Shown: in pieces, positions 1-64,000 of the stretch
How the letters are laid out: every line of letters starts with the position of its first letter
Numbering within the stretch: position 1 is the stretch's first letter
Made by a program: the position numbers and the translations under genes
Notes under the pieces: model-generated
What the model was told of the DNA's origin: nothing
Databases searched by the model: none
Seen by the model: only the letters and a program-made list of their open reading frames with translations
NCBI GenBank assembly: GCA_018673485.1
Contig: JABHCP010000002.1
Coordinates: forward strand, 1,502 to 65,501
Length of the DNA stretch: 64,000 nucleotides
Source of the DNA: Candidatus Uhrbacteria bacterium
GTDB lineage: Bacteria > Patescibacteriota > Patescibacteriia > UBA9934
Direction of reading: 5' to 3'

Positions 1-25
1 GCTGGAGCTTGAACCATTCAATACA

Positions 26-481
26 ATGTCGAGCGCCTCGGCCTCAGTAATTGTAAATAGTGATCCGGTGATTGTTACAATAGGGTCAGAACAGACGACA
101 GTAGACGAAGAGGGTCAATATATTTTGGTCGACATTGATCGTCAGACTATATTTGCGTATCAAGACGGCGCATTGCAAAATTCGTTCTTGATCTCTGGTG
201 GCACATCTTACTACCCATCACCAACGGGGGACTATGAAGTGATGGAGAAGATTCTTTGGAAAGATTACACTTGGTACTTTGGAGATGCAGATTCTCGTAA
301 CTATGATCTTTCAGGGGTGAAATATAATTTAAAATTTAAGAACATGTATTACATCCATTCCGCTTATTGGCATAATAATTTTGGGAATCCGATGAGTCAT
401 GGGTGTATTAATACCTCGTATGAGGATGCAGAGTGGATATATGAATGGGCTGATGTTGGAGCTACGGTAGAGGTTCGATAA
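26..481 (+). CDS. L,D-transpeptidase catalytic-domain protein (YkuD-like); may extend upstream of the window
   Basis: HGC catalytic motif (MSHGCINTSYEDAEW) typical of YkuD L,D-transpeptidases; the reading frame is open back to position 2, so possibly 5'-truncated by the window edge. Confidence 0.7.
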   Translation: MSSASASVIVNSDPVIVTIGSEQTTVDEEGQYILVDIDRQTIFAYQDGALQNSFLISGGTSYYPSPTGDYEVMEKILWKDYTWYFGDADSRNYDLSGVKYNLKFKNMYYIHSAYWHNNFGNPMSHGCINTSYEDAEWIYEWADVGATVEVR

Positions 482-514
482 AGTTTATAGTGCGCCCTTC
501 GACAGGCTCAGGAC

Positions 515-546
515 AAAAAAACCGCAGATTATTCTGCGGTTTTTTT
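515..546. terminator. Rho-independent terminator hairpin (bidirectional)
   Basis: A7-ccgcagattattctgcgg-T8: 7 bp GC stem flanked by A and T runs, between convergent CDS and tRNA. Confidence 0.6.
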
Positions 547-622
547 GGTGGACCCTATCGGAGTCGAACCGATGACCTCCTCGGTGCAAGCGAGGCGCTC
601 TAGCCAGCTGAGCTAAGGGCCC
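546..622 (-). tRNA. tRNA-Ala (anticodon TGC), CCA encoded
   Basis: Reverse complement GGGCCCTTAGCTCAGCTGGCTAGAGCGCCTCGCTTGCACCGAGGAGGTCATCGGTTCGACTCCGATAGGGTCCACCA folds as canonical cloverleaf; anticodon loop CTTGCAC. Confidence 0.85.
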
Positions 623-696
623 ATATTCGAAAGCGACATAATAATACCCAATTTGACTCAATTCGTCAATAGTTAATAATAGCGCTATTTTAGCTT

Positions 697-726
697 CAAG
701 GTTGAACCTTTAAAGGTTCAACCTTG
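697..726. promoter_or_regulatory. 30 bp perfect palindrome caaggttgaacctt-ta-aaggttcaaccttg (copy 1 of 2)
   Basis: Perfect 14 bp arms; near-identical copy at 9518-9548 with the same upstream context TTTTAGCTYCAAGG; about 75 bp upstream of tRNA-Ala 5' end. Confidence 0.5.
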
Positions 727-783
727 GGCAGATAAAGCAAAAGCGTCCGCCACGAGGTGGCGGAGCGCAGAGCGCGAGCGAGG

Positions 784-1206
784 TCAATCCTTGAGAAGCC
801 CGTACTTTTTGAGCTTCTCTCGTCCCTGCGGAACGATGCGGCTTAATCGATGGCGTTCCCGGGATCCAGACTTTGTCACACGATAGTCAGTATAGCCGGG
901 GCTGACTGAGGGCTCGCACGCTACCATCTTTTGCTTCCTGAGCATCTTGATCGTCTTCCAGATTAGGATAAAGCGCAAGCCCTTGATCGTGTCTCCAACG
1001 TGTTCATGGATACGGTCACCGCGGACCCATCCACACGCTCCAAATGGGCCCATGACGTAGGCTCCCTCAATTGCGCCGATTCGAGACATGGATTCGAGAA
1101 CAGCCCAAGCATACAGCTCGTACTTGGTGCGCTTGAAGTGGATGCTCCGACTGGTGCGGATTGCGATGAGCGTCGAAATAGCGAGAATGATCCAGGCGAT
1201 CGTCAT
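784..1206 (-). CDS. hypothetical membrane-anchored protein (local GC elevated)
   Basis: 140 aa ORF, N-terminal hydrophobic helix, followed by hairpin tccgccac-gag-gtggcgga at 745-768; no recognisable family. Confidence 0.35.
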   Translation of the reverse strand: MTIAWIILAISTLIAIRTSRSIHFKRTKYELYAWAVLESMSRIGAIEGAYVMGPFGACGWVRGDRIHEHVGDTIKGLRFILIWKTIKMLRKQKMVACEPSVSPGYTDYRVTKSGSRERHRLSRIVPQGREKLKKYGLLKD

Positions 1207-1345
1207 TTTTCCTTCTTTCCGAGAGAGGTCTCGCGGATGTGGGGTTAATGGTAGAACGGATAATGAGATTAGCCTGAAATCTACGTTTTGTCAATCCGTT
1301 CGCTGAAAAGTGCTATAATTTATAAAAGAATTAATATAATCAAAT

Positions 1346-1882
1346 ATGAATAGATTTTGGAAAAATGTTTCTGTACTTTTGGGGCTCATTTTAGCGATAC
1401 TTATCGCTGCAGCATGGTATATGGGTTGCATGGGTACCTATGAAGTTGAGGTTCGTTCAATGGGTCCTTATAATTTTGTGTACGAAGAGTACACTGGCCC
1501 TTACACTCAGTCCGGACCCGTCTTCACACGAGTTTACGATAGTCTTTTAGAAGATGGTATCGGAACCAATGTTGGTATGGGTTTGTATTACGATAACCCC
1601 GATGAAGTAGCGCAAGACGAGCTCTACAGTGAGCTTGGATCAGTTATCGACGACATTCAGGCCACGGTTCTTCCTGAGGGCTATAATTCCAAGGTCATTG
1701 ATTCCACTGAGTACGCGGTAGTTAAGTTTCCTTACAAGAACATGCTTTCGTATATGATTGGGCCGATCATGGTATACCCTGTTTTGAATGAGTATTTTGG
1801 AAATGAAGAAAATGGCGCAGAGTATGCAATAGAGCTTTATACCCAAGACGCGATTTATTACATGATAGAAGTAGCTCAATAA
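1346..1882 (+). CDS. membrane-anchored protein, possible GyrI-like effector-binding domain
   Basis: N-terminal TM helix then a roughly 150 aa domain that loosely resembles the GyrI-like / AraC effector-binding fold (weak, from memory). Confidence 0.45.
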   Translation: MNRFWKNVSVLLGLILAILIAAAWYMGCMGTYEVEVRSMGPYNFVYEEYTGPYTQSGPVFTRVYDSLLEDGIGTNVGMGLYYDNPDEVAQDELYSELGSVIDDIQATVLPEGYNSKVIDSTEYAVVKFPYKNMLSYMIGPIMVYPVLNEYFGNEENGAEYAIELYTQDAIYYMIEVAQ

Positions 1883-1885
1883 TTT

Positions 1886-2848
1886 ATGGACCGTTTTGGA
1901 TTATCAAAAGAGGTTGGTGAGATGTATGGCGATGCAGCTCTTGCCATTGGGCATGAGTATGATGAAGATCGGCTAGTAATGCCTGACAGTAAGGAAGCGC
2001 GAATGAGCGTTGTACCTTTTTTGCACGATGCGGGGATTGATATTTCAAAATTATCTCAACGTGCTATTGATAGACTGGAGATGTTGCATGAAAACACCAG
2101 ACATTTTAGAGATGAATTGCAGTCCGTTGAATATATTCGCAGAATTTCAGATTATATTGCTAAACATGATTCAGCACGTGCGTTTGAAGATGGTGAGATC
2201 GAGCAGATAATTGTAGGAACCATATTTTCAGACATTGGTAAGACTGGACCGCGCGGAGCAACTCAGGAGCAGATTCAGGTCATTACAGATATGTATGGTA
2301 TTGATGAAAAGGTCAGTCCTAATGATACTGTTGCGGAATTTATACAAAAATTTTTTCCATATAGAGCTCCAGAAATGATAGATGATTATAATGGAGTTAG
2401 TGGTATCGATTCTGATATGACAATGCGTGAGTTTTGGGATCAGCATGTGTATTGGAGCTATGACATTATTCAGTACACTGGTTTGCCAGTGGATGGAATT
2501 ATTGCAGCAGCTACTCACCATATCATGGAAGGAAATATACCAATTGATATGGATGAGCACGGCATAATCCATGCGTTAGGAGTGGAGAGAAAAGTCGGTA
2601 GACCAGAGGTGTTTGTAATGATGCTCGATAAGTACGATGCTCAAATAAGGCGTGGAGGCAGAACGCATGATCAAGCGATCGCATATCTATATGATAGAGT
2701 CAGACATAATAAATTGTTAGATCAGATCGATGATGGCGGTGAACTTAGCGCATTAATGGTCTCATGCATTAGAGATATTGATATGGCACTGATGCTGCAA
2801 GAAGACGCAAAGGACTTGGATAGTGCGAGTGCAATGGCTGCAAAATAA
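1886..2848 (+). CDS. HD-domain-like hypothetical protein
   Basis: H...HD...H...H pattern (AIGHEY ... FLHDAGID ... AATHHIMEG); AT-rich coding, typical codon usage. Confidence 0.5.
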   Translation: MDRFGLSKEVGEMYGDAALAIGHEYDEDRLVMPDSKEARMSVVPFLHDAGIDISKLSQRAIDRLEMLHENTRHFRDELQSVEYIRRISDYIAKHDSARAFEDGEIEQIIVGTIFSDIGKTGPRGATQEQIQVITDMYGIDEKVSPNDTVAEFIQKFFPYRAPEMIDDYNGVSGIDSDMTMREFWDQHVYWSYDIIQYTGLPVDGIIAAATHHIMEGNIPIDMDEHGIIHALGVERKVGRPEVFVMMLDKYDAQIRRGGRTHDQAIAYLYDRVRHNKLLDQIDDGGELSALMVSCIRDIDMALMLQEDAKDLDSASAMAAK

Positions 2849-2897
2849 AATATAGTCGATTGCGGTCCGATCGGACTACAATCGATTATAAAATAAA

Positions 2898-2940
2898 AAA
2901 CACCCGCGCTTGATCGAATTCGATCTAATGCGGGTGTTTT
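2898..2940. terminator. bidirectional terminator hairpin between convergent genes
   Basis: acacccgcgc...gcgggtgt stem with inner gatcgaattcgatc palindrome followed by T-run. Confidence 0.6.
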
Positions 2941-2951
2941 TTTATTTGTGT

Positions 2952-3641
2952 CTATTGGAAAAGTGCTGTTTCACACTCATCGACTGCATCCTCTGCTGTT
3001 TCGATAATTTCATCACTTGGTGTGTATTCTTCGAAACCGTTGTATGGATCAGAGAGATTAATTGTCATCATGTTTCGATTTGCACGATCTTCCCATCCCA
3101 TTAGCCATGGATTTGCGCATGGTCCAGGAGAGTCGTCACCTGACTGGAATAGAACGATAAGCTTTCCATTTTCGTATCCGATTACGTGCATAACTGGGAA
3201 GTATTGATCAGTGCCATCGATTCCATATTCATCGACGTTGTTTATATCTCTTCGCCATAGACGATCAAATGAGTAGTCATCTTCATTGTACTTATAAAGA
3301 CTCAGTAGCGTATCACCTAACTCAAGAAGTGTTTTTCTACTTGCAAAGTAGACAAAGTTTGGCTCGATGGGATCTTGAACAACGCCAAACTCAATTTCTT
3401 GATACTCAGAGAGACTTTGAATGTCCTCAATTGCATTTTCATAAAACTCCCATTCCTCTGGCATAATGTATTCATAATTCGTTGCCTCGACTACGCGGGT
3501 TGTTTCGTCGAGCACCTCTTGTGCATCAGGGAGTATTGCAACGTCTTCTGTTTTGAGAATTGATGTTATCAAGATTATCCCGACGACGATCAAAACACCG
3601 GCGATAATGTACTGAAAGTACTTTGGTTTGTGGTCTGACAT
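2952..3641 (-). CDS. hypothetical exported/membrane-anchored acidic protein
   Basis: 229 aa, N-terminal TM anchor (YIIAGVLIVVGIILITSIL), acidic C-terminal domain. Confidence 0.5.
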   Translation of the reverse strand: MSDHKPKYFQYIIAGVLIVVGIILITSILKTEDVAILPDAQEVLDETTRVVEATNYEYIMPEEWEFYENAIEDIQSLSEYQEIEFGVVQDPIEPNFVYFASRKTLLELGDTLLSLYKYNEDDYSFDRLWRRDINNVDEYGIDGTDQYFPVMHVIGYENGKLIVLFQSGDDSPGPCANPWLMGWEDRANRNMMTINLSDPYNGFEEYTPSDEIIETAEDAVDECETALFQ

Positions 3642-3643
3642 AG

Positions 3644-4630
3644 TTATGCAATTTTATTAGGTAAACGTTTGTTATTTGTAAAAGCTAAAATGTTTTTTAG
3701 TGCAATCTGTCCCATGGCATCGCGCGCTTCGATCGTGGCTGACGCTGTATGCGGTGTTAAGATTACATTTGGCATTTTCCTGAGTTCAAATTTATCTCTT
3801 GGGTTGCAGTCGATCTTTGGTTCACATTCATAAACGTCTAGCCCAGCTCCGGCAATGTCGCCATTTTTTAGGGCCTTGATGAGTTCAGTTTCATCGACTA
3901 CTGGGCCCCGCGAGGTGTTTATTAGGAAAGCTGTTTTTTTCATGGCCTTCAGCTCCTTTGTGCTTATTAGGTGATGTGTTGCTTTTAGTAGTGGTACATG
4001 GAGCGTTACGATATCAGCTTCTTTTAGGAGTTGAGTTTTAGTTCTGAGTTTTGCTTTAAAATCCTTTTCGTATTTTGTATTTCGTTTGATGTCGTTGTAT
4101 ATAATCTTTACTCCAAATCCATCATAGAGCCGTTTTGAAATGCTGTATCCGATTCTCCCAGCTCCTATAACCCCAATCGTTTTACCAGATAGTCCGCTTC
4201 CAAGCATGAGTCCTGGATCCCATCCTTTATATTTTTTCGCTCGCGTGAAATTATCAGCCTCAATTAATCTATGTGCTAGTCCAAAGATCATTGCGATTGC
4301 GTGTTCAGCAACGGACTCTGTACTTTGATCACACGGCGTGTTGATAACTCGAATTTTTCGTCTCTTCGCCTCTTCGATATCTATATTATCAAAACCAACT
4401 GCATAGTTTGCGATCATTTTAAGCTGATCACCAGCCGCGTCCATAACTTGTGCGTCAATTCTGTCAGTGAGCAATGAAAGAATAATATCAGCGCCTTTAA
4501 CGCGCTTGAGAAGTTCTTTTCGTGGGATGATTTGATCTTTTTTGTATACAGAAACTTCAAACCCTTTTTGTTTTGAAAGTTTTTCAATTGCAGTTCCAGG
4601 GAACTGTCGCGTAACAAATATTTTGGTCAT
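3644..4630 (-). CDS. D-isomer-specific 2-hydroxyacid dehydrogenase (glycerate/hydroxypyruvate reductase family)
   Basis: NAD-binding GVIGAGRIGYSISKRL motif and the usual catalytic-region spacing for this family. Confidence 0.85.
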   Translation of the reverse strand: MTKIFVTRQFPGTAIEKLSKQKGFEVSVYKKDQIIPRKELLKRVKGADIILSLLTDRIDAQVMDAAGDQLKMIANYAVGFDNIDIEEAKRRKIRVINTPCDQSTESVAEHAIAMIFGLAHRLIEADNFTRAKKYKGWDPGLMLGSGLSGKTIGVIGAGRIGYSISKRLYDGFGVKIIYNDIKRNTKYEKDFKAKLRTKTQLLKEADIVTLHVPLLKATHHLISTKELKAMKKTAFLINTSRGPVVDETELIKALKNGDIAGAGLDVYECEPKIDCNPRDKFELRKMPNVILTPHTASATIEARDAMGQIALKNILAFTNNKRLPNKIA

Positions 4631-4736
4631 ATGTATTAGTCTTGAGAGGGTCTCCCTGACTTGCTGGCAAGCAGGTCCTAGACGTCGAGATGGGAATTAA
4701 TGCTAACCATTTCGAACGGAGTGAGAAATCTTCTAA
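4631..4736. repeat. intergenic hairpin repeat module (family B copy 1)
   Basis: Shares gcaggtcctagRcgtcgagatgg and ttcgaa...gagaaatcttc modules with copies at 13321-13493, 40203-40318, 50655-50758. Confidence 0.6.
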
Positions 4737-5711
4737 TTATATCAACTTAACTTTAACTCTCTTGAGAGCGGCCCTTGTTGGCCACTTGTTCAATATTCCA
4801 ATTTTTGCACCATATGACTGAATCACTGACTCCGCGTTTAACATCCCGACCTTGAGCGCCTCATCGATTCCCATTCCTTTTGCAAGCGCTGAAACTAGCC
4901 CTGATCCGAATGAATCTCCAGCACCAGTGCGTGATATCGCTTTCTTGCCTTGCGGTCTGATATACCAAGTTGTTCCATCCAGGTGAGCATATGCGCCATT
5001 TGGGCCATCTGTGATTATCACAGTGAGCCCGGGGAGCGCTAACTTCTCGCAAAGCTCTTTAATACTGGATTTATTATCTTTGGTGAGCTCTCGAGCTTCC
5101 TCAGTATTTAGATTAAACAGTGTTAGATGTTTCATGATCGGGAGCAGTTCCTTTAGTCCCTTGCTAAGCTCTCCGCCTCCAGGATTAAAGGCGATCAGTG
5201 TTTTGTTTTTGCGAGCTTCTTTTACAACTTTTAGAGCGAGCGATGTATTACCTGCCAGAGATGTAATATAGAGCCATTTTGATTTTAGCTTTTTAAGCGG
5301 TACGTCTTTGATTTGGAATTCGCTAGAAACACCACGATGAACGAGCGCACTGCGCTCTCCATTTTTTGCAGTTAGCAAAACACTATAACCAGTTGTACCT
5401 TTTTTGATTTTGTTAACGAGAGTTGTTTTGACGTTGAACTTTTTTAGATCATTGATCACTGACTCGGCAGCATCGTCGTCACCAACTCTGGTAATGACTG
5501 CGGTATTAAATCCAAGTGATGCAAATGTCGCAGCTGAGTTTGTTCCACCTCCACCAGTAGTTCTTACCACAGTCTCGACATCGATTTTACTTCCAAACGG
5601 AACGCACTCACCAACACCTGTTGAGAATTTGTCAGAATTAATAAGCTGAAAATTCTTTGATGCCAAGAAAACATCTCGAGTAGCTGATCCAATTGTTATG
5701 ATGTCGTACAT
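4737..5711 (-). CDS. PfkB-family carbohydrate kinase (ribokinase-like)
   Basis: N-terminal GGGGTNSAATFASLG and C-terminal GAGDSFGSGLVSALAKG signatures of the PfkB/ribokinase family. Confidence 0.85.
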   Translation of the reverse strand: MYDIITIGSATRDVFLASKNFQLINSDKFSTGVGECVPFGSKIDVETVVRTTGGGGTNSAATFASLGFNTAVITRVGDDDAAESVINDLKKFNVKTTLVNKIKKGTTGYSVLLTAKNGERSALVHRGVSSEFQIKDVPLKKLKSKWLYITSLAGNTSLALKVVKEARKNKTLIAFNPGGGELSKGLKELLPIMKHLTLFNLNTEEARELTKDNKSSIKELCEKLALPGLTVIITDGPNGAYAHLDGTTWYIRPQGKKAISRTGAGDSFGSGLVSALAKGMGIDEALKVGMLNAESVIQSYGAKIGILNKWPTRAALKRVKVKLI

Positions 5712-5719
5712 ATAATTTT

Positions 5720-5799
5720 GTCATTCCTGGCCCCGACCAGGAATCTATCATTTATCGAATTTGATATTCGATGGTTCCCGGATCGGGGTCCGGGATGAC
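5720..5799. repeat. compound hairpin repeat element (family A copy 1): GTCATYCC-hairpin-GGRATCYATCRTTTATC ... GGGATGAC
   Basis: Near-identical cores at 12311-12399 and 23954-24080. Confidence 0.65.
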
Positions 5800-5800
5800 A

Positions 5801-6631
5801 CTAAGCCTCGTGCTTTTCCCAAAGCTTAATGAAGTATAGATAGTTTTTCGCAATTTTCTCTACTGCTTGCTTGCGTGTAATTTTTTTATCTTTGAATTGC
5901 TCAAGCGGTTTGTAGAATATGGTGCGACCAATTGCAAACCCACTAACTACACCGGACTTTGCCGCTGCGATAATCCAGTCTTCTACCTTTGCTTTGCTTG
6001 CCCCCCGACCCAATATAACTAAGTCGCTTTTTGCAACTTTGTATATCTCTTTCCATTGTTTTGCATATGGTAGGCCTTCGAGCTTCCATACATCAGGGTC
6101 AGAACCTGCTTTTTTCATTTCTATAATCGCTTTTCTCATTTGTTTGAAACGAGACCCCTTACCTGTCATTAGTGGCTCATTCAGCCATTTTTGATCATGA
6201 TTCTTACACCAGTCATTAAGTCTTTTAAGTCGCGCATTCTGAATCTTATTGGCTTCTTTTTGACTTACGTCATATCGGACAAGTGCTTTTGCGTATGTAG
6301 GTTTCATTTCTTTAAGATGCTTTCCAAATCCGTTACCATATTTAAATTGAAAGAATAGCTGTCCACTTTGTTCTACTGACATGGCAAATGGAATCATCTG
6401 CTTTTGGCACGCTTTTATGACGTGAGAACCAAATTCTTCATCAATAAGAATGCCCATGTCCTCTGAATGCTCGTATTGATTATGAGCTAGCATAAAACCG
6501 TCAAAAACTACGCTTTTCATTTTACTAACCTCACGAAGTTGAGCGGCTGTTTTTACAGGGTATTTAAAGCCTAGGAGCTTTTCTGCAAATGTTGAACGAT
6601 GATCAAATGGCAAAATAAATAGTCGATCCAT
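5801..6631 (-). CDS. class I aldolase-fold protein (DhnA/FbaB-like or DUF2090-like)
   Basis: C-terminal GFAIGRTIF resembles the GRNxFQ motif of DhnA-type class I aldolases; immediately adjacent to the PfkB kinase. Confidence 0.45.
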   Translation of the reverse strand: MDRLFILPFDHRSTFAEKLLGFKYPVKTAAQLREVSKMKSVVFDGFMLAHNQYEHSEDMGILIDEEFGSHVIKACQKQMIPFAMSVEQSGQLFFQFKYGNGFGKHLKEMKPTYAKALVRYDVSQKEANKIQNARLKRLNDWCKNHDQKWLNEPLMTGKGSRFKQMRKAIIEMKKAGSDPDVWKLEGLPYAKQWKEIYKVAKSDLVILGRGASKAKVEDWIIAAAKSGVVSGFAIGRTIFYKPLEQFKDKKITRKQAVEKIAKNYLYFIKLWEKHEA

Positions 6632-6649
6632 ATGTCCCCATTATAGCAT

Positions 6650-7210
6650 TTATCGGAAATCCGATCCTTTGTAGATGTAGAATGGTAGAGCTTTGTCAGT
6701 TTTGAGTACTTTGCTTGGTTTTATGTTCTCCATCGCCCATCCTTGTACTGCAATCAGTGCCTCGTCTTTGAGTTCAGCTTTGAATTTTTCTTTAAGCCTG
6801 TCATATGCTTTTGTGAGCAAGAATATAATGATGATGTCCGCGTTGTCGATGGATTGCTTGAATAGATTCTTGTACTTAATTTGTACGTTCTTGTATTTGA
6901 GCGCTCTGAGTTTTGCGATCAGATAGGGGATCACGGAAATCTCACACCCAATAAAATTTGCCTTGGTATTTTCTTTAGCTAGTGCAAAAAGCAGGGTTCC
7001 AGTACCGCAGCCAAGATCATAAATTATCTGCCCAGGCTTTATTTCCAGACTCTTCACCAACGCCTTTTTTTCACGTCGTTTAGTAGGTACCCATGGGGCA
7101 GCTGATAGGCCGGCGACAGCGCCGGTTGCGACAGCGATCCAGATAATAGCAAATATTACCCATGACGCTGTGGGGTATAGTTCAAAAAGATCTGAAAATG
7201 GATTTGTCAT
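6650..7210 (-). CDS. class I SAM-dependent methyltransferase with N-terminal TM helix
   Basis: Motif I DLGCGTGTLLFAL; small Rossmann MTase size. Confidence 0.7.
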   Translation of the reverse strand: MTNPFSDLFELYPTASWVIFAIIWIAVATGAVAGLSAAPWVPTKRREKKALVKSLEIKPGQIIYDLGCGTGTLLFALAKENTKANFIGCEISVIPYLIAKLRALKYKNVQIKYKNLFKQSIDNADIIIIFLLTKAYDRLKEKFKAELKDEALIAVQGWAMENIKPSKVLKTDKALPFYIYKGSDFR

Positions 7211-7283
7211 ATGTTGATGCGTGAGTTGAGTTTTGTTGATGTATTATAGCTCGAACACACTAAATGCGCTAAAATGTATTCAT

Positions 7284-8522
7284 ATGAATAAAAAACTATC
7301 GATTAGTATAATTATTGTAGTAGGCGTTATCGTCGTCATAGGTCTTTTCATTACAGCTCGGTCTTTGTCGCAGAATCAATATATAGACGATGAGGTTTAT
7401 GTTCCACAGGAGTATCAAGACGTTGAGCTTGGCAATGATTACTCTGGACCAATTAAATATGATGATTCTACGCTTGTGTATGGTGCTGACGCACCAGTGT
7501 ACGTGACGATTTACTCGCACAATGAAGATTCATGGTCGTCACTTGTAAATACACCTGAGCATTATGAAGAATATCGCACTGGATTAATCGAGCGTGCTGA
7601 GTTATTAGCTGAGTATGGTATTGAATGGAACTGGCAGTCCGACCAACCAGTTATAGAAGCTATGATTGAGTATGAAGATGATGGTTGGCTCAAGGCGCTT
7701 CCCGGAGGTCTCAATGTGCTTGAATATTTAGAAACACTTGGCGCGCACTTTGATCCGCATGCTCATTCTAATAATTATGCAGACATAGCGTATCTTATTG
7801 AGCAGCTTGGTGTTAAGGCGACAGGAATTATTGGTGGAACAGTTCTGATAAAATGTGGTACTGAGCATTTAGGATTTTTAAATTTAGATAGCTGGTATGA
7901 CAATGTTGGCATTGAGAGCGATGGTTATGTTTACGGAAGTGACTATCCATTAGCAAAATGGAAGCCAGAAATTCTTTCAGACCCCGGAATGGGTGGGCAT
8001 TATTATGATGAATGGAGCTCGGGAGTTTGGAGGCCAGGTGATGAGGACAAGTTTTATATTAATTTTCCAGACAATGACATTGTATATATTGGGGAAGGGT
8101 ATCCGCACGATGCAACCGTGATAGGTGCCGAGCATGCAAGTGGGGCGGAAGTTCATTCAGAAGATGGCCAGTATATTAAGGACTTGGTAGGTAAGATTGA
8201 AGATGGAGATGTGCCTACGGGTACATCCGATGGTGAGAAATTCATGTATACCGCATCTATTCATATGCGCGATACTGACGTTGTGAGTCATGAAGATTCA
8301 ACTGTTAACACTGTTGAGGGGATCCAGTCTGTCCTTGATGAGCTTATGCCTTTGGTGGATTCAGGTCAGATAATATTCGTTGATTACGAGACAGCGGCGG
8401 AGATCTGGGAGACTGAATATAGTGAAGTTCCGTACCGATATGACTTGTTCGAGTTTAAGTTTTACAAAGCAGTTCGTGATCAGGCAGAAGGTCAATGTGA
8501 GGAGATGGCACCGAGTCGCTAA
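7284..8522 (+). CDS. hypothetical exported protein (membrane-anchored)
   Basis: Likely true start MNKKLSIS at 7284 inside ORF 7233-8522; N-terminal TM, large acidic extracytoplasmic domain; terminator follows. Confidence 0.55.
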   Translation: MNKKLSISIIIVVGVIVVIGLFITARSLSQNQYIDDEVYVPQEYQDVELGNDYSGPIKYDDSTLVYGADAPVYVTIYSHNEDSWSSLVNTPEHYEEYRTGLIERAELLAEYGIEWNWQSDQPVIEAMIEYEDDGWLKALPGGLNVLEYLETLGAHFDPHAHSNNYADIAYLIEQLGVKATGIIGGTVLIKCGTEHLGFLNLDSWYDNVGIESDGYVYGSDYPLAKWKPEILSDPGMGGHYYDEWSSGVWRPGDEDKFYINFPDNDIVYIGEGYPHDATVIGAEHASGAEVHSEDGQYIKDLVGKIEDGDVPTGTSDGEKFMYTASIHMRDTDVVSHEDSTVNTVEGIQSVLDELMPLVDSGQIIFVDYETAAEIWETEYSEVPYRYDLFEFKFYKAVRDQAEGQCEEMAPSR

Positions 8523-8539
8523 GTTTCACAGAAATAGAA

Positions 8540-8563
8540 AACCCCGCAATCGCGGGGTTTTCT
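8540..8563. terminator. Rho-independent terminator aaaaCCCCGCaatcGCGGGGtttt
   Basis: Perfect 6 bp GC stem flanked by A4/T4. Confidence 0.7.
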
Positions 8564-8579
8564 TGATCCCAGGGTATGT

Positions 8580-8655
8580 TGGTGGATCCGACGGGAGTCG
8601 AACCCGCATCCTCTGGTGACAAGCAAGATGAGGTTACCATTACCTCTACGGACCC
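8580..8655 (-). tRNA. tRNA, probably Thr (anticodon TGT)
   Basis: RC GGGTCCGTAGAGGTAATGGTAACCTCATCTTGCTTGTCACCAGAGGATGCGGGTTCGACTCCCGTCGGATCCACCA; good acceptor, D and T arms; anticodon arm has one mismatch and C37, so the isotype call is tentative. Confidence 0.6.
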
Positions 8656-8768
8656 ATTTCCCTGAGCTAATAAAATAAAAACAAGGATTTGCGTCCTTGT
8701 TGTTATTTGTCACCAGAGGCGAGTTCTTTTATAGAACCTCATCTAGCACTTCTATTACAGCATCTGAA

Positions 8769-9470
8769 CTATCTTCCGTCAATGCCCAGTGTTGATAAAA
8801 GCTCTCTTCGTTCTGTTTTTGTGAGTTGTCGATAGTTTCCGGGGCCAAGCTCACCGAGCTTTACATTCATTACTCGAATGCGTTTGAGTGTTGCAACTTC
8901 GTATCCGAGTGCTGTACACATCCTTCTGATTTGTCGGTTGCGACCTTCCTTGAGGATGATTTTAAATTTCTTTGGACCAAGATTTTTTACAGGTGCAGGA
9001 TTTGTTACTCGTCCGTCGAGCATCACGCCCTTTTTCATTCCATCGAGAAACTTTCGATTCATTTCTTTGTTCACAGTAACAACGTATTCTTTTTCATGCT
9101 CAAATTTTGGACTGGCAATTTTATTGGCAATATCGCCGTTATTTGTGAGAAGTAATAGTCCAGTAGACTCAACATCAATTCGACCAATGTAGATTAGGCG
9201 CTCATCAGAATCGATGTAGTCAAAAACGGTATTGTCGGCATCCTCATCTGAAGTGCAGATAACACCATATGGTTTGTGAAATGCGATGAAGACATCACCT
9301 GAGCGTGGTCTGATGAGCTCACCGTCGACATAGACCTTCTGTCCTTCTTCAACCTGCTGCCCAACTTTTGCCAGATCATTCCCAATAGTAACCCGACCGT
9401 CATCAATAAGCGTGTCGGCTTTTCGTCTTGAACAAAATCCAGAATCAGCAATGTATTTGTTTAGTCTCAT
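8769..9470 (-). CDS. rRNA pseudouridine synthase, RsuA/RluB family (S4 domain + catalytic domain)
   Basis: N-terminal S4 (LNKYIADSGFCSRRKADTLI), catalytic motifs HKPYGVICT and GRIDVESTGLLLLTNNG. Confidence 0.85.
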   Translation of the reverse strand: MRLNKYIADSGFCSRRKADTLIDDGRVTIGNDLAKVGQQVEEGQKVYVDGELIRPRSGDVFIAFHKPYGVICTSDEDADNTVFDYIDSDERLIYIGRIDVESTGLLLLTNNGDIANKIASPKFEHEKEYVVTVNKEMNRKFLDGMKKGVMLDGRVTNPAPVKNLGPKKFKIILKEGRNRQIRRMCTALGYEVATLKRIRVMNVKLGELGPGNYRQLTKTERRELLSTLGIDGR

Positions 9471-9517
9471 ACGTGAAAGATCATAGCAGAAACCCCAATA
9501 AAATCAAGGTTTTAGCT

Positions 9518-9548
9518 CCAAGGTTGAACCTTAGAGGTTCAACCTTGG
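9518..9548. promoter_or_regulatory. palindrome ccaaggttgaacct-tag-aggttcaaccttgg (copy 2 of 2)
   Basis: Same element as 697-726; located about 50 bp upstream of the pseudouridine synthase start. Confidence 0.5.
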
Positions 9549-9702
9549 GTGTCATTCTGAGTGAATGCAGCGGCTCTCGCGCTTCCTTTATGTCCATCTT
9601 GTATAGATCGTTGTACAGCGCGTTGTTGTTTTGAGCTTTGTGTTTTTTCATGTAAGCTAAAAGTGTCTCATTTAGCCCCGAATGGTCGGGAAAGGAGTGA
9701 GT

Positions 9703-10161
9703 ATGAGGCAGTCTGTGTGCATCGATTGTCGGGCATGTCCTGACAAGGTTGAGCCGGTTCAACTGGGGCCAAACGATCATGAGAACATGCGCAACTGGAG
9801 TGAGGAGGAGCGCCAGGTTCTGTGCAGAGACAGTGCCGTTGTCATTGAGGGTGAGTCGGTACCAGAGAGCTCCATCGATACTGTGTGGGAGGTACTGCAG
9901 GCTGGGAGGGGATTTACGGTGATCGACAAAGGCGGACGGCGTCATGAATTTCCCCAGGAAGAAGGTATTAGCGAGCTGGAGTTCAGAGATCGCCACTGTG
10001 ATGGCTTGCGCATCTACATTTTCGTGCAGACATCGGAAAAGACAGCCACCATTTCACGCAGAGAATGGCCCAGTCGAGATTTGGCAAACGTAAATTGCAT
10101 CTCAAAGGCTGTAGAGAATGGACAGAGGCGTGGTAGGGCCCCAGTCTTGTTTCGCACGTAA
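9703..10161 (+). CDS. hypothetical small protein with N-terminal CxxCxxC motif (GC-enriched gene)
   Basis: Strong RBS aaaggagtgagt before ATG at 9703; about 55% GC versus about 42% background; own terminator hairpin ccccatgcc...ggtatgggg at 10205-10230. Confidence 0.45.
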   Translation: MRQSVCIDCRACPDKVEPVQLGPNDHENMRNWSEEERQVLCRDSAVVIEGESVPESSIDTVWEVLQAGRGFTVIDKGGRRHEFPQEEGISELEFRDRHCDGLRIYIFVQTSEKTATISRREWPSRDLANVNCISKAVENGQRRGRAPVLFRT

Positions 10162-10261
10162 TGTGCACTTGTTTAAGAGTCGAGCTTTCGCGCTCCTCTT
10201 GCGTCCACCCCATGCCAAACGCGGTATGGGGTGTTGTTGTTTGTGGAAAAAAGGGATTGAA

Positions 10262-10395
10262 GAGGTCGATGGCATTGAGGGGATTTAAAAACCACCCATC
10301 CCGACGATAGGAGGGATCCCGTGCGCAGCCGATTAAACGTTGGGCTATCTACGGGATTCCTCACTCCGTTCGGAATGGGTGGTTTATTTTTTTTG
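10262..10395. repeat. hairpin repeat module (family D copy 1) with outer inverted repeat aaaccacccatcc / ggaatgggtggttt and T-run
   Basis: Core ggatcccgtgcgYagccgatYtaacgt shared with 22283-22395; catcccgacg-taRggagggatc shared with 50672-50700. Confidence 0.6.
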
Positions 10396-10410
10396 AACTG
10401 CCTACTGCTC

Positions 10411-11382
10411 CTATCGTTTTTTCTTAATCACTCTCTGCGCTGCCTTTACTATCCATGGGGCGGTGAGTTTGTAGTGTTCTAGGAGTTCTTGTGGCGTTCC
10501 TGATTGTCCGAATTCGTCTTGGAGTCCGATGCGCTCAATTGGAACAGGGAATTCTTCGCTTAATAATTCGGCTACAGCTGAGCCCATACCTCCAGCGGCT
10601 TGAGCTTCTTCCGCCGTGACCACACACCCACATTCTTTTGCAGCTGCGAGGATTGTTTTCTCGTCCATTGGTTTTACGCTGGCATTATTAATGACCTGTG
10701 TTTTGATTCCGAGCTTTGATAATTGATCTGCCGCGAGCATGCATTCATATAATATTGGTCCGCAGCCAATGAGCGCCACGTCCGATCCCTTTAATAGTAC
10801 TTGAGCTTTTCCGATTTCAAACTTTGCCGATGGTGTAGTGAAGACTGGACTCTTTGCGCGAGCGAATCGGAGATATACGGGTCCTTTTTTCTTGGCAGCT
10901 GCGATCGTGGCCTTATGAGTTTCATTCGCGTCACATGGAACTAGCACTGTCATCTCGGGTAACACTCGCATCAAGGCGATGTCTTCAGTCATTTGATGCG
11001 TTGCGCCATCTGGTCCAACGGAAACTCCAGCATGTGCACCTGCAATTTTTAAATTCATCTTCTGCAAACATCCTGTGGTTCTAATTTGTTCCCAGTTTCG
11101 TCCAGGTGAGAACGCCGCGTAGCTTGAGATGAAGGCTGTCTTGCCAGCTAGTGCCATTCCAGCGCCAATTGCAGCCAGTGATTGTTCGCTAACTCCCATT
11201 TGCACAAATCGATCAGGATATGCGTCTTTAAAAGCCTGAACTCGCGTTGAGTCTGTTAGGTCAGCCGAAAGAACGTAGACGTTCTTGTTTGTTTTTCCAA
11301 GTTCAACCAAAGCGTCGCCGTATCCATTGCGGGTAGGGACGTGCTTGAGTGTATTTTTATTTTTCCAGCTGCGAATCAGCAT
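10411..11382 (-). CDS. transketolase, C-terminal subunit (pyrimidine-binding + C-terminal domains)
   Basis: Characteristic split-transketolase C-terminal-half sequence. Confidence 0.9.
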   Translation of the reverse strand: MLIRSWKNKNTLKHVPTRNGYGDALVELGKTNKNVYVLSADLTDSTRVQAFKDAYPDRFVQMGVSEQSLAAIGAGMALAGKTAFISSYAAFSPGRNWEQIRTTGCLQKMNLKIAGAHAGVSVGPDGATHQMTEDIALMRVLPEMTVLVPCDANETHKATIAAAKKKGPVYLRFARAKSPVFTTPSAKFEIGKAQVLLKGSDVALIGCGPILYECMLAADQLSKLGIKTQVINNASVKPMDEKTILAAAKECGCVVTAEEAQAAGGMGSAVAELLSEEFPVPIERIGLQDEFGQSGTPQELLEHYKLTAPWIVKAAQRVIKKKR

Positions 11383-11385
11383 AAT

Positions 11386-12294
11386 TTATTTTCGATATTT
11401 TCGGTAAATCCATCGTCCACCAAAGAACAGGATAAGAATTGGAATTATTGCAGCGCCACCGACTATCGCAAGTTCAATGACTCCTAGAACAAGACCTTGA
11501 AATAGGCGGATTACGGTTTGCGCTGAGTCCTTAATGGTTTGCAATGGGCGAAATTCGTCAGAACCCAATGTGATGGACGTTGCCTGTTCCAAGTAAATGC
11601 TGATCGTTGAGTAGCTGGTGGCACCTTGGTAGTGCTCAAGCTGTGCTTCGTAACGTTCGATCTCTTCACGAACATTTGAAAGATAGTATTGAACATTTAA
11701 AATATCCTCAACAGTTGTTGCTTGGTTTAATACTGACACGTACGCTACCTCTTCTGCTTGAGAATTAGAAAGACGTGCTTGAATATCAATAACTTGCTCA
11801 GTTACATCATCTGCGTTTACATTTTCTGATGTCACTGATTGAGCGATGTCCTTAATCGAATTCATAGCCGAATCGAATTGAGATTCCTCGACTTTCAGCT
11901 CAATGTCACCATAGGTGTAATCACCGCGTGAATAAATGTATCGATTTGTAACCGTTCCATTGTATTGAGTAGCGATTGCTGATAGTTGATCTGCGGCTGT
12001 ATTAATATCCTCTACTATCAACTCAACGTCACCGGTTTTGATTACGTATTGTTCCTCCTCAGCGATATCATATGCATCTTCGTCGTAATACATATCATCT
12101 GATTCAAAATCACCATATGATCCAAGGTCATCAAACGATCTAGAAACCTGTGATAGGGCGGAGCTTTCTACTGTGAATGTTCCAGTTGAGTCATTAGCGA
12201 TATCTACGGAGTTAAGTAGAAGGCTGAAGAAAAATAGAATCACTATAATGATCGCAAGAATCGAAAGGCGTTTTTTTGTCATCGATATATTCAT
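11386..12294 (-). CDS. membrane protein with N- and C-terminal TM helices (DUF4349-like)
   Basis: 302 aa; TM helices at both ends, acidic middle with a coiled-coil-like region; inserted between the two transketolase halves. Confidence 0.5.
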   Translation of the reverse strand: MNISMTKKRLSILAIIIVILFFFSLLLNSVDIANDSTGTFTVESSALSQVSRSFDDLGSYGDFESDDMYYDEDAYDIAEEEQYVIKTGDVELIVEDINTAADQLSAIATQYNGTVTNRYIYSRGDYTYGDIELKVEESQFDSAMNSIKDIAQSVTSENVNADDVTEQVIDIQARLSNSQAEEVAYVSVLNQATTVEDILNVQYYLSNVREEIERYEAQLEHYQGATSYSTISIYLEQATSITLGSDEFRPLQTIKDSAQTVIRLFQGLVLGVIELAIVGGAAIIPILILFFGGRWIYRKYRK

Positions 12295-12310
12295 AATTGG
12301 TATTTACTGC

Positions 12311-12399
12311 GTCATCCCTAGCTACGACCAGGGATCCATCGTTTATCGGATTGAATTTAGTTTACTGTAATGATGGGTTCCTGCTTTCGCAGGAATGAC
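12311..12399. repeat. compound hairpin repeat element (family A copy 2)
   Basis: gtcatccctagctacgaccagggatccatcgtttatcgga ... atgatgggttcctgctttcgcaggaatgac. Confidence 0.65.
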
Positions 12400-12412
12400 A
12401 AGTTATTTAATA

Positions 12413-13291
12413 TTATTCACCAGCTTTGATTTTGCCATTTAAAGTTCGTAGTGCAGTAAGTGCTCGTTTGAGCTCTGCTTTATCCTTTGGTGGTTTACCG
12501 TGCCATATTGGTTCGAACTCCATGAAGTCAACGCCTTTTCCAGGGGTTGTGTGAGCGATGATCACGCATGGTTGCTCGTAAATTGATTGAGCGTATGCGC
12601 AAGCATCAACTATCTCACGAATGTTGTGCCCATCGACTTCAATCACGTGAAAATTAAACGCTTCAAACTTATCAACGAGTGGTTCAAGCGGCATGATATC
12701 CTCTGTGTAGCCGTCTATCTGAATATTATTGCGATCAATAATCCAGGTCATATTGTGTAATGTGTTGCGTCCGGCGAAAAGTGCGGCTTCCCAGGTTATT
12801 CCGGCTTGCAGCTCTCCATCTGACATAACGCAATACGTATGCCATGGTAGTTTTTCTTGTTTTGCAATGTAGGCGAGTCCTGCGGCCTGCGGTGATCCGT
12901 CACCGAGTGGTCCGGATGTACTTTCAAGACCAGGTAGGTGGGTCATTTCCGGGTGACCTTGCAGGCGTGAGCCAAATTGACGCAGAGTCGCGAGCTCACT
13001 CTTAGGAAAGTACCCGGCGTGCGCCATTGCTGTGTATCGGATTGGTACAGTATGCCCGCATGAAAGAATGAGCCGATCACGGTCTTTCATGTTTGGCTTT
13101 TTAGGGTTATGCACCAGGACGTGAAAATAAAGTGCTGTAAAAATATCAGCAAGTCCAAGGGGGCCAGCTGAATGTCCACTGCCAGCTGCCTCGAGCATTG
13201 TTAAAAGATCAACGCGAATGTCTCGCGCTCTTTTTTCAAGTGCGAAGAGTTTCTTTTCTGATAGTTGTTTAATGTCACGTACTGGGGGCAT
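12413..13291 (-). CDS. transketolase, N-terminal subunit (TPP-binding)
   Basis: GHSAGPLGLADIFTALYFHV TPP-binding signature. Confidence 0.9.
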   Translation of the reverse strand: MPPVRDIKQLSEKKLFALEKRARDIRVDLLTMLEAAGSGHSAGPLGLADIFTALYFHVLVHNPKKPNMKDRDRLILSCGHTVPIRYTAMAHAGYFPKSELATLRQFGSRLQGHPEMTHLPGLESTSGPLGDGSPQAAGLAYIAKQEKLPWHTYCVMSDGELQAGITWEAALFAGRNTLHNMTWIIDRNNIQIDGYTEDIMPLEPLVDKFEAFNFHVIEVDGHNIREIVDACAYAQSIYEQPCVIIAHTTPGKGVDFMEFEPIWHGKPPKDKAELKRALTALRTLNGKIKAGE

Positions 13292-13320
13292 AGGGTAGTA
13301 GCTGAAAGTATAAAGTTGAA

Positions 13321-13493
13321 AGTATCCTTTTTTGTCATCCTGAACAAAGTGAAGGATCTACTCATCGAGCTCAGCTCGACTCAAGAAGATTTCTCTCTAC
13401 GTTCGAAATGGGAAATTAATTTTCATCTCAACGCATCGGAGAGGTCCTCTCAATCTAGTTGATCCTTCGCGGAGCCTCAGGATGATAATTTAT
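13321..13493. repeat. composite intergenic repeat (family B copy 2, plus ccttcgcRgagcctcaggatga module)
   Basis: ctcaagaagatttctctctacgttcgaaatgg shared with 50700-50735 and 40240-40262; gatccttcgcggagcctcaggatgat shared with 25640-25668. Confidence 0.6.
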
Positions 13494-13904
13494 TTACTCC
13501 TCGAATTTGATTTGCAACAGTGCAAACGTGGCTACAAAGACACCACTAACAAAATGTGACCAGGCGAAGCCATTGAGGTCAAAGTCTACTGCAAAAGGTG
13601 CCACAGCTATCCATACACCAAGCACAAGTTGTAAGTAGTGCATTGACTTTAATCCAGGATTCTTCTTAGAAAGCTGTTCAAGTGTTGCTGCAATTAGTGC
13701 AAGAGCACAGATGCCAAGCCCCAGGAACAGATCATCCCATTTTAGTAGATCGATGATGTTAACTTGCGCGAAGACCGATTCACCTAAAACGAGCTGCAAA
13801 ATATCATCTCCGATAAACGGAACCAGGATTATCCAGAGTGCAATAACAAATACTATCCAGTGCAATACGCGCATGTTGTGATGATCTGATCGCAAGAGTT
13901 TCAT
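13494..13904 (-). CDS. small polytopic membrane protein (SPW-repeat-like)
   Basis: Four predicted TM helices; paired WIILVPF / WIAVAPF motifs resemble SPW-repeat proteins. Confidence 0.5.
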   Translation of the reverse strand: MKLLRSDHHNMRVLHWIVFVIALWIILVPFIGDDILQLVLGESVFAQVNIIDLLKWDDLFLGLGICALALIAATLEQLSKKNPGLKSMHYLQLVLGVWIAVAPFAVDFDLNGFAWSHFVSGVFVATFALLQIKFEE

Positions 13905-14012
13905 ATGTGTTTATTATATCGCAGGTAGTAGGAAGTAGGAAGTAGAAAATAGAACACAAAAAGTCTCGATCGCTCGAGACTTTTTACTTTAACTATAAAC
14001 TTTGACCTTTAT

Positions 14013-14843
14013 CTATTCAGTACAATCGTCAGCATCGTCTCCGACGTAGATTGCTCCAGAGTTTGCACTGTCGTATCCGTCGTAGAAGCTGAATGTTCCG
14101 TCTTCATCAAATGTTTCAATGTATTCAACTGCCGCTGCCATTGTTCCACTTCCCCATGTTAGGTTGTCTGCTGTGACTGAGTGATTATCACTGTCATTGT
14201 TGATGAATCGTACACCTTGCCCTACTTCTATTCCAGCGCAGATTGGATCAAATCCATCTGAGTCTATTACGATCTCTGCAGGAGCTAGCAGTCCTTTATC
14301 ATCTCCAATGTTTAGTGCGCTCGCTTCTTCTTCATCTGCGTCATAGTCGCCGATTTCAGCAATAGCGTCACCTACTGTGTAGTTTGAGAAAAATCCGTCT
14401 GGTACATCATCAATCATTGTGTTCCAAGAAGATCCATACATATCAATAGCCACTTCCTCAGTTGTAACGTGTCGTAGCGTTCCGCCAGCTGCGATTGCGT
14501 ATGTTCTATGGTCAGATGTAACCTTTACCATCTTTACGCCTGGTTTATATGTTACATTCGCACCAATTTGGATTTTAGCTAGGTCAGAGTCCGAGATCCA
14601 TTCAACTGATTCAAAGTCGCTGTACCAAGTGAAGTATGTTTTGTCATTTGGGAACACGTAGCGTAGCCCGTCTGCCCCTATGTAATAAACAGCAGTGAAA
14701 GTTTCTCCTCGAACTAGGTCGCCGGCCTCAATGTCATCGTAGCTAGTAAGAGCTTGTGCTTGTTGGATGCCAAAGAAGGCACCAAAGGCCATTAGAATCG
14801 CCACAAGAGCGATAGCGGATCGTTTGATCGTTGAAGTATTCAT
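14013..14843 (-). CDS. secreted acidic hypothetical protein
   Basis: Signal peptide MNTSTIKRSAIALVAILMAFGAFFGIQQAQA; D/E-rich. Confidence 0.55.
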   Translation of the reverse strand: MNTSTIKRSAIALVAILMAFGAFFGIQQAQALTSYDDIEAGDLVRGETFTAVYYIGADGLRYVFPNDKTYFTWYSDFESVEWISDSDLAKIQIGANVTYKPGVKMVKVTSDHRTYAIAAGGTLRHVTTEEVAIDMYGSSWNTMIDDVPDGFFSNYTVGDAIAEIGDYDADEEEASALNIGDDKGLLAPAEIVIDSDGFDPICAGIEVGQGVRFINNDSDNHSVTADNLTWGSGTMAAAVEYIETFDEDGTFSFYDGYDSANSGAIYVGDDADDCTE

Positions 14844-14894
14844 AATAAAATGAGTGTTTAATTCCTGATTATTCTAACATGTATTATTTGATTC

Positions 14895-15995
14895 TCAAAC
14901 ATCATAAGTGGACAGACTGTTGAGGGCCTTTGCTGGATCTTTTGCTTTCCAAATGACCGAAGATACGCAAAGCTGTTGGGCCCCAGCGTTAATTATGCTC
15001 TGTACTGAGTCTTGATTGATGCCACCGTCAACGGAAATCGGGATATTTGGGTATTTCTTTGTTACTTTTTTGATTTTCTTGAGGATTTTTTTACCTAGAA
15101 ATGATTGGCCTGATGCACCTGGGTGTACGCCCATTATTAAAATCGTATCGAGTAAATGCACGAGTGGCTTTATGATCTTGATCGGAGTTTCGGGATTAAG
15201 AGCCAGGCCTACATCGAGTCCTAGATTTTTTGCATAAGCAAGAATTGGTTTCAATGGTTTGTCGATCTCCGCATGGATTATCACGCGCCTGAGTGTTGGA
15301 ATGTTGAATTTCCATTCCTCGATTATTGGTAGGGGATCGAGGGCCATGAGGTGAAGCTCAATCTCGGGCAGATCTTTGATTTTTGATATTTGTTTGGCGT
15401 CAAAGAAAGAACGGGACTCAAACATCGAGTCGTCAAGTACATCGATTTGCCAGATTGAAGCTAGTTTACGAACTCCCGAGTTGAGAATTCGTTTTTTGAA
15501 TAGATCAAAATTTTGTACAAGGATCGCAGGCACTATCTCGACTTGTTTATTTTCAAATTGAGCGACCTGTGCCAGGCGACGCTTGTGACGTGCAGCTTGT
15601 TTGAAAGGAGTCTTTATAAATGTTTGCGCAATTTCGATTGGGTCGTCGATTGTTTCAATGCGTCCTGGAATGCAGATGATGTTTGCGTTGTCATCTTGCC
15701 GCATTGTGCGGGCTGCCTCGTTGGAGAATCCTAGACCGGCACGTACGTCATCAAATTTGTTGGCTGCAATGCAAACTCCCTCGGCATTTCCGCATGACAG
15801 AATTCCAAGCGCTCCTTTGTGGTTTGTGACGGCTCGAGCCACGTCGGCTGCATATTGTGGGTAATCATCTTTTGGATCCAGTTCATGAGCGCCAAGGTCT
15901 TCTACGTGGTGACCGTGCGTTTCGAGCTTTGCCTTGAGCGATTCCTTCATGATAAATCCTGCATGATCTGCTCCAATGTAAATAGTTTGTTTCAT
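14895..15995 (-). CDS. bifunctional ribose-5-phosphate isomerase B / ribulose-phosphate 3-epimerase fusion
   Basis: N-terminal RpiB (IYIGADHAGF ... SCGNAEGVCIAANK), C-terminal Rpe (MGVHPGASGQSF, SVDGGIN). Confidence 0.8.
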   Translation of the reverse strand: MKQTIYIGADHAGFIMKESLKAKLETHGHHVEDLGAHELDPKDDYPQYAADVARAVTNHKGALGILSCGNAEGVCIAANKFDDVRAGLGFSNEAARTMRQDDNANIICIPGRIETIDDPIEIAQTFIKTPFKQAARHKRRLAQVAQFENKQVEIVPAILVQNFDLFKKRILNSGVRKLASIWQIDVLDDSMFESRSFFDAKQISKIKDLPEIELHLMALDPLPIIEEWKFNIPTLRRVIIHAEIDKPLKPILAYAKNLGLDVGLALNPETPIKIIKPLVHLLDTILIMGVHPGASGQSFLGKKILKKIKKVTKKYPNIPISVDGGINQDSVQSIINAGAQQLCVSSVIWKAKDPAKALNSLSTYDV

Positions 15996-16005
15996 ATAGT
16001 CTTGT

Positions 16006-16506
16006 CTACCAATCAGTTACAGAACCTCGTTGTTTTTTTAATCGTCCCACCGTTTTTTTGTTTTTCAACCGTTTTTCTTTAGTGCTGCGTGATGGCTTTG
16101 TTACTTTTCGTACTTTTTGTATTTTTAGTGCCTCGCTAAGATATTCGTGCAGAATTTTCATCACGTCTCTTTTATTACTCGCGAGAGATTTGTTCCTTGT
16201 TGAAGTAATATAGATTTCGCCCTCACCTACAAATTGACTAGGTTTATTTTTCTGCATCCAATTCGTGACGCGTTCTTTTTCAGCGTCATTGAGTATTGTG
16301 GAGTCAGCAGGAGTCCAGCGAAACTCCGCAGTCTTTGCAGTTTTGTTTACATTTTGCCCACCAGGCCCAGCTGATGACTTTGTGACACTTATGGTTCCTT
16401 CTTGCCGGATAGCTTGCATGTCAGCTTTTGAAACTGATTCGCGTATTGTTTTCGGATTAGTACGTTCCAGTTGATCTATCCGTGAGTCTGTTTCTCTATT
16501 AATCAT
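16006..16506 (-). CDS. peptidyl-tRNA hydrolase ArfB-like (GGQ domain + basic C-tail)
   Basis: GPGGQNVNKT motif followed by K/R-rich tail. Confidence 0.7.
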   Translation of the reverse strand: MINRETDSRIDQLERTNPKTIRESVSKADMQAIRQEGTISVTKSSAGPGGQNVNKTAKTAEFRWTPADSTILNDAEKERVTNWMQKNKPSQFVGEGEIYITSTRNKSLASNKRDVMKILHEYLSEALKIQKVRKVTKPSRSTKEKRLKNKKTVGRLKKQRGSVTDW

Positions 16507-16626
16507 ATAGATTTGTTCATTCTCATTCTACCATTTTTGTGTTTTTTTACTGAAAGCGTAAACCCTACACCAGTCGGTGTAGGGCGCGGCCCTGCGAGTT
16601 GTACGAGGGGAGGGCGAGAGATGGGA

Positions 16627-17058
16627 TCATTGGATCATGGTGGGGTCGAGTTCTGCGCCTTCGGGCCACATGGCCTCGGGTGGCAGGTCGGTCAGGCCGA
16701 ACTTGTCAGGATCGCCGAAGAAGATGGAGAATTTGATCTGCAGATCGCCGTTGCGTACAGTGAGGTCATGCATCCCTTCCGATGGTCGTAGTGAGCGCAT
16801 CTGGTTGTCATGCAAAGGGATGCCCATGTGCGTGAGGGTTCGATCGCAGAGATCGTTTGGCGTGCTGAGCGTCCCAGCGACATTTCCACAGATCAAGCCG
16901 ATGGTGATCTCGACTGGGCCCATCACACGTTCGATGAAGTCGGGGTGGACACCGTTGATCGTCATCTTGTTGTTGAGCCTGATGATGGATGGGTCGCGTT
17001 CATCTACGTCGTAGTACACACGGTGACCACGATATTGAATGAGCAGTGCGTTTGCCAT
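16627..17058 (-). CDS. GC-rich small protein, paralog A of a tandem triplet (unknown function)
   Basis: Over 60% GC; alignable to 17695-18129 (LLIQYRGH / LLVVRSGH, VAGTL / IAGTL, FGLTDLP / YGLRGYNLEP). Confidence 0.5.
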   Translation of the reverse strand: MANALLIQYRGHRVYYDVDERDPSIIRLNNKMTINGVHPDFIERVMGPVEITIGLICGNVAGTLSTPNDLCDRTLTHMGIPLHDNQMRSLRPSEGMHDLTVRNGDLQIKFSIFFGDPDKFGLTDLPPEAMWPEGAELDPTMIQ

Positions 17059-17185
17059 GCGGGTCTCCGAGGTGGGGGTTGAGGACTATATTGACGTTAG
17101 CAATGATGATGATTCGCGTCAATAAAGTGTAAGCCCCGCAGCCGACTGTGTCGGCGCGGGGTAGTGAGGTGGTCGTGAAGCGCAT

Positions 17186-17554
17186 CTAGCGACCGAACTG
17201 GATCAGGGTCGGTGGTGCTCCAGTTGCGCTGACGTAGTAGTGAAGGACGAGTTCGTGATCTTCACGAATCAACCGAAGCTCATGCACACCACTACTTGGG
17301 TAGGTTGTGGCCTGTGTGGTGCGGCTTCCATTGAAGAAGGCGCGGATGTCGCCACGGATAGCGAATACGATTCGCTCCGCTTGCGGTGTCACGATGATCC
17401 ACGTATTGCCCATCAGCGCGCTCACGAAGTCTGCTTGGGCGCCGCGCACATCCATATGGCTATCAAAGACCATTTCATCGTCTTCGTAGCGAGGGTTGAT
17501 GGGATAGAAGAGCCCATCGAGGACTCGTCCTAACATGAAGATGGGGAGTGCCAT
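17186..17554 (-). CDS. GC-rich small protein, paralog B of a tandem triplet
   Basis: Strong RBS aaggagagacaac; HELRLIREDHELVLHYY aligns to HRLKIIRGDQEVELCLEY of paralog C. Confidence 0.5.
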   Translation of the reverse strand: MALPIFMLGRVLDGLFYPINPRYEDDEMVFDSHMDVRGAQADFVSALMGNTWIIVTPQAERIVFAIRGDIRAFFNGSRTTQATTYPSSGVHELRLIREDHELVLHYYVSATGAPPTLIQFGR

Positions 17555-17694
17555 GTTGTCTCTCCTTGCCTTTTGGCGTTGAGGTTGGCTAAATAGAGTA
17601 GTACTTTTTTACAAATATGTCAACCCAACCTGAAAGCAGTGAGCCCCGCAGCCGATCGTATCGGTGCGGGGCAGGGCGAGCTCACGAGGGCGCG

Positions 17695-18129
17695 TTAGGC
17701 GCCGAGGCGTGGAGGTTTGTTGGGGGTGGGTCTGGTCAGTCGTGGTGTCACGGGTTCCAGGTTGTAGCCGCGCAGGCCGTAGTTGTACTCGAGGCAGAGC
17801 TCAACCTCCTGGTCACCACGGATGATCTTGAGGCGGTGTTGCGAGTGGTCTGGCCCCAAGACGATGCCAGTGCACCACCGGCCATGGACCCTCACTTCAA
17901 TCTCGTTGACACGCAGAGTGCCCGCGATCGCCAGTCGGAAGCTATCATCTTGTTGATCTGGGATGAGCCGGATGACCAGGTCGCCTAGGACATCTTGGAT
18001 CTTGCGAATCGGGATCATGTGGATACTCATCCGCTTGTCGATGACGAAGTGGCCATCATCTTTGTTTCGTTGCAGGCGAGCCTTGCTGTGTCCGCTTCGG
18101 ACTACGAGTAGTGGTTTTGCGTAACTCAT
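17695..18129 (-). CDS. GC-rich small protein, paralog C of a tandem triplet
   Basis: Followed by hairpin agccccgcagccgatcgtatcggtgcgggg, near-identical to the hairpin after paralog B. Confidence 0.5.
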   Translation of the reverse strand: MSYAKPLLVVRSGHSKARLQRNKDDGHFVIDKRMSIHMIPIRKIQDVLGDLVIRLIPDQQDDSFRLAIAGTLRVNEIEVRVHGRWCTGIVLGPDHSQHRLKIIRGDQEVELCLEYNYGLRGYNLEPVTPRLTRPTPNKPPRLGA

Positions 18130-18391
18130 TCGAACTCTCTTTGCCCATTTAGGGCTGCTGGGGTCGTCAGAAAGGTAACAGTTTCAGCGCCAAAGGTCAA
18201 TCATTATGGTAACTTCGATAATACTGTATCGTCTAGTTAGATATGAAGTCGCAAATCATTATTAATCAGATTATTATTACGCCCTAACAAGCGCAGGACT
18301 TTCGATATCATAGATTATAATAAAGAAACCCTGCGCAGAGCAGGGATTTTTGCTTGATCTAAGCCCGATTCATTGATAATATTACAGCATT

Positions 18392-21274
18392 ATGACAGAC
18401 AAAAAGCGCGAAACTCATTCTCAAAAAGAGCACAAGATTGCTGATTATTGGGATAAAAACAAATGTTTTGAAAAGTCAGTAGAAAGTCGACCAGAAGGTA
18501 AGCCCTATGTTTTCTATGATGGCCCTCCTTTTGCAACCGGTCTTCCTCATTACGGCCATCTTGTAGGGTCGATAATGAAAGATGTCATTCCGCGTTATTG
18601 GACAATGAAAGGTTTTCGCGTAGAGCGCGTTTGGGGTTGGGACTGTCATGGGCTTCCGGTCGAGAATATTGTCGAGAAGCAACTTAAGCTTGGATCACGC
18701 CAAGATATTGAAAAGTTTGGTGTCGATAAGTTTAACGACAAGTGTCGTAATTGCGTTTTGACGTACGCAGAGGAATGGAAGAAGGTTATTCATCGATTAG
18801 GTCGTTGGATCGATATGGAGAATGCCTACAAGACGATGGATGTTGAGTACATGGAATCCATTTGGTGGGTGTTCAAATCGCTCTGGGACAAAGACATGAT
18901 CTATGAAGGGCGAAAGCCAATGCATATCTGCCCACGTTGCGAGACGGTGCTCTCAAACTTCGAGGTGACACAAGGTTATGAGGACGTAACCGACATTTCT
19001 GTAACTGTGAAGTTGAAACTGACTGATGGAAAGTATAAAGATGCATCACTTTTGGTTTGGACAACAACTCCATGGACTTTACCTGGAAATGTTTTGGCTG
19101 CTGTTGGGGCAGACGTTGATTATGTTGTAGTTCAAGTCGAAGATGAGAAGTTTATTATTGCTGAACCACTCGTGAAAGAGGTTTTGAAGGATGTTGAGTT
19201 TGAGCAGGTTGAAACATTGAAAGGTTCAGATCTTGTTGGCGCGACCTACGAACCAATTTTTCCTTTCTTTAAAGATCATGAAAATGCGTTTCGAGTTGTT
19301 GCGGCTGATTTTGTTACAACTGAGGACGGAACGGGGATCGTGCATATTGCACCTGGGTTTGGAGATGATGACATGCAACTTGGGCTTACGGAAAAGGTTG
19401 ATCCAATCATGCACGTCAATATGGATGGTACTTTTGTGCCTGAGGTTGCAGATCCGTTGCAGGAAGCTGGTTATGAAGTGAAGGATAGGCCAATGAAAGC
19501 AAAGGGCGACACCATGAGTGTTGATATTGAGGTTTTAAAATGGCTTGCACACAACGATAAGCTTTTCAAAAAGAAAAAAGTAGAGCACAGCTACCCGCAT
19601 TGTTGGCGTTGTGACACTCCGCTTTTGAATTACAGTACAAGTTCATGGTTTGTGCGTGTGACTGACATTAAGGAACAGTTAGTGCGAACAAATAAGGAGA
19701 TTAATTGGGTACCAGGGAACTTTAAAGAGGGGAGATTTGGAAAGTGGCTTGAGGGCGCTCGTGATTGGGCAATTTCTCGTTCACGATATTGGGGAACCCC
19801 GCTTCCAGTTTGGCGCGCAGAAGATGGCGAAACACTTTGCGTTGGCTCTAAGGCTGAGCTTGAGGAGCTCTCAGGTAAAAAAGTCGATGATCTGCATAAA
19901 CACATTGTTGATACGGTTGAGATTACGAAGGACGGAAAGGTTTACACGCGCATTCCTGAGGTATTAGACTGTTGGTTTGAATCTGGTTCAATGCCGTATG
20001 CACAATTGCATTATCCGTTTGAAAATAAGCAAAAATTTGAACAAGGGTTCCCGGCTGAGTTTATTGCCGAGGGGCAAGATCAAACGCGTGGTTGGTTTTA
20101 TACCTTGCACGTACTTTCAAATGCGCTTTTCAACATGCCTACATTTAAGAATGTGATTGTGAATGGAATTGTGCTGGCTGAGGACGGGAAGAAGATGTCT
20201 AAGCGTTTGCAGAACTATCCTGATCCAATGGAGGTGATGGATAAGTACGGGGCGGATGCTGTTCGATATTATTTGATGTCGACTCCTGTGGTGCGAGCCG
20301 AGAATTTACGGTTCAGTGAAGAGGGTGTGGTCGAGGTTTCTAAGAAGTTCATCAATATAATGAACAACGTGCTCTCATTTTATAAGTTGTATGCAAAAAA
20401 TGATGATGGACGAGCTCCATCGGGATTAAACGTGCTTGATAACTGGATACTTTCAAGATTGAATCAAACACTCAAAGAGCAAACCGAGGCATTGGACGGT
20501 TATGAACTTTCAATCGCAGCGCGCGTACTGCAGAGCTTTGTTACCGATCTTTCAACCTGGTACGTTCGGCGCTCAAGAGATCGATTTAAGGTTGAGGGTG
20601 AAGACCATGCCGAGGCGCTTGCTACATTGCGAGTGGTGCTCGAGACTTTCGCAAAGATGGTGGCCCCATTCATGCCTTACTTGGGCGAGGAGATTTATCA
20701 GGGAGTAACGGGAGAGTATAAAGATGAAGAGCGATTGAGTGTTCATCTGGAAGACTGGCCTCATATGGATTCGGTTGATGAGGATGTGCTCGAGAAGATG
20801 GGCCAAGCTCGCGCGATCGTTAGCCGAGTGCTTGAAGCTCGTGAAGAGGCAGGACGACCAATCAAGCAGGCATTGGGAGATATGACAGTTTGGACACCAT
20901 CTGGTGAGATCGTTGAAGATTATCAGGCCGTAATTTTGGGAGAGGTGAATGTGAAAGCTATGAAGGTTGAAAAGGGTGAGCTGAAGGTAGAGGTTGATAT
21001 GGAGCTAACGCCTGAGTTAATCCGCGAAGGAATGGCACGCGACATAACTCGTCGAGTGAACCAAATGCGCAAAGAGGCTGGTCTCACAATCAACGATCGG
21101 ATCGAGCTTAGAATGAGCTCAGAGTCCGATGAAGTTAAGAAGCTTTTCAAAGAGCACGCGGATACAATTAAAGATGGCACACTTGCAGATTCGATCGAGT
21201 TCACAAAAGACGAATCAGTAGAACGCAAGCAAGAAGTCCGAATCGCAGAACAAGAAGTTTGGTTGGGGTTCTAG
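18392..21274 (+). CDS. ileS: isoleucyl-tRNA synthetase
   Basis: HYGH (PHYGHLVGS) and KMSKR (KMSKRLQNY) motifs, 960 aa class I synthetase. Confidence 0.95.
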   Translation: MTDKKRETHSQKEHKIADYWDKNKCFEKSVESRPEGKPYVFYDGPPFATGLPHYGHLVGSIMKDVIPRYWTMKGFRVERVWGWDCHGLPVENIVEKQLKLGSRQDIEKFGVDKFNDKCRNCVLTYAEEWKKVIHRLGRWIDMENAYKTMDVEYMESIWWVFKSLWDKDMIYEGRKPMHICPRCETVLSNFEVTQGYEDVTDISVTVKLKLTDGKYKDASLLVWTTTPWTLPGNVLAAVGADVDYVVVQVEDEKFIIAEPLVKEVLKDVEFEQVETLKGSDLVGATYEPIFPFFKDHENAFRVVAADFVTTEDGTGIVHIAPGFGDDDMQLGLTEKVDPIMHVNMDGTFVPEVADPLQEAGYEVKDRPMKAKGDTMSVDIEVLKWLAHNDKLFKKKKVEHSYPHCWRCDTPLLNYSTSSWFVRVTDIKEQLVRTNKEINWVPGNFKEGRFGKWLEGARDWAISRSRYWGTPLPVWRAEDGETLCVGSKAELEELSGKKVDDLHKHIVDTVEITKDGKVYTRIPEVLDCWFESGSMPYAQLHYPFENKQKFEQGFPAEFIAEGQDQTRGWFYTLHVLSNALFNMPTFKNVIVNGIVLAEDGKKMSKRLQNYPDPMEVMDKYGADAVRYYLMSTPVVRAENLRFSEEGVVEVSKKFINIMNNVLSFYKLYAKNDDGRAPSGLNVLDNWILSRLNQTLKEQTEALDGYELSIAARVLQSFVTDLSTWYVRRSRDRFKVEGEDHAEALATLRVVLETFAKMVAPFMPYLGEEIYQGVTGEYKDEERLSVHLEDWPHMDSVDEDVLEKMGQARAIVSRVLEAREEAGRPIKQALGDMTVWTPSGEIVEDYQAVILGEVNVKAMKVEKGELKVEVDMELTPELIREGMARDITRRVNQMRKEAGLTINDRIELRMSSESDEVKKLFKEHADTIKDGTLADSIEFTKDESVERKQEVRIAEQEVWLGF

Positions 21275-21300
21275 GTTGAATTATCATTATTAGTTGTGAA

Positions 21301-21338
21301 AACGTATAATGTCCCGATCGGGACATTATACGTTTTGT
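21301..21338. terminator. 17 bp perfect palindromic hairpin aaaacgtataatgtccc-gatc-gggacattatacgtttt (ileS terminator)
   Basis: Perfect stem, 4 nt loop, immediately 3' of ileS. Confidence 0.65.
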
Positions 21339-21358
21339 GAAAGAGGTTTTATTTTATA

Positions 21359-21423
21359 AGCTTAGCCAAAACAGCTTAGCCATTTGGGCTAAGCCTGAAT
21401 GGCTAAGCTGTTTTGGCTAAGCT
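21359..21423. promoter_or_regulatory. iteron-like inverted repeat: four copies of AGCTTAGCC in 25 bp perfect inverted arms overlapping the -35 of the downstream gene
   Basis: agcttagccaaaacagcttagccat ... atggctaagctgttttggctaagct; a TAAAAT -10 lies 16 nt after TTGGCT. Confidence 0.55.
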
Positions 21424-21448
21424 CAAATTTGTTGTAAAATACCCATAT

Positions 21449-22282
21449 ATGAATAATGAACATACAGTTTTAGTCTGCCCGCGTAATGATGAGGAGTCAT
21501 TGCAGATTATTAAGATTGCAAAAGAGTTGCGGATTCCGATGATTGTGTCAGAGCAGGGGCATGGGGCTGTGCTTGAGAATGAGAAGGATTTGATCGAGTC
21601 TATTAAGTTGGTTGATTCGGCTGCATCTGCGGTGGCGATTGTGGAGATACCGGGGGTTGAGGTTGAGCAGGAGCTTCAAAAGGCAGGTTTCGAGGTGCAT
21701 ATTATCGATCATCATCGGTATAACGATCTTGATCGGCTTAATGATCAGAGCTCGCTGGAGCAATTCCTTGATTTGTATGAGATTGATGATGATGAACTTA
21801 AAGACGCTGGGTTTGATTTGGTGTTGATAAGGGCGGTGGCTGCTGTTGATCGGGGATTTTTGTGGGAGTTGCAGAAGATTGGGCTTTCAGACGAGGATCA
21901 GAAGCGTGCCATTCAATATATTAAAGAACTCGCTTATGAATTGGGGCGCAAGGAGCGTAAGCAAGAGGAGAAGGCAGCGCGTAAGGCCTGGGAGGGTCGT
22001 CGCGAGCAGGGTGGATTTTTGATAATTGAAAGCGAGGATGATGACATGGATATTCGCGATGCAGTTTCGTATTTTATTTTTGATGAATACGGAAAGCCAA
22101 CGCCTGCGATCATCAAACAAGGTAATCGCAAGCTATATGTGCAGGAGACTGACAAGGCAAAAGATCTGATCGGAAAGTATAAGGGGTTTCTTTTTGGTGG
22201 TGGAGGTTGTTGGGGGATGCTATCTCCACGCGATGGGCGGTTAGCTGAGATTGATGAGTTGATTGAAATTTTGCATAAATAA
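21449..22282 (+). CDS. hypothetical protein
   Basis: Start placed at MNNEHTVLV (21449) because the upstream ATG at 21413 lies inside the inverted repeat. Confidence 0.5.
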   Translation: MNNEHTVLVCPRNDEESLQIIKIAKELRIPMIVSEQGHGAVLENEKDLIESIKLVDSAASAVAIVEIPGVEVEQELQKAGFEVHIIDHHRYNDLDRLNDQSSLEQFLDLYEIDDDELKDAGFDLVLIRAVAAVDRGFLWELQKIGLSDEDQKRAIQYIKELAYELGRKERKQEEKAARKAWEGRREQGGFLIIESEDDDMDIRDAVSYFIFDEYGKPTPAIIKQGNRKLYVQETDKAKDLIGKYKGFLFGGGGCWGMLSPRDGRLAEIDELIEILHK

Positions 22283-22395
22283 ACCATCCAGAGGAGCCTA
22301 AAGGCGACGAAGGATCCCGTGCGTAGCCGATCTAACGTAGACGTAAACATCGGGACTCCTCGCAGGACCCTGAGTGGGTGGTAGAAGCAGGCCCC
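22283..22395. repeat. hairpin repeat module (family D copy 2)
   Basis: ggatcccgtgcgtagccgatctaacgt core shared with 10290-10320. Confidence 0.55.
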
Positions 22396-22741
22396 TAAGG
22401 GCTTGTTTTGTTTTGGGTAATTTGTTATTATTTTGCAGCTGCGTACATTCGGTGCGTACAAACTTCATCTTTTGAGGCTGCCATGAGCGACAACTTCCTG
22501 ATCATCTTCATTTAGTCGCCCTCGCGCGACACACTTACGCAACACTGACCGTTTCTATATTGGTCAGTCTACGCCCGGTCTTCTTGATCTGGGCGTTTGT
22601 GGTTTTGCGAAATATAGAACCCAGACGAGATACTTAAGTCCCCCTCCTTTTTAAGGAGGGGTTAGGGGTGGTTATAAGATAGTTTCAATATCTGTGTTCT
22701 GTAGTCTGGGTTCTGTCTTCTGCATGTTGTATACTGTAATC

Positions 22742-23935
22742 ATGTTCGATAAAATCGAAAATAAGAAACGAAAGGAGACGTATCCATTTTTGGAATGGAT
22801 GGATCGTTTTGTGCTTACTGAGGAGAATTTGCGACAAGCAAGAGACGTTATGTATGAGCTTGAAGCTCAAGTGAGCGAGCTCTCACAGGTTCATAGGACT
22901 CCACAGTCAGCAAACCATCACGCAGAAGGTCCGATGATGACCAATCATATCGAGAATATGATTGCTGGTATTTTTGCGATTTGTGAAGGTAAGGTCTCAC
23001 TATCGCAAATTGAAGAATTTGCCCGCGAGAAGCATTTTAAAAATGAAATCGCAGAGTTGGAAGACGTAATTTGTGAAAATGCGGCAACGCTTAAGGCGTT
23101 TACGATGCTTCACGACATTGCCAAGTACGATACAATTTCGTTTAGCTCACCAGCGGGGTCAAAGGGTGCCGCTGAGGGTTTTTCCAAAGATTCACGACTG
23201 GATAAGAGCGCTTTAATCGATCGATATTTGAAATTGCTCAATGCATTTAAAGTTGATCTTCCTGATCTTGATTCTCGGCAAGTAGCGATAGACTTTTATA
23301 AAGAGTTTGAGATTAAGGTTCACTACAAGGGGCATGCAAAAGTTGCTGTATCGGATAAATATGAAGAAGTGCGCAATACCGTTGAAGATTTGTGTAGGTT
23401 AACTGCACGTGACCGCGAGATTTTAGCGCTTACAATCAAGTATCACATTGAGGTGATGGATTTTATTGGTGATAAACCTGATGGAGCTCGCTATTCATAT
23501 TTGCAACGCGTAGGGCAAAGGTCAGGAATCGATGGAAATGATTTATTAGATGTCCAAACCGCGGCCCTATTGCTCGATGCATTAATTGGAAGTATTGGAT
23601 ATCAGGATGGTGCGCTTGTGCCTGACATAGAGCTTGTATTGAACATGTTGCGTTCCGAGGAGCTTGCGGTTGTAGAGCGAAGACATGCGAGGGTCAAAAA
23701 GATCGAGAATAAAAAGCAAAGTGAGTTTAAGAAAATGTTAGAGAGCGTTGGGCTTGGCGGTGGTGATGTTTTTAAACTGTTAGATATTCCATTTGGCCCA
23801 GGGCGTGCTGGTATCATCGATAAGGTGCAAAATGCCGTCAAGACAGGTGATTTGTCTGAGCTGGGAGAGTATAAAGATAAGCTGTATTCCAAGGTTCAGC
23901 AGGCGCATTTGCTGTATGCCACCTCGATGGAGTAA
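22742..23935 (+). CDS. HD-domain hypothetical protein
   Basis: ANHHAEG ... TMLHDIAKYD ... HYKGHAK ... D pattern of HD phosphohydrolases; start moved to MFDKIENKK because the upstream portion overlaps a repeat element. Confidence 0.55.
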   Translation: MFDKIENKKRKETYPFLEWMDRFVLTEENLRQARDVMYELEAQVSELSQVHRTPQSANHHAEGPMMTNHIENMIAGIFAICEGKVSLSQIEEFAREKHFKNEIAELEDVICENAATLKAFTMLHDIAKYDTISFSSPAGSKGAAEGFSKDSRLDKSALIDRYLKLLNAFKVDLPDLDSRQVAIDFYKEFEIKVHYKGHAKVAVSDKYEEVRNTVEDLCRLTARDREILALTIKYHIEVMDFIGDKPDGARYSYLQRVGQRSGIDGNDLLDVQTAALLLDALIGSIGYQDGALVPDIELVLNMLRSEELAVVERRHARVKKIENKKQSEFKKMLESVGLGGGDVFKLLDIPFGPGRAGIIDKVQNAVKTGDLSELGEYKDKLYSKVQQAHLLYATSME

Positions 23936-23953
23936 GATGTCCTTACTTACCCT

Positions 23954-24080
23954 GTCATTCCCGACTCCGATCGGGAATCCATCGTTTATCAAATTCGACG
24001 AACTCACAGTAATGATGGGTCCCCCGCCTACCGGCAGGCAGGCTGCTTTCGACCCGTCTGACGGGTTTCGCAGGGATGAC
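23954..24080. repeat. compound hairpin repeat element (family A copy 3, with extra internal hairpins)
   Basis: gtcattcccgactccgatcgggaatccatcgtttatcaaat ... atgatgggtcc ... gcagggatgac. Confidence 0.65.
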
Positions 24081-24092
24081 ACATGAACAATT

Positions 24093-24635
24093 ATGATTGC
24101 ATATTTAGAAGGAACAATCCGATCAGTGGCGCTCGACACGTGCGTTGTTTTTGTGAGTGGTGTTGGTTATAGAGTTTTTTATATGGGTTGTTCACCACAG
24201 ATTGGTGAGCTCGTGAGCTGGCATATTTATGATCATATTCGTGAAGATAGAAGAGAGTTGTTTGCTGCACCGGAGCTATCGATACTGGATTTATTTCAGA
24301 AGCTAATTGACATTAGCGGCGTTGGACCACGTTTAGCGCAGAAGATTCTTGTTTCGGCTAATCCTGAGCAGATTCAAGATAGGATCCTAAAGGAGGACCT
24401 AGCATTTCTTACAAGTATTTCAGGAGTCGGTAAGAAGACAGCTCAAAAGATCATTCTTGAGTTCAAGGGCGTTTTGGTAAAAGAAGATGCTGTTCATGAG
24501 GATGATACTAACGTGATCGAGGCGCTTGTTAGTTTGGGCTACGCTCGCCGTGAGGCAATCGAGATATCGCGACAAGTTGAGGGCGAGACAATCGAGGATA
24601 AGATACGCCACGCATTAAAGATGTTTTCAAATTAA
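24093..24635 (+). CDS. ruvA: Holliday junction DNA helicase RuvA
   Basis: MIAYLEGTI start, HhH region ISGVGPRLAQKIL. Confidence 0.9.
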   Translation: MIAYLEGTIRSVALDTCVVFVSGVGYRVFYMGCSPQIGELVSWHIYDHIREDRRELFAAPELSILDLFQKLIDISGVGPRLAQKILVSANPEQIQDRILKEDLAFLTSISGVGKKTAQKIILEFKGVLVKEDAVHEDDTNVIEALVSLGYARREAIEISRQVEGETIEDKIRHALKMFSN

Positions 24636-24637
24636 TT

Positions 24638-25585
24638 ATGGATCGTAGAGCTTGGAACAAAGCAGTCGAGAATCACGCCCCGCGTTTTGGCGGATTTTTG
24701 CATTCCTGGCAATGGGGAGAGTTTCAGCGATCATTAGGACGCGTGGTTGAGCGTGTCCATCGAGAGGATGAACAGGGCGTAACATTAGCTCAAGCAGTTA
24801 AAATGCCATTGCCACTCGGACAGTATTATTGGTACATACCAAAGGGACCGATCGGATCAGCATCGGTTGATCATAAGATCGAGGTGCTACGTCAAGAACT
24901 TCCCGATGCGATGTTCTCACGGCTCGAACCAGTTGAGAATCCAGGTTTGCAAAAAGTTAATGACATGCAACCTTCGACGACTACCATTTTGGATTTAACA
25001 AAGGGGCGAGATGAGATTTTTAACAATCTCAAATCAAAAACTCGCTACAATATTCGTTTAGCAGAGCGCAAGGGTGTGGTTCCAAAGATTGTAAACATGC
25101 AGCGATTTGATGATTTTGTTAGATTACTTGAACAAACGACAACTCGTGATAAGTTCTCAGCACATCCAGAAGCTTATTATCGCGCAATGCTTGATGTGAT
25201 GAAGAATGATGGAGCTGAGGCTTATTTGGCAGTTGGTTTTTATGAGGAGCGTGTGATTTGCGCGAATATTATGATTGACTTTGCTGGCGTGCGAACATAC
25301 TTGCATGGCGCGTCGAGCAATTTGCATCGCAATGTTATGGCACCATATTTATTGCATTGGTATTTAATTGAGGATGCTATTCGACAGGGAATGCATACGT
25401 TTGATTTTTGGGGTATCGCGCCTGAAGGTTCTGGGCCAAAGCATCCATGGGCTGGGATTACTAGATACAAAAAAGGATTCAACGGTGAAATAGTCACGCA
25501 CCCCGGAACATTTGATTTGCAGATGAAGCACATGTGGTACGGAGCATATCGTGCCATGAGGGGTGTGAGAAGGTTTAAGATTTGA
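24638..25585 (+). CDS. FemAB-family peptidoglycan bridge aminoacyltransferase-like protein
   Basis: N-terminal FLHSWQWGEF resembles the FemX/FemAB N-terminus; size fits. Confidence 0.6.
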   Translation: MDRRAWNKAVENHAPRFGGFLHSWQWGEFQRSLGRVVERVHREDEQGVTLAQAVKMPLPLGQYYWYIPKGPIGSASVDHKIEVLRQELPDAMFSRLEPVENPGLQKVNDMQPSTTTILDLTKGRDEIFNNLKSKTRYNIRLAERKGVVPKIVNMQRFDDFVRLLEQTTTRDKFSAHPEAYYRAMLDVMKNDGAEAYLAVGFYEERVICANIMIDFAGVRTYLHGASSNLHRNVMAPYLLHWYLIEDAIRQGMHTFDFWGIAPEGSGPKHPWAGITRYKKGFNGEIVTHPGTFDLQMKHMWYGAYRAMRGVRRFKI

Positions 25586-25699
25586 TTCATTTGTCATCCA
25601 ATAGTTGTTATTCTGAGGTCGAAGACCAAAGAGTCCACTAGTAGATCCTTCGCAGAGCCTCAGGATGACAGAGGGGATAAATAAGACCTATAGGGCATG

Positions 25700-27050
25700 T
25701 AAGTTCTGTAGGTTTTTTTTGTTTGGAAAGTGCAGAACCCCGGCTACCACGTTCAGAAGTGTGGTAGTCGGGGTTCACGGGTGGGCCGTCGGAATCGAGT
25801 CCGTCGGTGTTGGCGATTTGGATCTTCTCGATGATCCTCCTCTTAGTTGTGGTTCATCGGGGGGGGTGACGGCGGAGACGATCGGCGCCGTCGGACTTTT
25901 GGGCCATAGAATACCTGTACCCAAGGCCTAGGCTGGCTTTTACCTTTTGCAAGGTGACCTGTTCCACGGGTCGGCTCCTAGCGTATGGAAGGACGTTTGG
26001 GTTCCTGTCCGGGGAGTCGCCTTTTTGGGGGCGGCTCGGGCGGTCACAGCCGAAGCTGAGCCATACGATCCTGCTGGAACGTCGATGTCTGAAGTCGCAC
26101 ATTCGCTCATCCAGAACTAAAGAATAATGCCATAATTTTGAGCTTTTGTCAAGCCTAAAGCACAAAAAGGCCTTGAAAGCCTTTTATTTACAAAGAAAAC
26201 GTCCGGCACGCTTGGCGCCGGACAGTGTGGGGATAGAACCCACTCGGAGGATTGTGGTTTGGCTCTGCGCGCTGATGTTTCTCCTCGTGACTCGAGCATT
26301 CTATAGGGGTGGAGTTGTTAATTCCAGATTCCTCTAAAGAGCACTGTCATAGTCACATCAGCAGAGCCTAGTGATCGTCTCGACACCTCTGGGGTACGTT
26401 GGCCTCGGAGTCGGGGGTGTCCTCGCGGGCGGTGGCGACGGAGGTCGCCACCGGGGGGCCGTTGCAACGCTGCATCGGATCTCCGGTTGGGGGTTTTGAG
26501 GGTTCAGGGGTTTGGTGGCTCGGACGTTCGATGGTCCGGGCTAGGCACCCTGTCCTCTGGGCTGTCCGAAGCCTGGTGGCTCCGGGGCGGTCGGTTCTGT
26601 GGCAGCCGGGTAGGGCTACCAGGTCAACGCTCCTGCTGGGCAGGAGAGCGGATCGCGGTCAGGACGAGGTCAAGCCTGGTCGTGAAAGCGGTCGGCAGGA
26701 GTAGAATAGCAGATATGGGGGATGTGTCAAGGCCGAGATGAGCCAGGGGGCACTTCGTCCCCCTGTAACCCCCAGACATACTTTCTTTGTTGGCTCAAAG
26801 AAAGTATGCAAAGAAAAAGCCTTTTCAGAGTGTTCCACGGCCGTAAAGAATGATGCGGCCTGCAGTCAATGTTTTTGGGTGACTATGAGTGGACTGATTG
26901 CCAGTTCGGTCGGCAGGCTCCCTCTCAGACGGGGTTGTCTGACAATGGGTGAACGGGGGCTGGCTGCTGAAACATTGCCGGGGGACTGAGGTGAGATTGA
27001 AAATGCAAAAGAACCGAGCGGTACCCGGTTCTTCAGCATAGTTTTAGGTT
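25700..27050. other. GC-rich (about 60%) non-coding, hairpin-dense segment; candidate large structured RNA or degenerate foreign insert
   Basis: No frame gives a credible protein (only R/G/A-rich short ORFs); many strong hairpins (25734-25775, 26165-26190, 26195-26225, 26770-26805, 27010-27040). Confidence 0.4.
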
Positions 27051-27060
27051 TGTTTTTTTG

Positions 27061-28962
27061 TTATTCAATTACCACGCCGCCTTCTACGCTTGCGTATAGG
27101 TCGTCTTCTAAGTCAGTTGTGAGTGAGTCGGTTTCGTCGGAGAGTGATTCGTCTGTTGAGGAGTCAGTTGCGGATAGGTCGGATCCTGAGATTAGTTTTA
27201 TAAAGCTGCCGATGTCGTTCGAGTCTGGTGTGATTGAGATTGAGAATTCACCTTGTACGTTTGAAAGCTCTAATGAGAGTGAATCAATGGTCCAGCTTAC
27301 GCTGTGTTCTGAGCTGTTGTAGTTGATAGATCCTAGGTCGCGTGTTGCGTTTCCTGCCCATACTACGTGTGGAGGCAGATCGGCACTTACGGTTATGTCC
27401 TCCAGATCGTGCAGGCTATTGTTGATTGTCCAGATAACTCGATAGGTGGTTGTTTGTCCGACTTGTGGTGGTAGTGGCCCGTTTCCAAGTGCTGCGCCAC
27501 TTTCTTCGTAGTATCGAACCGATGCTTGCAGGTCTGCTTGTGAGTTTATTGATACTTCCATTGGGGAAGAGAGAACTGTGCGTCCGCTGTAAGTAGTTGA
27601 TGCGATGACGTTGAAGTTATCAGCGTCACCAACACCAAGCTCTGAGTCAATAGGGAAGGATGTGTTGATGAGAATTTTCTCACCTGGCTCGATAGAGTCG
27701 AGCTGCCAGTAAATTCCATCACTTGTAATCGTTCCACTGTCGAGCGTTGAGCTGCTCCATGCAATTGGAATAGAATCATCTGCTTGAAAGTCTAGAAGAA
27801 CGGTTAAATTTTCGATTGGAGCGTCTTGTGTGTTCTCAAGACCGATGCTCATTCTTAGCGCTCCACCTACGTCAACGCTGGTTTCGTCAGTTGCGCCATT
27901 GGCTACTACCCGCACACTAATGTCATTTTGCATCACATCTGTATATGCTTGCGCAGTTGATTGTTCTACTTCGCGATTCTCGGTCATCAAATTTATAGCA
28001 ACATCAAAATATTGGAAGCTTTCAACGTTGGATGCAAATACGCCTGAGAATGTGATTTCTATTGTTTCAAGTGTGTCGATATATTCTATAGTCCATTGAG
28101 CTGGACCGCCGGCCTCGAGTTCTGGATCGCTGCTTTCTAAGTAAAATCCTTGGGGCAGATCCATTGAAACCAATACATTCTCAAAGGGCTCTTCACCAGA
28201 GTTCTCGACACTGATTGTGTAGTCGAGGTCTTCTCCGGCTGACGCTTCTTCTGGTCCTTCAATCGTTGCAACTAATGTACTTTCAAGCGTAGTCACATAA
28301 ACAACTGCAATGTCTTCGAAGTCAGAATTGAAGTTGCCAGGTTTGTAAGTTGCGTAGGCTTGCACTGGAGTTTCAGATGGCGCCTCAGCTATCCAAACGC
28401 CGTCGATGGTTATTTTATTATCCGTCATTCCAGGAATCGATCCTATTTCCCAGATAAGATCATCAAGGTTTGCCGGTTCTTGGCTAAATGAGTAGACACG
28501 GAACGCTGAAGGGAGATTGATGTCTAAATCAAGCGATGCAATTGGAACTGTTGTTGGGTTTGCGTATTGAATTTCAATTTGCGTTGTTTGTCCACTAACC
28601 AATTCTTCTTGCATGACAATGTCTAATGTGAAATTCTCGTCATGTGACACTTCAAAGAGTTTAGTGTAGGCGAAAAATCCAGCCCAAGAAGTTACTGCGA
28701 GTATTGATAGGATGACCACCGCTGCTATTAAGATGCGAGTAAGCTTGTTGCTGTTTCTGTCTAGTTTTTCAAAGTTTATTGCACCGTCGCCGTAAATTGC
28801 CTCGAGACCTTCGTCCATTAATTGCTCACGATCTTCTTCGGGAGTGTGATGAGTGTGTTTTGCGTGAGTGTGTGATTTTGCGGGAGCATCAGACACCGGC
28901 TTTTTTGTATGTGCCGGCTTTTTGTGTTTAGTGTGCGTTGTTTTTGGTTCCTTTGGTGTCAT
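27061..28962 (-). CDS. type II membrane-anchored large surface protein with His/Lys-rich cytoplasmic N-terminus
   Basis: N-terminal KTTHTKHKKPAHTKK ..., TM helix ILIAAVVILSILAVTSWAGFFAY, beta-rich acidic ectodomain; overlaps the DUF4012 gene start (operon). Confidence 0.6.
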   Translation of the reverse strand: MTPKEPKTTHTKHKKPAHTKKPVSDAPAKSHTHAKHTHHTPEEDREQLMDEGLEAIYGDGAINFEKLDRNSNKLTRILIAAVVILSILAVTSWAGFFAYTKLFEVSHDENFTLDIVMQEELVSGQTTQIEIQYANPTTVPIASLDLDINLPSAFRVYSFSQEPANLDDLIWEIGSIPGMTDNKITIDGVWIAEAPSETPVQAYATYKPGNFNSDFEDIAVVYVTTLESTLVATIEGPEEASAGEDLDYTISVENSGEEPFENVLVSMDLPQGFYLESSDPELEAGGPAQWTIEYIDTLETIEITFSGVFASNVESFQYFDVAINLMTENREVEQSTAQAYTDVMQNDISVRVVANGATDETSVDVGGALRMSIGLENTQDAPIENLTVLLDFQADDSIPIAWSSSTLDSGTITSDGIYWQLDSIEPGEKILINTSFPIDSELGVGDADNFNVIASTTYSGRTVLSSPMEVSINSQADLQASVRYYEESGAALGNGPLPPQVGQTTTYRVIWTINNSLHDLEDITVSADLPPHVVWAGNATRDLGSINYNSSEHSVSWTIDSLSLELSNVQGEFSISITPDSNDIGSFIKLISGSDLSATDSSTDESLSDETDSLTTDLEDDLYASVEGGVVIE

Positions 28963-28964
28963 AT

Positions 28965-31577
28965 CTATCGTGCTTCAAATAGAGTAGAGAAGAAGTAGTC
29001 TTGCTGGTTGTTAACTTTAGCTCCTGAAGTTGTTAACTCATTTTGTGAGCTCCAAAGTAAATTGTGATTACTTGGTCCAAAAATGTTCACGCTAGTCTGC
29101 CGCGTTTCTACTCCAGGTTGCTTTTGTAAAAGTAGAGAGTATTCATTGAGCTGTTTAAGTCCAAGATATGCTTTTGCCATTTCCAAAATCGTTTCGCTGG
29201 TTTGTTCAAAGGTAAACGGTAATTGATACGTAAATGTGATGGTTTCTATTTCTCCAGGTTTGGTTTGAATCCAGTTTCCGAATACTGTTTTACCTTGCTC
29301 TGTCCAAATGTCTGTTCCAGAATTAAGGTCAAGCGCAAAGTCAGAGGTCCACAGTAGCATATCTTCATCAGCTTCAAGCTCAATATCTGAGGTCTTAAAT
29401 AAGTCACTGTCAGGAATCTCAAAGCCACTTGCACTTAGCAATTCGCTGCCTTGCGGTACGTATAGTCGAATGTAGTCAACGTTGTTGGCGCCTTCAAATA
29501 AAGCAGAGCTTAGTCCCATGTGTTCTTTTGTGATCGTTACAGTGTTGGTAATTGATCCGTTTTCTGCTATCTCGACGTCTACTTCAATGTCTTGCTTTAT
29601 GACAGTGTCAGTCTTTCCTCCTCCTAAGTTAGTGTTTACAACCATCAAGTAATCACCATCGGTTTGTTTGAGCGATCCAGACCAACCAAGAGTCTCAATA
29701 TCACTTTGCAGTTCGTTGTCAGTCATGAAGATCATCATGTCTTTTTGTGAAAGAGATGAAGAAAGTAGGTCAAGAACTTGCAATAATTCCTCAGGGCTCG
29801 CGGTACTTAGTCGCTCTAAAAGTTTTGGTGCTAGGTCGCCAATGAATTGCTTGGGTGCGTCTTCTTCGCGCTCAGTGTTTTGCTCGTATTGAGTGTATTC
29901 ATACTCAACGATCTTCTGTGTTTCAAATAAGAAGTTTTCTGATGTAATTGTGCGGTCATACTCAGGCATCTCGATTGGTCCAGTGATCGCAAGAAGTTGA
30001 GGTATTAGAGTTGCATTGAATGCAATTACTCCATCGAGCGTTGGTCCACCAGCACTTTCGTAAAATCCGAGCATTTTCTGAGCTGAGCTTGGAAAGTCTG
30101 GGAACCAGTTTGCGTCTTGAAGCTCCCATCTACTGTTGAGTAAAGTTAGCGGCTCAGGCGGTGCGATGTATTCATCAAGCTGACCTTGCATATCGTAGGT
30201 TCCGCCTTCAGGAATATCAATTTCACTCATTTGTCCGCCCAGCATATCGACTTGAGCAAAGCTTCCGATGAATCCTCCGGTAGCTCGCAGTTCTGTGTTG
30301 TTTTGGAATGCTAATAAGTATCGCATCTTTTGTTCTCCACCGATTATGATCTGCAATGTTCCTGAGAATTGTAGGAATTCGTTGATTGAAGTTTCAAGTG
30401 ACGGAGCAGTTTGGAGCAAAAGAGTGATTTTATCTTGATACTCAGCTGGGATGTATTCAAGATCAACTTTTTGCAATGCTTTGTTTGCTGCCACGACCTG
30501 CGGAAGGGCATTGTTCATGTAGGTAGTAAGCAATTCCAATTTTGTTGATAGTGAATATGAATCAGCCTCAGACAACTCTTCGATCGCAGTGCTAATAAGT
30601 GCAGCTGCTTTTGAAAGCGATGCGCCAGCACTGACCAGGCCTTGTACAGTTTCGTATGTGTTATCAGTTTGTGGAATGATGTTGACCAGTGCGGTTGCCG
30701 CTAGGTGCATGTTCTGTAGGGATTCCTGTGCGCTTTCAAAACTCTCTGCCGCACGTTCAAAGTCCAAGCTTGCTGTTGCGAATTCTTGAGCCTGAGCTGA
30801 GCTCGCAGCGCTTTCGATTTCAGTGATCGCTTTAGAACTAATACGCGTGATTTCAGATTCCACTGAAGTGCTATCAATGATCCCTTGCATTGCATGCAGT
30901 GGCATCACCAAGATAAATGAAACAACTAAAAACGCGGCCATCGCTCTGTGCCTGGCAGCTTTTGGAAGTAGTAAGTGAATGCGAGAGAATCGCTCAACTA
31001 ATGTTTCGGAACTTATTACCTTCTTGGAATCGTGGTCAACTTCTGATTCGATCTTTAGCAGTACATCTTCATCGTTAGTGATGATCACGTCTTGCACTAT
31101 CTCCTCCTCAATGACACTCCAGACGTCAGCGGTATCAACTTCAAGCTCTGGTAGCGCTTCGATCTGAGTGACTGATTTAACACTAGATTCAACTCGTACT
31201 TTCTTGATGATCCTTTCAGGCTCACGGAGTTGGTCACGAAGTTCATCAACAGAAAGTTCAAGCGCGTTTACTGGCGCGGTCGAGTCTGCGCTTTCGATTT
31301 GATCGAAATCATTTACCTGTGCAAGCTCACGTGCAAGTTGTGCGATGCGCTCCTGCTTTGTATCTTGCGCTGCAACTTTTTGATCCTTGCGTGATAGCTC
31401 GATTATGTAAGGAGAAACAGGTGCTGATTCAGATGTTCCTAATCTAATACCGGGGGACACCGATTCAGAGATGCCACGCTGCTTAAGTGATACCGGAAGC
31501 GCATCATCATAAAGCATAGACACCTTTGGTTGGTGCTTCTTCATTGCTTTACTGATTTGTTTTTTCTTCCGGGCCAT
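28965..31577 (-). CDS. DUF4012-domain cell-envelope protein
   Basis: YLLAFQNNTELRATGGFIGSFA motif characteristic of DUF4012; N-terminal TM. Confidence 0.6.
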   Translation of the reverse strand: MARKKKQISKAMKKHQPKVSMLYDDALPVSLKQRGISESVSPGIRLGTSESAPVSPYIIELSRKDQKVAAQDTKQERIAQLARELAQVNDFDQIESADSTAPVNALELSVDELRDQLREPERIIKKVRVESSVKSVTQIEALPELEVDTADVWSVIEEEIVQDVIITNDEDVLLKIESEVDHDSKKVISSETLVERFSRIHLLLPKAARHRAMAAFLVVSFILVMPLHAMQGIIDSTSVESEITRISSKAITEIESAASSAQAQEFATASLDFERAAESFESAQESLQNMHLAATALVNIIPQTDNTYETVQGLVSAGASLSKAAALISTAIEELSEADSYSLSTKLELLTTYMNNALPQVVAANKALQKVDLEYIPAEYQDKITLLLQTAPSLETSINEFLQFSGTLQIIIGGEQKMRYLLAFQNNTELRATGGFIGSFAQVDMLGGQMSEIDIPEGGTYDMQGQLDEYIAPPEPLTLLNSRWELQDANWFPDFPSSAQKMLGFYESAGGPTLDGVIAFNATLIPQLLAITGPIEMPEYDRTITSENFLFETQKIVEYEYTQYEQNTEREEDAPKQFIGDLAPKLLERLSTASPEELLQVLDLLSSSLSQKDMMIFMTDNELQSDIETLGWSGSLKQTDGDYLMVVNTNLGGGKTDTVIKQDIEVDVEIAENGSITNTVTITKEHMGLSSALFEGANNVDYIRLYVPQGSELLSASGFEIPDSDLFKTSDIELEADEDMLLWTSDFALDLNSGTDIWTEQGKTVFGNWIQTKPGEIETITFTYQLPFTFEQTSETILEMAKAYLGLKQLNEYSLLLQKQPGVETRQTSVNIFGPSNHNLLWSSQNELTTSGAKVNNQQDYFFSTLFEAR

Positions 31578-31585
31578 TTAGATCG

Positions 31586-32716
31586 TTACAGTAGTGATTG
31601 ATTATTATAAATATCAAGTGTCATCTTTGCTGTCTTTTTCCATGTGTATCCACGTGATACTTCTAGTCCGTCCTTTATGGATTGTGTGAATCTTTCAGGT
31701 TCATCTGCGCCTTGACGCATAAGTTCAACGAGCGCCTCTATATCATCTGGTTCAAAGTATTGCGCAGCGTGCTTGCAAACCTCTGGTATCGAGCTGGTGT
31801 TTGCGGCCGCGACTGGAGTTCCATAGCTCATTGCTTCAAGCGGTGGAATTCCGAACCCTTCAATCTTGGAAGGGAAGATGAATAGATTTGCATTTTTGTA
31901 TAACGCTGCAAGTTCTTCGTCAGTAGGTAGATCTATGAATCGCACAGCTTCTCCCTTAATTCCTAGCTCGTCTGCTTCTTTTTCTAGCCTGTGCGAGAAC
32001 ACGTCTCTGCGTCCTGCAATTACTAATTGAGTGTATGGATGATTCTTATGGAATTGCGCAAACGCGTGCATCATCATCTCGATGTTTTTGTGGGGGTATG
32101 CGTTACCGACGTATAAGAAGTACGGTTCGTATACACCCAGTGCGGTAAGGCTTACAGAGCGTGCCTCACGCGGTGGAATTACTCCATTTGGTACTACATT
32201 AATTTTGTCAGTTTTAACACCGAAGTGTTTTAGTATCGATTGTCTGGTGTAGTTTGAAACTGTCAGTATGTGGCGTGATTTGTGAATTGCATTTTCCAGA
32301 ACTACTCGAAACGCTGCGTGTTTGAAACCGTGCACTAGTGGACCCTTCGTTGTTGCTCTTGCGGAATAGGGAAGCTCGAGCATTATCAGGTCATGGATTG
32401 TGGCGATGAATGGCACTCGTGAGAAAATTGGAATGTTCCAGTGCGGGTAGTGCATGAAATCGACCTGTGCACGCTTTATGATTCCCGGCATCTTTCGTTG
32501 CTCCTGAATTGTGTACCAAGGAATGTCGACTAACTGCTTGGAAAAGTTCTTATTAGTGATTCGGCACTCGTGGAAATTTTCTTTGCGTAAAAAAAGAACG
32601 TACTGATTTTTGTGGTCCAAAACCTGCAAGTGGTTCACTAATTCAGCGACGTAACGACCAAGTCCGCCTCCTCCCACTCGGGGCCCATAAAATCTAGCAT
32701 CAATACCGATTCTCAT
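31586..32716 (-). CDS. glycosyltransferase family 4
   Basis: EGFGIPPLEAMSYGTPVAA GT4 C-terminal motif. Confidence 0.85.
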   Translation of the reverse strand: MRIGIDARFYGPRVGGGGLGRYVAELVNHLQVLDHKNQYVLFLRKENFHECRITNKNFSKQLVDIPWYTIQEQRKMPGIIKRAQVDFMHYPHWNIPIFSRVPFIATIHDLIMLELPYSARATTKGPLVHGFKHAAFRVVLENAIHKSRHILTVSNYTRQSILKHFGVKTDKINVVPNGVIPPREARSVSLTALGVYEPYFLYVGNAYPHKNIEMMMHAFAQFHKNHPYTQLVIAGRRDVFSHRLEKEADELGIKGEAVRFIDLPTDEELAALYKNANLFIFPSKIEGFGIPPLEAMSYGTPVAAANTSSIPEVCKHAAQYFEPDDIEALVELMRQGADEPERFTQSIKDGLEVSRGYTWKKTAKMTLDIYNNQSLL

Positions 32717-33042
32717 TTGTGCTCATTACGACAATAGACTTCCGTTTTTTACTTGCCATGTTTGGCTGCAAAGCCTTCAGATCTCGTCAAGATAGTCCCA
32801 CTATCTCTCCTCGATCTTCAAACTTTTCGCCTAAACATTCCTACGTAAAAATTCGAAATCTATTTTCGTAATAAGCACTTACATTTTATCACGAATTGAT
32901 GTAACTTTAGTGCTCAAATGTGGGTAACAGTGGATAAATTATTACACACGTCGTGATTGACGTGAACACATATTTTTGATAGGCTTCTCCCTTGGCTTTT
33001 CAAGGTCGAGAAATCCTTTCAAACCGCATCACGGAGGTGCGC

Positions 33043-33657
33043 ATGAGCAAGCAGAGAATGGATCCTAACGCCGAAGAGCAATTTCGGGCTCGAGCGCTTC
33101 TCGTGTTGGGTATTTTCATGGTGGCCGTGTTCACCTATGTGGCCGTTGTGAGCGATCTGCCATTCTGGCCGCAGGGTCAGGGGGGCGCCAACGAGGCCGT
33201 CCAGGTCGAGCGGCCGGAGCAGATGACCTCGCCCTACGCGCAGTTCTGCTTCCTGATCCCCGACGGCCTCGAGCTGCCTGTGAGCGTCCAAGCCAAGACG
33301 GTGGGTGGACGCAGTGTTGATCACCATACGGAGATCCCACTTTTTGCTCAGGAGGCGGAGGGGTCGTATTGCGGTGAGGTGTATATCACACCTCAGTATC
33401 CTGTCATGATGGTCACGATCATTCGCGATCCGCACTACACACCCGACTTCGAGGAGCTCTGGGTTCATGAGTCGCCGAGTGATGCTCCTCGGCAGATCAT
33501 TTGCACTGACGAGAAGTGCGAGGTGTTGCTCTATGACAGGACCAAGGTGCTCAATGTGTTCGGTCTCGAGCCACCTCTGGTCGACGAGACACGGATCTAT
33601 GGGTTCACTCCGGTCGATGGCAGTGTTTGGATCTCGAGCGAGCCAAAACAAAACTAG
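33043..33657 (+). CDS. GC-rich (about 60%) hypothetical membrane-anchored protein inside the glycosyltransferase cluster
   Basis: RBS ggaggtgcgc before ATG at 33043; TM ALLVLGIFMVAVFTYVAVV; followed by two hairpins at 33680-33750. Confidence 0.45.
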   Translation: MSKQRMDPNAEEQFRARALLVLGIFMVAVFTYVAVVSDLPFWPQGQGGANEAVQVERPEQMTSPYAQFCFLIPDGLELPVSVQAKTVGGRSVDHHTEIPLFAQEAEGSYCGEVYITPQYPVMMVTIIRDPHYTPDFEELWVHESPSDAPRQIICTDEKCEVLLYDRTKVLNVFGLEPPLVDETRIYGFTPVDGSVWISSEPKQN

Positions 33658-33767
33658 CCCACCTTGCTGGGCAGACAATCGTAAACCCCACGGATTCGTT
33701 CCGCGGGGTCTTGTGCTTTAAATTTTTCACTTTTGTCCCGATCGGTCCATAAGTGAAAAATTATGGA

Positions 33768-34982
33768 TTATGATGATGGTTCGAGTGCTTTGATTGCCAT
33801 TAGTGTCCGACGGGCTGCGGCGTCCCAGGAGAAGATTCCTGGAATGTGGGCGCCGACTTCGTGTTCGTGTTTTAATCCTACGTCGATTGCGTGAACTAGA
33901 TCGTTTACATTGAATGGGTCGACGTATGTTACGTGCTCTTTTCCAACTTCTTGCATGGATCCAGTGAAGCTTGTTACTACATGTGTACCGCTGGCTATTG
34001 CCTCGACTATCGGTAAGCCGAAGCCTTCAAAAAATGATGGAAATAGGAACAGTTCGGCGTGCCTATAAAGTGTTGGTTTGTGTTTTTCTGGAATGTATCC
34101 AAGAACGTGAATATCATTTGTGTATTTTGAATTTTTGATGCGTTTGTGAAGATTATCATTCTTCCAACCTCGTCCGCCTGCAATCACTAGGTGCGGGACG
34201 GCAACCCCCTCCAGCTCCCCCTTGGGAAGGGGGAGGGTTGAAGCACGCCACTTTTCGTACGCTTCGACGATTGTCTCTATATTTTTGCGTGGTTCAAGAG
34301 TGCATAGACTTAAAATATATGGAAATTCAATATCGTGTTGTTTTAAATTGTTTGTGTCACAGGCTTGCTCTTTTGCTTTGAATCGATCATCTACTCCAAG
34401 TGGTGTAGTAACCATTCGATCCTCACCAACGCCCCACAAGGCGTTTAAGTTTTGCTTTGTGTTTTCTGACACTGTAAGAACGAGCTCTGCATGCTCGGCC
34501 AAATATCGTGGTCGTGCAGCTTTGTGCCAAATTCTATCTTTGACACGAAAGAAACTTGGAAAGAGCTCAAAGGAAAGGTCGTGCATGGTGATTACGTAGG
34601 GACGGTGCGTTTTGATGATGTTTATATTTGGGAAAAACCATAGATCTGGTTTTTCTGGTAAAAAATCTTCCAGTGTATGCGCTGTGAAATGAAGTTTTGC
34701 TGAAAGCGCACGATTGGGCATTTCGTGCTTAACGATTGTAATATTCTTTCCTGAAAACTTTGGAAGCTTAGAAAGTGTTTCCGGTGCTCCTGATGCAAAA
34801 AGAGTAAAACGATCATCCGGCGCAATTTTCGCCATGCGTTTTATAATTTCAATCGTGTACCGACCAATACCTGAATGTTGATCGGTCGTTAGATGTCGAA
34901 TGTCGATGGCGAGGTGCATGGATCTAATGATTAAGTGTTTAAGTTGTTTAAGGTGTTTATTCGAAATAAACATTTTAGACAT
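33768..34982 (-). CDS. glycosyltransferase family 4
   Basis: EGFGLPIVEAIASGTHVVTS motif. Confidence 0.85.
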   Translation of the reverse strand: MSKMFISNKHLKQLKHLIIRSMHLAIDIRHLTTDQHSGIGRYTIEIIKRMAKIAPDDRFTLFASGAPETLSKLPKFSGKNITIVKHEMPNRALSAKLHFTAHTLEDFLPEKPDLWFFPNINIIKTHRPYVITMHDLSFELFPSFFRVKDRIWHKAARPRYLAEHAELVLTVSENTKQNLNALWGVGEDRMVTTPLGVDDRFKAKEQACDTNNLKQHDIEFPYILSLCTLEPRKNIETIVEAYEKWRASTLPLPKGELEGVAVPHLVIAGGRGWKNDNLHKRIKNSKYTNDIHVLGYIPEKHKPTLYRHAELFLFPSFFEGFGLPIVEAIASGTHVVTSFTGSMQEVGKEHVTYVDPFNVNDLVHAIDVGLKHEHEVGAHIPGIFSWDAAARRTLMAIKALEPSS

Positions 34983-34991
34983 TTCATCAAT

Positions 34992-36107
34992 TTAAACAAT
35001 TCCCAAGACTTTCTTTCTGTGCTCTTCCCATTTATTTTGCACGTAGTCATGCATTTGTTTGTGATAGATTTGCGTTGAGAATTGCTTGGCGAATTCTCGA
35101 ATCTCCATTGGATCAAATTTTGTATGGTCAAAATGCAAAACCGTGTTTGCGATCTCTTCCCAATGTTGTTTGTCAAAAAATACTCCAGTTTTTCTATCGA
35201 TCACAGTTTCTGTCGCCCCACCTTTTCGGTAAGCGATCACTGGTCGGCCGGCTGCCATGGACTCAACTGGTGTAATTCCAAAGTCTTCTTCTTGAGGGTG
35301 CAAAAAAGCAATAGCGTCTTGAAAGAGTCGCGCCCGTTCCTCGTTAGAAACTCGACCCAAGAATTGAACATTGTCTCCTGCTCGCGCTCTTAAGTCTTTT
35401 TCGATTGGTCCAGAGCCAAAAACCTTAAGTGGTATACCAAGTTTTGTAAAAGCATCGATTACAAGGTCGTAGCGCTTGTATGGTACTAAGCGACCGCCAA
35501 TAAGATAATATTCTTTTGGAGTGTCAGTGACGCTGAACTGATCCACTTCAACGGGTGGGTGAATTACATCACTATCACGTCGATAGTATTTTTGTATTCT
35601 CCGTTTTACTGTTTCGGAGTTAGCGACAAAGAAATCAACACGATCAGCGGCGAGTCGGTCCCAGTTACGCAGGATACTCAGGATCGGGGGAAGAAGTTTT
35701 TTTATAGCTCTTGGAACTTTGAGCTCTTCAGTGTAGCTGTGAGTGTCTGACCACAGGTATCGTGTTGGTGTGTGACAGTAACAAATATGAAGAGCATCGC
35801 TTGATGGAATGACACCTTTAGAAAAAGCGCTGGTGCTTGAAACGATTACATCAAACTCTGAAAGGTCGTAGCTTTCAGTTGCTGTCGGCATGAGTGGTAA
35901 TAGCCAGCGAGAGCGTTTAAGCGCTCCAGGAATTTTTTGTAAAAAGCTGGTACGAATATCGCGATGCCCAAAGGAGGTGTCCATGATCGTTTTATCGTAT
36001 AACAGTGTAAAGGTTGGTGCGTTTGGCCAAATATTCTGCATGGCCTCAAGCACACGCTCAGCGCCACCGTTTTGGGTTAGATGATCATGTACTAAAGCTA
36101 CCTTCAT
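34992..36107 (-). CDS. glycosyltransferase family 4
   Basis: EDFGITPVESMAAGRPVIAYRKGG motif; start placed at MKVALVHDH. Confidence 0.8.
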   Translation of the reverse strand: MKVALVHDHLTQNGGAERVLEAMQNIWPNAPTFTLLYDKTIMDTSFGHRDIRTSFLQKIPGALKRSRWLLPLMPTATESYDLSEFDVIVSSTSAFSKGVIPSSDALHICYCHTPTRYLWSDTHSYTEELKVPRAIKKLLPPILSILRNWDRLAADRVDFFVANSETVKRRIQKYYRRDSDVIHPPVEVDQFSVTDTPKEYYLIGGRLVPYKRYDLVIDAFTKLGIPLKVFGSGPIEKDLRARAGDNVQFLGRVSNEERARLFQDAIAFLHPQEEDFGITPVESMAAGRPVIAYRKGGATETVIDRKTGVFFDKQHWEEIANTVLHFDHTKFDPMEIREFAKQFSTQIYHKQMHDYVQNKWEEHRKKVLGIV

Positions 36108-36213
36108 AGTAGATGTATTTAAGCACGCCAAAGACCTTTGGGCAAGGGTAAATTTAGTGTTCAAAACAATAAGACCCATCGGTCTGATAGGTCTTATATT
36201 AAATTTCTTGAAC

Positions 36214-37614
36214 TTAGTAAGCGCCTTTTCCGAAGATTACTACTATTGGTGTTTTGAAAAGTATTATCAGATCAAGCCATGGGCTCCAGTTTTGAATGTA
36301 GTGCATGTCGAGTTGAACCTCTTCGTCAAAGTCCAAGTCTGCTCGCCCACCAACCTGCGCCATACCAGTCATTCCAGGTTTTATAGTTAGGACTTGTTTT
36401 TGATGAGGTTTGTAGTCTGCTACTTCTTCAGGCATGTGAGGGCGAGGACCTATTAAGCTCATGCGGCCGATGAGTACCATGAAAAGCTCAGGAAGCTCAT
36501 CGATTGATAGCTTACGAACTATTCGTCCAACCTTTGTAATGCGCGGATCATGAGTGAGTTTAAATAGTGGAGTACCACCGCGTTCGTTGCCGTACTTTTT
36601 AATAAACTCAGGATCAAAGCGATACTTGTGTGCGTCCTTGATCATGGATCGAAACTTCAGGTGATTGTAGCTCTTACCACCTTGACCAACACGTTTGTGA
36701 ACAAAGAATACGTTTCCAGGTTGTTCAATGAATAGAGCGAGTGCCGCCACGATCATGAATGGGGAAGTTAGGGTGATGAAGATTAGAGCCATAATTACGT
36801 CGAAACCACGCTTCCAAATCGCTCCCCACCCATCAAGTGGAGTTTTTGGAACCTCGATAATTGGTTGTCCAGCAAGAGTGTGTACCACTGGCTTCACTGC
36901 GGCGCTTGGAAATACTTCGGCTAGGTAATAAAAGTTTAGCTGTTCGTTGTCTGAGAATGATTTCGCGTCACGAATTTCTTTTTTATCTACTTCGGGATTG
37001 GCGAGCATGATGGCGTCGACCATTCCTTTATTCTTTAAAGCAAGAATTTTATCTATGGTGCTATTAGTGAAGTGATTTGTGTGTTCAACAACCTCGAATC
37101 CGATTCGGGGATGCTTTTGGAAATACTTTTTAAGTGACTGGCCGGATTTTGTTTTTCCAATAATCACTATTCGTTGCAGTCCAATGCCAAAGTTGCGCAA
37201 TGATCTTTGTAGCATGCGGATCAGGTATCTCTCGACTGAAATAAAAACTATCGCAAATCCCCAGACAGCGAGCACGATGAATCGTGAGTCAAAAAGCTCA
37301 CGCGAGAAAAATGCTATTCCAAGCACAACGGCAATGCTCGCCGATACTGCCAAGACTATTCTTACAAATTCAGTTGCCAGGCGCATTTGTCGGATGACGT
37401 ATAGACCAGAGAATGCAAAGATCAGCAAAAAGACAAAGCCTGATAGCGTAGTAACTTTTATGAACGCATCAAAAGGAAGGTCGAACACTACCGGCCGAAT
37501 TTCGCGAATCATTGGCGAGAATCGTACCCAGTATGCAAAGCAGGCTGCACCAACGAGTACGATATAATCCAGTGGTAATAATAAAGCTGCAAAAAATAAG
37601 TTTACGCGTTTCAT
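36214..37614 (-). CDS. polyprenyl-phosphate sugar phosphotransferase (bacterial sugar transferase, WbaP/EpsL-like)
   Basis: Multi-TM N-terminus; C-terminal KRGFDV ... PGNVFFVHKRVGQGGK ... ELPELFMVLIGRMSLIGPRP. Confidence 0.9.
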   Translation of the reverse strand: MKRVNLFFAALLLPLDYIVLVGAACFAYWVRFSPMIREIRPVVFDLPFDAFIKVTTLSGFVFLLIFAFSGLYVIRQMRLATEFVRIVLAVSASIAVVLGIAFFSRELFDSRFIVLAVWGFAIVFISVERYLIRMLQRSLRNFGIGLQRIVIIGKTKSGQSLKKYFQKHPRIGFEVVEHTNHFTNSTIDKILALKNKGMVDAIMLANPEVDKKEIRDAKSFSDNEQLNFYYLAEVFPSAAVKPVVHTLAGQPIIEVPKTPLDGWGAIWKRGFDVIMALIFITLTSPFMIVAALALFIEQPGNVFFVHKRVGQGGKSYNHLKFRSMIKDAHKYRFDPEFIKKYGNERGGTPLFKLTHDPRITKVGRIVRKLSIDELPELFMVLIGRMSLIGPRPHMPEEVADYKPHQKQVLTIKPGMTGMAQVGGRADLDFDEEVQLDMHYIQNWSPWLDLIILFKTPIVVIFGKGAY

Positions 37615-37711
37615 AGTGTTCTAATTATAGCGCAGAAGGTAGAAGGTAGAAAGTAGAAGGTAGTGTCAAAACTAAAACTACATTCTACATTCTACTCTCT
37701 ACATTCTATTT

Positions 37712-37759
37712 CCTGAGCAACAAAACGCACCGCGGTTGCGATGCGTTTTGTTGCTCAGG
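37712..37759. terminator. long hairpin cctgagcaacaaaacgca ... tgcgttttgttgctcagg (18 bp stem)
   Basis: Directly 3' of the RNase P RNA on the minus strand. Confidence 0.6.
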
Positions 37760-38185
37760 AAACTATAAGCCGAATTCTGTCCCCGACATAGCTCGTAGAG
37801 CGATGGCAAGGGATAGTCATTTATCTAGAATGATCGTTGCCAATCATTTCAAGCGAGCTACCTAATTTGCTCTTGCACCAGGATGGGTTTACCACGCCAC
37901 TGCGTCACCGCAGGGCGAAATGCGTAGCCTGTTGAGATCATGTGATCTCAGACACCGCATTACTTTTCACGTTTCACTTTGCTTGGCAAAGTTAGTATTG
38001 TCTCTGTGGCACTTTCCCTAAGTTTCATCAGACTGGCAGGAACAGATAATCCAGTTCCTTCCACTCTCATTTATATCTTGGTTGCTGTTAGCAACATCCT
38101 TTTTTCACAACGCGTTACCGCGCAGTGGGTGTTCGGACTTTCCTCATGGCGCAAAGCGCCAAGCGACTATCGGATTTCCTGAACG
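37755..38185 (-). ncRNA. rnpB: RNase P RNA (bacterial type, rnpB)
   Basis: On the minus strand: GAGGAAAGUCCGAACACC (P4 5' strand), GGUAACGCG, GGGAAAGUGCCACAGAGA, and near the 3' end GGGGACAGAAUUCGGCUUAUAG (P4 3' strand); P1 pairing UCAGGAAAU / GUUUCCUGA; not in the ORF track. Confidence 0.7.
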
Positions 38186-38362
38186 GGCAAACGATACCAT
38201 GATTAGCGCAGAATGTCAATGGGGGCAGACGTCAGAACCCAGACGTCAGACTACAGTTTAGTGTTATGACTGGATTCTGACGTCTGTATTCTGGGTTCTG
38301 TAAAAACAGTGATCCCCCGGACGTGGTCCGGGGGATAAGTGGGTCGTAGGGCTCGAGCCGTG

Positions 38363-38866
38363 CTAGTTGTCGCGGCAGTACTCATGCAATGCGGCCTGCA
38401 GATCCGCGACCTTCCGGAGTTTTGACAGGCCAACTCGGCACACACCTGTGCACGTGAACAGGCCTCGATCGCAGAACTCATGGCACCGTTCGGGGATTGC
38501 GAGGCAGAATTCACGCAAGGTCGTGGCTGTGACCATCTTGATCATGGCCGTGGGGTCGAGCGTGGTCATGCGAGCGACCGTCATGAAGGTGCGCTCGATC
38601 TCCGAGTATGCGATCTTGCAGCGCTCGGCGAGCGCGGTGGCTACGGCTGCCGTGACCTGCTCGCCGGTCTTCATGTTGAAGATGATGCTGTGCGAGGGAA
38701 GTGTGCCATCGGGCAGCACATCCTCCAGGTCAGTGAAGTGCACGAGCGCACGCTGGTGGTGCGACTTGAGGCGGCGCCACTGGCGTTGCGGGATGATGTC
38801 GAGGCACGAGTTGGTCGGGCGACCAGGGTTCGCGCTGGTGGGCGAGGAGGGGACAACTGCGGACAT
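38363..38866 (-). CDS. GC-rich (about 62%) hypothetical Cys-rich protein on an island flanked by inverted-repeat elements
   Basis: C-terminal C-x6-C-x3-C-x6-C-x3-C cluster; start codon uncertain (ORF opens inside the right-flank repeat); strong hairpin atcccccggac-gtg-gtccgggggat at 38313-38337. Confidence 0.4.
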   Translation of the reverse strand: MSAVVPSSPTSANPGRPTNSCLDIIPQRQWRRLKSHHQRALVHFTDLEDVLPDGTLPSHSIIFNMKTGEQVTAAVATALAERCKIAYSEIERTFMTVARMTTLDPTAMIKMVTATTLREFCLAIPERCHEFCDRGLFTCTGVCRVGLSKLRKVADLQAALHEYCRDN

Positions 38867-39129
38867 GTGGCAAACTCCTGGGGGAGATATCCGGGTTTCT
38901 GTTTCAGCTTGAGGGCTGCATGGAAGCCAGGCGCAGGTTGCACTTGACCAGAAAAATATAGCAGTGTTGGCGAAGAATGTCAATGAGGACGGTAGAAGAC
39001 GTCAGATGTCAGACTTCAGAACCCAGTTTAAGGTGCTGATGATATGGTCGGTAGGGGTTGTGAATAAAACAAAAGAACCGGTACATGCCGGTTCTAATAT
39101 GGGTTCTGAAGTCTGTATTCTGGGTTCTG

Positions 39130-40110
39130 TTACAATACTACTCCAATCTTTTTCTTCACCTCTACCAACTTTGCTGTTGCTATTTTTTCTGCTGCTACAG
39201 ATCCATTTGCGATGATTCGTTTAAGCTCATCTTTATTCTCTAGTAGCTCTTTCATCTTAGCCTGAATTGGGTCCAGATAGTCACTTAGTGCTGTGGCAAG
39301 GTCGTCCTTGAGATTCTTCATTCCACCTTCGGCGTATTCATGCGCTAGGTCTTCACCTGACTTTCCAGTGCACAAGCTAAATATTGTCAGTAGGTTATAT
39401 AGTCCTTCGCGGCGTTCCTCAAATGTAATTATTTGCTCCGAGTCAGTCACGGCTGATCTGATCTTTTTGTGAACAATCTCGCGCTCGTCCATTAATGAGA
39501 TGTAGCTCTTGGCACTTGCCGCGCTTTTACTCATCTTTTTCTCAGGCTCAGTTAAGGACTTTAATCGGGCGCCGTGCTTTCTAATTATTGGCTTTGGTAT
39601 TACAAATGTTTCACCAAATGTTTTATTGAATCTTTGCCCTATGTCGCGCGTTATCTCAACATGCTGTTTTTGATCATGACCGACAGGCACACCCTCAGCA
39701 TCATATAAAAGAATGTCAGACGCCATCAGAATAGGGTAGGTGAACAAGCCAACAGAAACTGCATCTGCTTTGTCGCCTGATTTATCCTTGAATTGTGTCA
39801 TGCGCTTCATCTCACCCATGTGCGTTTGCGATTGCATGATCCAAGCAAGCTCCGTGTGAGCGCTGATTTGTGATTGTTGGAAGAGTACTGTCTTTGTTGG
39901 ATTGATTCCAGCGGCGAGATAAGCAGCTGCATTGAGCAAGATGCTCTCACTTAGTGTCTCAGGATTCTGAGGTACAGTAATCGAATGATAGTCCGCAATC
40001 ATTATGTAGAGCTCGTGTTCGTCTTGGAGTTCGACAGCAGGAATTAGGGCACCAAATAAGTTGCCGATGTGCAGAACGTTTGTTGGTTGTATTCCAGTTA
40101 GGACGCGCAT
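39130..40110 (-). CDS. trpS: tryptophanyl-tRNA synthetase
   Basis: HIGH-like (NVLHIGNLFGA) and KMSKS motifs. Confidence 0.9.
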   Translation of the reverse strand: MRVLTGIQPTNVLHIGNLFGALIPAVELQDEHELYIMIADYHSITVPQNPETLSESILLNAAAYLAAGINPTKTVLFQQSQISAHTELAWIMQSQTHMGEMKRMTQFKDKSGDKADAVSVGLFTYPILMASDILLYDAEGVPVGHDQKQHVEITRDIGQRFNKTFGETFVIPKPIIRKHGARLKSLTEPEKKMSKSAASAKSYISLMDEREIVHKKIRSAVTDSEQIITFEERREGLYNLLTIFSLCTGKSGEDLAHEYAEGGMKNLKDDLATALSDYLDPIQAKMKELLENKDELKRIIANGSVAAEKIATAKLVEVKKKIGVVL

Positions 40111-40202
40111 AGAAGGGTTTAACTTGTTGAAAATGTCTAAAATGTTTATTTTCGGATCAGTAGGACCAGTGTATTAAGTGTTTAGATTATACCAGAAAAC
40201 AC

Positions 40203-40318
40203 AAAACCCCATACTTTCACCATTTCGAGCAGAACGAGGAATCTTCTTGAGAAGATCTCTCTGCCTGCCGGTAGGCAGGTCCTAGGCGTCGAGATGGTGA
40301 GGGTTAGTGGGGTTTTGT
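40203..40318. repeat. MITE-like repeat (family B copy 3) bounded by 9 bp inverted repeat caaaacccc / ggggttttg
   Basis: Internal ggaatcttcttgagaagatctctc and gcaggtcctaggcgtcgagatgg modules shared with other copies. Confidence 0.6.
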
Positions 40319-40330
40319 TAATCCTTGATT

Positions 40331-42202
40331 TTAGATTTGAATGACAAGCGGGATAATCATTGGTCGACGCTTAGTCTTTTTAAACAGATACTTTCCAACC
40401 GCATCGCGAACTTCTTTCTTAATGTAGTCAGAGTCAGCATTGGATTTAGGATCATCGTCTACCACCGCCTTTTTGATTAACTTGCGGGTTTCTTGGATGA
40501 GCTTCTGGTTATCTTTCATAAAGATAAATCCACGACTAACAATGTCTGCTTGGCCAATCATTCTTCCTGTCTTTTTATCGACTTTTACAACTGGAATGAC
40601 TATGCCGTCTTCTGCGAGTGCCTTTCGGTCACGCAGAACAATTTGAGATACGTCTCCAACACCGAGCCCGTCAACAAAGACGTAGTCAGTATTAGCGCGT
40701 TCCTCTGTTTTGCGAATGTCTCCTTTGCCGTTTCGGCCCTTTCTAAGTTCAATTACTTGGCCATTTTCGCCTAGGATAACATGTTGTTTGTCATATCCGA
40801 GTGAGTAGGCAACTTGTGCATTTGCATGAAGCAAGCTGTAGTTACCTTCAATCGGCATGTAGTATTCAGGTTTTATCAAACTAATAAGTAGTTTAATGTC
40901 TTCCACTTTTCCGTGTCCCCCCGCGTGCACATCCATATTTGCGGAGTTGATAATGTTCGCTCCTTTTTTATATAGAGTATCTTGTAGGCGGAACACAGAA
41001 ACTTCGTTTCCTGGAACAATTGAGCTAGAGAAAATAACGGTATCACCTTCTTTGATTTTGATGTTTTTGTGTTCGTCATTTGCAATCCTGCTTAAGGCTG
41101 CATTTTCTTCTCCTTGTGCTCCAGTACATACCGTTACGATTTTATCATCTGGGTATGTGTTAATTTTTTCAACAGGAATTAATGTTTTATCACTGATGTG
41201 AATAAAGCCTTGCTGACGGGCAATTTCAACGTTGGTTACCATTGATCGCCCATTAATTACAACTTTTTTACCAAGCTGTTCAGATATTTCTAAAATCTGT
41301 TTGACTCGTGAAAGTAGGGAAGCGAATGTTCCGATAATAATTCTACCCTCAGCTTTCTCCATAACGCCTCGTAGCTCTTCACCGATAACCTTTTCTGATG
41401 TCTGGTGTCCGGGCTTGTTAGCGTTGGTTGAGTCACCCATTAGGAGTAGTACGCCCTCGTCACCGAGTCGTGCCATTTTGTGCAAGTCGCCTTGCACATC
41501 TCCTGCGGGGTGGAAATCGAACTTCCAATCTCCAGAGTGAATAATTCGTCCAACTGGAGTGTCCACTACAACAGCGGCGGAATCTGGAATGTTGTGATTC
41601 ATGTGAATGAATGACACTTTAAAGACTCCGAGTTGCAATTTTGTATCAGCTTTAACTTCCTTGATGTTGATCTTTGATTGAGGGTAGTCCTCTTGGCGCT
41701 TTTTAATGATTCCAGCGCTAATCGGCATTGTATAAACTGGTGGGTTACCAATTTTTGGAACAATGTGAGGAATACCTCCAATGTGGTCATAGTGACCGTG
41801 AGTAATTACTACTCCACGGACATTATTTTCCTTACCTTTAAGATAGTCCACGTTTGGAATGATGTAATCAACTCCATGCATGTCTTCTCCTGGGAATTCA
41901 AGACCAAGGTCAATGACCATTATGTCATTTTTGTATTCAATAACTGTGCAATTACGTCCAACTTCTTCGAGTCCACCTAGAACGATTACTCGAACTTCAT
42001 CTCCACCACGTCCTTTAAATACTCGAGTCTTTTGATGTCGTGTATTTTTTCGCGCTGGTGATTTAGATGGTGCGTTTTGCTTTTTCTGTACTTTTTTAGC
42101 GGGTGACTTTTCGTCAACTGTTTTTTCAGTTTGCTTTTTATGTTGAAAAGGCTTGCGACGAGAATTTCGTCCTGTGTTAGTTCGGCGTTTGCTTTGAACC
42201 AT
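40331..42202 (-). CDS. rnj: ribonuclease J (beta-CASP metallo-beta-lactamase RNase) with about 70 aa basic N-terminal extension
   Basis: HGHYDHIGG motif, beta-CASP and C-terminal domains. Confidence 0.85.
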   Translation of the reverse strand: MVQSKRRTNTGRNSRRKPFQHKKQTEKTVDEKSPAKKVQKKQNAPSKSPARKNTRHQKTRVFKGRGGDEVRVIVLGGLEEVGRNCTVIEYKNDIMVIDLGLEFPGEDMHGVDYIIPNVDYLKGKENNVRGVVITHGHYDHIGGIPHIVPKIGNPPVYTMPISAGIIKKRQEDYPQSKINIKEVKADTKLQLGVFKVSFIHMNHNIPDSAAVVVDTPVGRIIHSGDWKFDFHPAGDVQGDLHKMARLGDEGVLLLMGDSTNANKPGHQTSEKVIGEELRGVMEKAEGRIIIGTFASLLSRVKQILEISEQLGKKVVINGRSMVTNVEIARQQGFIHISDKTLIPVEKINTYPDDKIVTVCTGAQGEENAALSRIANDEHKNIKIKEGDTVIFSSSIVPGNEVSVFRLQDTLYKKGANIINSANMDVHAGGHGKVEDIKLLISLIKPEYYMPIEGNYSLLHANAQVAYSLGYDKQHVILGENGQVIELRKGRNGKGDIRKTEERANTDYVFVDGLGVGDVSQIVLRDRKALAEDGIVIPVVKVDKKTGRMIGQADIVSRGFIFMKDNQKLIQETRKLIKKAVVDDDPKSNADSDYIKKEVRDAVGKYLFKKTKRRPMIIPLVIQI

Positions 42203-42456
42203 ATGTTGTTAAATTAACAATAAATAAAATGAATCAAATTGATCGATTGATATCTCGATCCACGTATATGAATACTCGACTATTTAAGGTTTTTAAATAT
42301 ACAAAAAAGAGGCGATTAGTCACATGGTGACGGTCGGGCTGAAAAGATTTTCAAAGGGACACACGTGGGGATCAAGATGAGTATAATAACACAGGGGTGC
42401 AGTATTGTCAAGCATTTAGGCCATCGAGCTAGCTATAGTGTCGTATTTACCAAAAG

Positions 42457-44280
42457 CTACTCGAAGCTTTTTGATGACTTAATATACCATTCATTTACAT
42501 TATTAAATCGATCGGCCGGTACTGAAATTCGTTCATACTCAGCGCCCTTGATTGAGCTTGAAATTGCGTAAGTATAAAGAGGTTGATATAGAAATACGGC
42601 CGGATAATCAGCTAAGGTAATCTCTTGCAGGCTTATTAGATTTGATTCGCGCTTTGATAGATCGGTTGTTTCACGAGCTGTTTCGATGTGAGTATCAGCA
42701 TCTGTATTTTCATACATTGCCAAGTTCAAGCCAGGGTAGTCAGTTTGCGATGAGTGCCAGAATACGTATGGATCAAGATCATTTCCGTATACTTCGCCTG
42801 AGAGCAGGATTTCATAGTTACGATTTACCAATGTATCACTTTGGAACGTAGTAAGATCAACAGTCTCGACTGTTATTTCGATATTTAACTCCTCCCATCT
42901 GTTCTTTAGAAGCTCAGCTACATCAATCAATTCCTGAGTCTCCAAAGTCGTAATGGTGAGTGATAGAGTTTGTTCATCCTTTGTTCTTATGCCTGTTTCA
43001 TCATTTATTGCCCAACCTGCTTCGTCTAAGAATACAGTTGCTGCTTTTTGATCAAATAAAACATCTGATACATTTTCTGAGTACCCGTATGTATCGGGGA
43101 GGACAAAACTCTTTATTGGATTGGCGTATCCAGCAAAAACTTGTTCAACGATCTCTTCTGGGTAAGCTCCATAGCTAAGTGCCTTGCGCACCGCTTCATC
43201 TGCCAAGACATCAGACTCTTCTTGGTTGAAAAACGCGCCAACATACTCATGCATTCCAGTTGTCATTATCGTTGTATGACTTTCATCTTCAAGTGCTAGT
43301 GTTTCTGACATCGGTATATATCCCAAACCTTCTACATTGTGATTTTTCAAAGCTGAGAGAGCCGAGATCAAATCAGAATAAAACTTGAATGTGATCGATT
43401 CGATATATGGGCCATCTGCATAATAATTCGCGAAGCGCTCTACGGTATAACTTCGTATTTCTCCTGTGCGTTCATCTTTTTCAAGCACCTCAAATTTATA
43501 AGGACCAGATCCTATTGGTTTGATGTTAAATTGTGTCAAAACAGCGTTCGAAGGTGTAATTTCCTGCCAAAGGTGTGATGGCAGTATTCCGATATTCAAA
43601 AGTGACATAAACGAAGAAGATGCTTCTTCGAGAGTGAAAAGAACTGTTTTGTCATCAACTTGTGACACGGTGATTCCTTCAAAGCTGGTCGCAAATGGAC
43701 TTCTATATTGTGTGTTTTGAATCGCGCTTATTGTGAAAATCACATCATCAGCTAGTACTGGATTACCGTCGTGCCATTTGGCATTTTCTTGAATTGTAAA
43801 TGTGTACTCTAGTCCATCCTCTGAAACTGAATATGATTGCGCAAGATCCAAGGCTGCGCCTTCGAGTGAGCTGTACTTTGTTAGACCGCTGTATATTAGT
43901 CTTGAGAGATCAGTGTCAACGTCACTGGCGAGCGAGTATAGAGGATTGATTAATTGAGGGGACCCAATGATTCCCTCGGTGTACTCTCCACCAATGGCAG
44001 CTATTGTAGTTTGTTGAGTGCCAACTAATGACCTTACTAGGAATATTCCAGATATTATAATTGCTAGCAGCGCAACACCGGCTATCGTTCGCTCACGTTT
44101 TGACAGTAGCGAAGGGAAGTGTTTGAGTTGTTTGCTGTTGGGAAGTTTTTTGACTTCCTTAACACTCATGACCTGTTGCATGGCCAGATTCTTGTGTGTT
44201 TGTTTTTTTGAAAATAAAGATCGCACTTGCGCAGATACGCGCCCGAGCTTACGTTTGATGTTTTGCATGTGAGTTGACAT
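42457..44280 (-). CDS. ABC transporter substrate-binding protein, family 5 (oligopeptide/dipeptide/nickel type), membrane-anchored
   Basis: SBP_bac_5-like length and motifs (GSGPYKFE); basic N-terminal extension then TM anchor. Confidence 0.7.
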   Translation of the reverse strand: MSTHMQNIKRKLGRVSAQVRSLFSKKQTHKNLAMQQVMSVKEVKKLPNSKQLKHFPSLLSKRERTIAGVALLAIIISGIFLVRSLVGTQQTTIAAIGGEYTEGIIGSPQLINPLYSLASDVDTDLSRLIYSGLTKYSSLEGAALDLAQSYSVSEDGLEYTFTIQENAKWHDGNPVLADDVIFTISAIQNTQYRSPFATSFEGITVSQVDDKTVLFTLEEASSSFMSLLNIGILPSHLWQEITPSNAVLTQFNIKPIGSGPYKFEVLEKDERTGEIRSYTVERFANYYADGPYIESITFKFYSDLISALSALKNHNVEGLGYIPMSETLALEDESHTTIMTTGMHEYVGAFFNQEESDVLADEAVRKALSYGAYPEEIVEQVFAGYANPIKSFVLPDTYGYSENVSDVLFDQKAATVFLDEAGWAINDETGIRTKDEQTLSLTITTLETQELIDVAELLKNRWEELNIEITVETVDLTTFQSDTLVNRNYEILLSGEVYGNDLDPYVFWHSSQTDYPGLNLAMYENTDADTHIETARETTDLSKRESNLISLQEITLADYPAVFLYQPLYTYAISSSIKGAEYERISVPADRFNNVNEWYIKSSKSFE

Positions 44281-44372
44281 GGTGATGGTGTTGGATGGTA
44301 TTTAAAATTTAATTTTGAAATACCACTTTTACTCCCTTCGGCTTTGCCGAAATACCACTTTTACCACTTGTT

Positions 44373-44582
44373 TTAATACAAGACGTTGATAAGTGATACT
44401 GCAAAGAACAATACAGCGATCACAATCGTAGTAATGTGCAATTTTTGTTCAACTCCTCGTCGAGTTGTCTGTACATTGTCGCTTCCTCCAAAAATTGATC
44501 CAAGTCCTGCGTTTTTTGTCTGAATCAGCACAGCGCCGGTCAGTAAAATAGCAAGAGCTAATTGTATAATGTCTAATGTCAT
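44373..44582 (-). CDS. secG: preprotein translocase subunit SecG
   Basis: 69 aa, two TM helices, LIQTKNAGLGSIFGGSD resembles the SecG LLQxGKGxGLGxxFGG motif. Confidence 0.7.
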   Translation of the reverse strand: MTLDIIQLALAILLTGAVLIQTKNAGLGSIFGGSDNVQTTRRGVEQKLHITTIVIAVLFFAVSLINVLY

Positions 44583-44654
44583 ATTGGCAAAATCCTAGCA
44601 ATAAATAGCTTTTACGTCAATGGCTGTAGTATAGCATAGAAGCAGCCCACTTTC

Positions 44655-46160
44655 ATGTTACAATATGGGCATATGAAACGCTTGTCAGTATTATTTATTT
44701 TATTAATTGTTTTTTACGCACTTCCGTCGGCTGCTCAGGCAGCGGATGATGGTTGTAAATGTTTTTGTAGCTCCACTGAAGGTGCGTATCAATACTCAGA
44801 GGATGAAGTGGCCGACATCCTAACATGTCAGGATTTGTGCGACGACTATCTTGGTTGCTACGCGGATAATCCAAACACTGATGACGAAGATGAAAGCCTG
44901 ACACTTCAACCTAAGTACAACACAATGTGTTGGCAGAAGTATGAGTGTATAGAGTCAGAGGAGGGAGAAGTATCTGGTGAGTGGGCTGGTCAGCACCCAA
45001 GTTGTATACCAAACGAGGGGCATTGTTATTCTGAGGCGATACCAGTTACATTGAATATTGCGATTGGAAGTCTTACCGAGGCGACTAGTTTAGGGGAGTA
45101 CATTAATGCTGGTTATAGTTTTGCGTTAGCTGCCGGGTCATTACTAGCAATTGTAATGATAATGCTCGGTGGTATTCAGTACATGCTGGCGCGTGGGAAG
45201 CCAGAAGCAATTGGTAAGGCAAAGAGCAGAATCACAGGCGCGATAACTGGAATAGTGTTGTTGTTCGCGTCATATACTATAGCCAACGTGGTTGATCCAA
45301 GTTTCGCTACTTTTAATAGAGTAGCACCTCCTCGAATAAGAACGGTTGTTTTTCTAGATCCTGATTCAACGTGCGATGCAATGGATGAGGCTGGAATGAC
45401 CATTATACCTTCAACCGGTGCGTGCGGTGATCCTGGCATTGTTACGGACCTCGGAGCTACAGAGACAGGTATTGTTATTGGAGACGAGTGTGTTTATTCC
45501 GGGTGTAGTGATGATCTATCAGTTTGCGTTGGGTCGGTTGAAGCTGAAAGTGGATATGAATGTCAGAGATGTTACCAAGTAGCTGAAAGAGGTGCATATA
45601 CAGGCTCGGAAACATGGGGGTTATCTGATCTACCACCAAGCGATTCACAGTGTTCTCGAATGACACCAGTTGATAATTTTCCAGATGATAATTTGCGTTA
45701 TTACTGTTTGTACAATGAGGATGCAAATTCGGAGTGCGTAGAAGTTTCATATCCTGGAGGAGAGGCGGGTGTTGATTGCGATCGATTGATTGATGACGCA
45801 CGAGCAGCGGATAGTGAAGGTTGTCGAGCATATGATTTATTGGAAATTGGAATCTTCGATTTAGAGCTTCTAGGTTCAGGAGTGGACTATGTGGATATAG
45901 ATGAGTTTAGGAATGACGATTATGAATACGAGGTGTTACAAAAATTTTGCACCGAAGATGTATGCGAGCTCGCTCCAGACGGAGAGGGTTGTGTGATCAG
46001 TGTAGTTGAATATTCAGATGTACCAATGACTATTCTTCCCTCATTAAGTATTGGAGCCGACGATTTATGGGTCAATTGTACAAATACGAGTTCAGAAACG
46101 GGTATGAGTAATTGTTTAGATAAGGATGGAGGAGAGGCCGACTGCCAGTGGAATTGGTAA
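44655..46160 (+). CDS. secreted Cys-rich protein with a central double-TM hairpin (VirB2/TrbC pilin-like topology)
   Basis: Signal peptide; many Cys in both soluble regions; two adjacent TM helices separated by ARGKPEAIGKAKSR loop. Confidence 0.5.
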   Translation: MLQYGHMKRLSVLFILLIVFYALPSAAQAADDGCKCFCSSTEGAYQYSEDEVADILTCQDLCDDYLGCYADNPNTDDEDESLTLQPKYNTMCWQKYECIESEEGEVSGEWAGQHPSCIPNEGHCYSEAIPVTLNIAIGSLTEATSLGEYINAGYSFALAAGSLLAIVMIMLGGIQYMLARGKPEAIGKAKSRITGAITGIVLLFASYTIANVVDPSFATFNRVAPPRIRTVVFLDPDSTCDAMDEAGMTIIPSTGACGDPGIVTDLGATETGIVIGDECVYSGCSDDLSVCVGSVEAESGYECQRCYQVAERGAYTGSETWGLSDLPPSDSQCSRMTPVDNFPDDNLRYYCLYNEDANSECVEVSYPGGEAGVDCDRLIDDARAADSEGCRAYDLLEIGIFDLELLGSGVDYVDIDEFRNDDYEYEVLQKFCTEDVCELAPDGEGCVISVVEYSDVPMTILPSLSIGADDLWVNCTNTSSETGMSNCLDKDGGEADCQWNW

Positions 46161-46247
46161 TGGCTGAATAGAAAGTATAAAGTACAAAGTTTAAAGTAGA
46201 TTTTAGAACCGGCGTATGTCGGTTCTTTTGGTCGTCACCCCAGAGCC

Positions 46248-49220
46248 TTGCCACATGTCAAAATACATGGTATTGTCGCGAGCGCTTACACTCATTGTCG
46301 ATTTGGTGGGGAGAAGTCGACATTCATAACCAATTTGCGTGTGAAAAACGAAGATAAATTGACTATTCGCGGTGCGCGAGTGCACAACCTTAAGAATATC
46401 GATTGTGATATTCCTAAAAATCAGTTGGTCGTAATTACCGGACTCTCAGGTTCAGGAAAATCATCATTGGCATTTGATACCATCTATGCCGAGGGACAGC
46501 GAAGATATATGGAGTCGCTCTCAAGCTATGCCAAGCAATTTTTAGAACTGCAAGACAAGCCAGACGTTGATGAGATTACGGGTCTTTCCCCAACGATTGC
46601 TATTGATCAGAAATCATCTTCACATAATCCGCGCTCAACAGTTGGAACAGTCACGGAGATTTATGACTATCTGCGTGTTTTATTTTCTCGTGTTGCAAAA
46701 CCACATCACCCTGACACTGGAAAGTTGATCGAGCAAAAGACATTGGAGGACATCGCAGCTCAAGTAATGAAGGCTGTTAAGGGAGGGGAAGTGATGTTGT
46801 TTGTTCCTATGGTTGAGAATCAGAAGGGAGAGCATAGTCAGGTTTTAATCGCTGCCAAGAATGCTGGCTTTGAAGAGGTTCGTTATGACGGACTAATGAT
46901 TGATTTGGATGAAGCGATTGGAATGCGTAAACAAAAAACAAAAGCACACACAATTGAGATTTTAGCGCACAGATTTGAAGATAATGAAGACGTTCCTATC
47001 GAGCGAATGCGCGTTATTTTAGAAAAGGCATTAGACCTTGGAAATGATCGTTTGATGATGTACCGCGATGACACTGGAGACGAAGAAGAGTTGGTACGAG
47101 GATATCATCTGCCAGGTGGAATGCAGATTCCTCAACTTGAACCGCGACTATTTTCATTTAACTCACCAGCTGGAGCTTGTCCTGAGTGTACTGGTCTGGG
47201 AGTGAAGTTGGTTTTGGAGCCTGATCTAGTGGTCCCAAATAAGCGTTTAACTTTAGCGCAAGGCGCAGTGAAGCCTTGGAGTAGAATTGCAGGAAACCAA
47301 AGCGGGTACATGGAAGTACTTAAGACCGTAGCAAAACGACAAAAGTTTAACATGCACGACCCGCTGGAAAAGCTTGCTAAGAAAAAGCTGGACATCGTGC
47401 TCTTTGGAACAGGAGACGATGAGTACGAAGTAGGAGGAAGCACTATCACGTTCCCTGGTGTTTTGGGGATGTTGGAGGCTAAGTATCGCGAAACTTCTAG
47501 CGAGTATGTTCGTAAGGAACTCGAGACCTACATGCGTTCAATGGTTTGCCCGGACTGTAAGGGGCAGAGACTTCGTAAAGAGGTTCTATTGTTTACTATT
47601 AATGGACAATCAATTGCAGATGTTGTTTCGCGACCTATCGAGGACGTGCCAGGGTTCTTTGACGACGTTTTAAGCGAAGCAGCAAAGTTGAATGGAGATG
47701 ACGGCATGTCTGGCGCGTACACCTTAGTGGTTGAGCGAGTCGCAAAAGAAGTTAGAGAGCGTGTGCAACACTTAATTGATGTTGGGCTTGGTTATCTAAC
47801 ACTCGATAGAAGTGCGATGACACTCTCTGGTGGTGAGTCGCAACGAGTTCGTTTGGCAACTCAGTTAGGGGCTGCACTTTCTGGAGTCATTTATGTGTTG
47901 GACGAGCCTTCAATCGGATTGCATCCGCGTGATAATGAACATCTCATTGAAACAATTAAACATTTGCGTGATCTTGGAAACACAGTGATCGTAGTTGAGC
48001 ATGACGAGGATATGATCAAGGCGGCTGACTATGTGTTTGATGTGGGGCCTGGTGCTGGAGCGTACGGCGGACAGATTGTGGCAGAGGGAACACCGGCGCA
48101 GATCATGAAAAATAAGGACTCGCTTACCGGAGACTACATGATGGGTCGAAAGACTCTAAAGGCTCCTAAGCAATACAGAAAGGGAAATAATAAAAATATT
48201 TCAATCGTTGGTGCCAACCAGCACAACTTGATAAATGTAAACGCAAGCATTCCGCTTGGAAGATTGGTGTGTGTTACAGGAGTTTCGGGGTCAGGAAAGT
48301 CAACATTGATTTTAGACATTCTGGGTAAGACTTTGTCTAAGCATTTTTATCGTGCTAAGGCTTATCCGGGTCAGCACAAGGAGATTAAGGGAATTAAAAA
48401 TATCGATAAGGTCGTAACAGTTGACCAGTCTCCGATTGGTCGAACTCCGCGATCAAACCCAGCAACATACACTGGAGTGTTTACTGCTATCCGTGACTTG
48501 TTCACTGATGTCTCTGAGGCAAAGTTACGTGGATATGATGCTGGAAAGTTTAGTTTTAACGTTAAGGGCGGTGGACGATGTGAGCCATGCGCAGGGGACG
48601 GACAGATTCGTATCGAGATGCAGTTCATGCCTGACGTGTATGCGCCGTGCCCAGAGTGTAAGGGGCAACGCTATATTCAGGAGGTGCTTGATATTCACTA
48701 TCGCCAGAAGAACATTGCAGACGTTTTGGATATGACTGTGGATGAAGCACGACGATTCTTTGCAGACCGCTCAAACATTTACGAAAAGTTGAATGTACTT
48801 CACGAAGTTGGGCTTGGATATTTAAAGCTCGGTCAGCCAGCTACAACACTTTCAGGTGGTGAGGCCCAGCGCGTTAAACTCTCAACAGAATTGTCACGAC
48901 GAGCAACTGGTAAAACACTTTACATTCTTGACGAGCCAACAACGGGGCTCCACTTTGACGACATTGAACGCTTGCTCGGAGTGTTGCATGCACTCGTTGA
49001 CAAGGGAAACACAGTTCTCGTAATTGAACACAACACTGATGTGATGAAGTCATCAGACTGGATTGTAGACATGGGACCTGATGGTGGAATAAAAGGTGGA
49101 AAAATTGTGGGAGAAGGAACACCAAAGGAAGTCGCCAAACTCAAGACTCATACCGGAAAGTATCTTAAAGAGGCATTTAAGAAAAAAGGTGTGGTAAGTA
49201 CGAAAAAGAAGAAGAAATAA
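46248..49220 (+). CDS. uvrA: excinuclease ABC subunit A
   Basis: Two ABC ATPase modules (GLSGSGKSS, GVSGSGKST), zinc-finger cysteines, LSGGE signatures; exact start uncertain (possible TTG/GTG near 46330). Confidence 0.9.
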   Translation: MPHVKIHGIVASAYTHCRFGGEKSTFITNLRVKNEDKLTIRGARVHNLKNIDCDIPKNQLVVITGLSGSGKSSLAFDTIYAEGQRRYMESLSSYAKQFLELQDKPDVDEITGLSPTIAIDQKSSSHNPRSTVGTVTEIYDYLRVLFSRVAKPHHPDTGKLIEQKTLEDIAAQVMKAVKGGEVMLFVPMVENQKGEHSQVLIAAKNAGFEEVRYDGLMIDLDEAIGMRKQKTKAHTIEILAHRFEDNEDVPIERMRVILEKALDLGNDRLMMYRDDTGDEEELVRGYHLPGGMQIPQLEPRLFSFNSPAGACPECTGLGVKLVLEPDLVVPNKRLTLAQGAVKPWSRIAGNQSGYMEVLKTVAKRQKFNMHDPLEKLAKKKLDIVLFGTGDDEYEVGGSTITFPGVLGMLEAKYRETSSEYVRKELETYMRSMVCPDCKGQRLRKEVLLFTINGQSIADVVSRPIEDVPGFFDDVLSEAAKLNGDDGMSGAYTLVVERVAKEVRERVQHLIDVGLGYLTLDRSAMTLSGGESQRVRLATQLGAALSGVIYVLDEPSIGLHPRDNEHLIETIKHLRDLGNTVIVVEHDEDMIKAADYVFDVGPGAGAYGGQIVAEGTPAQIMKNKDSLTGDYMMGRKTLKAPKQYRKGNNKNISIVGANQHNLINVNASIPLGRLVCVTGVSGSGKSTLILDILGKTLSKHFYRAKAYPGQHKEIKGIKNIDKVVTVDQSPIGRTPRSNPATYTGVFTAIRDLFTDVSEAKLRGYDAGKFSFNVKGGGRCEPCAGDGQIRIEMQFMPDVYAPCPECKGQRYIQEVLDIHYRQKNIADVLDMTVDEARRFFADRSNIYEKLNVLHEVGLGYLKLGQPATTLSGGEAQRVKLSTELSRRATGKTLYILDEPTTGLHFDDIERLLGVLHALVDKGNTVLVIEHNTDVMKSSDWIVDMGPDGGIKGGKIVGEGTPKEVAKLKTHTGKYLKEAFKKKGVVSTKKKKK

Positions 49221-49255
49221 AACATTCAAAAGGATCTACCACAGGTAGGTCCTTT

Positions 49256-50074
49256 TTGGTAAACTGTTTTCATATGAATGAATTTGAACAAGGACGACCG
49301 CCTCAAGACTTAATTGAGGTACAACCTGAGAATGAGAGCGTTAGAGAAAGACGTGATCTAATTTTTCAAATGTACGCCGATAAGTATACAAGGAAGCAGA
49401 CAGCAGACTTATTGCATATTGAGGTAGACGGAGAGCGTATTGATCAGAAGTTAAGTGCTAGTTCTGGAACGATCGTTGAGCGCGAGGTGGAAGATGGAAA
49501 GATAGGAATAGTAGAAACAGATACTGGAGCTATTTTAGATAGTGCTGGCGAGCTTCTTACAAATCGTGTTTCTGGATGTATGGTTGCTTTTGGAAAAGGG
49601 AAGTCACATGACGGAGAAGATAGAGTTGTTATGATTCATCTAACCCCAAATAGCAGATTGGGATGGGGTAATTATAGGCAGCAGGGATATGATGAGAGAT
49701 GGGGTGAGGATACGCGAGAAACAGCTGCAGAAAAAATTCATAATGCACTGCAAGAAGCTTCAGTTGATTTAAAGGGTATGGAAATTACTCTATTGCGAAC
49801 AACCGGCGCCAAAACAGCACATTACTATTACGGATTTAGCGAAGATAATATCGCAAAAAGAGTTACCGAATTCAAACAAGCCCTTGAACAGAAGGGTGTA
49901 AATGTTTTTGCGGATCACAGCATACCGATGGCTGAGATGTCTGTTTATTGGAACCCCGATGCACCTGAAGATTTGTACATTGTGGGCGAGCGCAAGATTC
50001 CAGATGGAGATGGCGTCAGAATGGCTGAGGGTGAAGAGAGGGGTATTGCTGAGCAGGTTATAAAATTAAATTAA
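49256..50074 (+). CDS. hypothetical protein
   Basis: 272 aa ORF with typical composition; no family recognised. Confidence 0.5.
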   Translation: MVNCFHMNEFEQGRPPQDLIEVQPENESVRERRDLIFQMYADKYTRKQTADLLHIEVDGERIDQKLSASSGTIVEREVEDGKIGIVETDTGAILDSAGELLTNRVSGCMVAFGKGKSHDGEDRVVMIHLTPNSRLGWGNYRQQGYDERWGEDTRETAAEKIHNALQEASVDLKGMEITLLRTTGAKTAHYYYGFSEDNIAKRVTEFKQALEQKGVNVFADHSIPMAEMSVYWNPDAPEDLYIVGERKIPDGDGVRMAEGEERGIAEQVIKLN

Positions 50075-50077
50075 TAT

Positions 50078-50644
50078 ATGAAAAAAGTATATTTATTGCA
50101 TGGTTGGGATGGGATTCCGATGGCTGGTATTAGGCCTTGGCTTAAGCAGCAGCTCGAAGCACAGGGGTGTCATGTGTTTATTCCAGAGCTTCCCGATTCG
50201 GGTGAGCCTAGGCCAGAAAAGTGGATGTCAGTTATTAAAGATTTAATTAGTGAGCCGGATGAGGATGTGGTTCTTGTCGGGCATAGTATGGGTGGGCAAG
50301 CAGCGCTTCGATATGTCGAGGGTCTTGGTGAAGGTCAGAAGATTGGCAAGCTTGCATTGATTGCACCAGTTATCGATAAGATCACTGGGCTTGAAGAGCC
50401 TGATGAGATCGAGATTGCTGATTCGTGGTTACAGAAACCGATGAATTGGCGAAAGATTAAAGATTCTGCGAATGAGATCGTGGGAATATTTTCTGACAAT
50501 GATCCATGGATTCCATTAAGTAGTTCAGACTTACTTAAAGAAAAGGTCGGCGCTGATATTATTATCGAGCATGAAAAGGAACATTGGGGTGACGATGAAG
50601 ATATAAAAGAATCGCAAGCTATCCTTGATGCGATTATTAAATAG
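50078..50644 (+). CDS. alpha/beta hydrolase, RBBP9/YdeN-like serine hydrolase
   Basis: GHSMGG nucleophile elbow; about 190 aa. Confidence 0.6.
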   Translation: MKKVYLLHGWDGIPMAGIRPWLKQQLEAQGCHVFIPELPDSGEPRPEKWMSVIKDLISEPDEDVVLVGHSMGGQAALRYVEGLGEGQKIGKLALIAPVIDKITGLEEPDEIEIADSWLQKPMNWRKIKDSANEIVGIFSDNDPWIPLSSSDLLKEKVGADIIIEHEKEHWGDDEDIKESQAILDAIIK

Positions 50645-50654
50645 TTAAAAACAA

Positions 50655-50758
50655 AAGAACCGCCACCACCTGTCACCATCCCGACGTAAGGAGGGATCTT
50701 CTTGAGAAGATTTCTCGCTACGCTCGAAATGGTTAGGGTGGGTAAGGGCGGTTCTTTT
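50655..50758. repeat. MITE-like repeat (family B/D hybrid, copy 4) bounded by 12 bp inverted repeat aaaagaaccgcc / ggcggttctttt
   Basis: Contains catcccgacgtaaggagggatc (D module) fused to cttcttgagaagatttctcgctacgctcgaaatgg (B module). Confidence 0.6.
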
Positions 50759-50762
50759 AAAA

Positions 50763-51311
50763 TTACTTTTGATCAGTTTTGATCTCCTTAAGCTTTCGCT
50801 TGAAGCGACCTCGTAGGTAGCTAAGCTTTGCTCGTCGTATTCGGTACTGTTTCTTTACTTCAATCTTCACAATGTTTGGAGATGAAAGTGGGAAAATCTT
50901 TTCTACCATGAATCCCTTTGAGTCCTTACGAACAGTCATTGTTCGCGCAACTCCTTTACTTTTCATTCCCATCACTATTCCTTCAAATGCCTGTACTCGT
51001 TCGCGCTTTTCTCCTTTTGGAGAAACGTCAACGATTCGCTCGTGAACTCGGATTAGCATTCCAGGTTTAATGTCGCGGTTTGGAAGCTCTACCATTTTTA
51101 CCTCTTCCTCAGCTGAGGCTTGAAGTTCTTCTTGAAGGACATCGGTCTCAGGCTTTTTCTCATCTGCCTTAGGTGCTTCTGCTGGAGCCTCGGTCGATTC
51201 AGGTGTTTCGGTAACTTCTTTAGATCCCTCGGCTTCGCTCGGGATGACGGCTTCTGGAATACTGTTATCCGCGACCGTCACCTTTTCAGTTGTCTTTTTA
51301 TCATCACTCAT
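50763..51311 (-). CDS. rplS: 50S ribosomal protein L19 with about 70 aa acidic/Pro-rich N-terminal extension
   Basis: C-terminal 110 aa match bL19 (PGMLIRVHERI ... QAFEGIVMG ... RRAKLSYLR). Confidence 0.85.
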   Translation of the reverse strand: MSDDKKTTEKVTVADNSIPEAVIPSEAEGSKEVTETPESTEAPAEAPKADEKKPETDVLQEELQASAEEEVKMVELPNRDIKPGMLIRVHERIVDVSPKGEKRERVQAFEGIVMGMKSKGVARTMTVRKDSKGFMVEKIFPLSSPNIVKIEVKKQYRIRRAKLSYLRGRFKRKLKEIKTDQK

Positions 51312-51449
51312 ATTTTGAGTTTAATTTACTTCATCACGTCAGAGGAAGAGCGGTCCCTTCATTCACAGATGTATTAACAGGTGGAAGTGTAGTGAAATTA
51401 GCGATATTTGTCAATACAAAAACTCCGAATTTCTCGGAGTTTTCTATTT

Positions 51450-52037
51450 TTAAACGTTTTTTGCTATTTTAATGACTGTTTTTTGATATACCTCATCTAA
51501 ATCAAGGTTGGACGTGTCGACTACTATGTCGAAATTTGCATGATCGTAGGCATCGATTCCGTAGTAGTTTTGGTAGCGTTTAATCTCTGATGCTTTACGT
51601 TCTTCGTTGGCGACGCGCAGTGCTTCTTTGGTTCCGTATTGATCGCGCTTGTCACTTCGGTCTGTCCAGATGCGATCGGTTGCAACATTTGGGTCAACAG
51701 AGAGGAAGATTTTAACTGTTGGGTTTTCAACAAAGTGCCATGCGGTGCGTCCTTCAAAGACACCTTTTTTAACTTGGGTTGATCGTTCGCGTAGCATTTC
51801 ATCAAAGTATCGATCAAGTGTATCGTCAGTTTCTTGAAGCTTGTTCAATTCATCAAGTGTGATTTTTCTCTTAGCCGCCTCCTCACGTATGAATTGACCA
51901 ATGTAGATTCGAGGAATCTCAAGCTCTTGAGCTAACCGTTTGGCAAATGTAGATTTACCAGCACCAATGTCACCGCTTACTGTAATTATCAGTCGGTCAG
52001 CGCGTTTAAGTTTTTCAATAGCTTCGTCGTAGGTCAT
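51450..52037 (-). CDS. cytidylate kinase-like P-loop kinase
   Basis: P-loop SGDIGAGKSTFAKRLA; size and LID-like region fit (d)CMP kinase. Confidence 0.6.
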   Translation of the reverse strand: MTYDEAIEKLKRADRLIITVSGDIGAGKSTFAKRLAQELEIPRIYIGQFIREEAAKRKITLDELNKLQETDDTLDRYFDEMLRERSTQVKKGVFEGRTAWHFVENPTVKIFLSVDPNVATDRIWTDRSDKRDQYGTKEALRVANEERKASEIKRYQNYYGIDAYDHANFDIVVDTSNLDLDEVYQKTVIKIAKNV

Positions 52038-52119
52038 AGGGAGGAGGGTTTAAATGTTTAAGTTGTTTAAGGTGTTTATTTCGGAATAGACAATTTAAAC
52101 ATTTTCAACATTTTAAACA

Positions 52120-53067
52120 TTATAGTTTTGGTATCGACTTCAGTACTTCTTTAAGTTTTTTTGGAATTGGTGCGGTGAATGTTTTTGTCTCACCTGAAGG
52201 AAGAGTAATTGTTAGCTCTCGTGAGTGCAGGAATATCCGATCGATGTTCATCAGTTTTTGATCACGTTGTTTGTACAGAGGGTCACCAACAATCGGATGC
52301 TTGATAGCAAACATGTGCGCGCGGATTTGGTTGGTTCGCCCGGTTTCGATTTTTACGTTAAGTAGTGCGTGATGCGGGAATTGATCAACCACTTCGTAGT
52401 GCGTTATTGCAGATTTACCACCTTGCGATTCTGGTCGCGCTGCCATCTTACCGGTGGACTTAGAACGTCCGATAGTTAGTGTGATAGTGTCATACGGTTT
52501 TGGCATTGTGCCGTGAACCAACGCCGTGTATTCCTTTGTTGTTTTTCTTTCTTTGAATTGTGCTTTTAAGTGCTCAAAAGCTTTTTGTGTTTTTGCAGTG
52601 ATCAAAACACCGGACGTGAACTTGTCGAGTCTGTGCACGATCCCGGCTCGTTTTTCGTCATCACCAACTTTCTTCACCTTACGGTTTCGAGCAACTAACG
52701 CATCGCGCAAAGTTGTGTCTGTGCTGATCTCTGTTGGATGTACTAGCAGGCCAGCAGGTTTGTTTACAACTAAAACATCCTTATCTTCATATATAATATC
52801 GAGCTCGACAGTTTTCTGCTTTTTGAAGAGCTTTATCTTAGGTTTCTCGATGTGATATTCAATTTTATTCTCACGACTAACCTGTGTTTTTTTGTTGGCA
52901 GTTTTACCATCAACCAAAACTTCTCCTTTTTCTATCATCTTAGTGAGTTTCGATCGACTCAAATCAAGCATAGACGCCAAGACCTTATCCAAGCGCTCAG
53001 GTACTTCATTTGTAAGCTTTAATGTTTTCATAACGGCAGTATCGCACGATTGACGCGCATGGGTCAA
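52120..53067 (-). CDS. RluA-family pseudouridine synthase (RluD-like, S4 domain)
   Basis: HRLDKFTSGVLITAKT catalytic motif; probable true start MKTLKL at 53031. Confidence 0.85.
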   Translation of the reverse strand: MTHARQSCDTAVMKTLKLTNEVPERLDKVLASMLDLSRSKLTKMIEKGEVLVDGKTANKKTQVSRENKIEYHIEKPKIKLFKKQKTVELDIIYEDKDVLVVNKPAGLLVHPTEISTDTTLRDALVARNRKVKKVGDDEKRAGIVHRLDKFTSGVLITAKTQKAFEHLKAQFKERKTTKEYTALVHGTMPKPYDTITLTIGRSKSTGKMAARPESQGGKSAITHYEVVDQFPHHALLNVKIETGRTNQIRAHMFAIKHPIVGDPLYKQRDQKLMNIDRIFLHSRELTITLPSGETKTFTAPIPKKLKEVLKSIPKL

Positions 53068-53090
53068 TTTGATAGCATAATTTCGGAATA

Positions 53091-53167
53091 GGGGCGTATA
53101 GCTCAGCTGGTTAGAGTGTCACATTGACATTGTGAAGGTCAGAGGTTCGAGTCCTCTTACGCCCACC
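53091..53167 (+). tRNA. tRNA-Val (anticodon GAC)
   Basis: GGGCGTATAGCTCAGCTGGTTAGAGTGTCACATTGACATTGTGAAGGTCAGAGGTTCGAGTCCTCTTACGCCCACCA; followed by terminator hairpin 53169-53203. Confidence 0.9.
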
Positions 53168-53208
53168 AACAAAGCCGTAGGTTAATACCTACGGCTTTGT
53201 TATTGGTC

Positions 53209-54162
53209 TTACTTCCAAGAAATAGTTGAGAGTAATGCCTCTGCGGCTTCAAGGCCCGCTTGATCGTAAGGGAAGATGGTTACAATAATTTTACTATCGG
53301 TAAAATAGTATCCACGATCTAGTACCCCCTCATCAATACAGTATGTTGTTTCTGTGGAACATTCATCACCCTTAATAACTTCATATCCTTGGTATGTTGT
53401 ATATTCTGTAGTTACATAGTCGTCTGCGAAATTTGGTTCAGTTTCTCTGTATTTAAACCACATAAAGAAATCACCTTCTGACATATAATCAAGTGCAATA
53501 GAATAGTTTTGTACTCGTACAAGGCCCTCTTCACTTATATCTACATAAAAATCTTCTGGCACTTCAAGATTAAAGTCATTCGAGGTGATAAAAAGATTTG
53601 AGGTCATGCTATTACCAACAAGCGTAAATATATCCAGTTCTTCTGTTTCGGTATCTTGAGCATCCTCAGGATCTACGACGTTCATCGTGTACTCTTTAAT
53701 GCTTGTCCCCCCCTCATCACTTAAAATAACCTCATAGGTAATAGTTTCATCGTCGATCCAAGCTACTTCACCTAGTGTTCTGTGTTCCCAGGCGCCACCG
53801 ATCATAAAGAAGTTGTCTGTCAGGTGGTCAAGATCATGTAGGACATAAAAAGCTCGTGGCGCCACAAAGCTACCTGGCTCATAATCTTCTCCTGACTGGT
53901 CTTCTCCAAAGACAACAATCGTCTTTCCATCAGATGGGTTGTCTACAATGTCAGTAATCATCCATGGGTATTCCACAATCGTGCCCCCATAATTAACAAT
54001 ATAGGCCGTGTTAAGATCGTGCGCCGCAAGGATGTCTGTCAATGTTTCCTCTACCGATGTAGCTGTTGAAGTGACAGTTTCAGTATCTTGATGTTCAACT
54101 GTGCTTACGCAACCAGCACCTACTGTTATTAAAACAGCGAGTAAAAATAGAATTTTCTTCAT
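53209..54162 (-). CDS. hypothetical lipoprotein
   Basis: Signal peptide plus lipobox LITVGAGC; acidic mature protein. Confidence 0.55.
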   Translation of the reverse strand: MKKILFLLAVLITVGAGCVSTVEHQDTETVTSTATSVEETLTDILAAHDLNTAYIVNYGGTIVEYPWMITDIVDNPSDGKTIVVFGEDQSGEDYEPGSFVAPRAFYVLHDLDHLTDNFFMIGGAWEHRTLGEVAWIDDETITYEVILSDEGGTSIKEYTMNVVDPEDAQDTETEELDIFTLVGNSMTSNLFITSNDFNLEVPEDFYVDISEEGLVRVQNYSIALDYMSEGDFFMWFKYRETEPNFADDYVTTEYTTYQGYEVIKGDECSTETTYCIDEGVLDRGYYFTDSKIIVTIFPYDQAGLEAAEALLSTISWK

Positions 54163-54264
54163 AAATAAAGTTGTAAGATTTTATGACCTGAGATTAGCCT
54201 ATTTTTTATGCTTTGTCAAGCCATCGCTATAAACAAAAACCGCAGAGTTAATCTGCGATTTTTG

Positions 54265-54341
54265 TGGTGGGTCTGGCTGGACTCGAACCAGCGACCACGG
54301 AGGTATAAGCTCCGCGCTCTAACCAACTGAGCTACAGACCC
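54265..54341 (-). tRNA. tRNA-Ile (anticodon TAT)
   Basis: RC GGGTCTGTAGCTCAGTTGGTTAGAGCGCGGAGCTTATACCTCCGTGGTCGCTGGTTCGAGTCCAGCCAGACCCACCA; perfect cloverleaf; anticodon loop CTTATAC. Confidence 0.75.
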
Positions 54342-54468
54342 GTATCATTTTTGTCTGTAGCGAAGTTGGTCGGGAACCAACTGCCTGCCCGCCGAAGCTC
54401 GAAGAGCGAAGGCGGGAGCTACAGACCCATTTTATCAGCCAATAATTTACCGCGAAAATCAGCTCTTG

Positions 54469-54924
54469 TCAATGCACGTGGAACTCGTTTATTTTTCCGA
54501 TCGCTTCTGGTTTGCTTTCATCAAGCTTTTCGTCTACCCATGATTGATTACGGGCGCGCGATAGGAATAGGAGTATGGAGCCGAGTGCGAGCAAGCCTAC
54601 AAACCATATCACTCCCATCACAATAATCGAGAGCATTCCGCAGGCCATGACAGATGCGAGTTGCTCAAATATATCGTTAGCTTGTACTAGGCATGATTGT
54701 ATTTCATTGCGTCCGAATACGTATGCGGTGTGTGAGGCGCCGTAAGCGCATCCTATTGAAGCCAATGTGAATAGGCAGCTGAATTGCGCTTTGCGTAACT
54801 TTGCCACTTTGAAAAGTGCGGCAATGGAAAAAATGATACCACCAACAATCCAGTACAGAACAAACCATACGATGCCAACTGGAATTAGTAGCATCCATTC
54901 TTGCATATTAAAAAGTTTCAACAC
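54469..54924 (-). CDS. hypothetical polytopic membrane protein
   Basis: 151 aa, 4 predicted TM helices. Confidence 0.45.
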   Translation of the reverse strand: MLKLFNMQEWMLLIPVGIVWFVLYWIVGGIIFSIAALFKVAKLRKAQFSCLFTLASIGCAYGASHTAYVFGRNEIQSCLVQANDIFEQLASVMACGMLSIIVMGVIWFVGLLALGSILLFLSRARNQSWVDEKLDESKPEAIGKINEFHVH

Positions 54925-55159
54925 TATAGATCAAGAATAAAATCATGCCAGTACCAAAAGCAGCTATAAGCATAATCCAGGCAATAGTTTTTTGATTGCT
55001 GTCGTTGTGTCTATACCCTGAGATCAGGAAGTAGACAAATAGAAATAGTAGTAGTCCTGTTACAAAAAACATAAGATGCTTATCGAACTCTAGCACGTTT
55101 ATTATAAACGATCTATAAGTGGACGTCACGGAAAGCAAAAGGCCCTCCGGGGAGGGCAC
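54908..55159 (-). CDS. small membrane protein
   Basis: 83 aa, 2 TM helices, overlaps upstream gene by 17 nt. Confidence 0.35.
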   Translation of the reverse strand: MPSPEGLLLSVTSTYRSFIINVLEFDKHLMFFVTGLLLFLFVYFLISGYRHNDSNQKTIAWIMLIAAFGTGMILFLIYSVETF

Positions 55160-55177
55160 GATACGCGCAAGTAAGGA

Positions 55178-55768
55178 TTACCGGCGTCGTAGAGCAAGTA
55201 GGAGCACGATAAAGTCGAGTGCTGTGACGTTGATTGGGGCAACGATGTCGGTCCAGTGACCTTCCCACCGAATCCATACAACAATGATCTGCAACCCGAA
55301 TGCCATGCTCCAGATCAGCCAGGGGAGGCAGTGCTCTCTATCAGGTCTTTCCCACGTATATTTGAAGATCGGGAGGAACGACAGCAGGGTCGCGAACTGA
55401 AGGAGTATATTCGTGTAGGTTGCGTCATGCAACGCTAGCCCGGCTGTGATCGAGATCAGGCCAATCGCGATAATTCCTTGTTCAATCGGTGTGGGTTTGT
55501 TGAACTTTCCTCGCACTAGGAAAAATAGGAACGTGGCATTGCATCCGACTATTCCCACCAGTAGTGGCGCCGCTTTGAGGACATCGTCGTTCATCAGGAA
55601 GTAGGATATTCCTGATGCTGTTGCGATGCCGGCCCACATCGCCCACATGGTCGCATTTGGCTTTTTCTTCTTTTTGAGCACCAGATAATTGTATACGCCG
55701 ATACCAGTCAAGTTGAATGCCGCCGAGATGACAGCAAGGATGAAGTCAGGTGTAAGATATTCTTCCAA
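55178..55768 (-). CDS. hypothetical polytopic membrane protein
   Basis: 196 aa, about 6 TM helices; terminator hairpin gccctcc-gg-ggagggc at 55143-55162. Confidence 0.5.
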   Translation of the reverse strand: MEEYLTPDFILAVISAAFNLTGIGVYNYLVLKKKKKPNATMWAMWAGIATASGISYFLMNDDVLKAAPLLVGIVGCNATFLFFLVRGKFNKPTPIEQGIIAIGLISITAGLALHDATYTNILLQFATLLSFLPIFKYTWERPDREHCLPWLIWSMAFGLQIIVVWIRWEGHWTDIVAPINVTALDFIVLLLALRRR

Positions 55769-55850
55769 GGCGTCTCCCGTTGCATGGTATTAAAAGGGGC
55801 TCGTGGTGCTAGTTTTAACCATTTGTCATCATGCTGTCAATCAGATAATC

Positions 55851-55884
55851 AAAAAACCGCCTTTCGTGCGATTGGCGGTTTTAG
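55851..55884. terminator. conserved terminator hairpin aaaaaaccgcc-N11-ggcggtttt (copy 1 of 3)
   Basis: Nearly identical copies at 56925-56959 and 57670-57702. Confidence 0.65.
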
Positions 55885-55917
55885 GTTGTTTCATGTTTTG
55901 TAGTAGAATGTAGCAGT

Positions 55918-56910
55918 ATGAATATTTCATTAGAATTTTTATTGATTGCTGTTGGTTTAGCTGCTTTGGTTTTTGGATCATGGTATTACCAACAAAGGCA
56001 TAAGAAGACGAGCTCAGGGGACGCGCCGCTTTATGTTAAAGACATACTTGCAAAAGCACGCGCTGGAAAGTTGGACCCATTTTTAGGAAGGGAAGATGAG
56101 ATTGAGCGCACAATGCATATTGTGCTTAGAAGGATGAAAAATAATCCGTTGCTCATTGGCCAGCCTGGAGTTGGTAAGACTGCGATTGTGGAAGGTCTTG
56201 CAAATAAGATGGCAGATGGTAGTGCGCCGCAGGGCATTCTTGGCAAGGCATTGCTCGAGCTGGACTTTGTGGGATTGATGTCCGAGACTAAGTATCGTGG
56301 CGAGATGGAAAAACGACTGCGATCTCTAATGAAATATCTGGAGTCATTCAACGGGAACGTTATTTTGTTTATTGACGAGATTCACTTGTTAGAAGAGATA
56401 GGTAGTTCCGAGGGGGCACTTAGTATTACTGATGTGTTGAAGCCAGCTTTGGCCCGTGGAGAGATTCAGGTTATAGGAGCTACAACATGGTCTGAATATG
56501 AGAAGTATATAAAGCCAGATCAGGCACTAGACCGAAGATTGCAGCCCGTGTTAGTTGATGAGCCTTCGTCTGATCAGGCGTTGGAGATCTTGCAAGGACT
56601 TCGCAGTGTTTATGAGGAGTTTCACAATGTTGTAATTAGTGACGCTGCGTTAAAAGCGGCGGTTGAACTGTCTGACAAGAAGATAGAGGAGCGTTATTTG
56701 CCAGATAAGGCGATTGATTTGATCGATGAGGCGTCGGCAAAGGTTTCAATCGAGGCCTCCAGAGCACACAAGGTTCCATTGGGAGTCGTGCACGCAGCGT
56801 CCCATGGCGACAAGGCAAAAGTGGGAGTGAAAGACATTGAAAGCGTTGTTGATCAGTGGGTAATTCATTCAAAGGAAGACAAAAAACGCGATGCCCGTCA
56901 GGACGATTAA
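55918..56910 (+). CDS. membrane-anchored AAA+ ATPase consisting only of a Clp/Hsp100 D1 module
   Basis: N-terminal TM helix then ClpB/ClpC D1 with Walker A LIGQPGVGKTAIVEGLA, ILFIDEIH, and LPDKAIDLIDEA; no N-domain, middle domain or D2. Confidence 0.7.
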   Translation: MNISLEFLLIAVGLAALVFGSWYYQQRHKKTSSGDAPLYVKDILAKARAGKLDPFLGREDEIERTMHIVLRRMKNNPLLIGQPGVGKTAIVEGLANKMADGSAPQGILGKALLELDFVGLMSETKYRGEMEKRLRSLMKYLESFNGNVILFIDEIHLLEEIGSSEGALSITDVLKPALARGEIQVIGATTWSEYEKYIKPDQALDRRLQPVLVDEPSSDQALEILQGLRSVYEEFHNVVISDAALKAAVELSDKKIEERYLPDKAIDLIDEASAKVSIEASRAHKVPLGVVHAASHGDKAKVGVKDIESVVDQWVIHSKEDKKRDARQDD

Positions 56911-56924
56911 AAAGAACTTCTAAC

Positions 56925-56959
56925 AAAAAACCGCCATTCATACGAAAGGCGGTTTTTTG
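56925..56959. terminator. conserved terminator hairpin (copy 2 of 3)
   Basis: aaaaaaccgccattcatacgaaaggcggtttttt. Confidence 0.65.
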
Positions 56960-56964
56960 ATTCT

Positions 56965-57666
56965 TTAGTAAGTGATTGTATTTCCGACAATTGGCAGGCT
57001 TCTTATTCCACGAGCTCCACGCATGATACCTCTGTCATCTGACCAAGAGACTGCTGAGGCTATGCTTGGAATGGATACCATTATTGAGTCATCGGAGACA
57101 GCGCTCGCTGCATATGTATCTATGTATAAGCTGAAGGTCTGAGCTGCTCCACCGTTTGGAAGGCGAATCATGCTAGGGAAGGTAGCTCGTGCGAAGGCTA
57201 CGGTCTCAGAGCCAACGCATGGTAAGAGCTCGTCATTAAAGAATTGCCAAGCTCCTGATGCGTCAACGCGATTTCCTCCAGTGTCATAGATTGCCCATTC
57301 TGATGTGCTGCCTAATTGATCACAGGTGTTCCATAGCGATCCAGCGTTGTCTGTTGTATTTATCTCAAACAGAGTTTCGCCTACTTCAATGTTCACGCGC
57401 TGTGGGGCAACGGAATACCTTAGTACCTCGCTGTGTCCTGGGACGCTAACTCCACTCGGTGAGCTAGCTGCAAGCGCGAAAATTGGAACCATGCGGCCTA
57501 AAATGAGCATGAAGCCGGCAGCGGCAATAGCTCCTGCGACTACAGCGACGGCAACTGCCACCGCGACTTTTGTTCGCGTCTTTGTCTTTGTGATTGTCAT
57601 TGTCATAGTAAAGATATTTATTAATGAATACATTATAGCATCACTATGTTGGCGATGTATATTCAT
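56965..57666 (-). CDS. hypothetical exported protein with (AV)n-rich TM anchor
   Basis: KVAVAVAVAVVAGAIAAAGFMLILG anchor; likely start MTMTITKTK. Confidence 0.5.
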   Translation of the reverse strand: MNIHRQHSDAIMYSLINIFTMTMTITKTKTRTKVAVAVAVAVVAGAIAAAGFMLILGRMVPIFALAASSPSGVSVPGHSEVLRYSVAPQRVNIEVGETLFEINTTDNAGSLWNTCDQLGSTSEWAIYDTGGNRVDASGAWQFFNDELLPCVGSETVAFARATFPSMIRLPNGGAAQTFSLYIDTYAASAVSDDSIMVSIPSIASAVSWSDDRGIMRGARGIRSLPIVGNTITY

Positions 57667-57669
57667 TGC

Positions 57670-57702
57670 AAAAAACCGCCTTTCATACGATTGGCGGTTT
57701 TT
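57670..57702. terminator. conserved terminator hairpin (copy 3 of 3)
   Basis: aaaaaaccgcctttcatacgattggcggttttt. Confidence 0.65.
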
Positions 57703-59143
57703 ATATTTGAGTTTTTATATATTCCTGTGCTTGGGGTCTAGTTTGAATTTTGTTTACTAGTTGCAGGTCGCGAACTTTGTCGAGTAAGTCGCGGAAGTGT
57801 ATTCCGGGTTCAAGTCCGAGTTCGATTAGATCTTTTCCAGAGACAAGTTTTGGATAGCACTGCGAGCAGTAGTGGTCGTATAGTCGCTTTGCGTTGTGGA
57901 TCCTCTCTGATGTCGCTGAGTGTGCACCTTTAACTAGTTCGATTGCGTGGATGAAGGCTAATAGCTGCTGACCCTTTTGTGTGCAGAACATTTTTTCAAA
58001 AGCACTTGGGCGCATTCCGGCTGGATCTTCAGTTTCAAGAATGTGTCTGTTGTCCAAAAGCCATGCGACAACATCACAATCAATCCGTGCCCAGTGGTTT
58101 GTAGGGAATTGATGTAAATACAATTGTCGACATAGGTGAAGCGCGTGCTCGTGCTCGTCTGAAAATACACTTAGTGCGGCAATTAGAGCATTGGGGTGAA
58201 TCTTGTCGAGTTTGTGACGGGCTAAAAAGCTTGGTCGGTGCAACATGTGCAGTAGGTCTTTTGTTTTTTCAAAAGCATTACTGTTGTCGTCGAGCGTGAT
58301 TGTTTTCTGCTCATGCAACCAAGGTATGAAAAGTTCGATTGCGCCTGCTTCGTCCCAAAGGTTGAGCGTGTGAACGGGGTGGGATATAAATCCAAGCAAG
58401 AATTCCTTACCAATTGCATCACGTGGAATTACATATTTAAAAGTACCATCGTCAGTCACTACTTTGTTATTCAAGACGTCCAGGTTATTACAAATCGCTG
58501 ACCAAGTTTCTTGTTCAATTCCAAACCTGAGTTGAGACGCAAACCTGAGCCCTCGTAATATTCGAGTAGCATCCTCGTAGAAGCGAGCCTCAGGGGAGAG
58601 CACGGTCCTGATTAATTGGTGTCCTAAATCCTGCATTCCATTGTGTGGATCGATGAGTTCACGAGATTGAATATCAAACGCAATTGCATTAATTGTATAG
58701 TCGCGACGTGAAAGATCTTCTTTGATTGATAATCTAAAGTCGGTTTCAACTACCTGATCTTTGCGACCGCTTCGGTGTTCATCTGCAATCTGTTCAGTTC
58801 GAGGCAGAGCGATGTCGATTGGCTGCATGTCGCGACATCCGTGTGGAGTGAACTTGAATGTTCCAAATCGTTCTCCTACAAAACGCACTGCACCTTGGCG
58901 TGAGAGCCACCGCTCAATTGTTTTTGCAGGAACACCTCGCACAACAAGATCAACGTCTTCAGGACTAGATCCTAAAAGAACATCACGAACAGTTCCACCG
59001 ACTAAATAGATTTGTGCCTCAGGGTGATCGCTTAAAAACAAAGATGTCCACGTCAGGCGCGGTTCAGACTCAACAAAATTAGCAACGCGAAATTCAGGCG
59101 CTGCGGATTTATGAGCATAGTGAATAAGTAATCCTCCGATCAT
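57701..59143 (-). CDS. cca: CCA-adding tRNA nucleotidyltransferase (pol beta NT domain + HD-like C-terminal region)
   Basis: YLVGGTVRDVLLG ... DVDLVV head-domain motifs. Confidence 0.85.
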   Translation of the reverse strand: MIGGLLIHYAHKSAAPEFRVANFVESEPRLTWTSLFLSDHPEAQIYLVGGTVRDVLLGSSPEDVDLVVRGVPAKTIERWLSRQGAVRFVGERFGTFKFTPHGCRDMQPIDIALPRTEQIADEHRSGRKDQVVETDFRLSIKEDLSRRDYTINAIAFDIQSRELIDPHNGMQDLGHQLIRTVLSPEARFYEDATRILRGLRFASQLRFGIEQETWSAICNNLDVLNNKVVTDDGTFKYVIPRDAIGKEFLLGFISHPVHTLNLWDEAGAIELFIPWLHEQKTITLDDNSNAFEKTKDLLHMLHRPSFLARHKLDKIHPNALIAALSVFSDEHEHALHLCRQLYLHQFPTNHWARIDCDVVAWLLDNRHILETEDPAGMRPSAFEKMFCTQKGQQLLAFIHAIELVKGAHSATSERIHNAKRLYDHYCSQCYPKLVSGKDLIELGLEPGIHFRDLLDKVRDLQLVNKIQTRPQAQEYIKTQI

Positions 59144-59408
59144 GGAAATATTATATCAAAAGTATTCAGTATGCAGTAGGCAGTATACAGTTTTTGTCCC
59201 CCTCCTTTTTACCCTTCAATATAACTCAGGGTACCCTGAGCGAAGTCGAATGGGTAAGGAGGGGCCAGGGGTGGTTATAATATAGCTTCAATCTTTCGAG
59301 TTAAAAAGCAAACGACCCTGAACCGTAGTGATTCAGGGCGCGGCCGCACCCGACGAATTCGGGGGCGGTTGGAGATGTAGTCAAATTGGGATTACGGATT
59401 TGGCATGA

Positions 59409-59666
59409 CTAGTTCTGGTCATGTCGCACCATGTCCAGAAATTCATCAATTGTCAAATTGGTATTGATTTTATCGCTTTCAAAATCTAAGTCGTGTACTC
59501 TCTCCAATTCGAAAGTGATCTCTACAAAATGAAGGCTATCTATGCTCAGTGAGGCGAGTGATAGCGAGGTGTTGATCTTGGACCACTCGTCAGGATCCAG
59601 AAAGCCCCTGATCTTGAGAGATTGACAAACTTCACAAAAGATACGAAAGAGCTGCTTGCGATCCAT
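59409..59666 (-). CDS. small acidic acyl-carrier-protein-like protein (Ser present in IDSL)
   Basis: LSIDSLHFVEITFELERVHDLDFESDKI ... TIDEFLDMV matches ACP/DltC-type carrier fold. Confidence 0.5.
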   Translation of the reverse strand: MDRKQLFRIFCEVCQSLKIRGFLDPDEWSKINTSLSLASLSIDSLHFVEITFELERVHDLDFESDKINTNLTIDEFLDMVRHDQN

Positions 59667-59808
59667 ACTTCCTCCAGGAGTAGTTCATGTAAGTCGGATA
59701 TCGACTAACAAGTACACCCATGTTTTATATCCTATGCGTGGGTTTGTCAAAAGCATAGCGACCGTACCCGAGTGGTGGGAGCGGTATGAGAGGTTTAAGG
59801 CGTAGCTA

Positions 59809-60090
59809 CTAGTCCTTGGTGTGTTCTGGTGTCGTGGCAAGCTCTGCTATCACCTTATCGGCAAGCTCATCGAGAGTGTTCGCAGGTGTGACCTCAAGTC
59901 GAACCTCATAGTCGTGGTCGATCTCATCGAGTACTTCTTCGAGGTCGAGACGCAGATCGTCAGGGTCTTCATTGTCCATGATGTTGTCGAGCCTTTCGTT
60001 GGCTCGCAAGACCAGGTTGCCAGAGGTAAACCCGAGACTGGTGATCATGCCAGCGATCGCCCTGAGAACTTCTTCACGCGTATGTTTCAT
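59809..60090 (-). CDS. small acidic ACP-like protein lacking the conserved Ser
   Basis: DDLRLDLEEVLDEIDHDYEVRLEV ... LDELADKVIAEL; same promoter and terminator modules as neighbours. Confidence 0.5.
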   Translation of the reverse strand: MKHTREEVLRAIAGMITSLGFTSGNLVLRANERLDNIMDNEDPDDLRLDLEEVLDEIDHDYEVRLEVTPANTLDELADKVIAELATTPEHTKD

Positions 60091-60248
60091 GATTCCTCCG
60101 AGGTTTGATGTATGTCGGTCAGATTTTGACCTGCAGTCACGTCAAGGTTTTATCGCGATAATTAAAGTTTGTCAAAAAGCACAAACCCTGAACCATTACG
60201 ATTCAGGGCGCGACCGCACTTGGAGTACCAGGTGCGGCGTGAGACGGG

Positions 60249-60860
60249 TTATTGGAAGATGAGTCTGAACACTTCGTCAACGAGTTCGTTGATTGTGTTG
60301 CTTGGCGTGATGCCTTCAAGCGAAATTCCGAACCCTTCAGCAGTTTTATCGATTATTCCCTGGAATTTATCATCGGGAATTCCAATCTGTTGGAGCGTGC
60401 AATGCCTATCTTCCATCGTAAGAGTTCTATCGAGTAGGGTTACAAAATTGCATACTGCCAAGATGCTATCAGACACATGTACGCGTGTGATGCCTTCTTC
60501 AAGGAGTTCGGGGTCACTCTTGGATTGAGCTATAGATATGTCAGTCCATTGCCCGATAGCTTGCTCAGAGCTCAATTCAGGATCGCTGTCACCTTCGTTT
60601 TCGATTTCATCTGAATCTTTTGGCCTAGGGCTATAATCCAAGACCAGACCGACAAGTTGATTGAGCGTGAAATCGAGCGTTAGGCCTCTGATGCGCAGCT
60701 CAAAGTCATTATGAATGTATCTGGTAATAGCTTTCAAGGCATCTGTATCGATGCCAAGTTCTTCCAAAGTTCTATCCCCATCATGCGCTTCAATTGATTT
60801 GGTGGAATGAGTGATTTCAATGTGAAGCGCGATCTCCTCGAATAGATCTCCATGCGTCAT
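60249..60860 (-). CDS. tandem two-domain ACP-like acidic protein
   Basis: Two carrier-like repeats (LEELGIDTDALKAI ... and AEGFGISLEGITPSNTINELVDEV). Confidence 0.5.
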   Translation of the reverse strand: MTHGDLFEEIALHIEITHSTKSIEAHDGDRTLEELGIDTDALKAITRYIHNDFELRIRGLTLDFTLNQLVGLVLDYSPRPKDSDEIENEGDSDPELSSEQAIGQWTDISIAQSKSDPELLEEGITRVHVSDSILAVCNFVTLLDRTLTMEDRHCTLQQIGIPDDKFQGIIDKTAEGFGISLEGITPSNTINELVDEVFRLIFQ

Positions 60861-61042
60861 GATTCCTCCACGATGCTGTTGAGTGATTTGGAAGTCGAAC
60901 TATAAACACCCCCATGTTTTATCGCTTACGTGCGAGTTTGTCAAAATATTGACTATTACTAGGTGATATCGTAAGTTAATTGTGCTAGTCGGAAAAGTAC
61001 TTTTGCATTTCCGCAGAGCACAGAACTAGCTTGGGAGAAGAG

Positions 61043-61669
61043 ATGGATAACGAGCAAGAAGAAAGGTTTATTGAATTTTTGGAAGCTCTTGCGCGCCGTG
61101 TTGATGTCAACTTGTTGGATCCAAGAGTGCTTGAGATCGTAATGCTCGACCCTGAGCGTGTAGCTGTTCAGCTCATTGATTTCATCAATCGCGGTTGTTG
61201 GCGGGGCATCATCCGCAGACATACGGTCACAATCGGCCGGTATGGGGGTGCGCAGCGAGCGGAGTTGGAGTTGTCCCGAACGTGCGAAGTCACGTCATAC
61301 GCTCGTAGCATGATGGAGCTAATGGAGTTCGCGCAGGAAGAGCGCACTTTGCATATTCTCGAGGTATCGGTTGAGGCTCTTGGTTTTCCGTTGGGTATCA
61401 CACATCGTGAGTCTTGCAGGATGGCTCATAATCATGGGTGGCTTATGTGCCCGGCTGAGGCTGCTCTTGTCGTGCGAGCTCAGTGCCTAAATCAGTGCAC
61501 AGGCGTCAACATCTTTCCGGTTATGAACAAAATCCACTACCGCCAACAAGGTCACAGTGTGTTCCAGTTGCTGCATAAACGTGGTCATCGCCCCATGTTG
61601 CATGCCAATACTGCAAGGAGTCATGATCGAACTTTAGGCTCTGCTCGACTACTGTTCCTCGAGCCATAA
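61043..61669 (+). CDS. GC-enriched hypothetical protein
   Basis: RBS gggagaagag before ATG at 61043; about 54% GC; 11 bp perfect hairpin terminator at 61728-61752. Confidence 0.45.
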   Translation: MDNEQEERFIEFLEALARRVDVNLLDPRVLEIVMLDPERVAVQLIDFINRGCWRGIIRRHTVTIGRYGGAQRAELELSRTCEVTSYARSMMELMEFAQEERTLHILEVSVEALGFPLGITHRESCRMAHNHGWLMCPAEAALVVRAQCLNQCTGVNIFPVMNKIHYRQQGHSVFQLLHKRGHRPMLHANTARSHDRTLGSARLLFLEP

Positions 61670-61756
61670 TCAACTCACTTACTTGTTATTACGTACGCGC
61701 CGCCTCTAAGCGGTGCGTTGTGCCATTTAAAAAGTCCAACATCGGATGTTGGACTT

Positions 61757-62974
61757 TTATGCTGTGAGGCCTTTAATGGTTGTTCGTAAGTGTGTGATGA
61801 GTTGCTTTTCTGCTTTTACGATGTCTTTCTGGCGGATTTGAAGTTTGGATTCTTCGCGTGTTCCAGCAGCACGGAACGGAGCTCCGAGCATGAGGGCATC
61901 ATACGGGCGGCGGGCGTGCATTATGGACGCTGTGTATCCTTCGGGGTGCTCGTATAGTACGCAGGCGACTTGCGCCTCAGGTGCGCTCATCATTAGTTCT
62001 TCGATAATATTTTCGAGCGCTGATTCGTCCGATCCTGAGTTTGTGAAATCTTGTTTTGTAAGCAGCGTCCAAACAATGTTGTGTTGATTGTCTGATTTTA
62101 GTCGAGCCAGCGCTCGTCCCCAGAGGCGTAGAGTTTCAACTGATCGAGTCTTATAAAGTTTTTCAACAATCTCATCGCGTCGCGCTCCTTTGGTAATTAG
62201 GTCGCCGGCGATCTTTAGAGTTCTAGGTGAAACATTCTCTGTTCTAAAGCTTCGAGTCTTGTAGATCATTCCGGTTAAGAACAAGGTCGCGATTTCCTCA
62301 TCCACCAATCCTTCATCAATGCGCATGAAAGTGTCATAGCAAATCTCGGAACACGAGACAGCGCTCATGTCTACAAGATTCACCTGACCAAAATGTTCAT
62401 TAGCACTATTGTGATCAATGTTGATGATTGGAGTTTGGTGAAAGAAGTCACCGTAGTTTTCAAAAAGTGGACCAAAGGTCTCAAGCTCAGCCGCACCGAT
62501 TGAAATGATCAAATCATGCTTGTAACTGTGTGCATCGACTTTAACATCTTCCAAGTTCCAGTTTCCAGACTTTGGTAATAGATGAATATGAAGCTCTTCA
62601 CCCTCCATATTATATGAAAGCTCATCAACCTTGGCTTGCTTGGCATTAACTCGAAGAGTGAGCTTCCGAATATTTTGAATGTCACCCCGCACAGCTGAAG
62701 GGGCTTTAATAAAAGAAAGAGATTTCGGAATGTTGGCACCCGGGCTAACGATCTCCACGGGTTTGTCGAGTTTTTGCAGTAGTGCGCATACGCCAAAAGC
62801 GGATGCAAAATCATCCGCGTTTGCTCCATGGCTTAACAAAATTACCGGTCGTTTAGACCGCTCAAGCATGGTGAAAAATTGTTCGTGGCTGGTATAAGCC
62901 ATGCTATTTTTCAAATTTATTAATCTCTCCTCCGTCTGATTGCTATGACAAGCCGCTTTCCCAAATTGGGACAA
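61757..62974 (-). CDS. DHH-family phosphoesterase (NrnA/RecJ-like)
   Basis: DHH-type motif region IINIDHNSANEHFG and DHHA1-like C-terminus. Confidence 0.65.
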   Translation of the reverse strand: MSQFGKAACHSNQTEERLINLKNSMAYTSHEQFFTMLERSKRPVILLSHGANADDFASAFGVCALLQKLDKPVEIVSPGANIPKSLSFIKAPSAVRGDIQNIRKLTLRVNAKQAKVDELSYNMEGEELHIHLLPKSGNWNLEDVKVDAHSYKHDLIISIGAAELETFGPLFENYGDFFHQTPIINIDHNSANEHFGQVNLVDMSAVSCSEICYDTFMRIDEGLVDEEIATLFLTGMIYKTRSFRTENVSPRTLKIAGDLITKGARRDEIVEKLYKTRSVETLRLWGRALARLKSDNQHNIVWTLLTKQDFTNSGSDESALENIIEELMMSAPEAQVACVLYEHPEGYTASIMHARRPYDALMLGAPFRAAGTREESKLQIRQKDIVKAEKQLITHLRTTIKGLTA

Positions 62975-63068
62975 GAAAGGATATTACAACGGCCCTGAAA
63001 TGCTGTCAAGAGTTCTGACCCCAGTTTCATTGATTTAAGAGCATAATTCGGATAAACTAGGTTTACAT

Positions 63069-64000
63069 ATGACAGAAGAACTTTTACCAAAAGCCTACGA
63101 TTCGACGGCTGTTGAAGATAACATTTACTCAGCTTGGATGGAAAGCGGTTATTTTACGCCTGAAAACCTACCAAACTTGGACGATCGCAAGGAAAGCTAC
63201 TGCATCTCACTTCCACCACCAAACGTGACTGGAACCCTGCATACTGGCCATGCTGTGATGCTTGCCATCCAAGACGCAATGATTCGTTATGCTCGAATGA
63301 GCGGAAAGCGTACTCTTTGGGTTCCTGGAACGGACCATGCAGCGATTGCTACAAACTCGAAAGTGGAGAAGATCCTCATGAAGGAGGAGGGAAAGACTCG
63401 ACATGATTTAGGGCGAGAGAAATTCTTAGAACGAGTTCACGAGTTTGCAAATAAGAGTCATGACATAATTGTGAACCAGATGAAGAAGATGGGAGTTTCC
63501 ATCGACTGGACCCGTGAGGCTTATACAATTGACGAGCAGAGAAGTCTTGCTGTGCGCACTGCATTTAAGCGCATGTACGATGATGGGTTAATTTATCAAG
63601 GACACAGAGTTGTTAATTGGTGCCCTCGATGTCATTCAACATTGGCAGATGATGAAGTTGAGTATAGCGAGGAGAATGGAAAATTATATTGGATAAAGTA
63701 CGGTCCTTTTGTGTTGGCGACTGCACGACCCGAGACTAAGTTAGGGGACACCGCCGTTGCAGTTCATCCAAGCGATGAGCGATATAAAGATATGGTAGGG
63801 AAGCAGTATATGATTCCTGGTGTTTTGGGTGAGTTTGAAATTACCGTTGTTGCTGACAGATCAGTAGATCCTGAGTTTGGATCAGGAGCTGTAAAGGTGA
63901 CTCCTGCCCATAGCTTTACTGATAGTGAAACGGCACAGCGTCATGGAATTGGGATGAAGCAAATTATCGATGAAGATGGGCGCATGATGGACAATTGTGG
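63069..64000 (+). CDS. valS: valyl-tRNA synthetase, 5' part (continues past the window end)
   Basis: PPPNVTGTLHTGHA HIGH motif, class I editing synthetase N-terminus. Confidence 0.9.
   Translation, partial: MTEELLPKAYDSTAVEDNIYSAWMESGYFTPENLPNLDDRKESYCISLPPPNVTGTLHTGHAVMLAIQDAMIRYARMSGKRTLWVPGTDHAAIATNSKVEKILMKEEGKTRHDLGREKFLERVHEFANKSHDIIVNQMKKMGVSIDWTREAYTIDEQRSLAVRTAFKRMYDDGLIYQGHRVVNWCPRCHSTLADDEVEYSEENGKLYWIKYGPFVLATARPETKLGDTAVAVHPSDERYKDMVGKQYMIPGVLGEFEITVVADRSVDPEFGSGAVKVTPAHSFTDSETAQRHGIGMKQIIDEDGRMMDNC

Follow-up and report, generated by a model that had tools for sequence, protein, structure and literature searches.

A 64-kb stretch of DNA (below, the window) from Candidatus Uhrbacteria, which belongs to the candidate phyla radiation (CPR, Patescibacteria), harbors short palindromic repeats in many of its intergenic regions, which raises the question of what kind of element these repeats are and how they spread and persist. 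All copies listed in an initial annotation of this DNA are present, either at the positions given there or a few bases away. We delimited 12 elements of 50–157 bp each, all of them intergenic (Table 1), which sum to 1,191 nt, i.e., 15.6% of the intergenic DNA in the window. They occupy 12 of the 40 intergenic regions that are at least 40 nt long, with one single or nested unit per region, and mostly start 1–20 nt past a stop codon. The alignments are far beyond chance level: self-BLAST inside the window yielded E-values of 1e-5 to 1e-15 for the elements, and nhmmer profiles yielded 1e-16 to 1e-28 for members of A, B, D2 and E. The C, B, box-L, D2 and E profiles gave zero matches in 869 kb of unrelated genomes, while the A profile gave weak matches only (E 6e-4 or worse) in this background, which had been chosen by an A 17-mer. 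The repeats are not confined to the window, because four further copies were found in an additional ~11 kb of this genome and others in related Candidatus Uhrbacteria. They may thus be genome-wide, as judged from these ~11 kb, from syntenic relatives and from a scan of one metagenome, which gave only three further distinct family-A loci; the copy number observed is low.

Table 1. Position and composition of the elements and of a single arm, numbered from the first nucleotide of the window
Element	Position	Strand	Composition
A1	5720..5799	.	inverted pair of GTCAT-headed SRM-like hairpins around a palindromic spacer
A2	12311..12399	.	SRM-like inverted pair
A3	23954..24080	.	SRM-like inverted pair; two nested mini-hairpins in right arm
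C1 with B2 inside	13334..13486	.	outer arms GTCATCCTGA..GAAGGATC and their inverse
C2	25593..25669	.	C-type; right arm CTAGTAGATCCTTCGCAGAGCCTCAGGATGAC intact, left arm degenerate
B1	4636..4736	.	permuted B: GAAGATTTCTC..CGTTCGAAATGG, loop, CCATCTCGACG..GAGA
B3	40203..40318	.	B element: CCATCTCGACG..GAGATCTTC, TCAA, GAAGATTCCTC..CTCGAAATGG
B4	50653..50758	.	B element in loop of a typical AGAACCGCC/GGCGGTTCT terminator
D1	10288..10383	.	arms CCCATCCCGACGATAGGAGGGATCC and diverged inverse around a GC-rich hairpin
D2	22283..22383	.	relative of D1; common core GGATCCCGTGCGTAGCCGAT
E1	22640..22689	+	hairpin CCCCCTCCTT..AAGGAGGGG, then GGGGTGGTTATAAGATAG; upstream of gene 22694-23935
E2	59198..59292	+	E hairpin with 45-nt palindromic loop insert; same tail as E1 (TGGTTATAAT)
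Single SRM-like arm	51221..51249	-	CGTCATCCCGAGCGAAGCCGAGGGATC; in frame, N-terminal extension of ribosomal protein L19 ORF

The elements fold into long imperfect hairpins on both strands, with z of −7 to −9 for A1, B3, B4, D1 and C1. The inverted ends that were initially described as terminal inverted repeats of individual copies do exist, but they are the ends of palindromes that extend over the whole length of an element. Family A is found in both orientations relative to transcription; A1 is located between a DUF2090-family gene (5801–6631, minus) and a PfkB gene (4737–5711, minus), A2 between the genes of transketolase-N (12413–13291, minus) and a DUF4349 protein (11386–12294, minus), and A3 between a hypothetical gene (22694–23935, plus) and ruvA (24093–24635, plus). 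In the arms of six A copies the GTCAT head, the stem ends and the ATC that follows the stem are invariant, whereas pairs farther inside the stem covary (TGG/CCA, CGA/TCG, GGC/GCC, T..A/C..G).

The C arms (13334–13486 and 25593–25669) retain the GTCAT head and have a GGATC tail, but their stems (5 bp) and loops (11–12 nt) differ from those of the A arms. They constitute a separate family, which the initial annotation had placed under B. The B core is found in two circularly permuted forms, and in C1 it is located inside the C arms (B2, 13384–13441) with TTGA on either side. A second C[B] composite, in which the B core is flipped, is found just beyond the window in the same genome (L140:3638–3776), as are two further copies of D2 (L140:1333–1431 and 5017–5112). 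B1 has PfkB and 2-hydroxyacid dehydrogenase genes as neighbors. B3 is enclosed by an outer stem (AAAACCCCA../..TGGGGTTTT) with T-runs; the element begins 13 nt past the RNase J stop codon and has a predicted dG of −66 and a z of −9. B4 sits between convergent genes, and D1, which has T-runs on both strands, is found downstream of transketolase-C. The tail of E1 looks like an extended −10 box, and four E-like copies are found at other sites in the relative L121. Sub-modules are shared among the elements, as originally noted: in addition to the B core within C1, the mini-hairpins of A3 are common to B3 and to the family-A copy L131, with which A3 also has the insert GACCCGTCTGACGGG and a TTTC duplication in common, and E2 is E1 with a loop insert.

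A single unit recurs in families A, C, B and D, i.e., a semipalindrome ATYYY-N6–14-RRRAT followed by C. In this generalized form it occurs 17 times in the window, with 14 of the 17 in intergenic DNA (12% of the window), compared to 4.7 ± 2.5 in shuffled sequences and to a density of 6.3 per 64 kb in genomes of unrelated organisms. The A and C units carry a GTC head, while the related unit of B and D is headed by NCC. The A arms show an upstream GTC, an ATTCCC..GGGAAT-type semipalindrome and a C after it, and they agree with the NTS consensus of Neisseria at 20–23 of 28 positions (23 of 28 in the right arm of A2). The published SRM pattern, HGTCWYN(0-2)YYVSBRHN(0-5)WNVSBRGN(0-2)RNCYNB, has two strict matches in the window (A1 right arm and B4 left arm) as compared to 0.22 in shuffles. 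Hence, of the six arms of A1–A3 only one fits this pattern; the other five fail because their stem or loop is 1–2 nt longer. The GTC head identifies the A and C units as members of the NTS/dRS3/SRM (Ssn-related motif) class, although the C arms, with their different stem and loop, and the B/D arms, which lack this head, are assigned to it by resemblance. The single arm in the L19 ORF agrees with NTS at 23 of 28 positions. At this locus the Pfam L19 domain covers only residues 78–174 of the ORF, and the NCBI gene call is shorter.

The initial annotation did not mention this class. Hairpins of the NTS/dRS3/SRM class are bound by Ssn-family nucleases, small GIY-YIG enzymes that cut beside them and act on single-stranded DNA only (Chenal et al. 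2025, PMC11893778). For SsnA, the three nucleotides upstream are decisive for cleavage and the C after the palindrome is decisive for binding (PMC11893778); the invariant positions of the A arms coincide with these decisive positions. A search for a GIY-YIG or ssn ORF gave none in the window and the additional ~11 kb of this genome (~75 kb total), or in the Uhrbacteria loci examined. Other CPR genomes encode GIY-YIG proteins of ~95 amino acids with an SsnA-like Y/Y/E spacing. In a Ca. Doudnabacteria record (L143) a gene for such a protein (95 aa) lies between the inverted hairpins TGTCATCCCCGACCTGATCGGGGATCCAG and ..GGGAATGACA, and in a Patescibacteria record (L146) another 95-aa GIY-YIG gene lies between TGTCATTCCCGCGTAGGCGGGAATCTAG and ..GAGGATGACA. 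These flanking hairpins closely resemble arms of family A, most of all those of the A copy L133, and the same architecture is found in records from Sphingobium and Phocaeicola. From their size, motif spacing and flanks, the CPR proteins would be assigned to cd10448 (Ssn family). Because such hairpins enclose a GIY-YIG gene in L143 and L146, family A has the appearance of an SRM pair that is devoid of its gene.

Comparison with relatives revealed that A1, A2, A3 and B1 are missing at orthologous sites. L121, L122 and L125 have no element at the A1 site, the A2 site is reduced to a gap of 18–20 nt in L122 and L125 and of 1 nt in L134, and the A3 site to gaps of 12 nt (L122), 6 nt (L134) and 29 nt (L136). 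B1 has an orthologous copy in L121, while in L122 and L125 a 1-nt gap or overlapping genes are found at this site. Thus, at the A1, A2, A3 and B1 sites the latter two relatives have gaps of 1–20 nt or overlapping genes, and further copies reside at nonorthologous sites in relatives. Target-site duplications were looked for and none was found around A1–A3, L127, L131, C1 or the L140 copy, nor were there flanking direct repeats at any junction that was compared with an empty site; duplications were observed in just two places, with TTGA on either side of the B2 core and TTTC bordering a mini-hairpin within a loop. Pfam searches and annotations gave no transposase domain in ~75 kb of this genome. 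Where orthologous copies are present, they are more conserved than the adjacent coding DNA. For example, the orthologous A copies L127 and L131 have five differences in their first 63 nt, compared to 73% identity in the flanks, and the D1 orthologues in L122 and L125 are 86–88% identical, compared to 63–75% for the flanking genes and 33–47% at third codon positions. This conservation is unlike that of decaying selfish DNA, and it would fit an RNA-level function as well. Consequently, the description of the repeats as MITE-like holds with respect to their small size, inverted hairpin termini, lack of an ORF and presence or absence at orthologous sites, and a plausible counterpart that carries a gene exists in the GIY-YIG loci of other CPR genomes, but it does not hold with respect to target-site duplications, a transposase in the ~75 kb or the level of conservation.

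Taken together, we favor, with a probability of roughly 60%, a model in which these elements constitute a palindrome mosaic of SRM-like units, where family A is non-autonomous, spread and upkeep involve Ssn-type recognition, and B3, B4 and D1 serve also as terminators. Family A is a hairpin pair around a short spacer, with the same layout as the SRM-ssn-SRM cassette of CPR genomes except that the gene is missing, and on the basis of this layout it would represent a MITE- or REPIN-like derivative. B is enclosed by C and more hairpins are located in loops, which yields a mosaic resembling the NIMEs of Neisseria. The elements would spread and persist at the DNA level through recognition of their single-stranded hairpins by an Ssn-type protein, the gene for which would lie in another part of the genome. 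CPR bacteria rely on the uptake of DNA, and the elements could, as in Neisseria, mark DNA for cleavage in uptake and recombination. The proposal that the repeats may double as terminators applies to the gene-end copies B3, B4 and D1, where a GC-rich outer stem and T-runs are found directly past stop codons and which may act as bidirectional intrinsic terminators or mRNA 3′ stabilizers, but not to A1–A3, C1 and B1, which have no T-run and are located inside operons.

The evidence may also be considered in terms of RNA. If the elements were cis-acting RNA structures only, i.e., terminators, 3′ stabilizers or intercistronic processing signals that arose and diversified in place and resemble each other merely because selection favors similar stems, neither DNA mobility nor a dedicated protein would be needed. 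The outer stems and sense-strand T-runs of B3, B4 and D1, the intergenic location just past stop codons and the conservation above the coding level would all be expected from such a scenario, yet the operon-internal copies without a T-run would not. Furthermore, specific nucleotides are fixed at the helix ends and in the flanks (GTCAT, ATC), whereas stem positions covary, near-identical arms are found at nonorthologous sites and, in other phyla, beside GIY-YIG genes, relatives have empty sites, and family A is found in both orientations with respect to transcription. Collectively, these observations make this explanation unlikely. Even less probable is that the elements are genes for trans-acting small RNAs or structured noncoding RNAs, as had been suggested initially. 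The predicted folds are very stable and the E tail has the extended −10-like box mentioned above, but the folds are equally good on both strands, the conserved nucleotides are in helices rather than in loops or junctions, and there is no consistent promoter or orientation. No element reaches an Rfam gathering score, which in the window is passed only by RNase P and four tRNAs. The best of the weak matches is that of A1 to the Wolbachia sRNA WsnRNA46 (26.1 bits as compared to a threshold of 65.3; E 0.63), a match that would be explained by the SRM richness reported for Wolbachia.

At the DNA level, two other modes of mobilization are conceivable. In one, the elements would be cut-and-paste MITEs that are mobilized in trans by the DDE transposase of an insertion sequence with the same ends (TGTCAT..ATGACA), which is in line with the TG..CA-type terminal inverted repeats, the small, noncoding nature of the elements and their insertion polymorphism. 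We regard this possibility as very improbable given that target-site duplications are missing and that no transposase domain was found in the ~75 kb, and because the sole gene found between such ends encodes a 95-aa GIY-YIG protein, known as a nuclease and not as a transposase. In the other, the doublets would be REPINs mobilized by a domesticated IS200/IS605-type Y1 transposase (RAYT). The elements are extragenic doublets of short hairpins in inverted orientation, their 5′ head is conserved and their stems are compensated; they are free of duplications and persist at orthologous sites, all of which fits the REPIN description (PMC3116915). However, they carry the GTCAT head of NTS/SRM instead of a GTAG-type REP head, and the gene between identical hairpins in CPR genomes encodes a GIY-YIG and not a Y1_Tnp protein; neither Pfam searches with the window genes nor annotations of the loci compared gave a Y1_Tnp domain. 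Hence, there is little to recommend a REPIN-RAYT origin.

Apart from the SRM-type arms of A and C, the B/D unit (NCC head, ATYYC-GA(A)CG..GA-GRRAT, then C) might represent a second, hitherto undescribed recognition hairpin. We put this forward as a tentative and rather doubtful suggestion because the unit is conserved far above the neighboring genes, is found in two circularly permuted arrangements and both orientations, and is repeatedly inserted in the apical loops of other hairpins. If correct, there would be a distinct ssDNA-hairpin-specific enzyme for B/D, either an Ssn protein of new specificity or another protein. Its role would be to insert palindromes at the tips of hairpins or to maintain them there, and it would shape recombination of incoming DNA in CPR bacteria, which are obligate DNA scavengers.

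A comparison with known systems places the elements as follows. Bacterial MITEs, e.g., Correia elements, and the pneumococcal BOX elements are also ~100 bp, modular, found at intergenic gene ends and delimited by inverted termini, and are possible terminators, but for the elements described here neither target-site duplications nor a DDE partner were found, and conservation among orthologous copies exceeds that of coding DNA. The resemblance to REP/REPIN/BIME elements with their RAYT (PMC3116915, PMC3337134) comprises extragenic hairpin doublets that form a long hairpin, absence of target duplications, long persistence, presumed recognition of ssDNA hairpins and a mosaic structure as in BIMEs; the head sequence differs and the protein family associated in CPR is GIY-YIG instead of a Y1 transposase. 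In the NIMEs (PMC1797815), as here, short inverted dRS3-like repeats in intergenic DNA flank variable modules of 25–100 bp that belong to many families and are mixed among copies, and in A, C[B] and D1 inverted ATYYY..RRRAT-C arms surround differing inner modules. In contrast to the long tandem dRS3/RS arrays of NIMEs, the elements are isolated or nested single units, and they display nesting in hairpin loops and a circular permutation of the B core. The closest likeness is to the NTS/dRS3/SRM elements themselves, in the GTC head, the semipalindrome, the C that follows, the covarying stems and the intergenic location. The differences are that stems and loops are 1–2 nt longer than in NTS, that the arms mainly form closely set inverted pairs with a conserved palindromic spacer in between, that a second unit type with an NCC head is present in the B/D arms, and that the host is a CPR bacterium. 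In other words, this is a known kind of element (NTS/dRS3), but in a new host, a CPR bacterium, and with new sub-families.

Patescibacteria (CPR bacteria) have tiny genomes and are thought to be repeat-poor. The proteins of the window, whose host genome is that of Candidatus Uhrbacteria, have identical counterparts in the NCBI MAG GCA_018644925.1 as well as on a JGI contig of 368 kb, and the gene content is of the housekeeping type (split transketolase, IleRS, RuvA, UvrA, RNase J, L19, glycosyltransferases), with no transposase domain among the genes according to Pfam. The hairpin repeats listed in the initial annotation were all located in the window at the coordinates given there (refined in the table), and their likeness exceeds chance, with E values of 1e-5 to 1e-15 in self-BLAST inside the window and 1e-16 to 1e-28 with nhmmer profiles built from the copies. 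These profiles gave zero matches in 869 kb of unrelated genomes, save weak ones to a 17-mer of family A, GGRATCYATCRTTTATC, by which this background had itself been chosen (119 chance matches in a scan of genome contigs). Every element is an imperfect palindrome over its whole length and folds on both strands (folding z -7 to -9 for A1, B3, B4, D1 and C1), and the total of 1,191 nt, found in 12 of 40 intergenic regions, constitutes 15.6% of the intergenic DNA.

The copies extend beyond the window: in ~11 kb of DNA that flanks it in this genome there are a second C[B] composite, two additional D2 copies and one lone C arm. Copies of B1, D1, D-like and E elements are present in syntenic relatives, and three more distinct family-A loci were found in JGI metagenomes using a specific 37-nt pattern. 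Viral contigs gave no match to A, box L or E. Rfam matches in the window are RNase P RNA and four tRNAs only, with no family for any element at the gathering threshold or at E up to 5, and literature searching found no report of MITEs or REPs in CPR. A tRNA-Ile gene, anticodon TAT, is predicted by ARAGORN. Metagenome assemblies appear to break at the repeats: two short contigs of the same organism (L126, L130) start or stop in them, inside D2 and inside a family-A element.

Locations of the elements and of other features (window positions unless a locus is named; L121, L122, L125 and L136, syntenic loci of relatives; L140, same genome outside the window; L143, Ca. Doudnabacteria contig)
Feature	Location	Remark
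A1; A2; A3	5720-5799; 12311-12399; 23954-24080	
B1; B3; B4	4636-4736; 40203-40318; 50653-50758	
C1; C2	13334-13486; 25593-25669	B2 core inside C1
D1; D2	10288-10383; 22283-22383	
E1; E2	22640-22689; 59198-59292	
Contigs ending in repeats	L126 (= 22299-25431); L130:1782-1822	
Period-7 arrays	13923-13945; 22691-22722; 37634-37708; 38226-38301; 38997-39130; 46172-46198; 59161-59191	
Period-9 arrays	34931-35001; 52048-52121	
Further 7-/9-nt tandem arrays	L140:1825-1925; L121 after TktC stop	
Palindromes downstream of IleRS	21299-21336; 21359-21423	38 and 65 nt
Identical 24-nt core	L125:9901-9924	TAATGTCCCGATCGGGACATTA, non-orthologous site
Similar hairpins	2851-2890; 33721-33762	..CCGATCGG..
Small genes without Pfam match	16507-18391; 59300-61030	
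Common flanking hairpin	17129; 17639	GTRAGCCCCGCAGCCGA..TCGGYGCGGGG
Common flanking hairpin	59315; 60185	ACCCTGAACC..TTCAGGGCGCGRCCGCAC
Common upstream blocks	59689; 60883	with TTGACA
C-rich SD-less leaders / ORF through E-like hairpins	L121:633-795, 1675-1900, 7386-7420, 8396-8565; L136:8191-8293	
L19 N-terminal extension	51096-51311	minus strand
tRNA-Ile (TAT)	54265-54341	minus strand
ComEC-type gene	L143:13492-14943	

Family A is composed of GTCATYCC-stem-loop-stem-GGRATC, a palindromic spacer (..ATCGTTTATCGAATTCGATAG..) and an inverse hairpin with a GGRATGAC end; no change in GTCAT or ATC is seen among six copies, and the inner stem pairs vary with compensation. The C arms (GTCATCCTGA..GAAGGATC), which the initial annotation had lumped into B, define a separate family, C. 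These arms enclose the B core in two copies, in opposite core orientations, and the core occurs in two circularly permuted forms, X-TCAA-Y (B3, B4) and Y-loop-X (B1, B2, the L121 orthologue and the L140 copy). The loop of a AGAACCGCC/GGCGGTTCT terminator, in other respects typical, holds B4; E2 corresponds to the E1 hairpin plus 45 nt inserted in its loop, and a 15-nt mini-hairpin flanked by duplicated TTTC is found in the right-arm loop of A3 and of L131, a further family-A locus. Insertion at hairpin tips is thus recurrent across families, from which we infer a mechanism. A single generalised unit (ATYYY-N6-14-RRRAT, then C) describes the A, C, B and D arms. The window has 17 occurrences, of which 14 fall within the intergenic 12%, compared with 4.7 +/- 2.5 in shuffles and 6.3 per 64 kb in unrelated genomes; the arm heads are GTC in A and C, and NCC in B and D. 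Family E combines an SD/anti-SD-like hairpin with an extended -10-like box and probably represents a distinct module, a promoter or a terminator.

Three other readings were dropped: a 5S rRNA-like D arm (CCCATTCCGAAC..GTGA..CCGTAG), for which Rfam gave no 5S match; a Neisseria DUS in the mini-hairpin, which contains CCGTCTGA but with 3 occurrences in the window and no over-represented k-mer; and a HIP1-like palindrome, CCGATCGG, found just five times, four of them in hairpin loops.

A literature search on the DNA words themselves led to the Ssn proteins, small GIY-YIG ssDNA nucleases. SsnA, a GIY-YIG protein of 94 aa from family cd10448, binds and cuts the Neisseria NTS, CGTCATTCCCGCGMAVGCGGGAATCYRG, which includes dRS3 (ATTCCC-N8-GGGAAT), exclusively in its ssDNA form; the 3 nt upstream are decisive for cleavage, and binding is most dependent on the C directly after the palindrome. 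In several phyla ssn genes are flanked by Ssn-related motifs (SRM) related to NTS, and in Neisseria the NTS-class hairpins are tags for the ssDNA nuclease, by which integration of transforming DNA is limited (Chenal et al. 2025, PMC11893778). The positions decisive for SsnA are the invariant positions of family A, whose arms match 20-23 of 28 NTS consensus positions. The strict SRM pattern has two matches, in the right arm of A1 and in the left arm of B4 (0.22 expected); stems or loops longer by 1-2 nt keep the remaining arms from matching. By resemblance, C, B and D would also fall within the SRM class. The elements belong to a known class that was characterised recently, and elements of the same build were also found in one Sphingobium and one Phocaeicola record. 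Wolbachia is reported to be SRM-rich (PMC11893778), and the weak resemblance that Rfam gives between A1 and a Wolbachia sRNA is in keeping with this.

A protein search with a query modelled on this family yielded GIY-YIG proteins of ~95 aa with 82% identity to the query, CPR members included, and the size, Y/Y/E spacing and flanks of the latter point to cd10448. The GIY-YIG gene is located between the inverted hairpins TGTCATCCCCGACCTGATCGGGGATCCAG and CTGGATTCCCGCTTCCGCGGGAATGACA in L143 and between TGTCATTCCCGCGTAGGCGGGAATCTAG and ..GAGGATGACA in L146, a Patescibacteria contig; these hairpins are near the family-A arm type, closest to the A copy L133. Because A-like hairpins bracket the gene in both contigs, family A is best read as an SRM-ssn-SRM unit minus the gene. 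A six-frame GIY-YIG motif scan of ~75 kb of the host genome and of the other Uhrbacteria loci examined found no ssn gene, and no Ssn homologue under an Uhrbacteria name was among the best 120 matches listed in the protein searches. In L143 the SRM-flanked gene has a competence gene of the ComEC type 3 kb away, noteworthy because Ssn is tied to transformation; this proximity may be a coincidence.

The initial annotation had also proposed mobile MITE-like elements, to be checked by empty sites and target-site duplications. In relatives with conserved gene order (transketolase-N proteins 81-82% identical), the A1, A2, A3 and B1 sites are empty, the genes on either side being 1-20 nt apart or overlapping. 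The closest relative (L121) is without A1 and retains B1, and E-like hairpins occupy its A2 site. This insertion polymorphism supports the proposal in part, but no target-site duplication was seen at element ends or at any compared junction. The elements are not decaying. D1 is 86-88% identical to its L122 and L125 orthologues, compared with 63-75% for the flanking genes and just 33-47% for third codon positions, and the orthologous A copies L127 and L131 show 5 differences in the first 63 nt, where the flanking 1.2 kb is 73% identical. Their right-arm loops are unrelated. The arms are thus constrained and the loops free, which suggests sequence-specific recognition of the arms. The terminator role that had been suggested fits B3, B4 and D1, which have GC-rich outer stems and T-runs straight after stop codons and probably double as bidirectional terminators, but not A1-A3, C1 and B1, which have no T-run and are found inside operons, so that mRNA must read through them. 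For A1-A3, B1 and B3, located in operons or at a gene 3' end between same-strand genes, the fold antisense to the flanking genes is 3.5-13.6 kcal/mol stabler than the sense fold, with more G-U pairs; this behaviour is absent in D1, C1, D2 and E2, and may reflect strand composition alone.

Many intergenic regions also harbor short arrays in which a unit of 7 or 9 nt (e.g., AGGAAGT, AGAAGGT, CAGACGT, AGTATGC, TTAAGTGTT) is repeated in tandem, often as inverted pairs and in several cases directly upstream of -10-like boxes; these may be protein-binding arrays or -35 box substitutes. The perfect or nearly perfect palindromes downstream of IleRS are absent from the corresponding site in L122 and L125; their 24-nt core is found again, unchanged, elsewhere in L125 (see the table). 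Several of the small genes have near-identical regulatory flanks and look like paralogous transcription units. In relatives, C-rich SD-less leaders (e.g., CCCTCTAAACCCCTTACCCCCTCTTTACCCTTCCTATG) recur right before the start codons of several genes, and the L121 DUF4349 ORF call spans E-like hairpins (351 aa vs 302 aa in the window). An acidic N-terminal extension of 72 aa in the L19 ORF contains, in frame, an SRM-like hairpin that encodes ..AVIPSEAEGS..; the NCBI gene call is shorter, and the extension represents an annotation artefact or else a repeat insertion tolerated in frame. Repeats give rise to spurious small ORFs and N-terminal extensions, of which this stretch is a possible case; no literature match was found for the spurious peptides.

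NTS-class hairpins conserved above the coding level make up roughly one sixth of the intergenic DNA of this CPR genome, and this abundance and conservation suggest, by analogy, that transformation control as in Neisseria operates in this phylum. A nuclease of the Ssn type, with its gene in another part of the genome, would recognise the arms in single-stranded DNA, and the repeats could mark incoming ssDNA for cleavage such that recombination is modulated. CPR bacteria live on imported DNA, which makes such tagging relevant to them, and the Ssn homologue and the A arm offer a concrete pairing open to testing. The NIMEs of Neisseria (PMC1797815) are likewise built of dRS3-like inverted repeats around many types of inner module, but these are found in long arrays, whereas the units described here are single or nested.

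Follow-up and report, generated by a model that had tools for sequence, protein, structure and literature searches.

The window analysed here, a stretch of 64,000 nt from a Candidatus Uhrbacteria bacterium, carries three minus-strand genes, encoding an SPW-repeat protein, a sugar transferase and a CCA-adding enzyme, whose start codons lie a few nucleotides downstream of a TATAAT hexamer that is itself preceded by an array of tandem heptads. All three sites were found as an earlier note had read them, except that the distance between hexamer and ATG, given there as 7-9 nt, measures 8, 9 and 6 nt at sites 1, 2 and 3, and thus ranges from 6 to 9 nt. These sites comprise the following features:

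13494-13904, minus strand: SPW-repeat protein gene (ATG 13904-13902)
13913-13918, minus strand: site 1 predicted -10 box TATAAT, 8 nt ahead of this ATG
13925-13945, minus strand: site 1 heptad array CTACTTC CTACTTC CTACTAC (periodicity 0.81)
13957-13980, minus strand: intrinsic terminator hairpin (gtctcgagcgatcgagac) with T-run, belonging to the upstream gene
36214-37614, minus strand: sugar transferase gene (ATG 37614-37612)
37624-37629, minus strand: site 2 predicted -10 box TATAAT, 9 nt ahead of this ATG
37636-37663, minus strand: site 2 heptad array CTACCTT CTACTTT CTACCTT CTACCTT, then CTGCGC; proximal arm of an inverted pair
37678-37708, minus strand: distal arm of the same pair (GAATGTAG AGAGTAG AATGTAG AATGTAG)
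57701-59143, minus strand: CCA-adding enzyme gene (ATG 59143-59141), downstream of the site 3 box
59150-59155, minus strand: site 3 predicted -10 box TATAAT with the extended -10 motif TGa, 6 nt ahead of this ATG
59160-59187, minus strand: site 3 heptad array TATACTG CCTACTG CATACTG AATACTT, then TTGA
59197-59292, no strand assigned: palindromic dispersed element of family D14, abutting the site 3 array on its upstream side

At site 1, a degenerate unit (CTGCGAT) continues the array in phase into the hexamer (CTGCGA-TATAAT), and the terminator is flanked by the array and by a degenerate purine-rich arm (13981-14010). The two arms of site 2 fold into a hairpin made of 6-bp blocks with one mismatch between each (-31.6 kcal/mol, z = -6.5). 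The D14 element has a second copy at 22640-22689, directly upstream of another array that starts at 22691. As the earlier note had argued, the short spacings leave no room for a Shine-Dalgarno (SD) sequence, and sites 1-3 carry no SD-like motif; an in-frame stop 2-4 codons upstream of each ATG makes an earlier start impossible. No -35-like hexamer was detected at these sites, the best match being 3/6. The bases ahead of the hexamer are CGa at site 1 and CGc at site 2, where only the G at -14 matches the extended -10 motif TGn.

The suggestion that these genes are translated from leaderless transcripts is well supported by comparison with related genomes, by lineage-wide counts and by the promoter motifs themselves. 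Orthologues of each of the three genes retain both the -10 hexamer and its distance from the start codon while neighbouring bases vary, and the proteins align from Met1. The SPW-repeat protein gene has TATAAT-8-ATG in L093 and TGgTATACT-9-ATG in L097 (conserved in 3/3 genomes); TATAAT-9-ATG is invariant at the sugar transferase gene (L004, L005, L006, L079 and L081; 6/6 genomes including the window), and TATAAT-6/7-ATG is kept at the gene of the CCA-adding enzyme (L122, L124, L125 and L126; 5/5 including the window), whose homologues are all 480 aa long. Across about 100 Uhrbacteria loci (ca. 1.3 Mb), TATA[AC]T was counted upstream of ATG codons that open ORFs of 100 or more codons. It occurred 24, 4, 21, 30 and 10 times at spacings of 6, 7, 8, 9 and 10 nt, over a background of about 3 per position, and the enrichment was the same when the window was left out. 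Among GTG starts in these loci there was no peak at 6-10 nt, and any peak among TTG starts was small (7 at spacing 6). TGn precedes 70% of the start-proximal hexamers versus 12% of the hexamers at other positions (Fisher p = 7e-30), and it is this motif, not the heptads, that accompanies leaderless-type -10 boxes throughout the lineage. Within the window, only 6/56 genes have an SD-like motif. The literature searched yielded no transcription start data for Uhrbacteria. Taken together, the comparative evidence suggests that extended -10 leaderless-type promoters are widely used in Uhrbacteria and SD sequences only rarely.

Each of the three genes follows a co-directional upstream gene, and it might be argued that the hexamer is no promoter, the genes being expressed from upstream and the array, together with an A/T-rich UAUAAU, forming part of a leader. 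This is very unlikely. In array-free orthologues, the terminator hairpin and its T-run directly abut TGnTATAAT; the hexamer is invariant and its neighbours are not; TGn is strongly enriched; and only ATG shows strong enrichment at 6-10 nt. The sequence comparisons thus lend good support to the TATAAT boxes as genuine -10 elements, predicted to yield mRNAs that are leaderless or have leaders of 1-3 nt.

Of 12 leaderless-type starts in the window, 4 have sequence of strong 7-nt periodicity immediately ahead of the -10 box. Further cases include a fourth instance of the full arrangement, overlooked in the earlier note:

22691-22742, plus strand: array CTGTGTT CTGTAGT CTGGGTT CTGTCTT CTGCATG (22691-22729, periodicity 0.61), then TTG-TATACT (22730-22735), 6 nt and ATG 22742
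55897-55917, plus strand: weak case, with degenerate GTAG repeats over TAGAAT (55904-55909), 8 nt and ATG 55918 of an AAA ATPase gene (periodicity 0.52)
6640-6690, minus strand: leaderless-type TATAAT (6645-6640), 8 nt and ATG 6631 of a DUF2090 gene, with degenerate CTACCAT TCTACAT CTACAAA further upstream and a small hairpin between

The fourth instance bears on annotation: the longest-ORF call at 22694-23935 most likely has its true start at 22742, which illustrates why leaderless-type starts matter for gene-start calling in Uhrbacteria metagenome-assembled genomes.

The heptad arrays behave differently from the boxes that they adjoin. Orthologous promoters with the same -10 box and spacing are free of arrays in L004, L005, L079, L081, L122, L124, L126 and L097. 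Elsewhere, the same array modules occur at non-orthologous promoters, with identical junctions to the -10 box. The SPW-repeat protein gene has a CTACTTC array in the window, and its orthologue in L093 has the array type of site 3, with the same ACTTTTGnTATAAT junction; over the 41 nt from CTG to the end of TATAAT, site 3 and the L093 array are 90% identical. Similarly, the promoter of the CCA-adding enzyme gene in L125 has the inverted pair of site 2, with the same CTGCGnTATAAT junction. Arrays were thus gained, lost and exchanged among close relatives while the promoter persisted, which implies that the promoter can do without them; heptads that form a separate family swapped between relatives are no fixed promoter part.

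Arrays were also found in settings other than promoters lacking a -35 element, both in the window and in related loci. Those of the window are:

46172-46198, plus strand: AAAGTAT-type array, flanked by the stop codon (46160) and the terminator hairpin (46204-46228) of a pilin-like gene
38226-38300, minus strand: CTGACGT/CTGGGTT-type arrays forming an inverted pair, which abuts the canonical promoter of RNase P RNA on its upstream side (z = -6.8)
38992-39133, minus strand: second copy of this module (D13, D19, I10), with arrays flanking the TrpRS terminator hairpin (z = -6.4)
13297-13326, minus strand: array ATACTTT CAACTTT ATACTTT CAGCTAC (D15), ending 4 nt from the transketolase ATG (13291)
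52048-52121, no strand assigned: two 9-nt arrays, inverted relative to each other, in the cytidylate kinase gene leader, downstream of TATAAT 52124

The first of these had been noticed earlier as a purine-rich counterpart of the promoter arrays, near 46165-46200. The array is real, but its position between a stop codon and a terminator hairpin on the plus strand is not that of a promoter array; the uvrA promoter (TTGCCA-17-TATTGT) lies downstream of it. The RNase P RNA promoter consists of TTGACA (38219-38214), 17 nt and TATCGT (38196-38191), and the RNA extends from 38182 to 37751 on the minus strand. The arrays of the second module likewise abut TTGACA (38983-38978), followed by 17 nt and TATATT (38960-38955). 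No -10 box occurs between the D15 array and the transketolase ATG, and arrays directly before start codons were also found in L013, L038, L041 and at many RNase J genes. Positions 34931-35001 and 40117-40150 contain arrays related to the 9-nt pair. According to cmscan alignments, arrays build an extended helix P12 in the RNase P RNAs of L035 and L039; P12 of the window's own RNase P RNA is short and without an array.

These observations weigh against the earlier proposal that the array stands in for a -35 or UP element, and more generally against an upstream promoter element, such as a tandem site bound by the RNA polymerase alpha subunit, by an activator or by a silencer, in the manner of the TTTTGAT repeats that precede the Vibrio cholerae ctxAB promoter. 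Such a role would fit the location of arrays at -18 to -50 of four leaderless-type promoters and immediately ahead of the -35 in two canonical ones, the constancy of the CTGCGnTATAAT and ACTTTTGnTATAAT junctions, and an array length fixed near 31 nt, or about three helical turns. It would also fit an association with the -10 box that is above chance: to the 4/12 leaderless-type starts of the window is added that, across loci, an array adjoins 6.1% of leaderless-type -10 boxes versus 0.7% of other starts. However, most orthologous promoters keep the -10 box and its spacing without any array, one site carries a different array type in each of two relatives, and arrays are also located within RNase P RNA, in leaders downstream of promoters, and in the gap that separates a stop codon from its terminator. 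Moreover, divergent intergenic regions, with two promoters each, are poor in arrays, and the arrays are C/T-rich whereas UP elements are A/T-rich. We therefore regard a promoter element as unlikely.

As a repeat family, the arrays are abundant and uniform in size. TRF detected 11 arrays in the 9.4 kb of intergenic DNA of the window versus 1.13 in shuffles, and those with a period of 7 or 14 numbered 8 versus 0.25 (about 30-fold), so that the overall enrichment over shuffles was 10- to 30-fold. Arrays with a period of 7 or of 8 are widespread in Uhrbacteria and also occur in one Yanofskybacteria locus. Their length peaks at 30-34 nt (29/65 arrays), with ~31 nt, or about 4.5 units of 7 or 8 nt, being typical. 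An inverted partner was found within 160 nt for 24/65 arrays versus 4 in the control, and such pairs fold into bulged hairpins with z = -6.4 to -7.0.

Short tandem units at promoters are also known from the hmw adhesin genes of Haemophilus influenzae, where upstream 7-bp repeats make promoter strength phase-variable. That the Uhrbacteria arrays are hypermutable simple-sequence repeats of this kind is most improbable. No copy-number variation was seen in 8 independent metagenome contigs covering site 1 or in 3 covering site 3, although these contigs are identical in other respects too; the units are imperfect, and copy number stays tight at ~4-4.5, also at diverged and non-orthologous sites, with no long expansions.

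The distribution of the arrays raises another possibility, namely that they act in RNA, as standby or S1-type ribosome loading sites before SD-less ORFs on read-through or polycistronic transcripts, the inverted pairs being processing, stabilising or insulating hairpins. Such a role was proposed for the TAACTGA repeats of Beggiatoaceae. Near start codons, the sense strand of arrays is pyrimidine-rich in 21 cases versus 6; some arrays abut the ATG, as described above for the transketolase and RNase J genes; SD-like motifs are scarce in the window; the hairpins are stable, and a structured RNA tolerates arrays inside it. Density is highest between co-directional genes (0.44 per kb, versus 0.09 for convergent and 0.16 for divergent pairs), but this enrichment is weak when counted per region instead of per array. 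Furthermore, the arrays of sites 1-3 lie past a terminator and ahead of the -10 box, and would thus be transcribed by read-through only, and orthologues do without them. Such a role in RNA is conceivable but improbable.

We consider it likely that two separable neighbours are found at these sites: leaderless -10 promoters lacking a -35 element, and a separate, dispensable family of heptad arrays. The TATAAT hexamer would be the -10 element of sigma-70-type promoters without a -35, with transcription starting at or 1-3 nt before the AUG. The resulting mRNAs would be leaderless, and promoters of this type in the lineage appear usually to include an extended -10 TGn; we infer the promoter part from conservation and statistics. 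The arrays would be lineage-wide short tandem-repeat modules, often inverted pairs able to form long, regularly bulged hairpins, that occupy tolerated slots of compact genomes, such as the region upstream of a -35, 5' leaders ending at the start codon, the surroundings of terminators and, in relatives, helix P12 of RNase P RNA. The slot between an upstream terminator and a -10 box without a -35 would account for the adjacency of array and -10 box described in the earlier note. Candidate roles for the arrays include insulation against read-through, protein binding and, on read-through transcripts, a pyrimidine-rich standby site for ribosomes. Their excess near -10 boxes, pyrimidine bias on the sense strand, co-directional density and recurrent junctions hint at a function or at targeted insertion over passive tolerance.

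Targeted insertion could take a stronger form, in which the arrays are an undescribed type of mobile palindromic heptad module of the CPR, inserted, or copied through conversion, exactly next to the -10 box of promoters lacking a -35. Such modules would account for the CTGCGnTATAAT and ACTTTTGnTATAAT junctions at unrelated genes of different genomes and, if real, might serve as movable insulators or modulators that separate co-directional transcription units; we hold this to be a speculative and rather doubtful extension of the two-neighbour reading.

Both components have counterparts in other bacteria. Leaderless mRNAs transcribed from -10-proximal promoters are known in Streptomyces and Deinococcus. 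They also occur in Mycobacterium tuberculosis, according to Cortes et al. 2013 as cited in PMC12641261. The Uhrbacteria promoters resemble this type in that TANNNT ends 6-9 nt before the AUG, with no SD, no -35 and a common extended -10; they differ in their host, an uncultured group of the CPR, and in spacings that peak at 6, 8 and 9 nt with a dip at 7. In Vibrio cholerae, TTTTGAT heptads directly upstream of the ctxAB core promoter are regulator binding sites whose copy number varies by strain (bioRxiv 10.1101/2021.05.14.444153). The Uhrbacteria arrays share this position and tandem organisation but are missing from most orthologous promoters, are constant in copy number in the data at hand and have no known binding protein. 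REP/BIME and MITE-like elements are dispersed, palindromic, hairpin-forming intergenic repeats, with target-site duplications and a transposase such as a RAYT as further hallmarks. The array modules resemble them in forming hairpins and in having near-identical copies at non-orthologous loci, often beside terminators, yet their arms are made of tandem heptads, and their flanks have diverged too far to mark insertion boundaries.

The closest parallels are offered by the heptamer repeats of cyanobacteria and giant sulfur bacteria. The canonical cyanobacterial STRR units are CCCCAGT, TTGGTCA and CAACAGT, and the STRRs of RNase P RNA are located in helix P12. Their presence inside the gene for RNase P RNA is stated in a title cited in PMC2858038. 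As with STRRs, tandem 7-nt units occur at many intergenic sites in Uhrbacteria, and they extend the P12 hairpin in L035 and L039. In contrast, the units are of other types (CTACYTT, xTACTGx, CTGGGTT and AAAGTAT), the phylum is unrelated, the length is fixed at ~31 nt and P12 of the window is array-free; HIP1 is not enriched. Direct TAACTGA repeats, for which S1, Csp and CsrA binding was proposed, were described in marine Beggiatoaceae (MacGregor 2015, PMC4679880), and Nostoc PCC 7120 has heptamer repeats in the vicinity of its promoters and start codons (bioRxiv 10.1101/2022.06.06.494920). Common to these systems and Uhrbacteria are 2-6 tandem heptamers a few nucleotides upstream of starts that lack a canonical ribosome binding site, with a role that is putative. 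The arrays ending beside a start codon (transketolase, at 4 nt; L013, L038, L041; RNase J) are those most like the Beggiatoaceae repeats, whereas a -10 box intervenes at sites 1-3. Unlike in Beggiatoaceae and Nostoc, several unit families coexist in a genome instead of one, inverted pairs are frequent, and some arrays, lying upstream of a leaderless -10 box, are not transcribed from the proximal promoter. TAACTGA was absent from the TRF consensus units, the nearest being ATACTGA, found once, in the site 3 array. As few members of the CPR/Patescibacteria have been cultured, their promoters and translation initiation are almost uncharted. The Uhrbacteria arrays show that heptamer arrays of the STRR/TAACTGA kind are present in a third lineage, which is unrelated and genome-reduced, and their occurrence there, including P12 insertion in relatives, makes a general origin or function of such repeats more plausible.

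The three minus-strand sites at which the earlier note had described a heptad array running into a TATAAT box shortly before the ATG were recovered exactly as described, with spacings of 8, 9 and 6 nt. An in-frame stop lies 2-4 codons 5' of each ATG, and the predicted products are an SPW-repeat membrane protein (site 1), a bacterial sugar transferase (site 2) and a CCA-adding enzyme (site 3; PolyA_pol family).

Heptad arrays and TATAAT boxes as read on the coding strand
Site 1, minus strand: CTACTTC CTACTTC CTACTAC CTGCGA-TATAAT (13918-13913), aaacacat (8 nt), ATG 13904
Site 2, minus strand: CTACCTT CTACTTT CTACCTT CTACCTT CTGCGC-TATAAT (37629-37624), tagaacact (9 nt), ATG 37614
Site 3, minus strand: TATACTG CCTACTG CATACTG AATACTT TTGA-TATAAT (59155-59150), atttcc (6 nt), ATG 59143

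Tandem arrays in the window are far from chance: TRF detected 11 intergenic arrays in 9.4 kb versus 1.13 in shuffles, and eight with a period of 7 or 14 versus 0.25. The related purine-rich array mentioned in the earlier note does exist (46172-46198, plus strand), but it is located between a stop codon and the terminator hairpin of the same gene.

The proposal that these TATAAT boxes act as the -10 of leaderless transcripts is supported by comparative evidence from orthologues, lineage-wide spacing and the TGn motif. At site 2, TATAAT-9 nt-ATG is invariant across six genomes in which the coding DNA is merely 65-77% identical and the protein always begins MKR(V/I/A)(N/D)LF. In the related loci L004, L005 and L079, the T-run of the RNase P terminator directly abuts TG(g/t)TATAAT, leaving no space for another promoter. 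Four more lineages retain T(T)TGnTATAAT-6/7 nt-ATG at site 3, with a protein identity of 66-85%; these proteins begin M(I/H)GGLLI, and a length of 480 aa is shared by all nine of the closest homologues. Orthologues of site 1 carry TATAAT-8-ATG (L093) or TGgTATACT-9-ATG (L097). Uhrbacteria loci totalling ca. 1.3 Mb were scanned for TATA[AC]T ahead of an ATG that begins an ORF of 100 codons or more; there were 24, 4, 21, 30 and 10 such cases at spacings of 6 to 10 nt, respectively, against a background of about 3 per position. This pattern was unchanged when the window was left out, and the same count gave no peak for GTG and at most a small one for TTG (7 at spacing 6). TGn was found at -15/-14 in 70% of the start-proximal TATA[AC]T hexamers versus 12% of their other occurrences (p = 7e-30). 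Searches for a -35 at the three sites gave 3/6 as the best match. A -35 hidden within the arrays was rejected on the same score for TTGACA at 16-19 nt spacing, as was the TTGACA at 37669-37664 for site 2, whose distance of 34 nt to the -10 could not be reduced to 17 nt by deleting whole heptads. SD-like 4-mers at -20 to -4 were found in only 6 of the 56 window ORFs of at least 100 aa. Taken together, the conserved boxes and spacings, the ATG spacing peaks, the TGn motif, the absence of a good -35 and the few SD sequences support, at the sequence level, promoters devoid of a -35, usually with an extended -10, that would produce leaderless or near-leaderless mRNAs.

Within L004-L127 and the window, spacings peak at 6, 8 and 9 nt with a marked dip at 7 nt (4 versus 24, 21 and 30). 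Several leadered genes display a pyrimidine tract directly before the start (..ccctATG at 13291 and 52037, ..cccttctATG at 40110), as also seen in L093 (..cctccctATG). The longest-ORF call at 22694-23935 (plus strand) begins at a GTG (22694) inside a heptad array, and the likely start is ATG 22742, 6 nt past TATACT; a Pfam search with ORF 22742-23935 gave no match. Longest-ORF start calls at leaderless genes in these genomes may run systematically too long.

The arrays themselves are not a fixed part of these promoters. The suggestion that heptads replace a -35 or UP element is unsupported, since most orthologous promoters have no array and modules are swapped. The CTACYTT array of site 2 is found only in the window and L006, and is absent from the closest relative L004 as well as from L005, L079 and L081. 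At site 3, L122, L124 and L126 are devoid of array; the inverted pair found there in L125, GAATGTAG... and ...CTACCTT CTACTTT CTACTCT CTACATT CTGCGA-TATAAT, is the same module as the site 2 of the window. L093 bears at site 1 the site 3 module of the window, with unrelated flanks and 90% identity over 41 nt, between CTG and the last base of TATAAT. Non-orthologous promoters thus share two module types whose junctions, CTGCGnTATAAT and ACTTTTGnTATAAT, are constant, whereas the -10 box and its spacing belong to the gene. Phase variation by array length is unsupported: copy number is constant in 8 independent contigs at site 1 and 3 at site 3, these contigs being otherwise identical too.

Strong 7-nt periodicity was detected 5' of 4 of the 12 leaderless-type starts in the window (13904, 22742, 37614 and 59143). 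Across loci, arrays occur at 6.1% of leaderless-type starts versus 0.7% of other starts, half of the cases coming from the window. The simplest reading of this adjacency is that, where the genome is compact, a promoter without a -35 right behind a terminator would leave one tolerated slot, directly 5' of the -10 box, in which arrays would accumulate. The sense strand of start-proximal arrays is mostly pyrimidine-rich (21 versus 6), and array density reaches 0.44/kb in co-directional regions versus 0.09/kb in convergent and 0.16/kb in divergent ones. This enrichment is significant by arrays (p = 0.001) but weak by regions (24/410 versus 6/214), and is therefore treated as suggestive only. The strand bias and co-directional preference, like the constant junctions, leave room for targeted insertion or a modulatory role; candidates for the latter are read-through insulation, protein binding and, on read-through transcripts, a pyrimidine-rich standby site.

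Array length peaks at 30-34 nt (29/65), corresponding to ca. 4-4.5 copies, and none exceeds 50 nt. An inverted partner lies within 160 nt for 24 of the 65 arrays versus 4 in the control, and inverted pairs fold into hairpins whose 6-bp blocks are interrupted by single mismatches (z = -6.4 to -7.0). Site 1 was rejected as an inverted pair, its degenerate purine arm adding little beyond the terminator hairpin (z = -1.6), and the 9-nt pair at 34925-35003 gave no significant fold (z = -0.2).

Arrays also occupy other contexts. In the window, a CTGACGT/CTGGGTT inverted pair lies just 5' of the promoter for RNase P RNA, a canonical one (TTGACA-17-TATCGT) that stops 9 nt short of the RNA and is retained in relatives. 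Arrays and promoter together form a module, a duplicate of which flanks the TrpRS terminator. Module copies with TTGACA-17-TAT (38189-38315 and 38953-39144) bracket a GC-rich, minus-strand ORF (38363-38983; 206 aa, TTG start), part of which is conserved in L004 and for which a Pfam search gave no match. The transketolase array of the window stops 4 nt before the ATG with no -10 box, whereas most orthologues have a leaderless-type TATAAT or TATACT in its place. In other Uhrbacteria, genome-specific array units are found directly 5' of the RNase J start codon. In L035 and L039, helix P12 of the RNase P RNA has a long extension formed by arrays, whereas in the window this helix is short. In L025, heptad-array hairpins occupy two places of the RNase P RNA region (12764-12817 and 13035-13110), apparently near P3 and in P12; this gene is unreported by cmscan at the gathering threshold, so such RNAs could escape annotation. 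Arrays of 9-nt units are present in 5' leaders of the window. Opposite the cytidylate kinase leader (52038-52075, plus strand), the 9-nt array region gives AGGGAGGAGGG-TTTAA-ATG and then an ORF of 11 codons (MFKLFKVFISE); this puts a strong SD on the "wrong" strand, which the repeats may have produced by chance. At 46247-46345 (plus strand), uvrA has a conserved canonical promoter, TTGCCA-17-TATTGT, also present in L004, and a leader with a 27-nt insertion relative to L004; its start is probably a GTG near 46343 rather than TTG 46248.

Leaderless, -10-proximal promoters are known from Actinobacteria and Deinococcus, and the promoter part in Uhrbacteria matches them. The arrays resemble the cyanobacterial STRR heptamers, whose location in RNase P RNA helix P12 is matched in L035 and L039, the Nostoc heptamers, which sit near promoters and start codons, and the TAACTGA repeats of Beggiatoaceae, found just 5' of start codons without RBS (PMC4679880). 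The nearest model for heptads as a promoter element is provided by the ctxAB TTTTGAT repeats. Since array units and host are unlike those of all compared systems, the resemblance is in kind and not homology. The window arrays belong to a known class of dispersed heptamer repeats, here in a CPR lineage; a search of the literature library gave no relevant report of heptamer arrays or leaderless promoters in Patescibacteria/Uhrbacteria.

Proteins of the window, which also encodes a T4SS-pilin domain protein, are identically encoded on contigs of MAG GCA_018644925.1 and several metagenome contigs, and NCBI assigns the CCA-adding enzyme to a Candidatus Uhrbacteria bacterium. Relatives reached via RNase J are Uhrbacteria/Patescibacteria MAGs, the nearest being syntenic with the window. 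A cyanobacterial origin, suggested by the likeness to cyanobacterial heptamers (STRR), was rejected based on these relatives and on HIP1, which occurs 3 times versus 0.95 expected. Bacteria normally read AUA with a lysidine-modified CAU tRNA; the window has a tRNA-Ile(UAU) at 54265-54341 (minus strand), an unusual anticodon for bacteria.

Besides the heptad arrays, the window contains at least three other families of dispersed repeats, all intergenic and either hairpin-forming or palindromic.

Dispersed hairpin and palindromic repeats
D1/I2: 5710-5800, 12301-12352, 23944-23998
D12/I3/I9/I13: 4703, 10351, 13384, 40219, 50705
D14: 22652-22689, 59255-59292

Each D14 copy immediately precedes a heptad array, behind which come a -10 box and an ATG.

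What the first reader, a model, noticed from the sequence alone, without database searches (positions are those of the whole stretch)
16560..18130. Tandem triplet of GC-rich paralogous small ORFs in a low-GC genome
Three co-directional ORFs (143, 122 and 144 aa) have over 60% GC against a roughly 42% backbone. They are mutually alignable: LLIQYRGH / LLVVRSGH; FVSALMGNTWIIVTPQ / IQDVLGDLVIRLIPDQ; HELRLIREDHELVLHYY / HRLKIIRGDQEVELCLEY. Each has its own RBS and promoter-like TTGAC box. Paralogs B and C are each followed by a near-identical GC hairpin (agccccgcagccgaYYgtRtcggYgcgggg), so the gene-plus-terminator unit looks tandemly duplicated. I recognise no known family. Tandem paralogous small-protein arrays of foreign composition are typical of immunity-protein cassettes or host-derived acquisitions.
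Basis: partly seen in the sequence, partly recalled or inferred. Interest (0 to 1): 0.8.

Follow-up and report, generated by a model that had tools for sequence, protein, structure and literature searches.

The report
GC-rich triplet of FHA-fold genes
Three neighbouring small genes in an uncultured Uhrbacteria-like (CPR) bacterium are real, anciently duplicated copies of a tiny lineage-restricted family whose predicted fold is that of FHA protein-binding domains, and their high G+C content is a long-standing trait of the family, not an assembly error or a recent foreign insertion.

Summary
Three minus-strand genes are present: C 17695-18129, B 17186-17554 and A 16627-17058. Each has a native-type promoter (TTGACA-N17-TAnnnT), an RBS and a GC hairpin downstream. 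G+C is 55-57% (region 56.2%) against 44.3% elsewhere, not above 60%. Pairwise similarity is weak, but subfamily profiles align significantly (hhalign E 2e-6 to 1e-11).

The locus is 100% identical in six independent assemblies, so it is not a chimera. Orthologous C-B-A, B-A or C-A sets lie between ileS and rpiB-rpe in at least five related lineages. All are GC3-rich although synonymous sites are saturated.

An exhaustive HMMER search of 1.84 billion representatives found only 11 credible members. No member hits Pfam, NCBIfam, PHROGs or PADLOC.

The genes evolve 3-6 times faster than their neighbours, under purifying selection.

Best reading: fast-evolving, non-canonical FHA-fold binding adaptors of unknown target. 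The immunity-cassette and recent host-derived readings are not supported. Interest is moderate.

The parts
17695..18129 (-). Gene C (144 aa), C-type paralogue. FHA-like beta-sandwich core (about residues 5-117) followed by a proline-rich, low-confidence tail.
17186..17554 (-). Gene B (122 aa), B-type paralogue.
   Evidence: ORF. It is identical to P0003, 'hypothetical protein, Candidatus Uhrbacteria bacterium'. Orthologues are L003:682-1068, P0008, P0009 and L013:724-1128. Omega is 0.12-0.38. hhalign against the C-type profile gives 97%.
16627..17058 (-). Gene A (143 aa), A-type paralogue. FHA-like core plus a conserved acidic C-terminal tail (LPxEA..EGAEL).
18172..18200 (-). Promoter of C: TTGACC-N17-TACCTT. 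A weak RBS (GAGAG) lies at 18135-18139.
   Evidence: Pattern match (16 sites in the window against 2.75 expected). The same arrangement is kept in the L001 species (TTGACA-N17-TAAATT). Function is inferred.
17595..17623 (-). Promoter of B: TTGACA-N17-TACTCT. The RBS (AGGAG) lies at 17562-17566.
   Evidence: The arrangement is conserved in L001/L003, L013 and L014. Function is inferred.
17094..17122 (-). Promoter of A: TTGACG-N17-TAACGT, lying inside a TTGACG...CGTCAA palindrome. The RBS (GGAG) lies at 17066-17069.
   Evidence: The arrangement is conserved in L003, L013, L014 and L016. Function is inferred.
17644..17671 (-). GC hairpin downstream of C (CCCCGCACCGAT-ACG-ATCGGCTGCGGGG), followed by an interrupted T-tract. 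Terminator-like.
   Evidence: Predicted folding energy is -28 kcal/mol, z -4.5. The outer stem CCCCGC/GCGGGG is kept and the inner stem differs in orthologues. The strict terminator scan did not flag it.
17134..17161 (-). GC hairpin downstream of B (CCCCGCGCCGAC-ACA-GTCGGCTGCGGGG). Terminator-like, and a copy of the hairpin downstream of C.
   Evidence: 83% identical over 36 nt, spacing 510. Predicted folding energy is -23.7 kcal/mol, z -5.6.
16563..16584 (-). Hairpin downstream of A (CCCTACACC-GACT-GGTGTAGGG), followed by TTTACGCTTT. Terminator-like, with a sequence different from the other two.
   Evidence: -21.5 kcal/mol for the 51-nt context, z -2.9. Hairpins occupy the equivalent place in L003, L013 and L014.

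Best explanation
The region holds three genuine, separately transcribed protein-coding genes on the minus strand, in the order C, B, A. They are ancient paralogues of a very small family. Where the source organism is named, it is a Candidatus Uhrbacteria (CPR/Patescibacteria) assembly. In all but one of the contigs read, two or three members sit in the same chromosomal slot, between ileS and (arfB) rpiB-rpe.

Each protein is a single cytoplasmic domain of about 115 residues. It is predicted to fold as an FHA/SMAD-type beta-sandwich with one inserted helix. A-type and C-type members carry short tails that are predicted to be disordered. The family lacks the conserved Gly-Arg, Ser-x-x-His and Asn residues that canonical FHA domains use to bind phosphothreonine.

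The most likely mode of action (inferred) is as non-catalytic adaptors or regulators that bind proteins or peptides, independently of phosphorylation or in a non-canonical way. Non-canonical FHA modules such as YscD, PrgH and EssC, which appear among the structural matches, may be a parallel; that comparison is recalled, not tested here. The partners are unknown.

Each gene is driven by a consensus native promoter and closed by its own hairpin. The proteins evolve several times faster than their neighbours but under purifying selection.

The GC enrichment affects all codon positions and gives arginine in place of lysine. It is a persistent feature of the family, and of other ORFan islands in this genome. 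It reflects either an old acquisition that is only partly ameliorated or a GC-enriching process acting in place. It is not a recent insertion.
For: Shown:
- Coding status. Codon-position GC is periodic (GC1 0.58-0.65, GC2 0.38-0.41, GC3 0.63-0.69). dN/dS is below 1 against three sets of orthologues. AF2 models are confident even from small alignments (pLDDT 85 and 72). There is no Rfam match.
- Paralogy..
- Restricted distribution. There are 12 hits among 1.84e9 representatives, one of them probably spurious, and only 5 clusters in the 5.8e9-cluster word-seeded searches. A pattern scan of GTDB genomes found nothing real.
- Not an artefact. The sequence is 100% identical in L006-L011.
- Conserved synteny with variable copy number. 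L001-L005 and L013 carry C-B-A and L012 carries C-B-A fragments. L014 carries B-A and L016 carries C-A.
- Fast evolution. Amino-acid identity to orthologues is 24-66%, against 86-89% for IleRS and 70-79% for RpiB-Rpe.
- Native promoter type. TTGAC-N18-TAnnnT is enriched 16 against 2.75 expected. It also precedes tRNA genes and RNase P RNA. It is conserved before each orthologue.
- Persistent composition. GC3 is 0.48-0.87 in all orthologues, against 0.30-0.49 in their flanks. K/(K+R) is 0-0.30, against 0.59 in the backbone. The strand skew matches the chromosome.
Against: - The function is inferred from the fold alone. No partner, kinase or phosphatase lies nearby.
- The models rest on alignments of only 5 and 12 sequences.
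- The cause of the GC enrichment is unresolved.
- Promoters and terminators are predicted only, and the generic scans did not call them.
Confidence: 0.6

Rival explanations
1. Canonical FHA signalling modules. On this reading the three proteins read phosphothreonine marks written by a Hanks-type kinase elsewhere in the genome, as GarA/OdhI or FhaA/FhaB do in Actinobacteria.
For: The predicted fold matches FHA domains, and the top hits include the mycobacterial GarA, FhaA, EmbR and Rv1747. The size and single-domain-plus-tail layout recall GarA/OdhI. The GarA sequence used for comparison was verified against PDB 2kfu.
Against: The 12-13-sequence family alignment has no invariant Arg, Ser or Asn column. 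Only one His, one Gly and one Ile are (nearly) invariant. No member hits the Pfam FHA model even at E<=10. The tails contain no conserved Thr. No kinase or phosphatase was found among the neighbours or among the 10 large ORFs of the window that were scanned.
Confidence: 0.15
2. One reading: an orphan immunity-gene cassette, that is, small paralogous immunity proteins against polymorphic toxins of competitors.
For: The genes are tandem small paralogues, each with its own promoter. They diverge quickly. Copy number varies between lineages (3, 2 or 2).
Confidence: 0.08
3. A horizontally acquired island from a GC-rich donor, such as a host or partner organism or its phage. In its weaker form this means one ancestral acquisition before the clade radiated, followed by duplication and slow amelioration.
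For: Composition is atypical at all codon positions and arginine replaces lysine. With dS of about 1 per lineage, a donor GC3 above 0.9 could have decayed to the observed 0.5-0.85. A-type genes in L001 and L014 have already fallen to GC3 0.48. Other GC-rich ORFan islands occupy intergenic slots, and one slot holds unrelated genes in two lineages.
Against: No donor homologue turned up in 1.84e9 representatives. The viral structure library gave no match and PHROGs gave none. There are no flanking repeats, tRNA junction or mobility genes. The genes use the recipient's own promoter consensus and follow its strand skew. Presence in at least six lineages rules out a recent event.
Confidence: 0.3
4. 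The ORFs are not genes. The GC-rich block would instead be a structured RNA, a repeat element, or spurious ORFs that stay open only because GC-rich DNA has few stop codons.
For: GC-rich DNA in an AT-rich genome often marks RNA genes. Long antisense ORFs also exist here (for example 16637-17014 + and 17617-17988 +). Gene callers elsewhere chose antisense frames.
Against: The sense frames keep their frame, their indels and a nonsynonymous rate below the synonymous one across lineages. They give confident, mutually consistent AF2 folds. They have RBS motifs. There is no Rfam hit at E<=1.
Confidence: 0.02

Closest known systems
FHA (forkhead-associated) domains, Pfam PF00498, within the SMAD/FHA fold (for example M. 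tuberculosis GarA, FhaA and EmbR, and Bdellovibrio DgcB)
   Different: There is no detectable sequence relationship. The phosphothreonine-binding Gly-Arg, Ser-x-x-His and Asn signature is not conserved. The predicted structure has a helix (about residues 39-48) between early strands. No linked kinase or phosphatase was found.
Non-canonical FHA-like modules of secretion machines (YscD/PrgH N-terminal domains, EssC/YukB FHA domains)
   Different: Those are domains of large membrane proteins encoded inside secretion-system operons. Here the proteins stand alone, appear soluble, and sit among housekeeping genes.
Phage 'morons' (autonomous promoter-gene-terminator units of deviant composition inserted between conserved genes)
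   Same: The architecture is the same. Each gene has its own promoter and hairpin, differs in G+C from its neighbours, and occupies an intergenic slot between conserved genes.
   Different: The setting is a bacterial chromosome between ileS and rpiB-rpe, not a prophage. There is no PHROG or viral-structure match. The units are inherited vertically within the clade.
Orphan immunity-gene arrays of polymorphic toxin systems
   Same: Tandem small paralogues with repeated intergenic sequence and individual promoters.
   Different: There is no toxin, recombinase or immunity-family match, and the ordered orthologues are stable.

Membership tests
FHA domain (PF00498) | Eleven-stranded beta-sandwich of the SMAD/FHA fold | tested here: met
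FHA domain (PF00498) | Significant match to the FHA sequence profile | tested here: not met
   There is no Pfam FHA hit for any of 13 members even at E<=10. hhalign of the family profile against the GarA FHA domain gives probability 0.5%. A profile search of all PDB sequences returns no FHA protein.
FHA domain (PF00498) | Conserved phosphothreonine-binding residues (Gly-Arg, Ser-x-x-His, Asn) | tested here: not met
   The family alignments have only H97, G47 and I51 (numbering of A) as invariant or nearly invariant. No Arg, Ser or Asn column is conserved across the three subfamilies.
FHA domain (PF00498) | Binding of phosphothreonine peptides; functional link to Ser/Thr kinases and phosphatases | not testable with these tools
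   No kinase or phosphatase domain was found in the neighbours or in the 10 large ORFs scanned. The complete genome was not available.
Polymorphic-toxin immunity cassette | Adjacent toxin gene or toxin-domain remnant, or an associated recombinase | tested here: not met
   The neighbours are ileS, arfB (RF-1 domain), rpiB-rpe, an SPW-domain protein and transketolase. No repeats bound the island.
Polymorphic-toxin immunity cassette | Match to a known immunity or defence protein family | tested here: not met
   No hit in Pfam, NCBIfam or PADLOC.
Integron gene cassettes | attC sites with RYYYAAC / GTTRRRY cores, and an intI integrase | tested here: not met
   The hairpins read CCCCGC...GCGGGG and have no GTTRRRY core (sequence). 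The immediate neighbours are housekeeping genes, none of them an integrase. Each gene carries its own promoter, unlike typical cassettes.
Recently acquired genomic island | Atypical composition | tested here: met
   The region is 56.2% GC against 44.3%. GC3 is 0.63-0.69 against 0.388 +/- 0.037.
Recently acquired genomic island | Absence from close relatives; mobility genes or insertion scars | tested here: not met
   Orthologous sets sit in the same slot in at least five other lineages whose synonymous sites are saturated. There are no flanking repeats or mobility genes.
Phage moron | Autonomous promoter-gene-terminator unit of deviant composition | tested here: met
   The elements are predicted, not measured.
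Phage moron | Location inside a phage or prophage genome | tested here: not met
   The flanks are housekeeping genes. There is no PHROG match and no BFVD structural match at E<=0.001.

The most novel reading that the evidence does not exclude
The triplet is the oldest and best-conserved example of a class of GC-rich, autonomously transcribed ORFan units that colonise intergenic slots of this CPR lineage. At least six more lie in this 64-kb window. They would be maintained GC-rich by a process acting in place, or by continuing exchange with a GC-rich gene pool. Within that class, the FHA-fold proteins would be host-interaction factors: decoys or adaptors that interfere with FHA- and phosphothreonine-based signalling of a GC-rich host. 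Such signalling was recently reported as the host's anti-epibiont alarm in Actinobacteria (PMC13622651).
Probability: 0.06. Interest if true: 0.8.

Novelty: new variant of a known kind. Interest (0 to 1): 0.4.

Why it matters
The finding adds a sequence family that no library annotates. The family is confined to a small group of uncultured Uhrbacteria-like bacteria and has diverged from FHA domains beyond recognition by sequence. It also shows that structure prediction can place such CPR 'dark matter' proteins in a fold class.

The more unusual point is compositional. ORFan and acquired genes are normally more AT-rich than their host genome. Here a whole class of ORFans is markedly GC-rich. 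They carry the genome's own strong promoter type and have stayed GC-rich across lineages whose synonymous sites are saturated.

Explaining that pattern would inform how reduced symbiont genomes gain and keep new genes. Candidate causes are old transfer from a GC-rich partner, GC-biased gene conversion at recombining loci, and selection.

The function of the proteins themselves remains unproven.

Tried and rejected
- Family libraries. Pfam, NCBIfam, PHROGs and PADLOC scans of the three proteins and of other GC-rich ORFs found nothing meaningful.
- Rfam. The region gave no match at E<=1, so a structured-RNA reading was dropped.
- Word-seeded protein searches. They found only self-hits plus P0004 and P0005. 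The exhaustive HMMER run was needed to find P0006-P0012. P0013, a 1980-aa mucin-like repeat protein at E 1e-4, was judged spurious.
- The search for related loci. It failed twice with the broad alignments. With a narrow alignment it returned only a false Bacteroidetes hit in a coiled-coil protein with no HMM score.
- Structure libraries. The AFDB Foldseek library was unavailable. The viral library gave no match.
- Predict-structure restriction.
- Profile searches toward FHA. The PDB-sequence profile search and hhalign against GarA gave no sequence-level link to FHA.
- Generic promoter and terminator scan. It did not call the conserved elements, so support for them comes from cross-species conservation and from motif enrichment.
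- A 'C-ending codons only' (translational selection) explanation of the GC excess. I dropped it. G3, GC1 and the Arg/Lys ratio are also shifted, and the C-over-G excess simply follows the chromosome's strand skew.
- Integron attC, T-box leader and flanking direct repeats. I looked for all three and found none.
Full report
**What is there.** The interval 16560-18130 contains three ORFs of exactly the lengths reported. All are on the minus strand: C 17695-18129 (144 aa), B 17186-17554 (122 aa) and A 16627-17058 (143 aa). They lie between ileS (18392-21274, + strand) and, on the minus strand, arfB (16006-16506, RF-1 domain), followed by a fused rpiB-rpe gene (14895-15995).

**Composition.**
- The genes are 55.3, 55.3 and 57.2% G+C.
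- The whole interval is 56.2%, against 44.3% for the rest of the window.
- The interval is nevertheless the most GC-rich 1.57-kb stretch of the 64 kb.
- GC3 is 0.63-0.69, against 0.388 +/- 0.037 (maximum 0.46) for 37 backbone genes.
- GC1 is also raised, and arginine replaces lysine: K/(K+R) is 0-0.30 against 0.59.

**Are they genes, and are they paralogues?**
- Pairwise BLASTP is weak: B/C 2e-5, A/B 0.004, A/C 0.07.
- The multiple alignment is consistent.
- Once orthologues are added, three clear subfamilies emerge. Their profiles align significantly: hhalign A/B 89.5% (E 2e-6), A/C 86% (E 5e-6), B/C 97% (E 1e-11).
- GC is periodic across codon positions. dN/dS is below 1 against three independent sets of orthologues: about 0.1-0.35 for A and B, and 0.44-0.55 for C, with dS saturated.
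- The AlphaFold models are confident, and Rfam gives no hit at E<=1.
- Together these results show that the sense frames encode proteins.
- A profile search of the six-frame translation of the window finds only these three members.

**Transcription signals.**
- Each gene is preceded by TTGAC(A/G/C)-N17-TAnnnT (18200-18172, 17623-17595 and 17122-17094) and by an RBS-like GAGAG, AGGAG or GGAG.
- The pattern TTGAC-N18-TAnnnT occurs 16 times in the window against 2.75 expected. It sits in front of tRNA genes and RNase P RNA, so it is the genome's own promoter type.
- The same promoter arrangement is kept in front of the orthologues in other lineages.
- C and B are each followed by a copy of a 36-nt GC hairpin, 83% identical and 510 nt apart. 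Predicted folding energies are -28 and -23.7 kcal/mol.
- A is followed by a different hairpin (16563-16584).
- In orthologues the outer stem CCCCGC/GCGGGG is kept and the inner stem changes on both sides. This fits a functional terminator-type hairpin with an interrupted T-tract.
- The generic promoter and terminator scan did not flag these sites, so their function is inferred.

**Not an artefact, and not recent.** The 2.6-kb locus is 100% identical in six assemblies from NCBI (GCA_018644925.1, Candidatus Uhrbacteria bacterium), ENA and JGI. That excludes a chimeric join. Related lineages carry orthologous sets in the same slot:
- L001-L005: C-B-A, with A 66%, B 63% and C 41% identical.
- L013: C-B-A.
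- L012: C-B-A fragments, with B and A abutting.
- L014 (GCA_900089805.1): B-A only.
- L016 (GCA_964452565.1): C-A only, with C miscalled on the opposite strand.
- L015: a C-type gene in a different neighbourhood, at a contig end.

The flanking IleRS is 86-89% identical and RpiB-Rpe 70-79%. The family members are 24-66% identical, so they evolve several times faster. In every lineage they are GC3-rich (0.48-0.87) relative to their flanks (0.30-0.49).

**Distribution.** The word-seeded searches of 5.8 billion clusters returned only the three proteins plus P0004 and P0005. The exhaustive HMMER search of 1.84 billion representatives returned 12 proteins. Four are the query's own clusters. Seven are further members (P0006-P0012). 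One is a probably spurious mucin-like repeat protein. No member has a hit in Pfam, NCBIfam, PHROGs or PADLOC. The family is therefore unannotated and, as far as these collections show, confined to a handful of closely related lineages; the only named source is Candidatus Uhrbacteria.

**Fold.**
- The AlphaFold2 model of C was built from a 5-sequence alignment (pLDDT 72). The model of A was built from a 12-sequence alignment (pLDDT 85, pTM 0.77).
- Both show ten to eleven strands with one helix.
- Sequence methods give no link to FHA. No FHA hit appears at E<=10 in any of 13 members. hhalign against the verified GarA FHA sequence gives 0.5%. A profile search of PDB sequences gives nothing.
- The family-wide invariant residues are one His, one Gly and one Ile. 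The Gly-Arg, Ser-x-x-His and Asn residues that define phosphothreonine binding are not conserved.
- The proteins therefore have an FHA-type fold but do not pass the membership test for canonical FHA domains.

**How it most likely works.**
- Shown: there are three autonomous transcription units that encode soluble, single-domain proteins with an FHA-type fold. They evolve fast but under constraint.
- Inferred: they act as non-catalytic binding modules, as FHA-fold proteins generally do. Binding would be without, or with a non-canonical form of, phosphothreonine recognition. The conserved acidic tail of A-type members and the proline-rich tail of C-type members may serve as ligands or regulatory arms.
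- No partner can be named. No kinase or phosphatase is nearby.

**The composition puzzle.**
- The window holds at least six more GC-rich islands: 784-1206, 9481-9996, 25.6-27.0 kb, 32992-33657, 38363-38983 and 55178-55768, and more weakly 61031-61669.
- Their ORFs have no family hits.
- The one searched (the ORF at about 33 kb) has only a self-match in 5.8 billion clusters.
- Several sit behind the same native promoter motif.
- The islands follow the chromosome's strand skew. Those on the minus strand have C3 above G3, and those on the plus strand have G3 above C3. This argues for long residence.
- One intergenic slot, downstream of the transketolase C-terminal-subunit gene (10411-11382), holds unrelated GC-rich ORFs in two lineages.
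- An old acquisition from a very GC-rich donor, now partly ameliorated, remains possible. A-type genes in two lineages have fallen to GC3 0.48.
- A GC-enriching process acting in place, such as biased gene conversion at recombining loci, also remains possible.
- Recent transfer, phage origin and translational selection alone are not supported.

**Verdict.** The reading as tandemly duplicated units is right, but the duplication is ancient. The 'immunity cassette or host-derived' interpretation lacks support. The family is a new, very narrow, non-canonical variant of the FHA-fold class, and its function is not established. Interest is moderate. It rests mainly on the persistent GC-rich ORFan phenomenon rather than on the proteins themselves.

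Noticed in passing
window 784-1206(-), 9481-9996(-), 32992-33657(+), 38363-38983(-), 55178-55768(-), 61031-61669(+): Besides the triplet, the window holds a class of GC-rich ORFan islands with GC3 of 0.53-0.74, against 0.33-0.46 for backbone genes. None has a Pfam hit. Several sit directly behind the native promoter motif TTGAC-N18-TAnnnT. The ORF at about 33 kb matches only itself in 5.8 billion protein clusters.
   Followed up: partly
window 25600-27050: A 1.4-kb stretch has 51-58% GC, and 26399-26704 reaches 68%. It has no convincing ORF. Terminator-like hairpins lie at about 26168-26186 and 27010-27040. Rfam gives no credible match (best E 0.07, far below gathering scores). It may be an unknown RNA or decayed genes.
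   Followed up: partly
window, 16 sites (e.g. 641-669, 38191-38219, 53050-53078, 54444-54472): TTGAC-N18-TAnnnT is strongly enriched: 16 sites against 2.75 expected, and none of 100 shuffles reached 16. It precedes tRNA genes and RNase P RNA. It appears to be this organism's promoter consensus, with a -10 element (TAnnnT) looser than TATAAT.
   Followed up: partly
window 18329-18345: A hairpin (CCCTGC-GCAGA-GCAGGG) has an A-run on one side and a T-run on the other, so it looks like a terminator on both strands. It lies between the promoter of gene C and the ileS start codon. It is conserved in the L001 species but not in L016. No T-box or other Rfam leader was detected.
   Followed up: partly
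window 16006-16506; L001, L013, L016: The arfB-like gene (RF-1 domain) lies between gene A and rpiB-rpe in the window and in L014. It is absent from that position in L001, L013 and L016. This slot therefore also varies between lineages.
   Followed up: no
L001 2165-2569(-), L016 6382-6933(-): Public gene calls chose long antisense ORFs in place of the real B-type and C-type genes. GC-rich genes in these genomes are therefore partly hidden from protein databases, and family counts based on predicted proteins are underestimates.
   Followed up: yes
L016 13368-14364 vs window 9400-10420: The intergenic slot downstream of the transketolase C-terminal-subunit gene holds GC-rich ORFs in both genomes, but they share no detectable similarity. 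This suggests turnover of GC-rich ORFans at fixed slots.
   Followed up: partly
window 54265-54341(-): ARAGORN predicts a tRNA-Ile with anticodon TAT. Most bacteria, from general knowledge, instead use a lysidine-modified CAT tRNA for AUA codons.
   Followed up: no
window 37751-38182(-) and 38200-39000: RNase P RNA (class A, 158.8 bits) lies directly next to a 60% GC island. The longest ORF of that island has only a faint PADLOC match to a homing endonuclease (E 0.016).
   Followed up: no
P0013 (1980 aa, not in the window): A mucin-like repeat protein of eukaryotic type scored E 1e-4 against the family profile through four repeated stretches of about 45 residues. I judged it spurious but did not test it further.
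   Followed up: no
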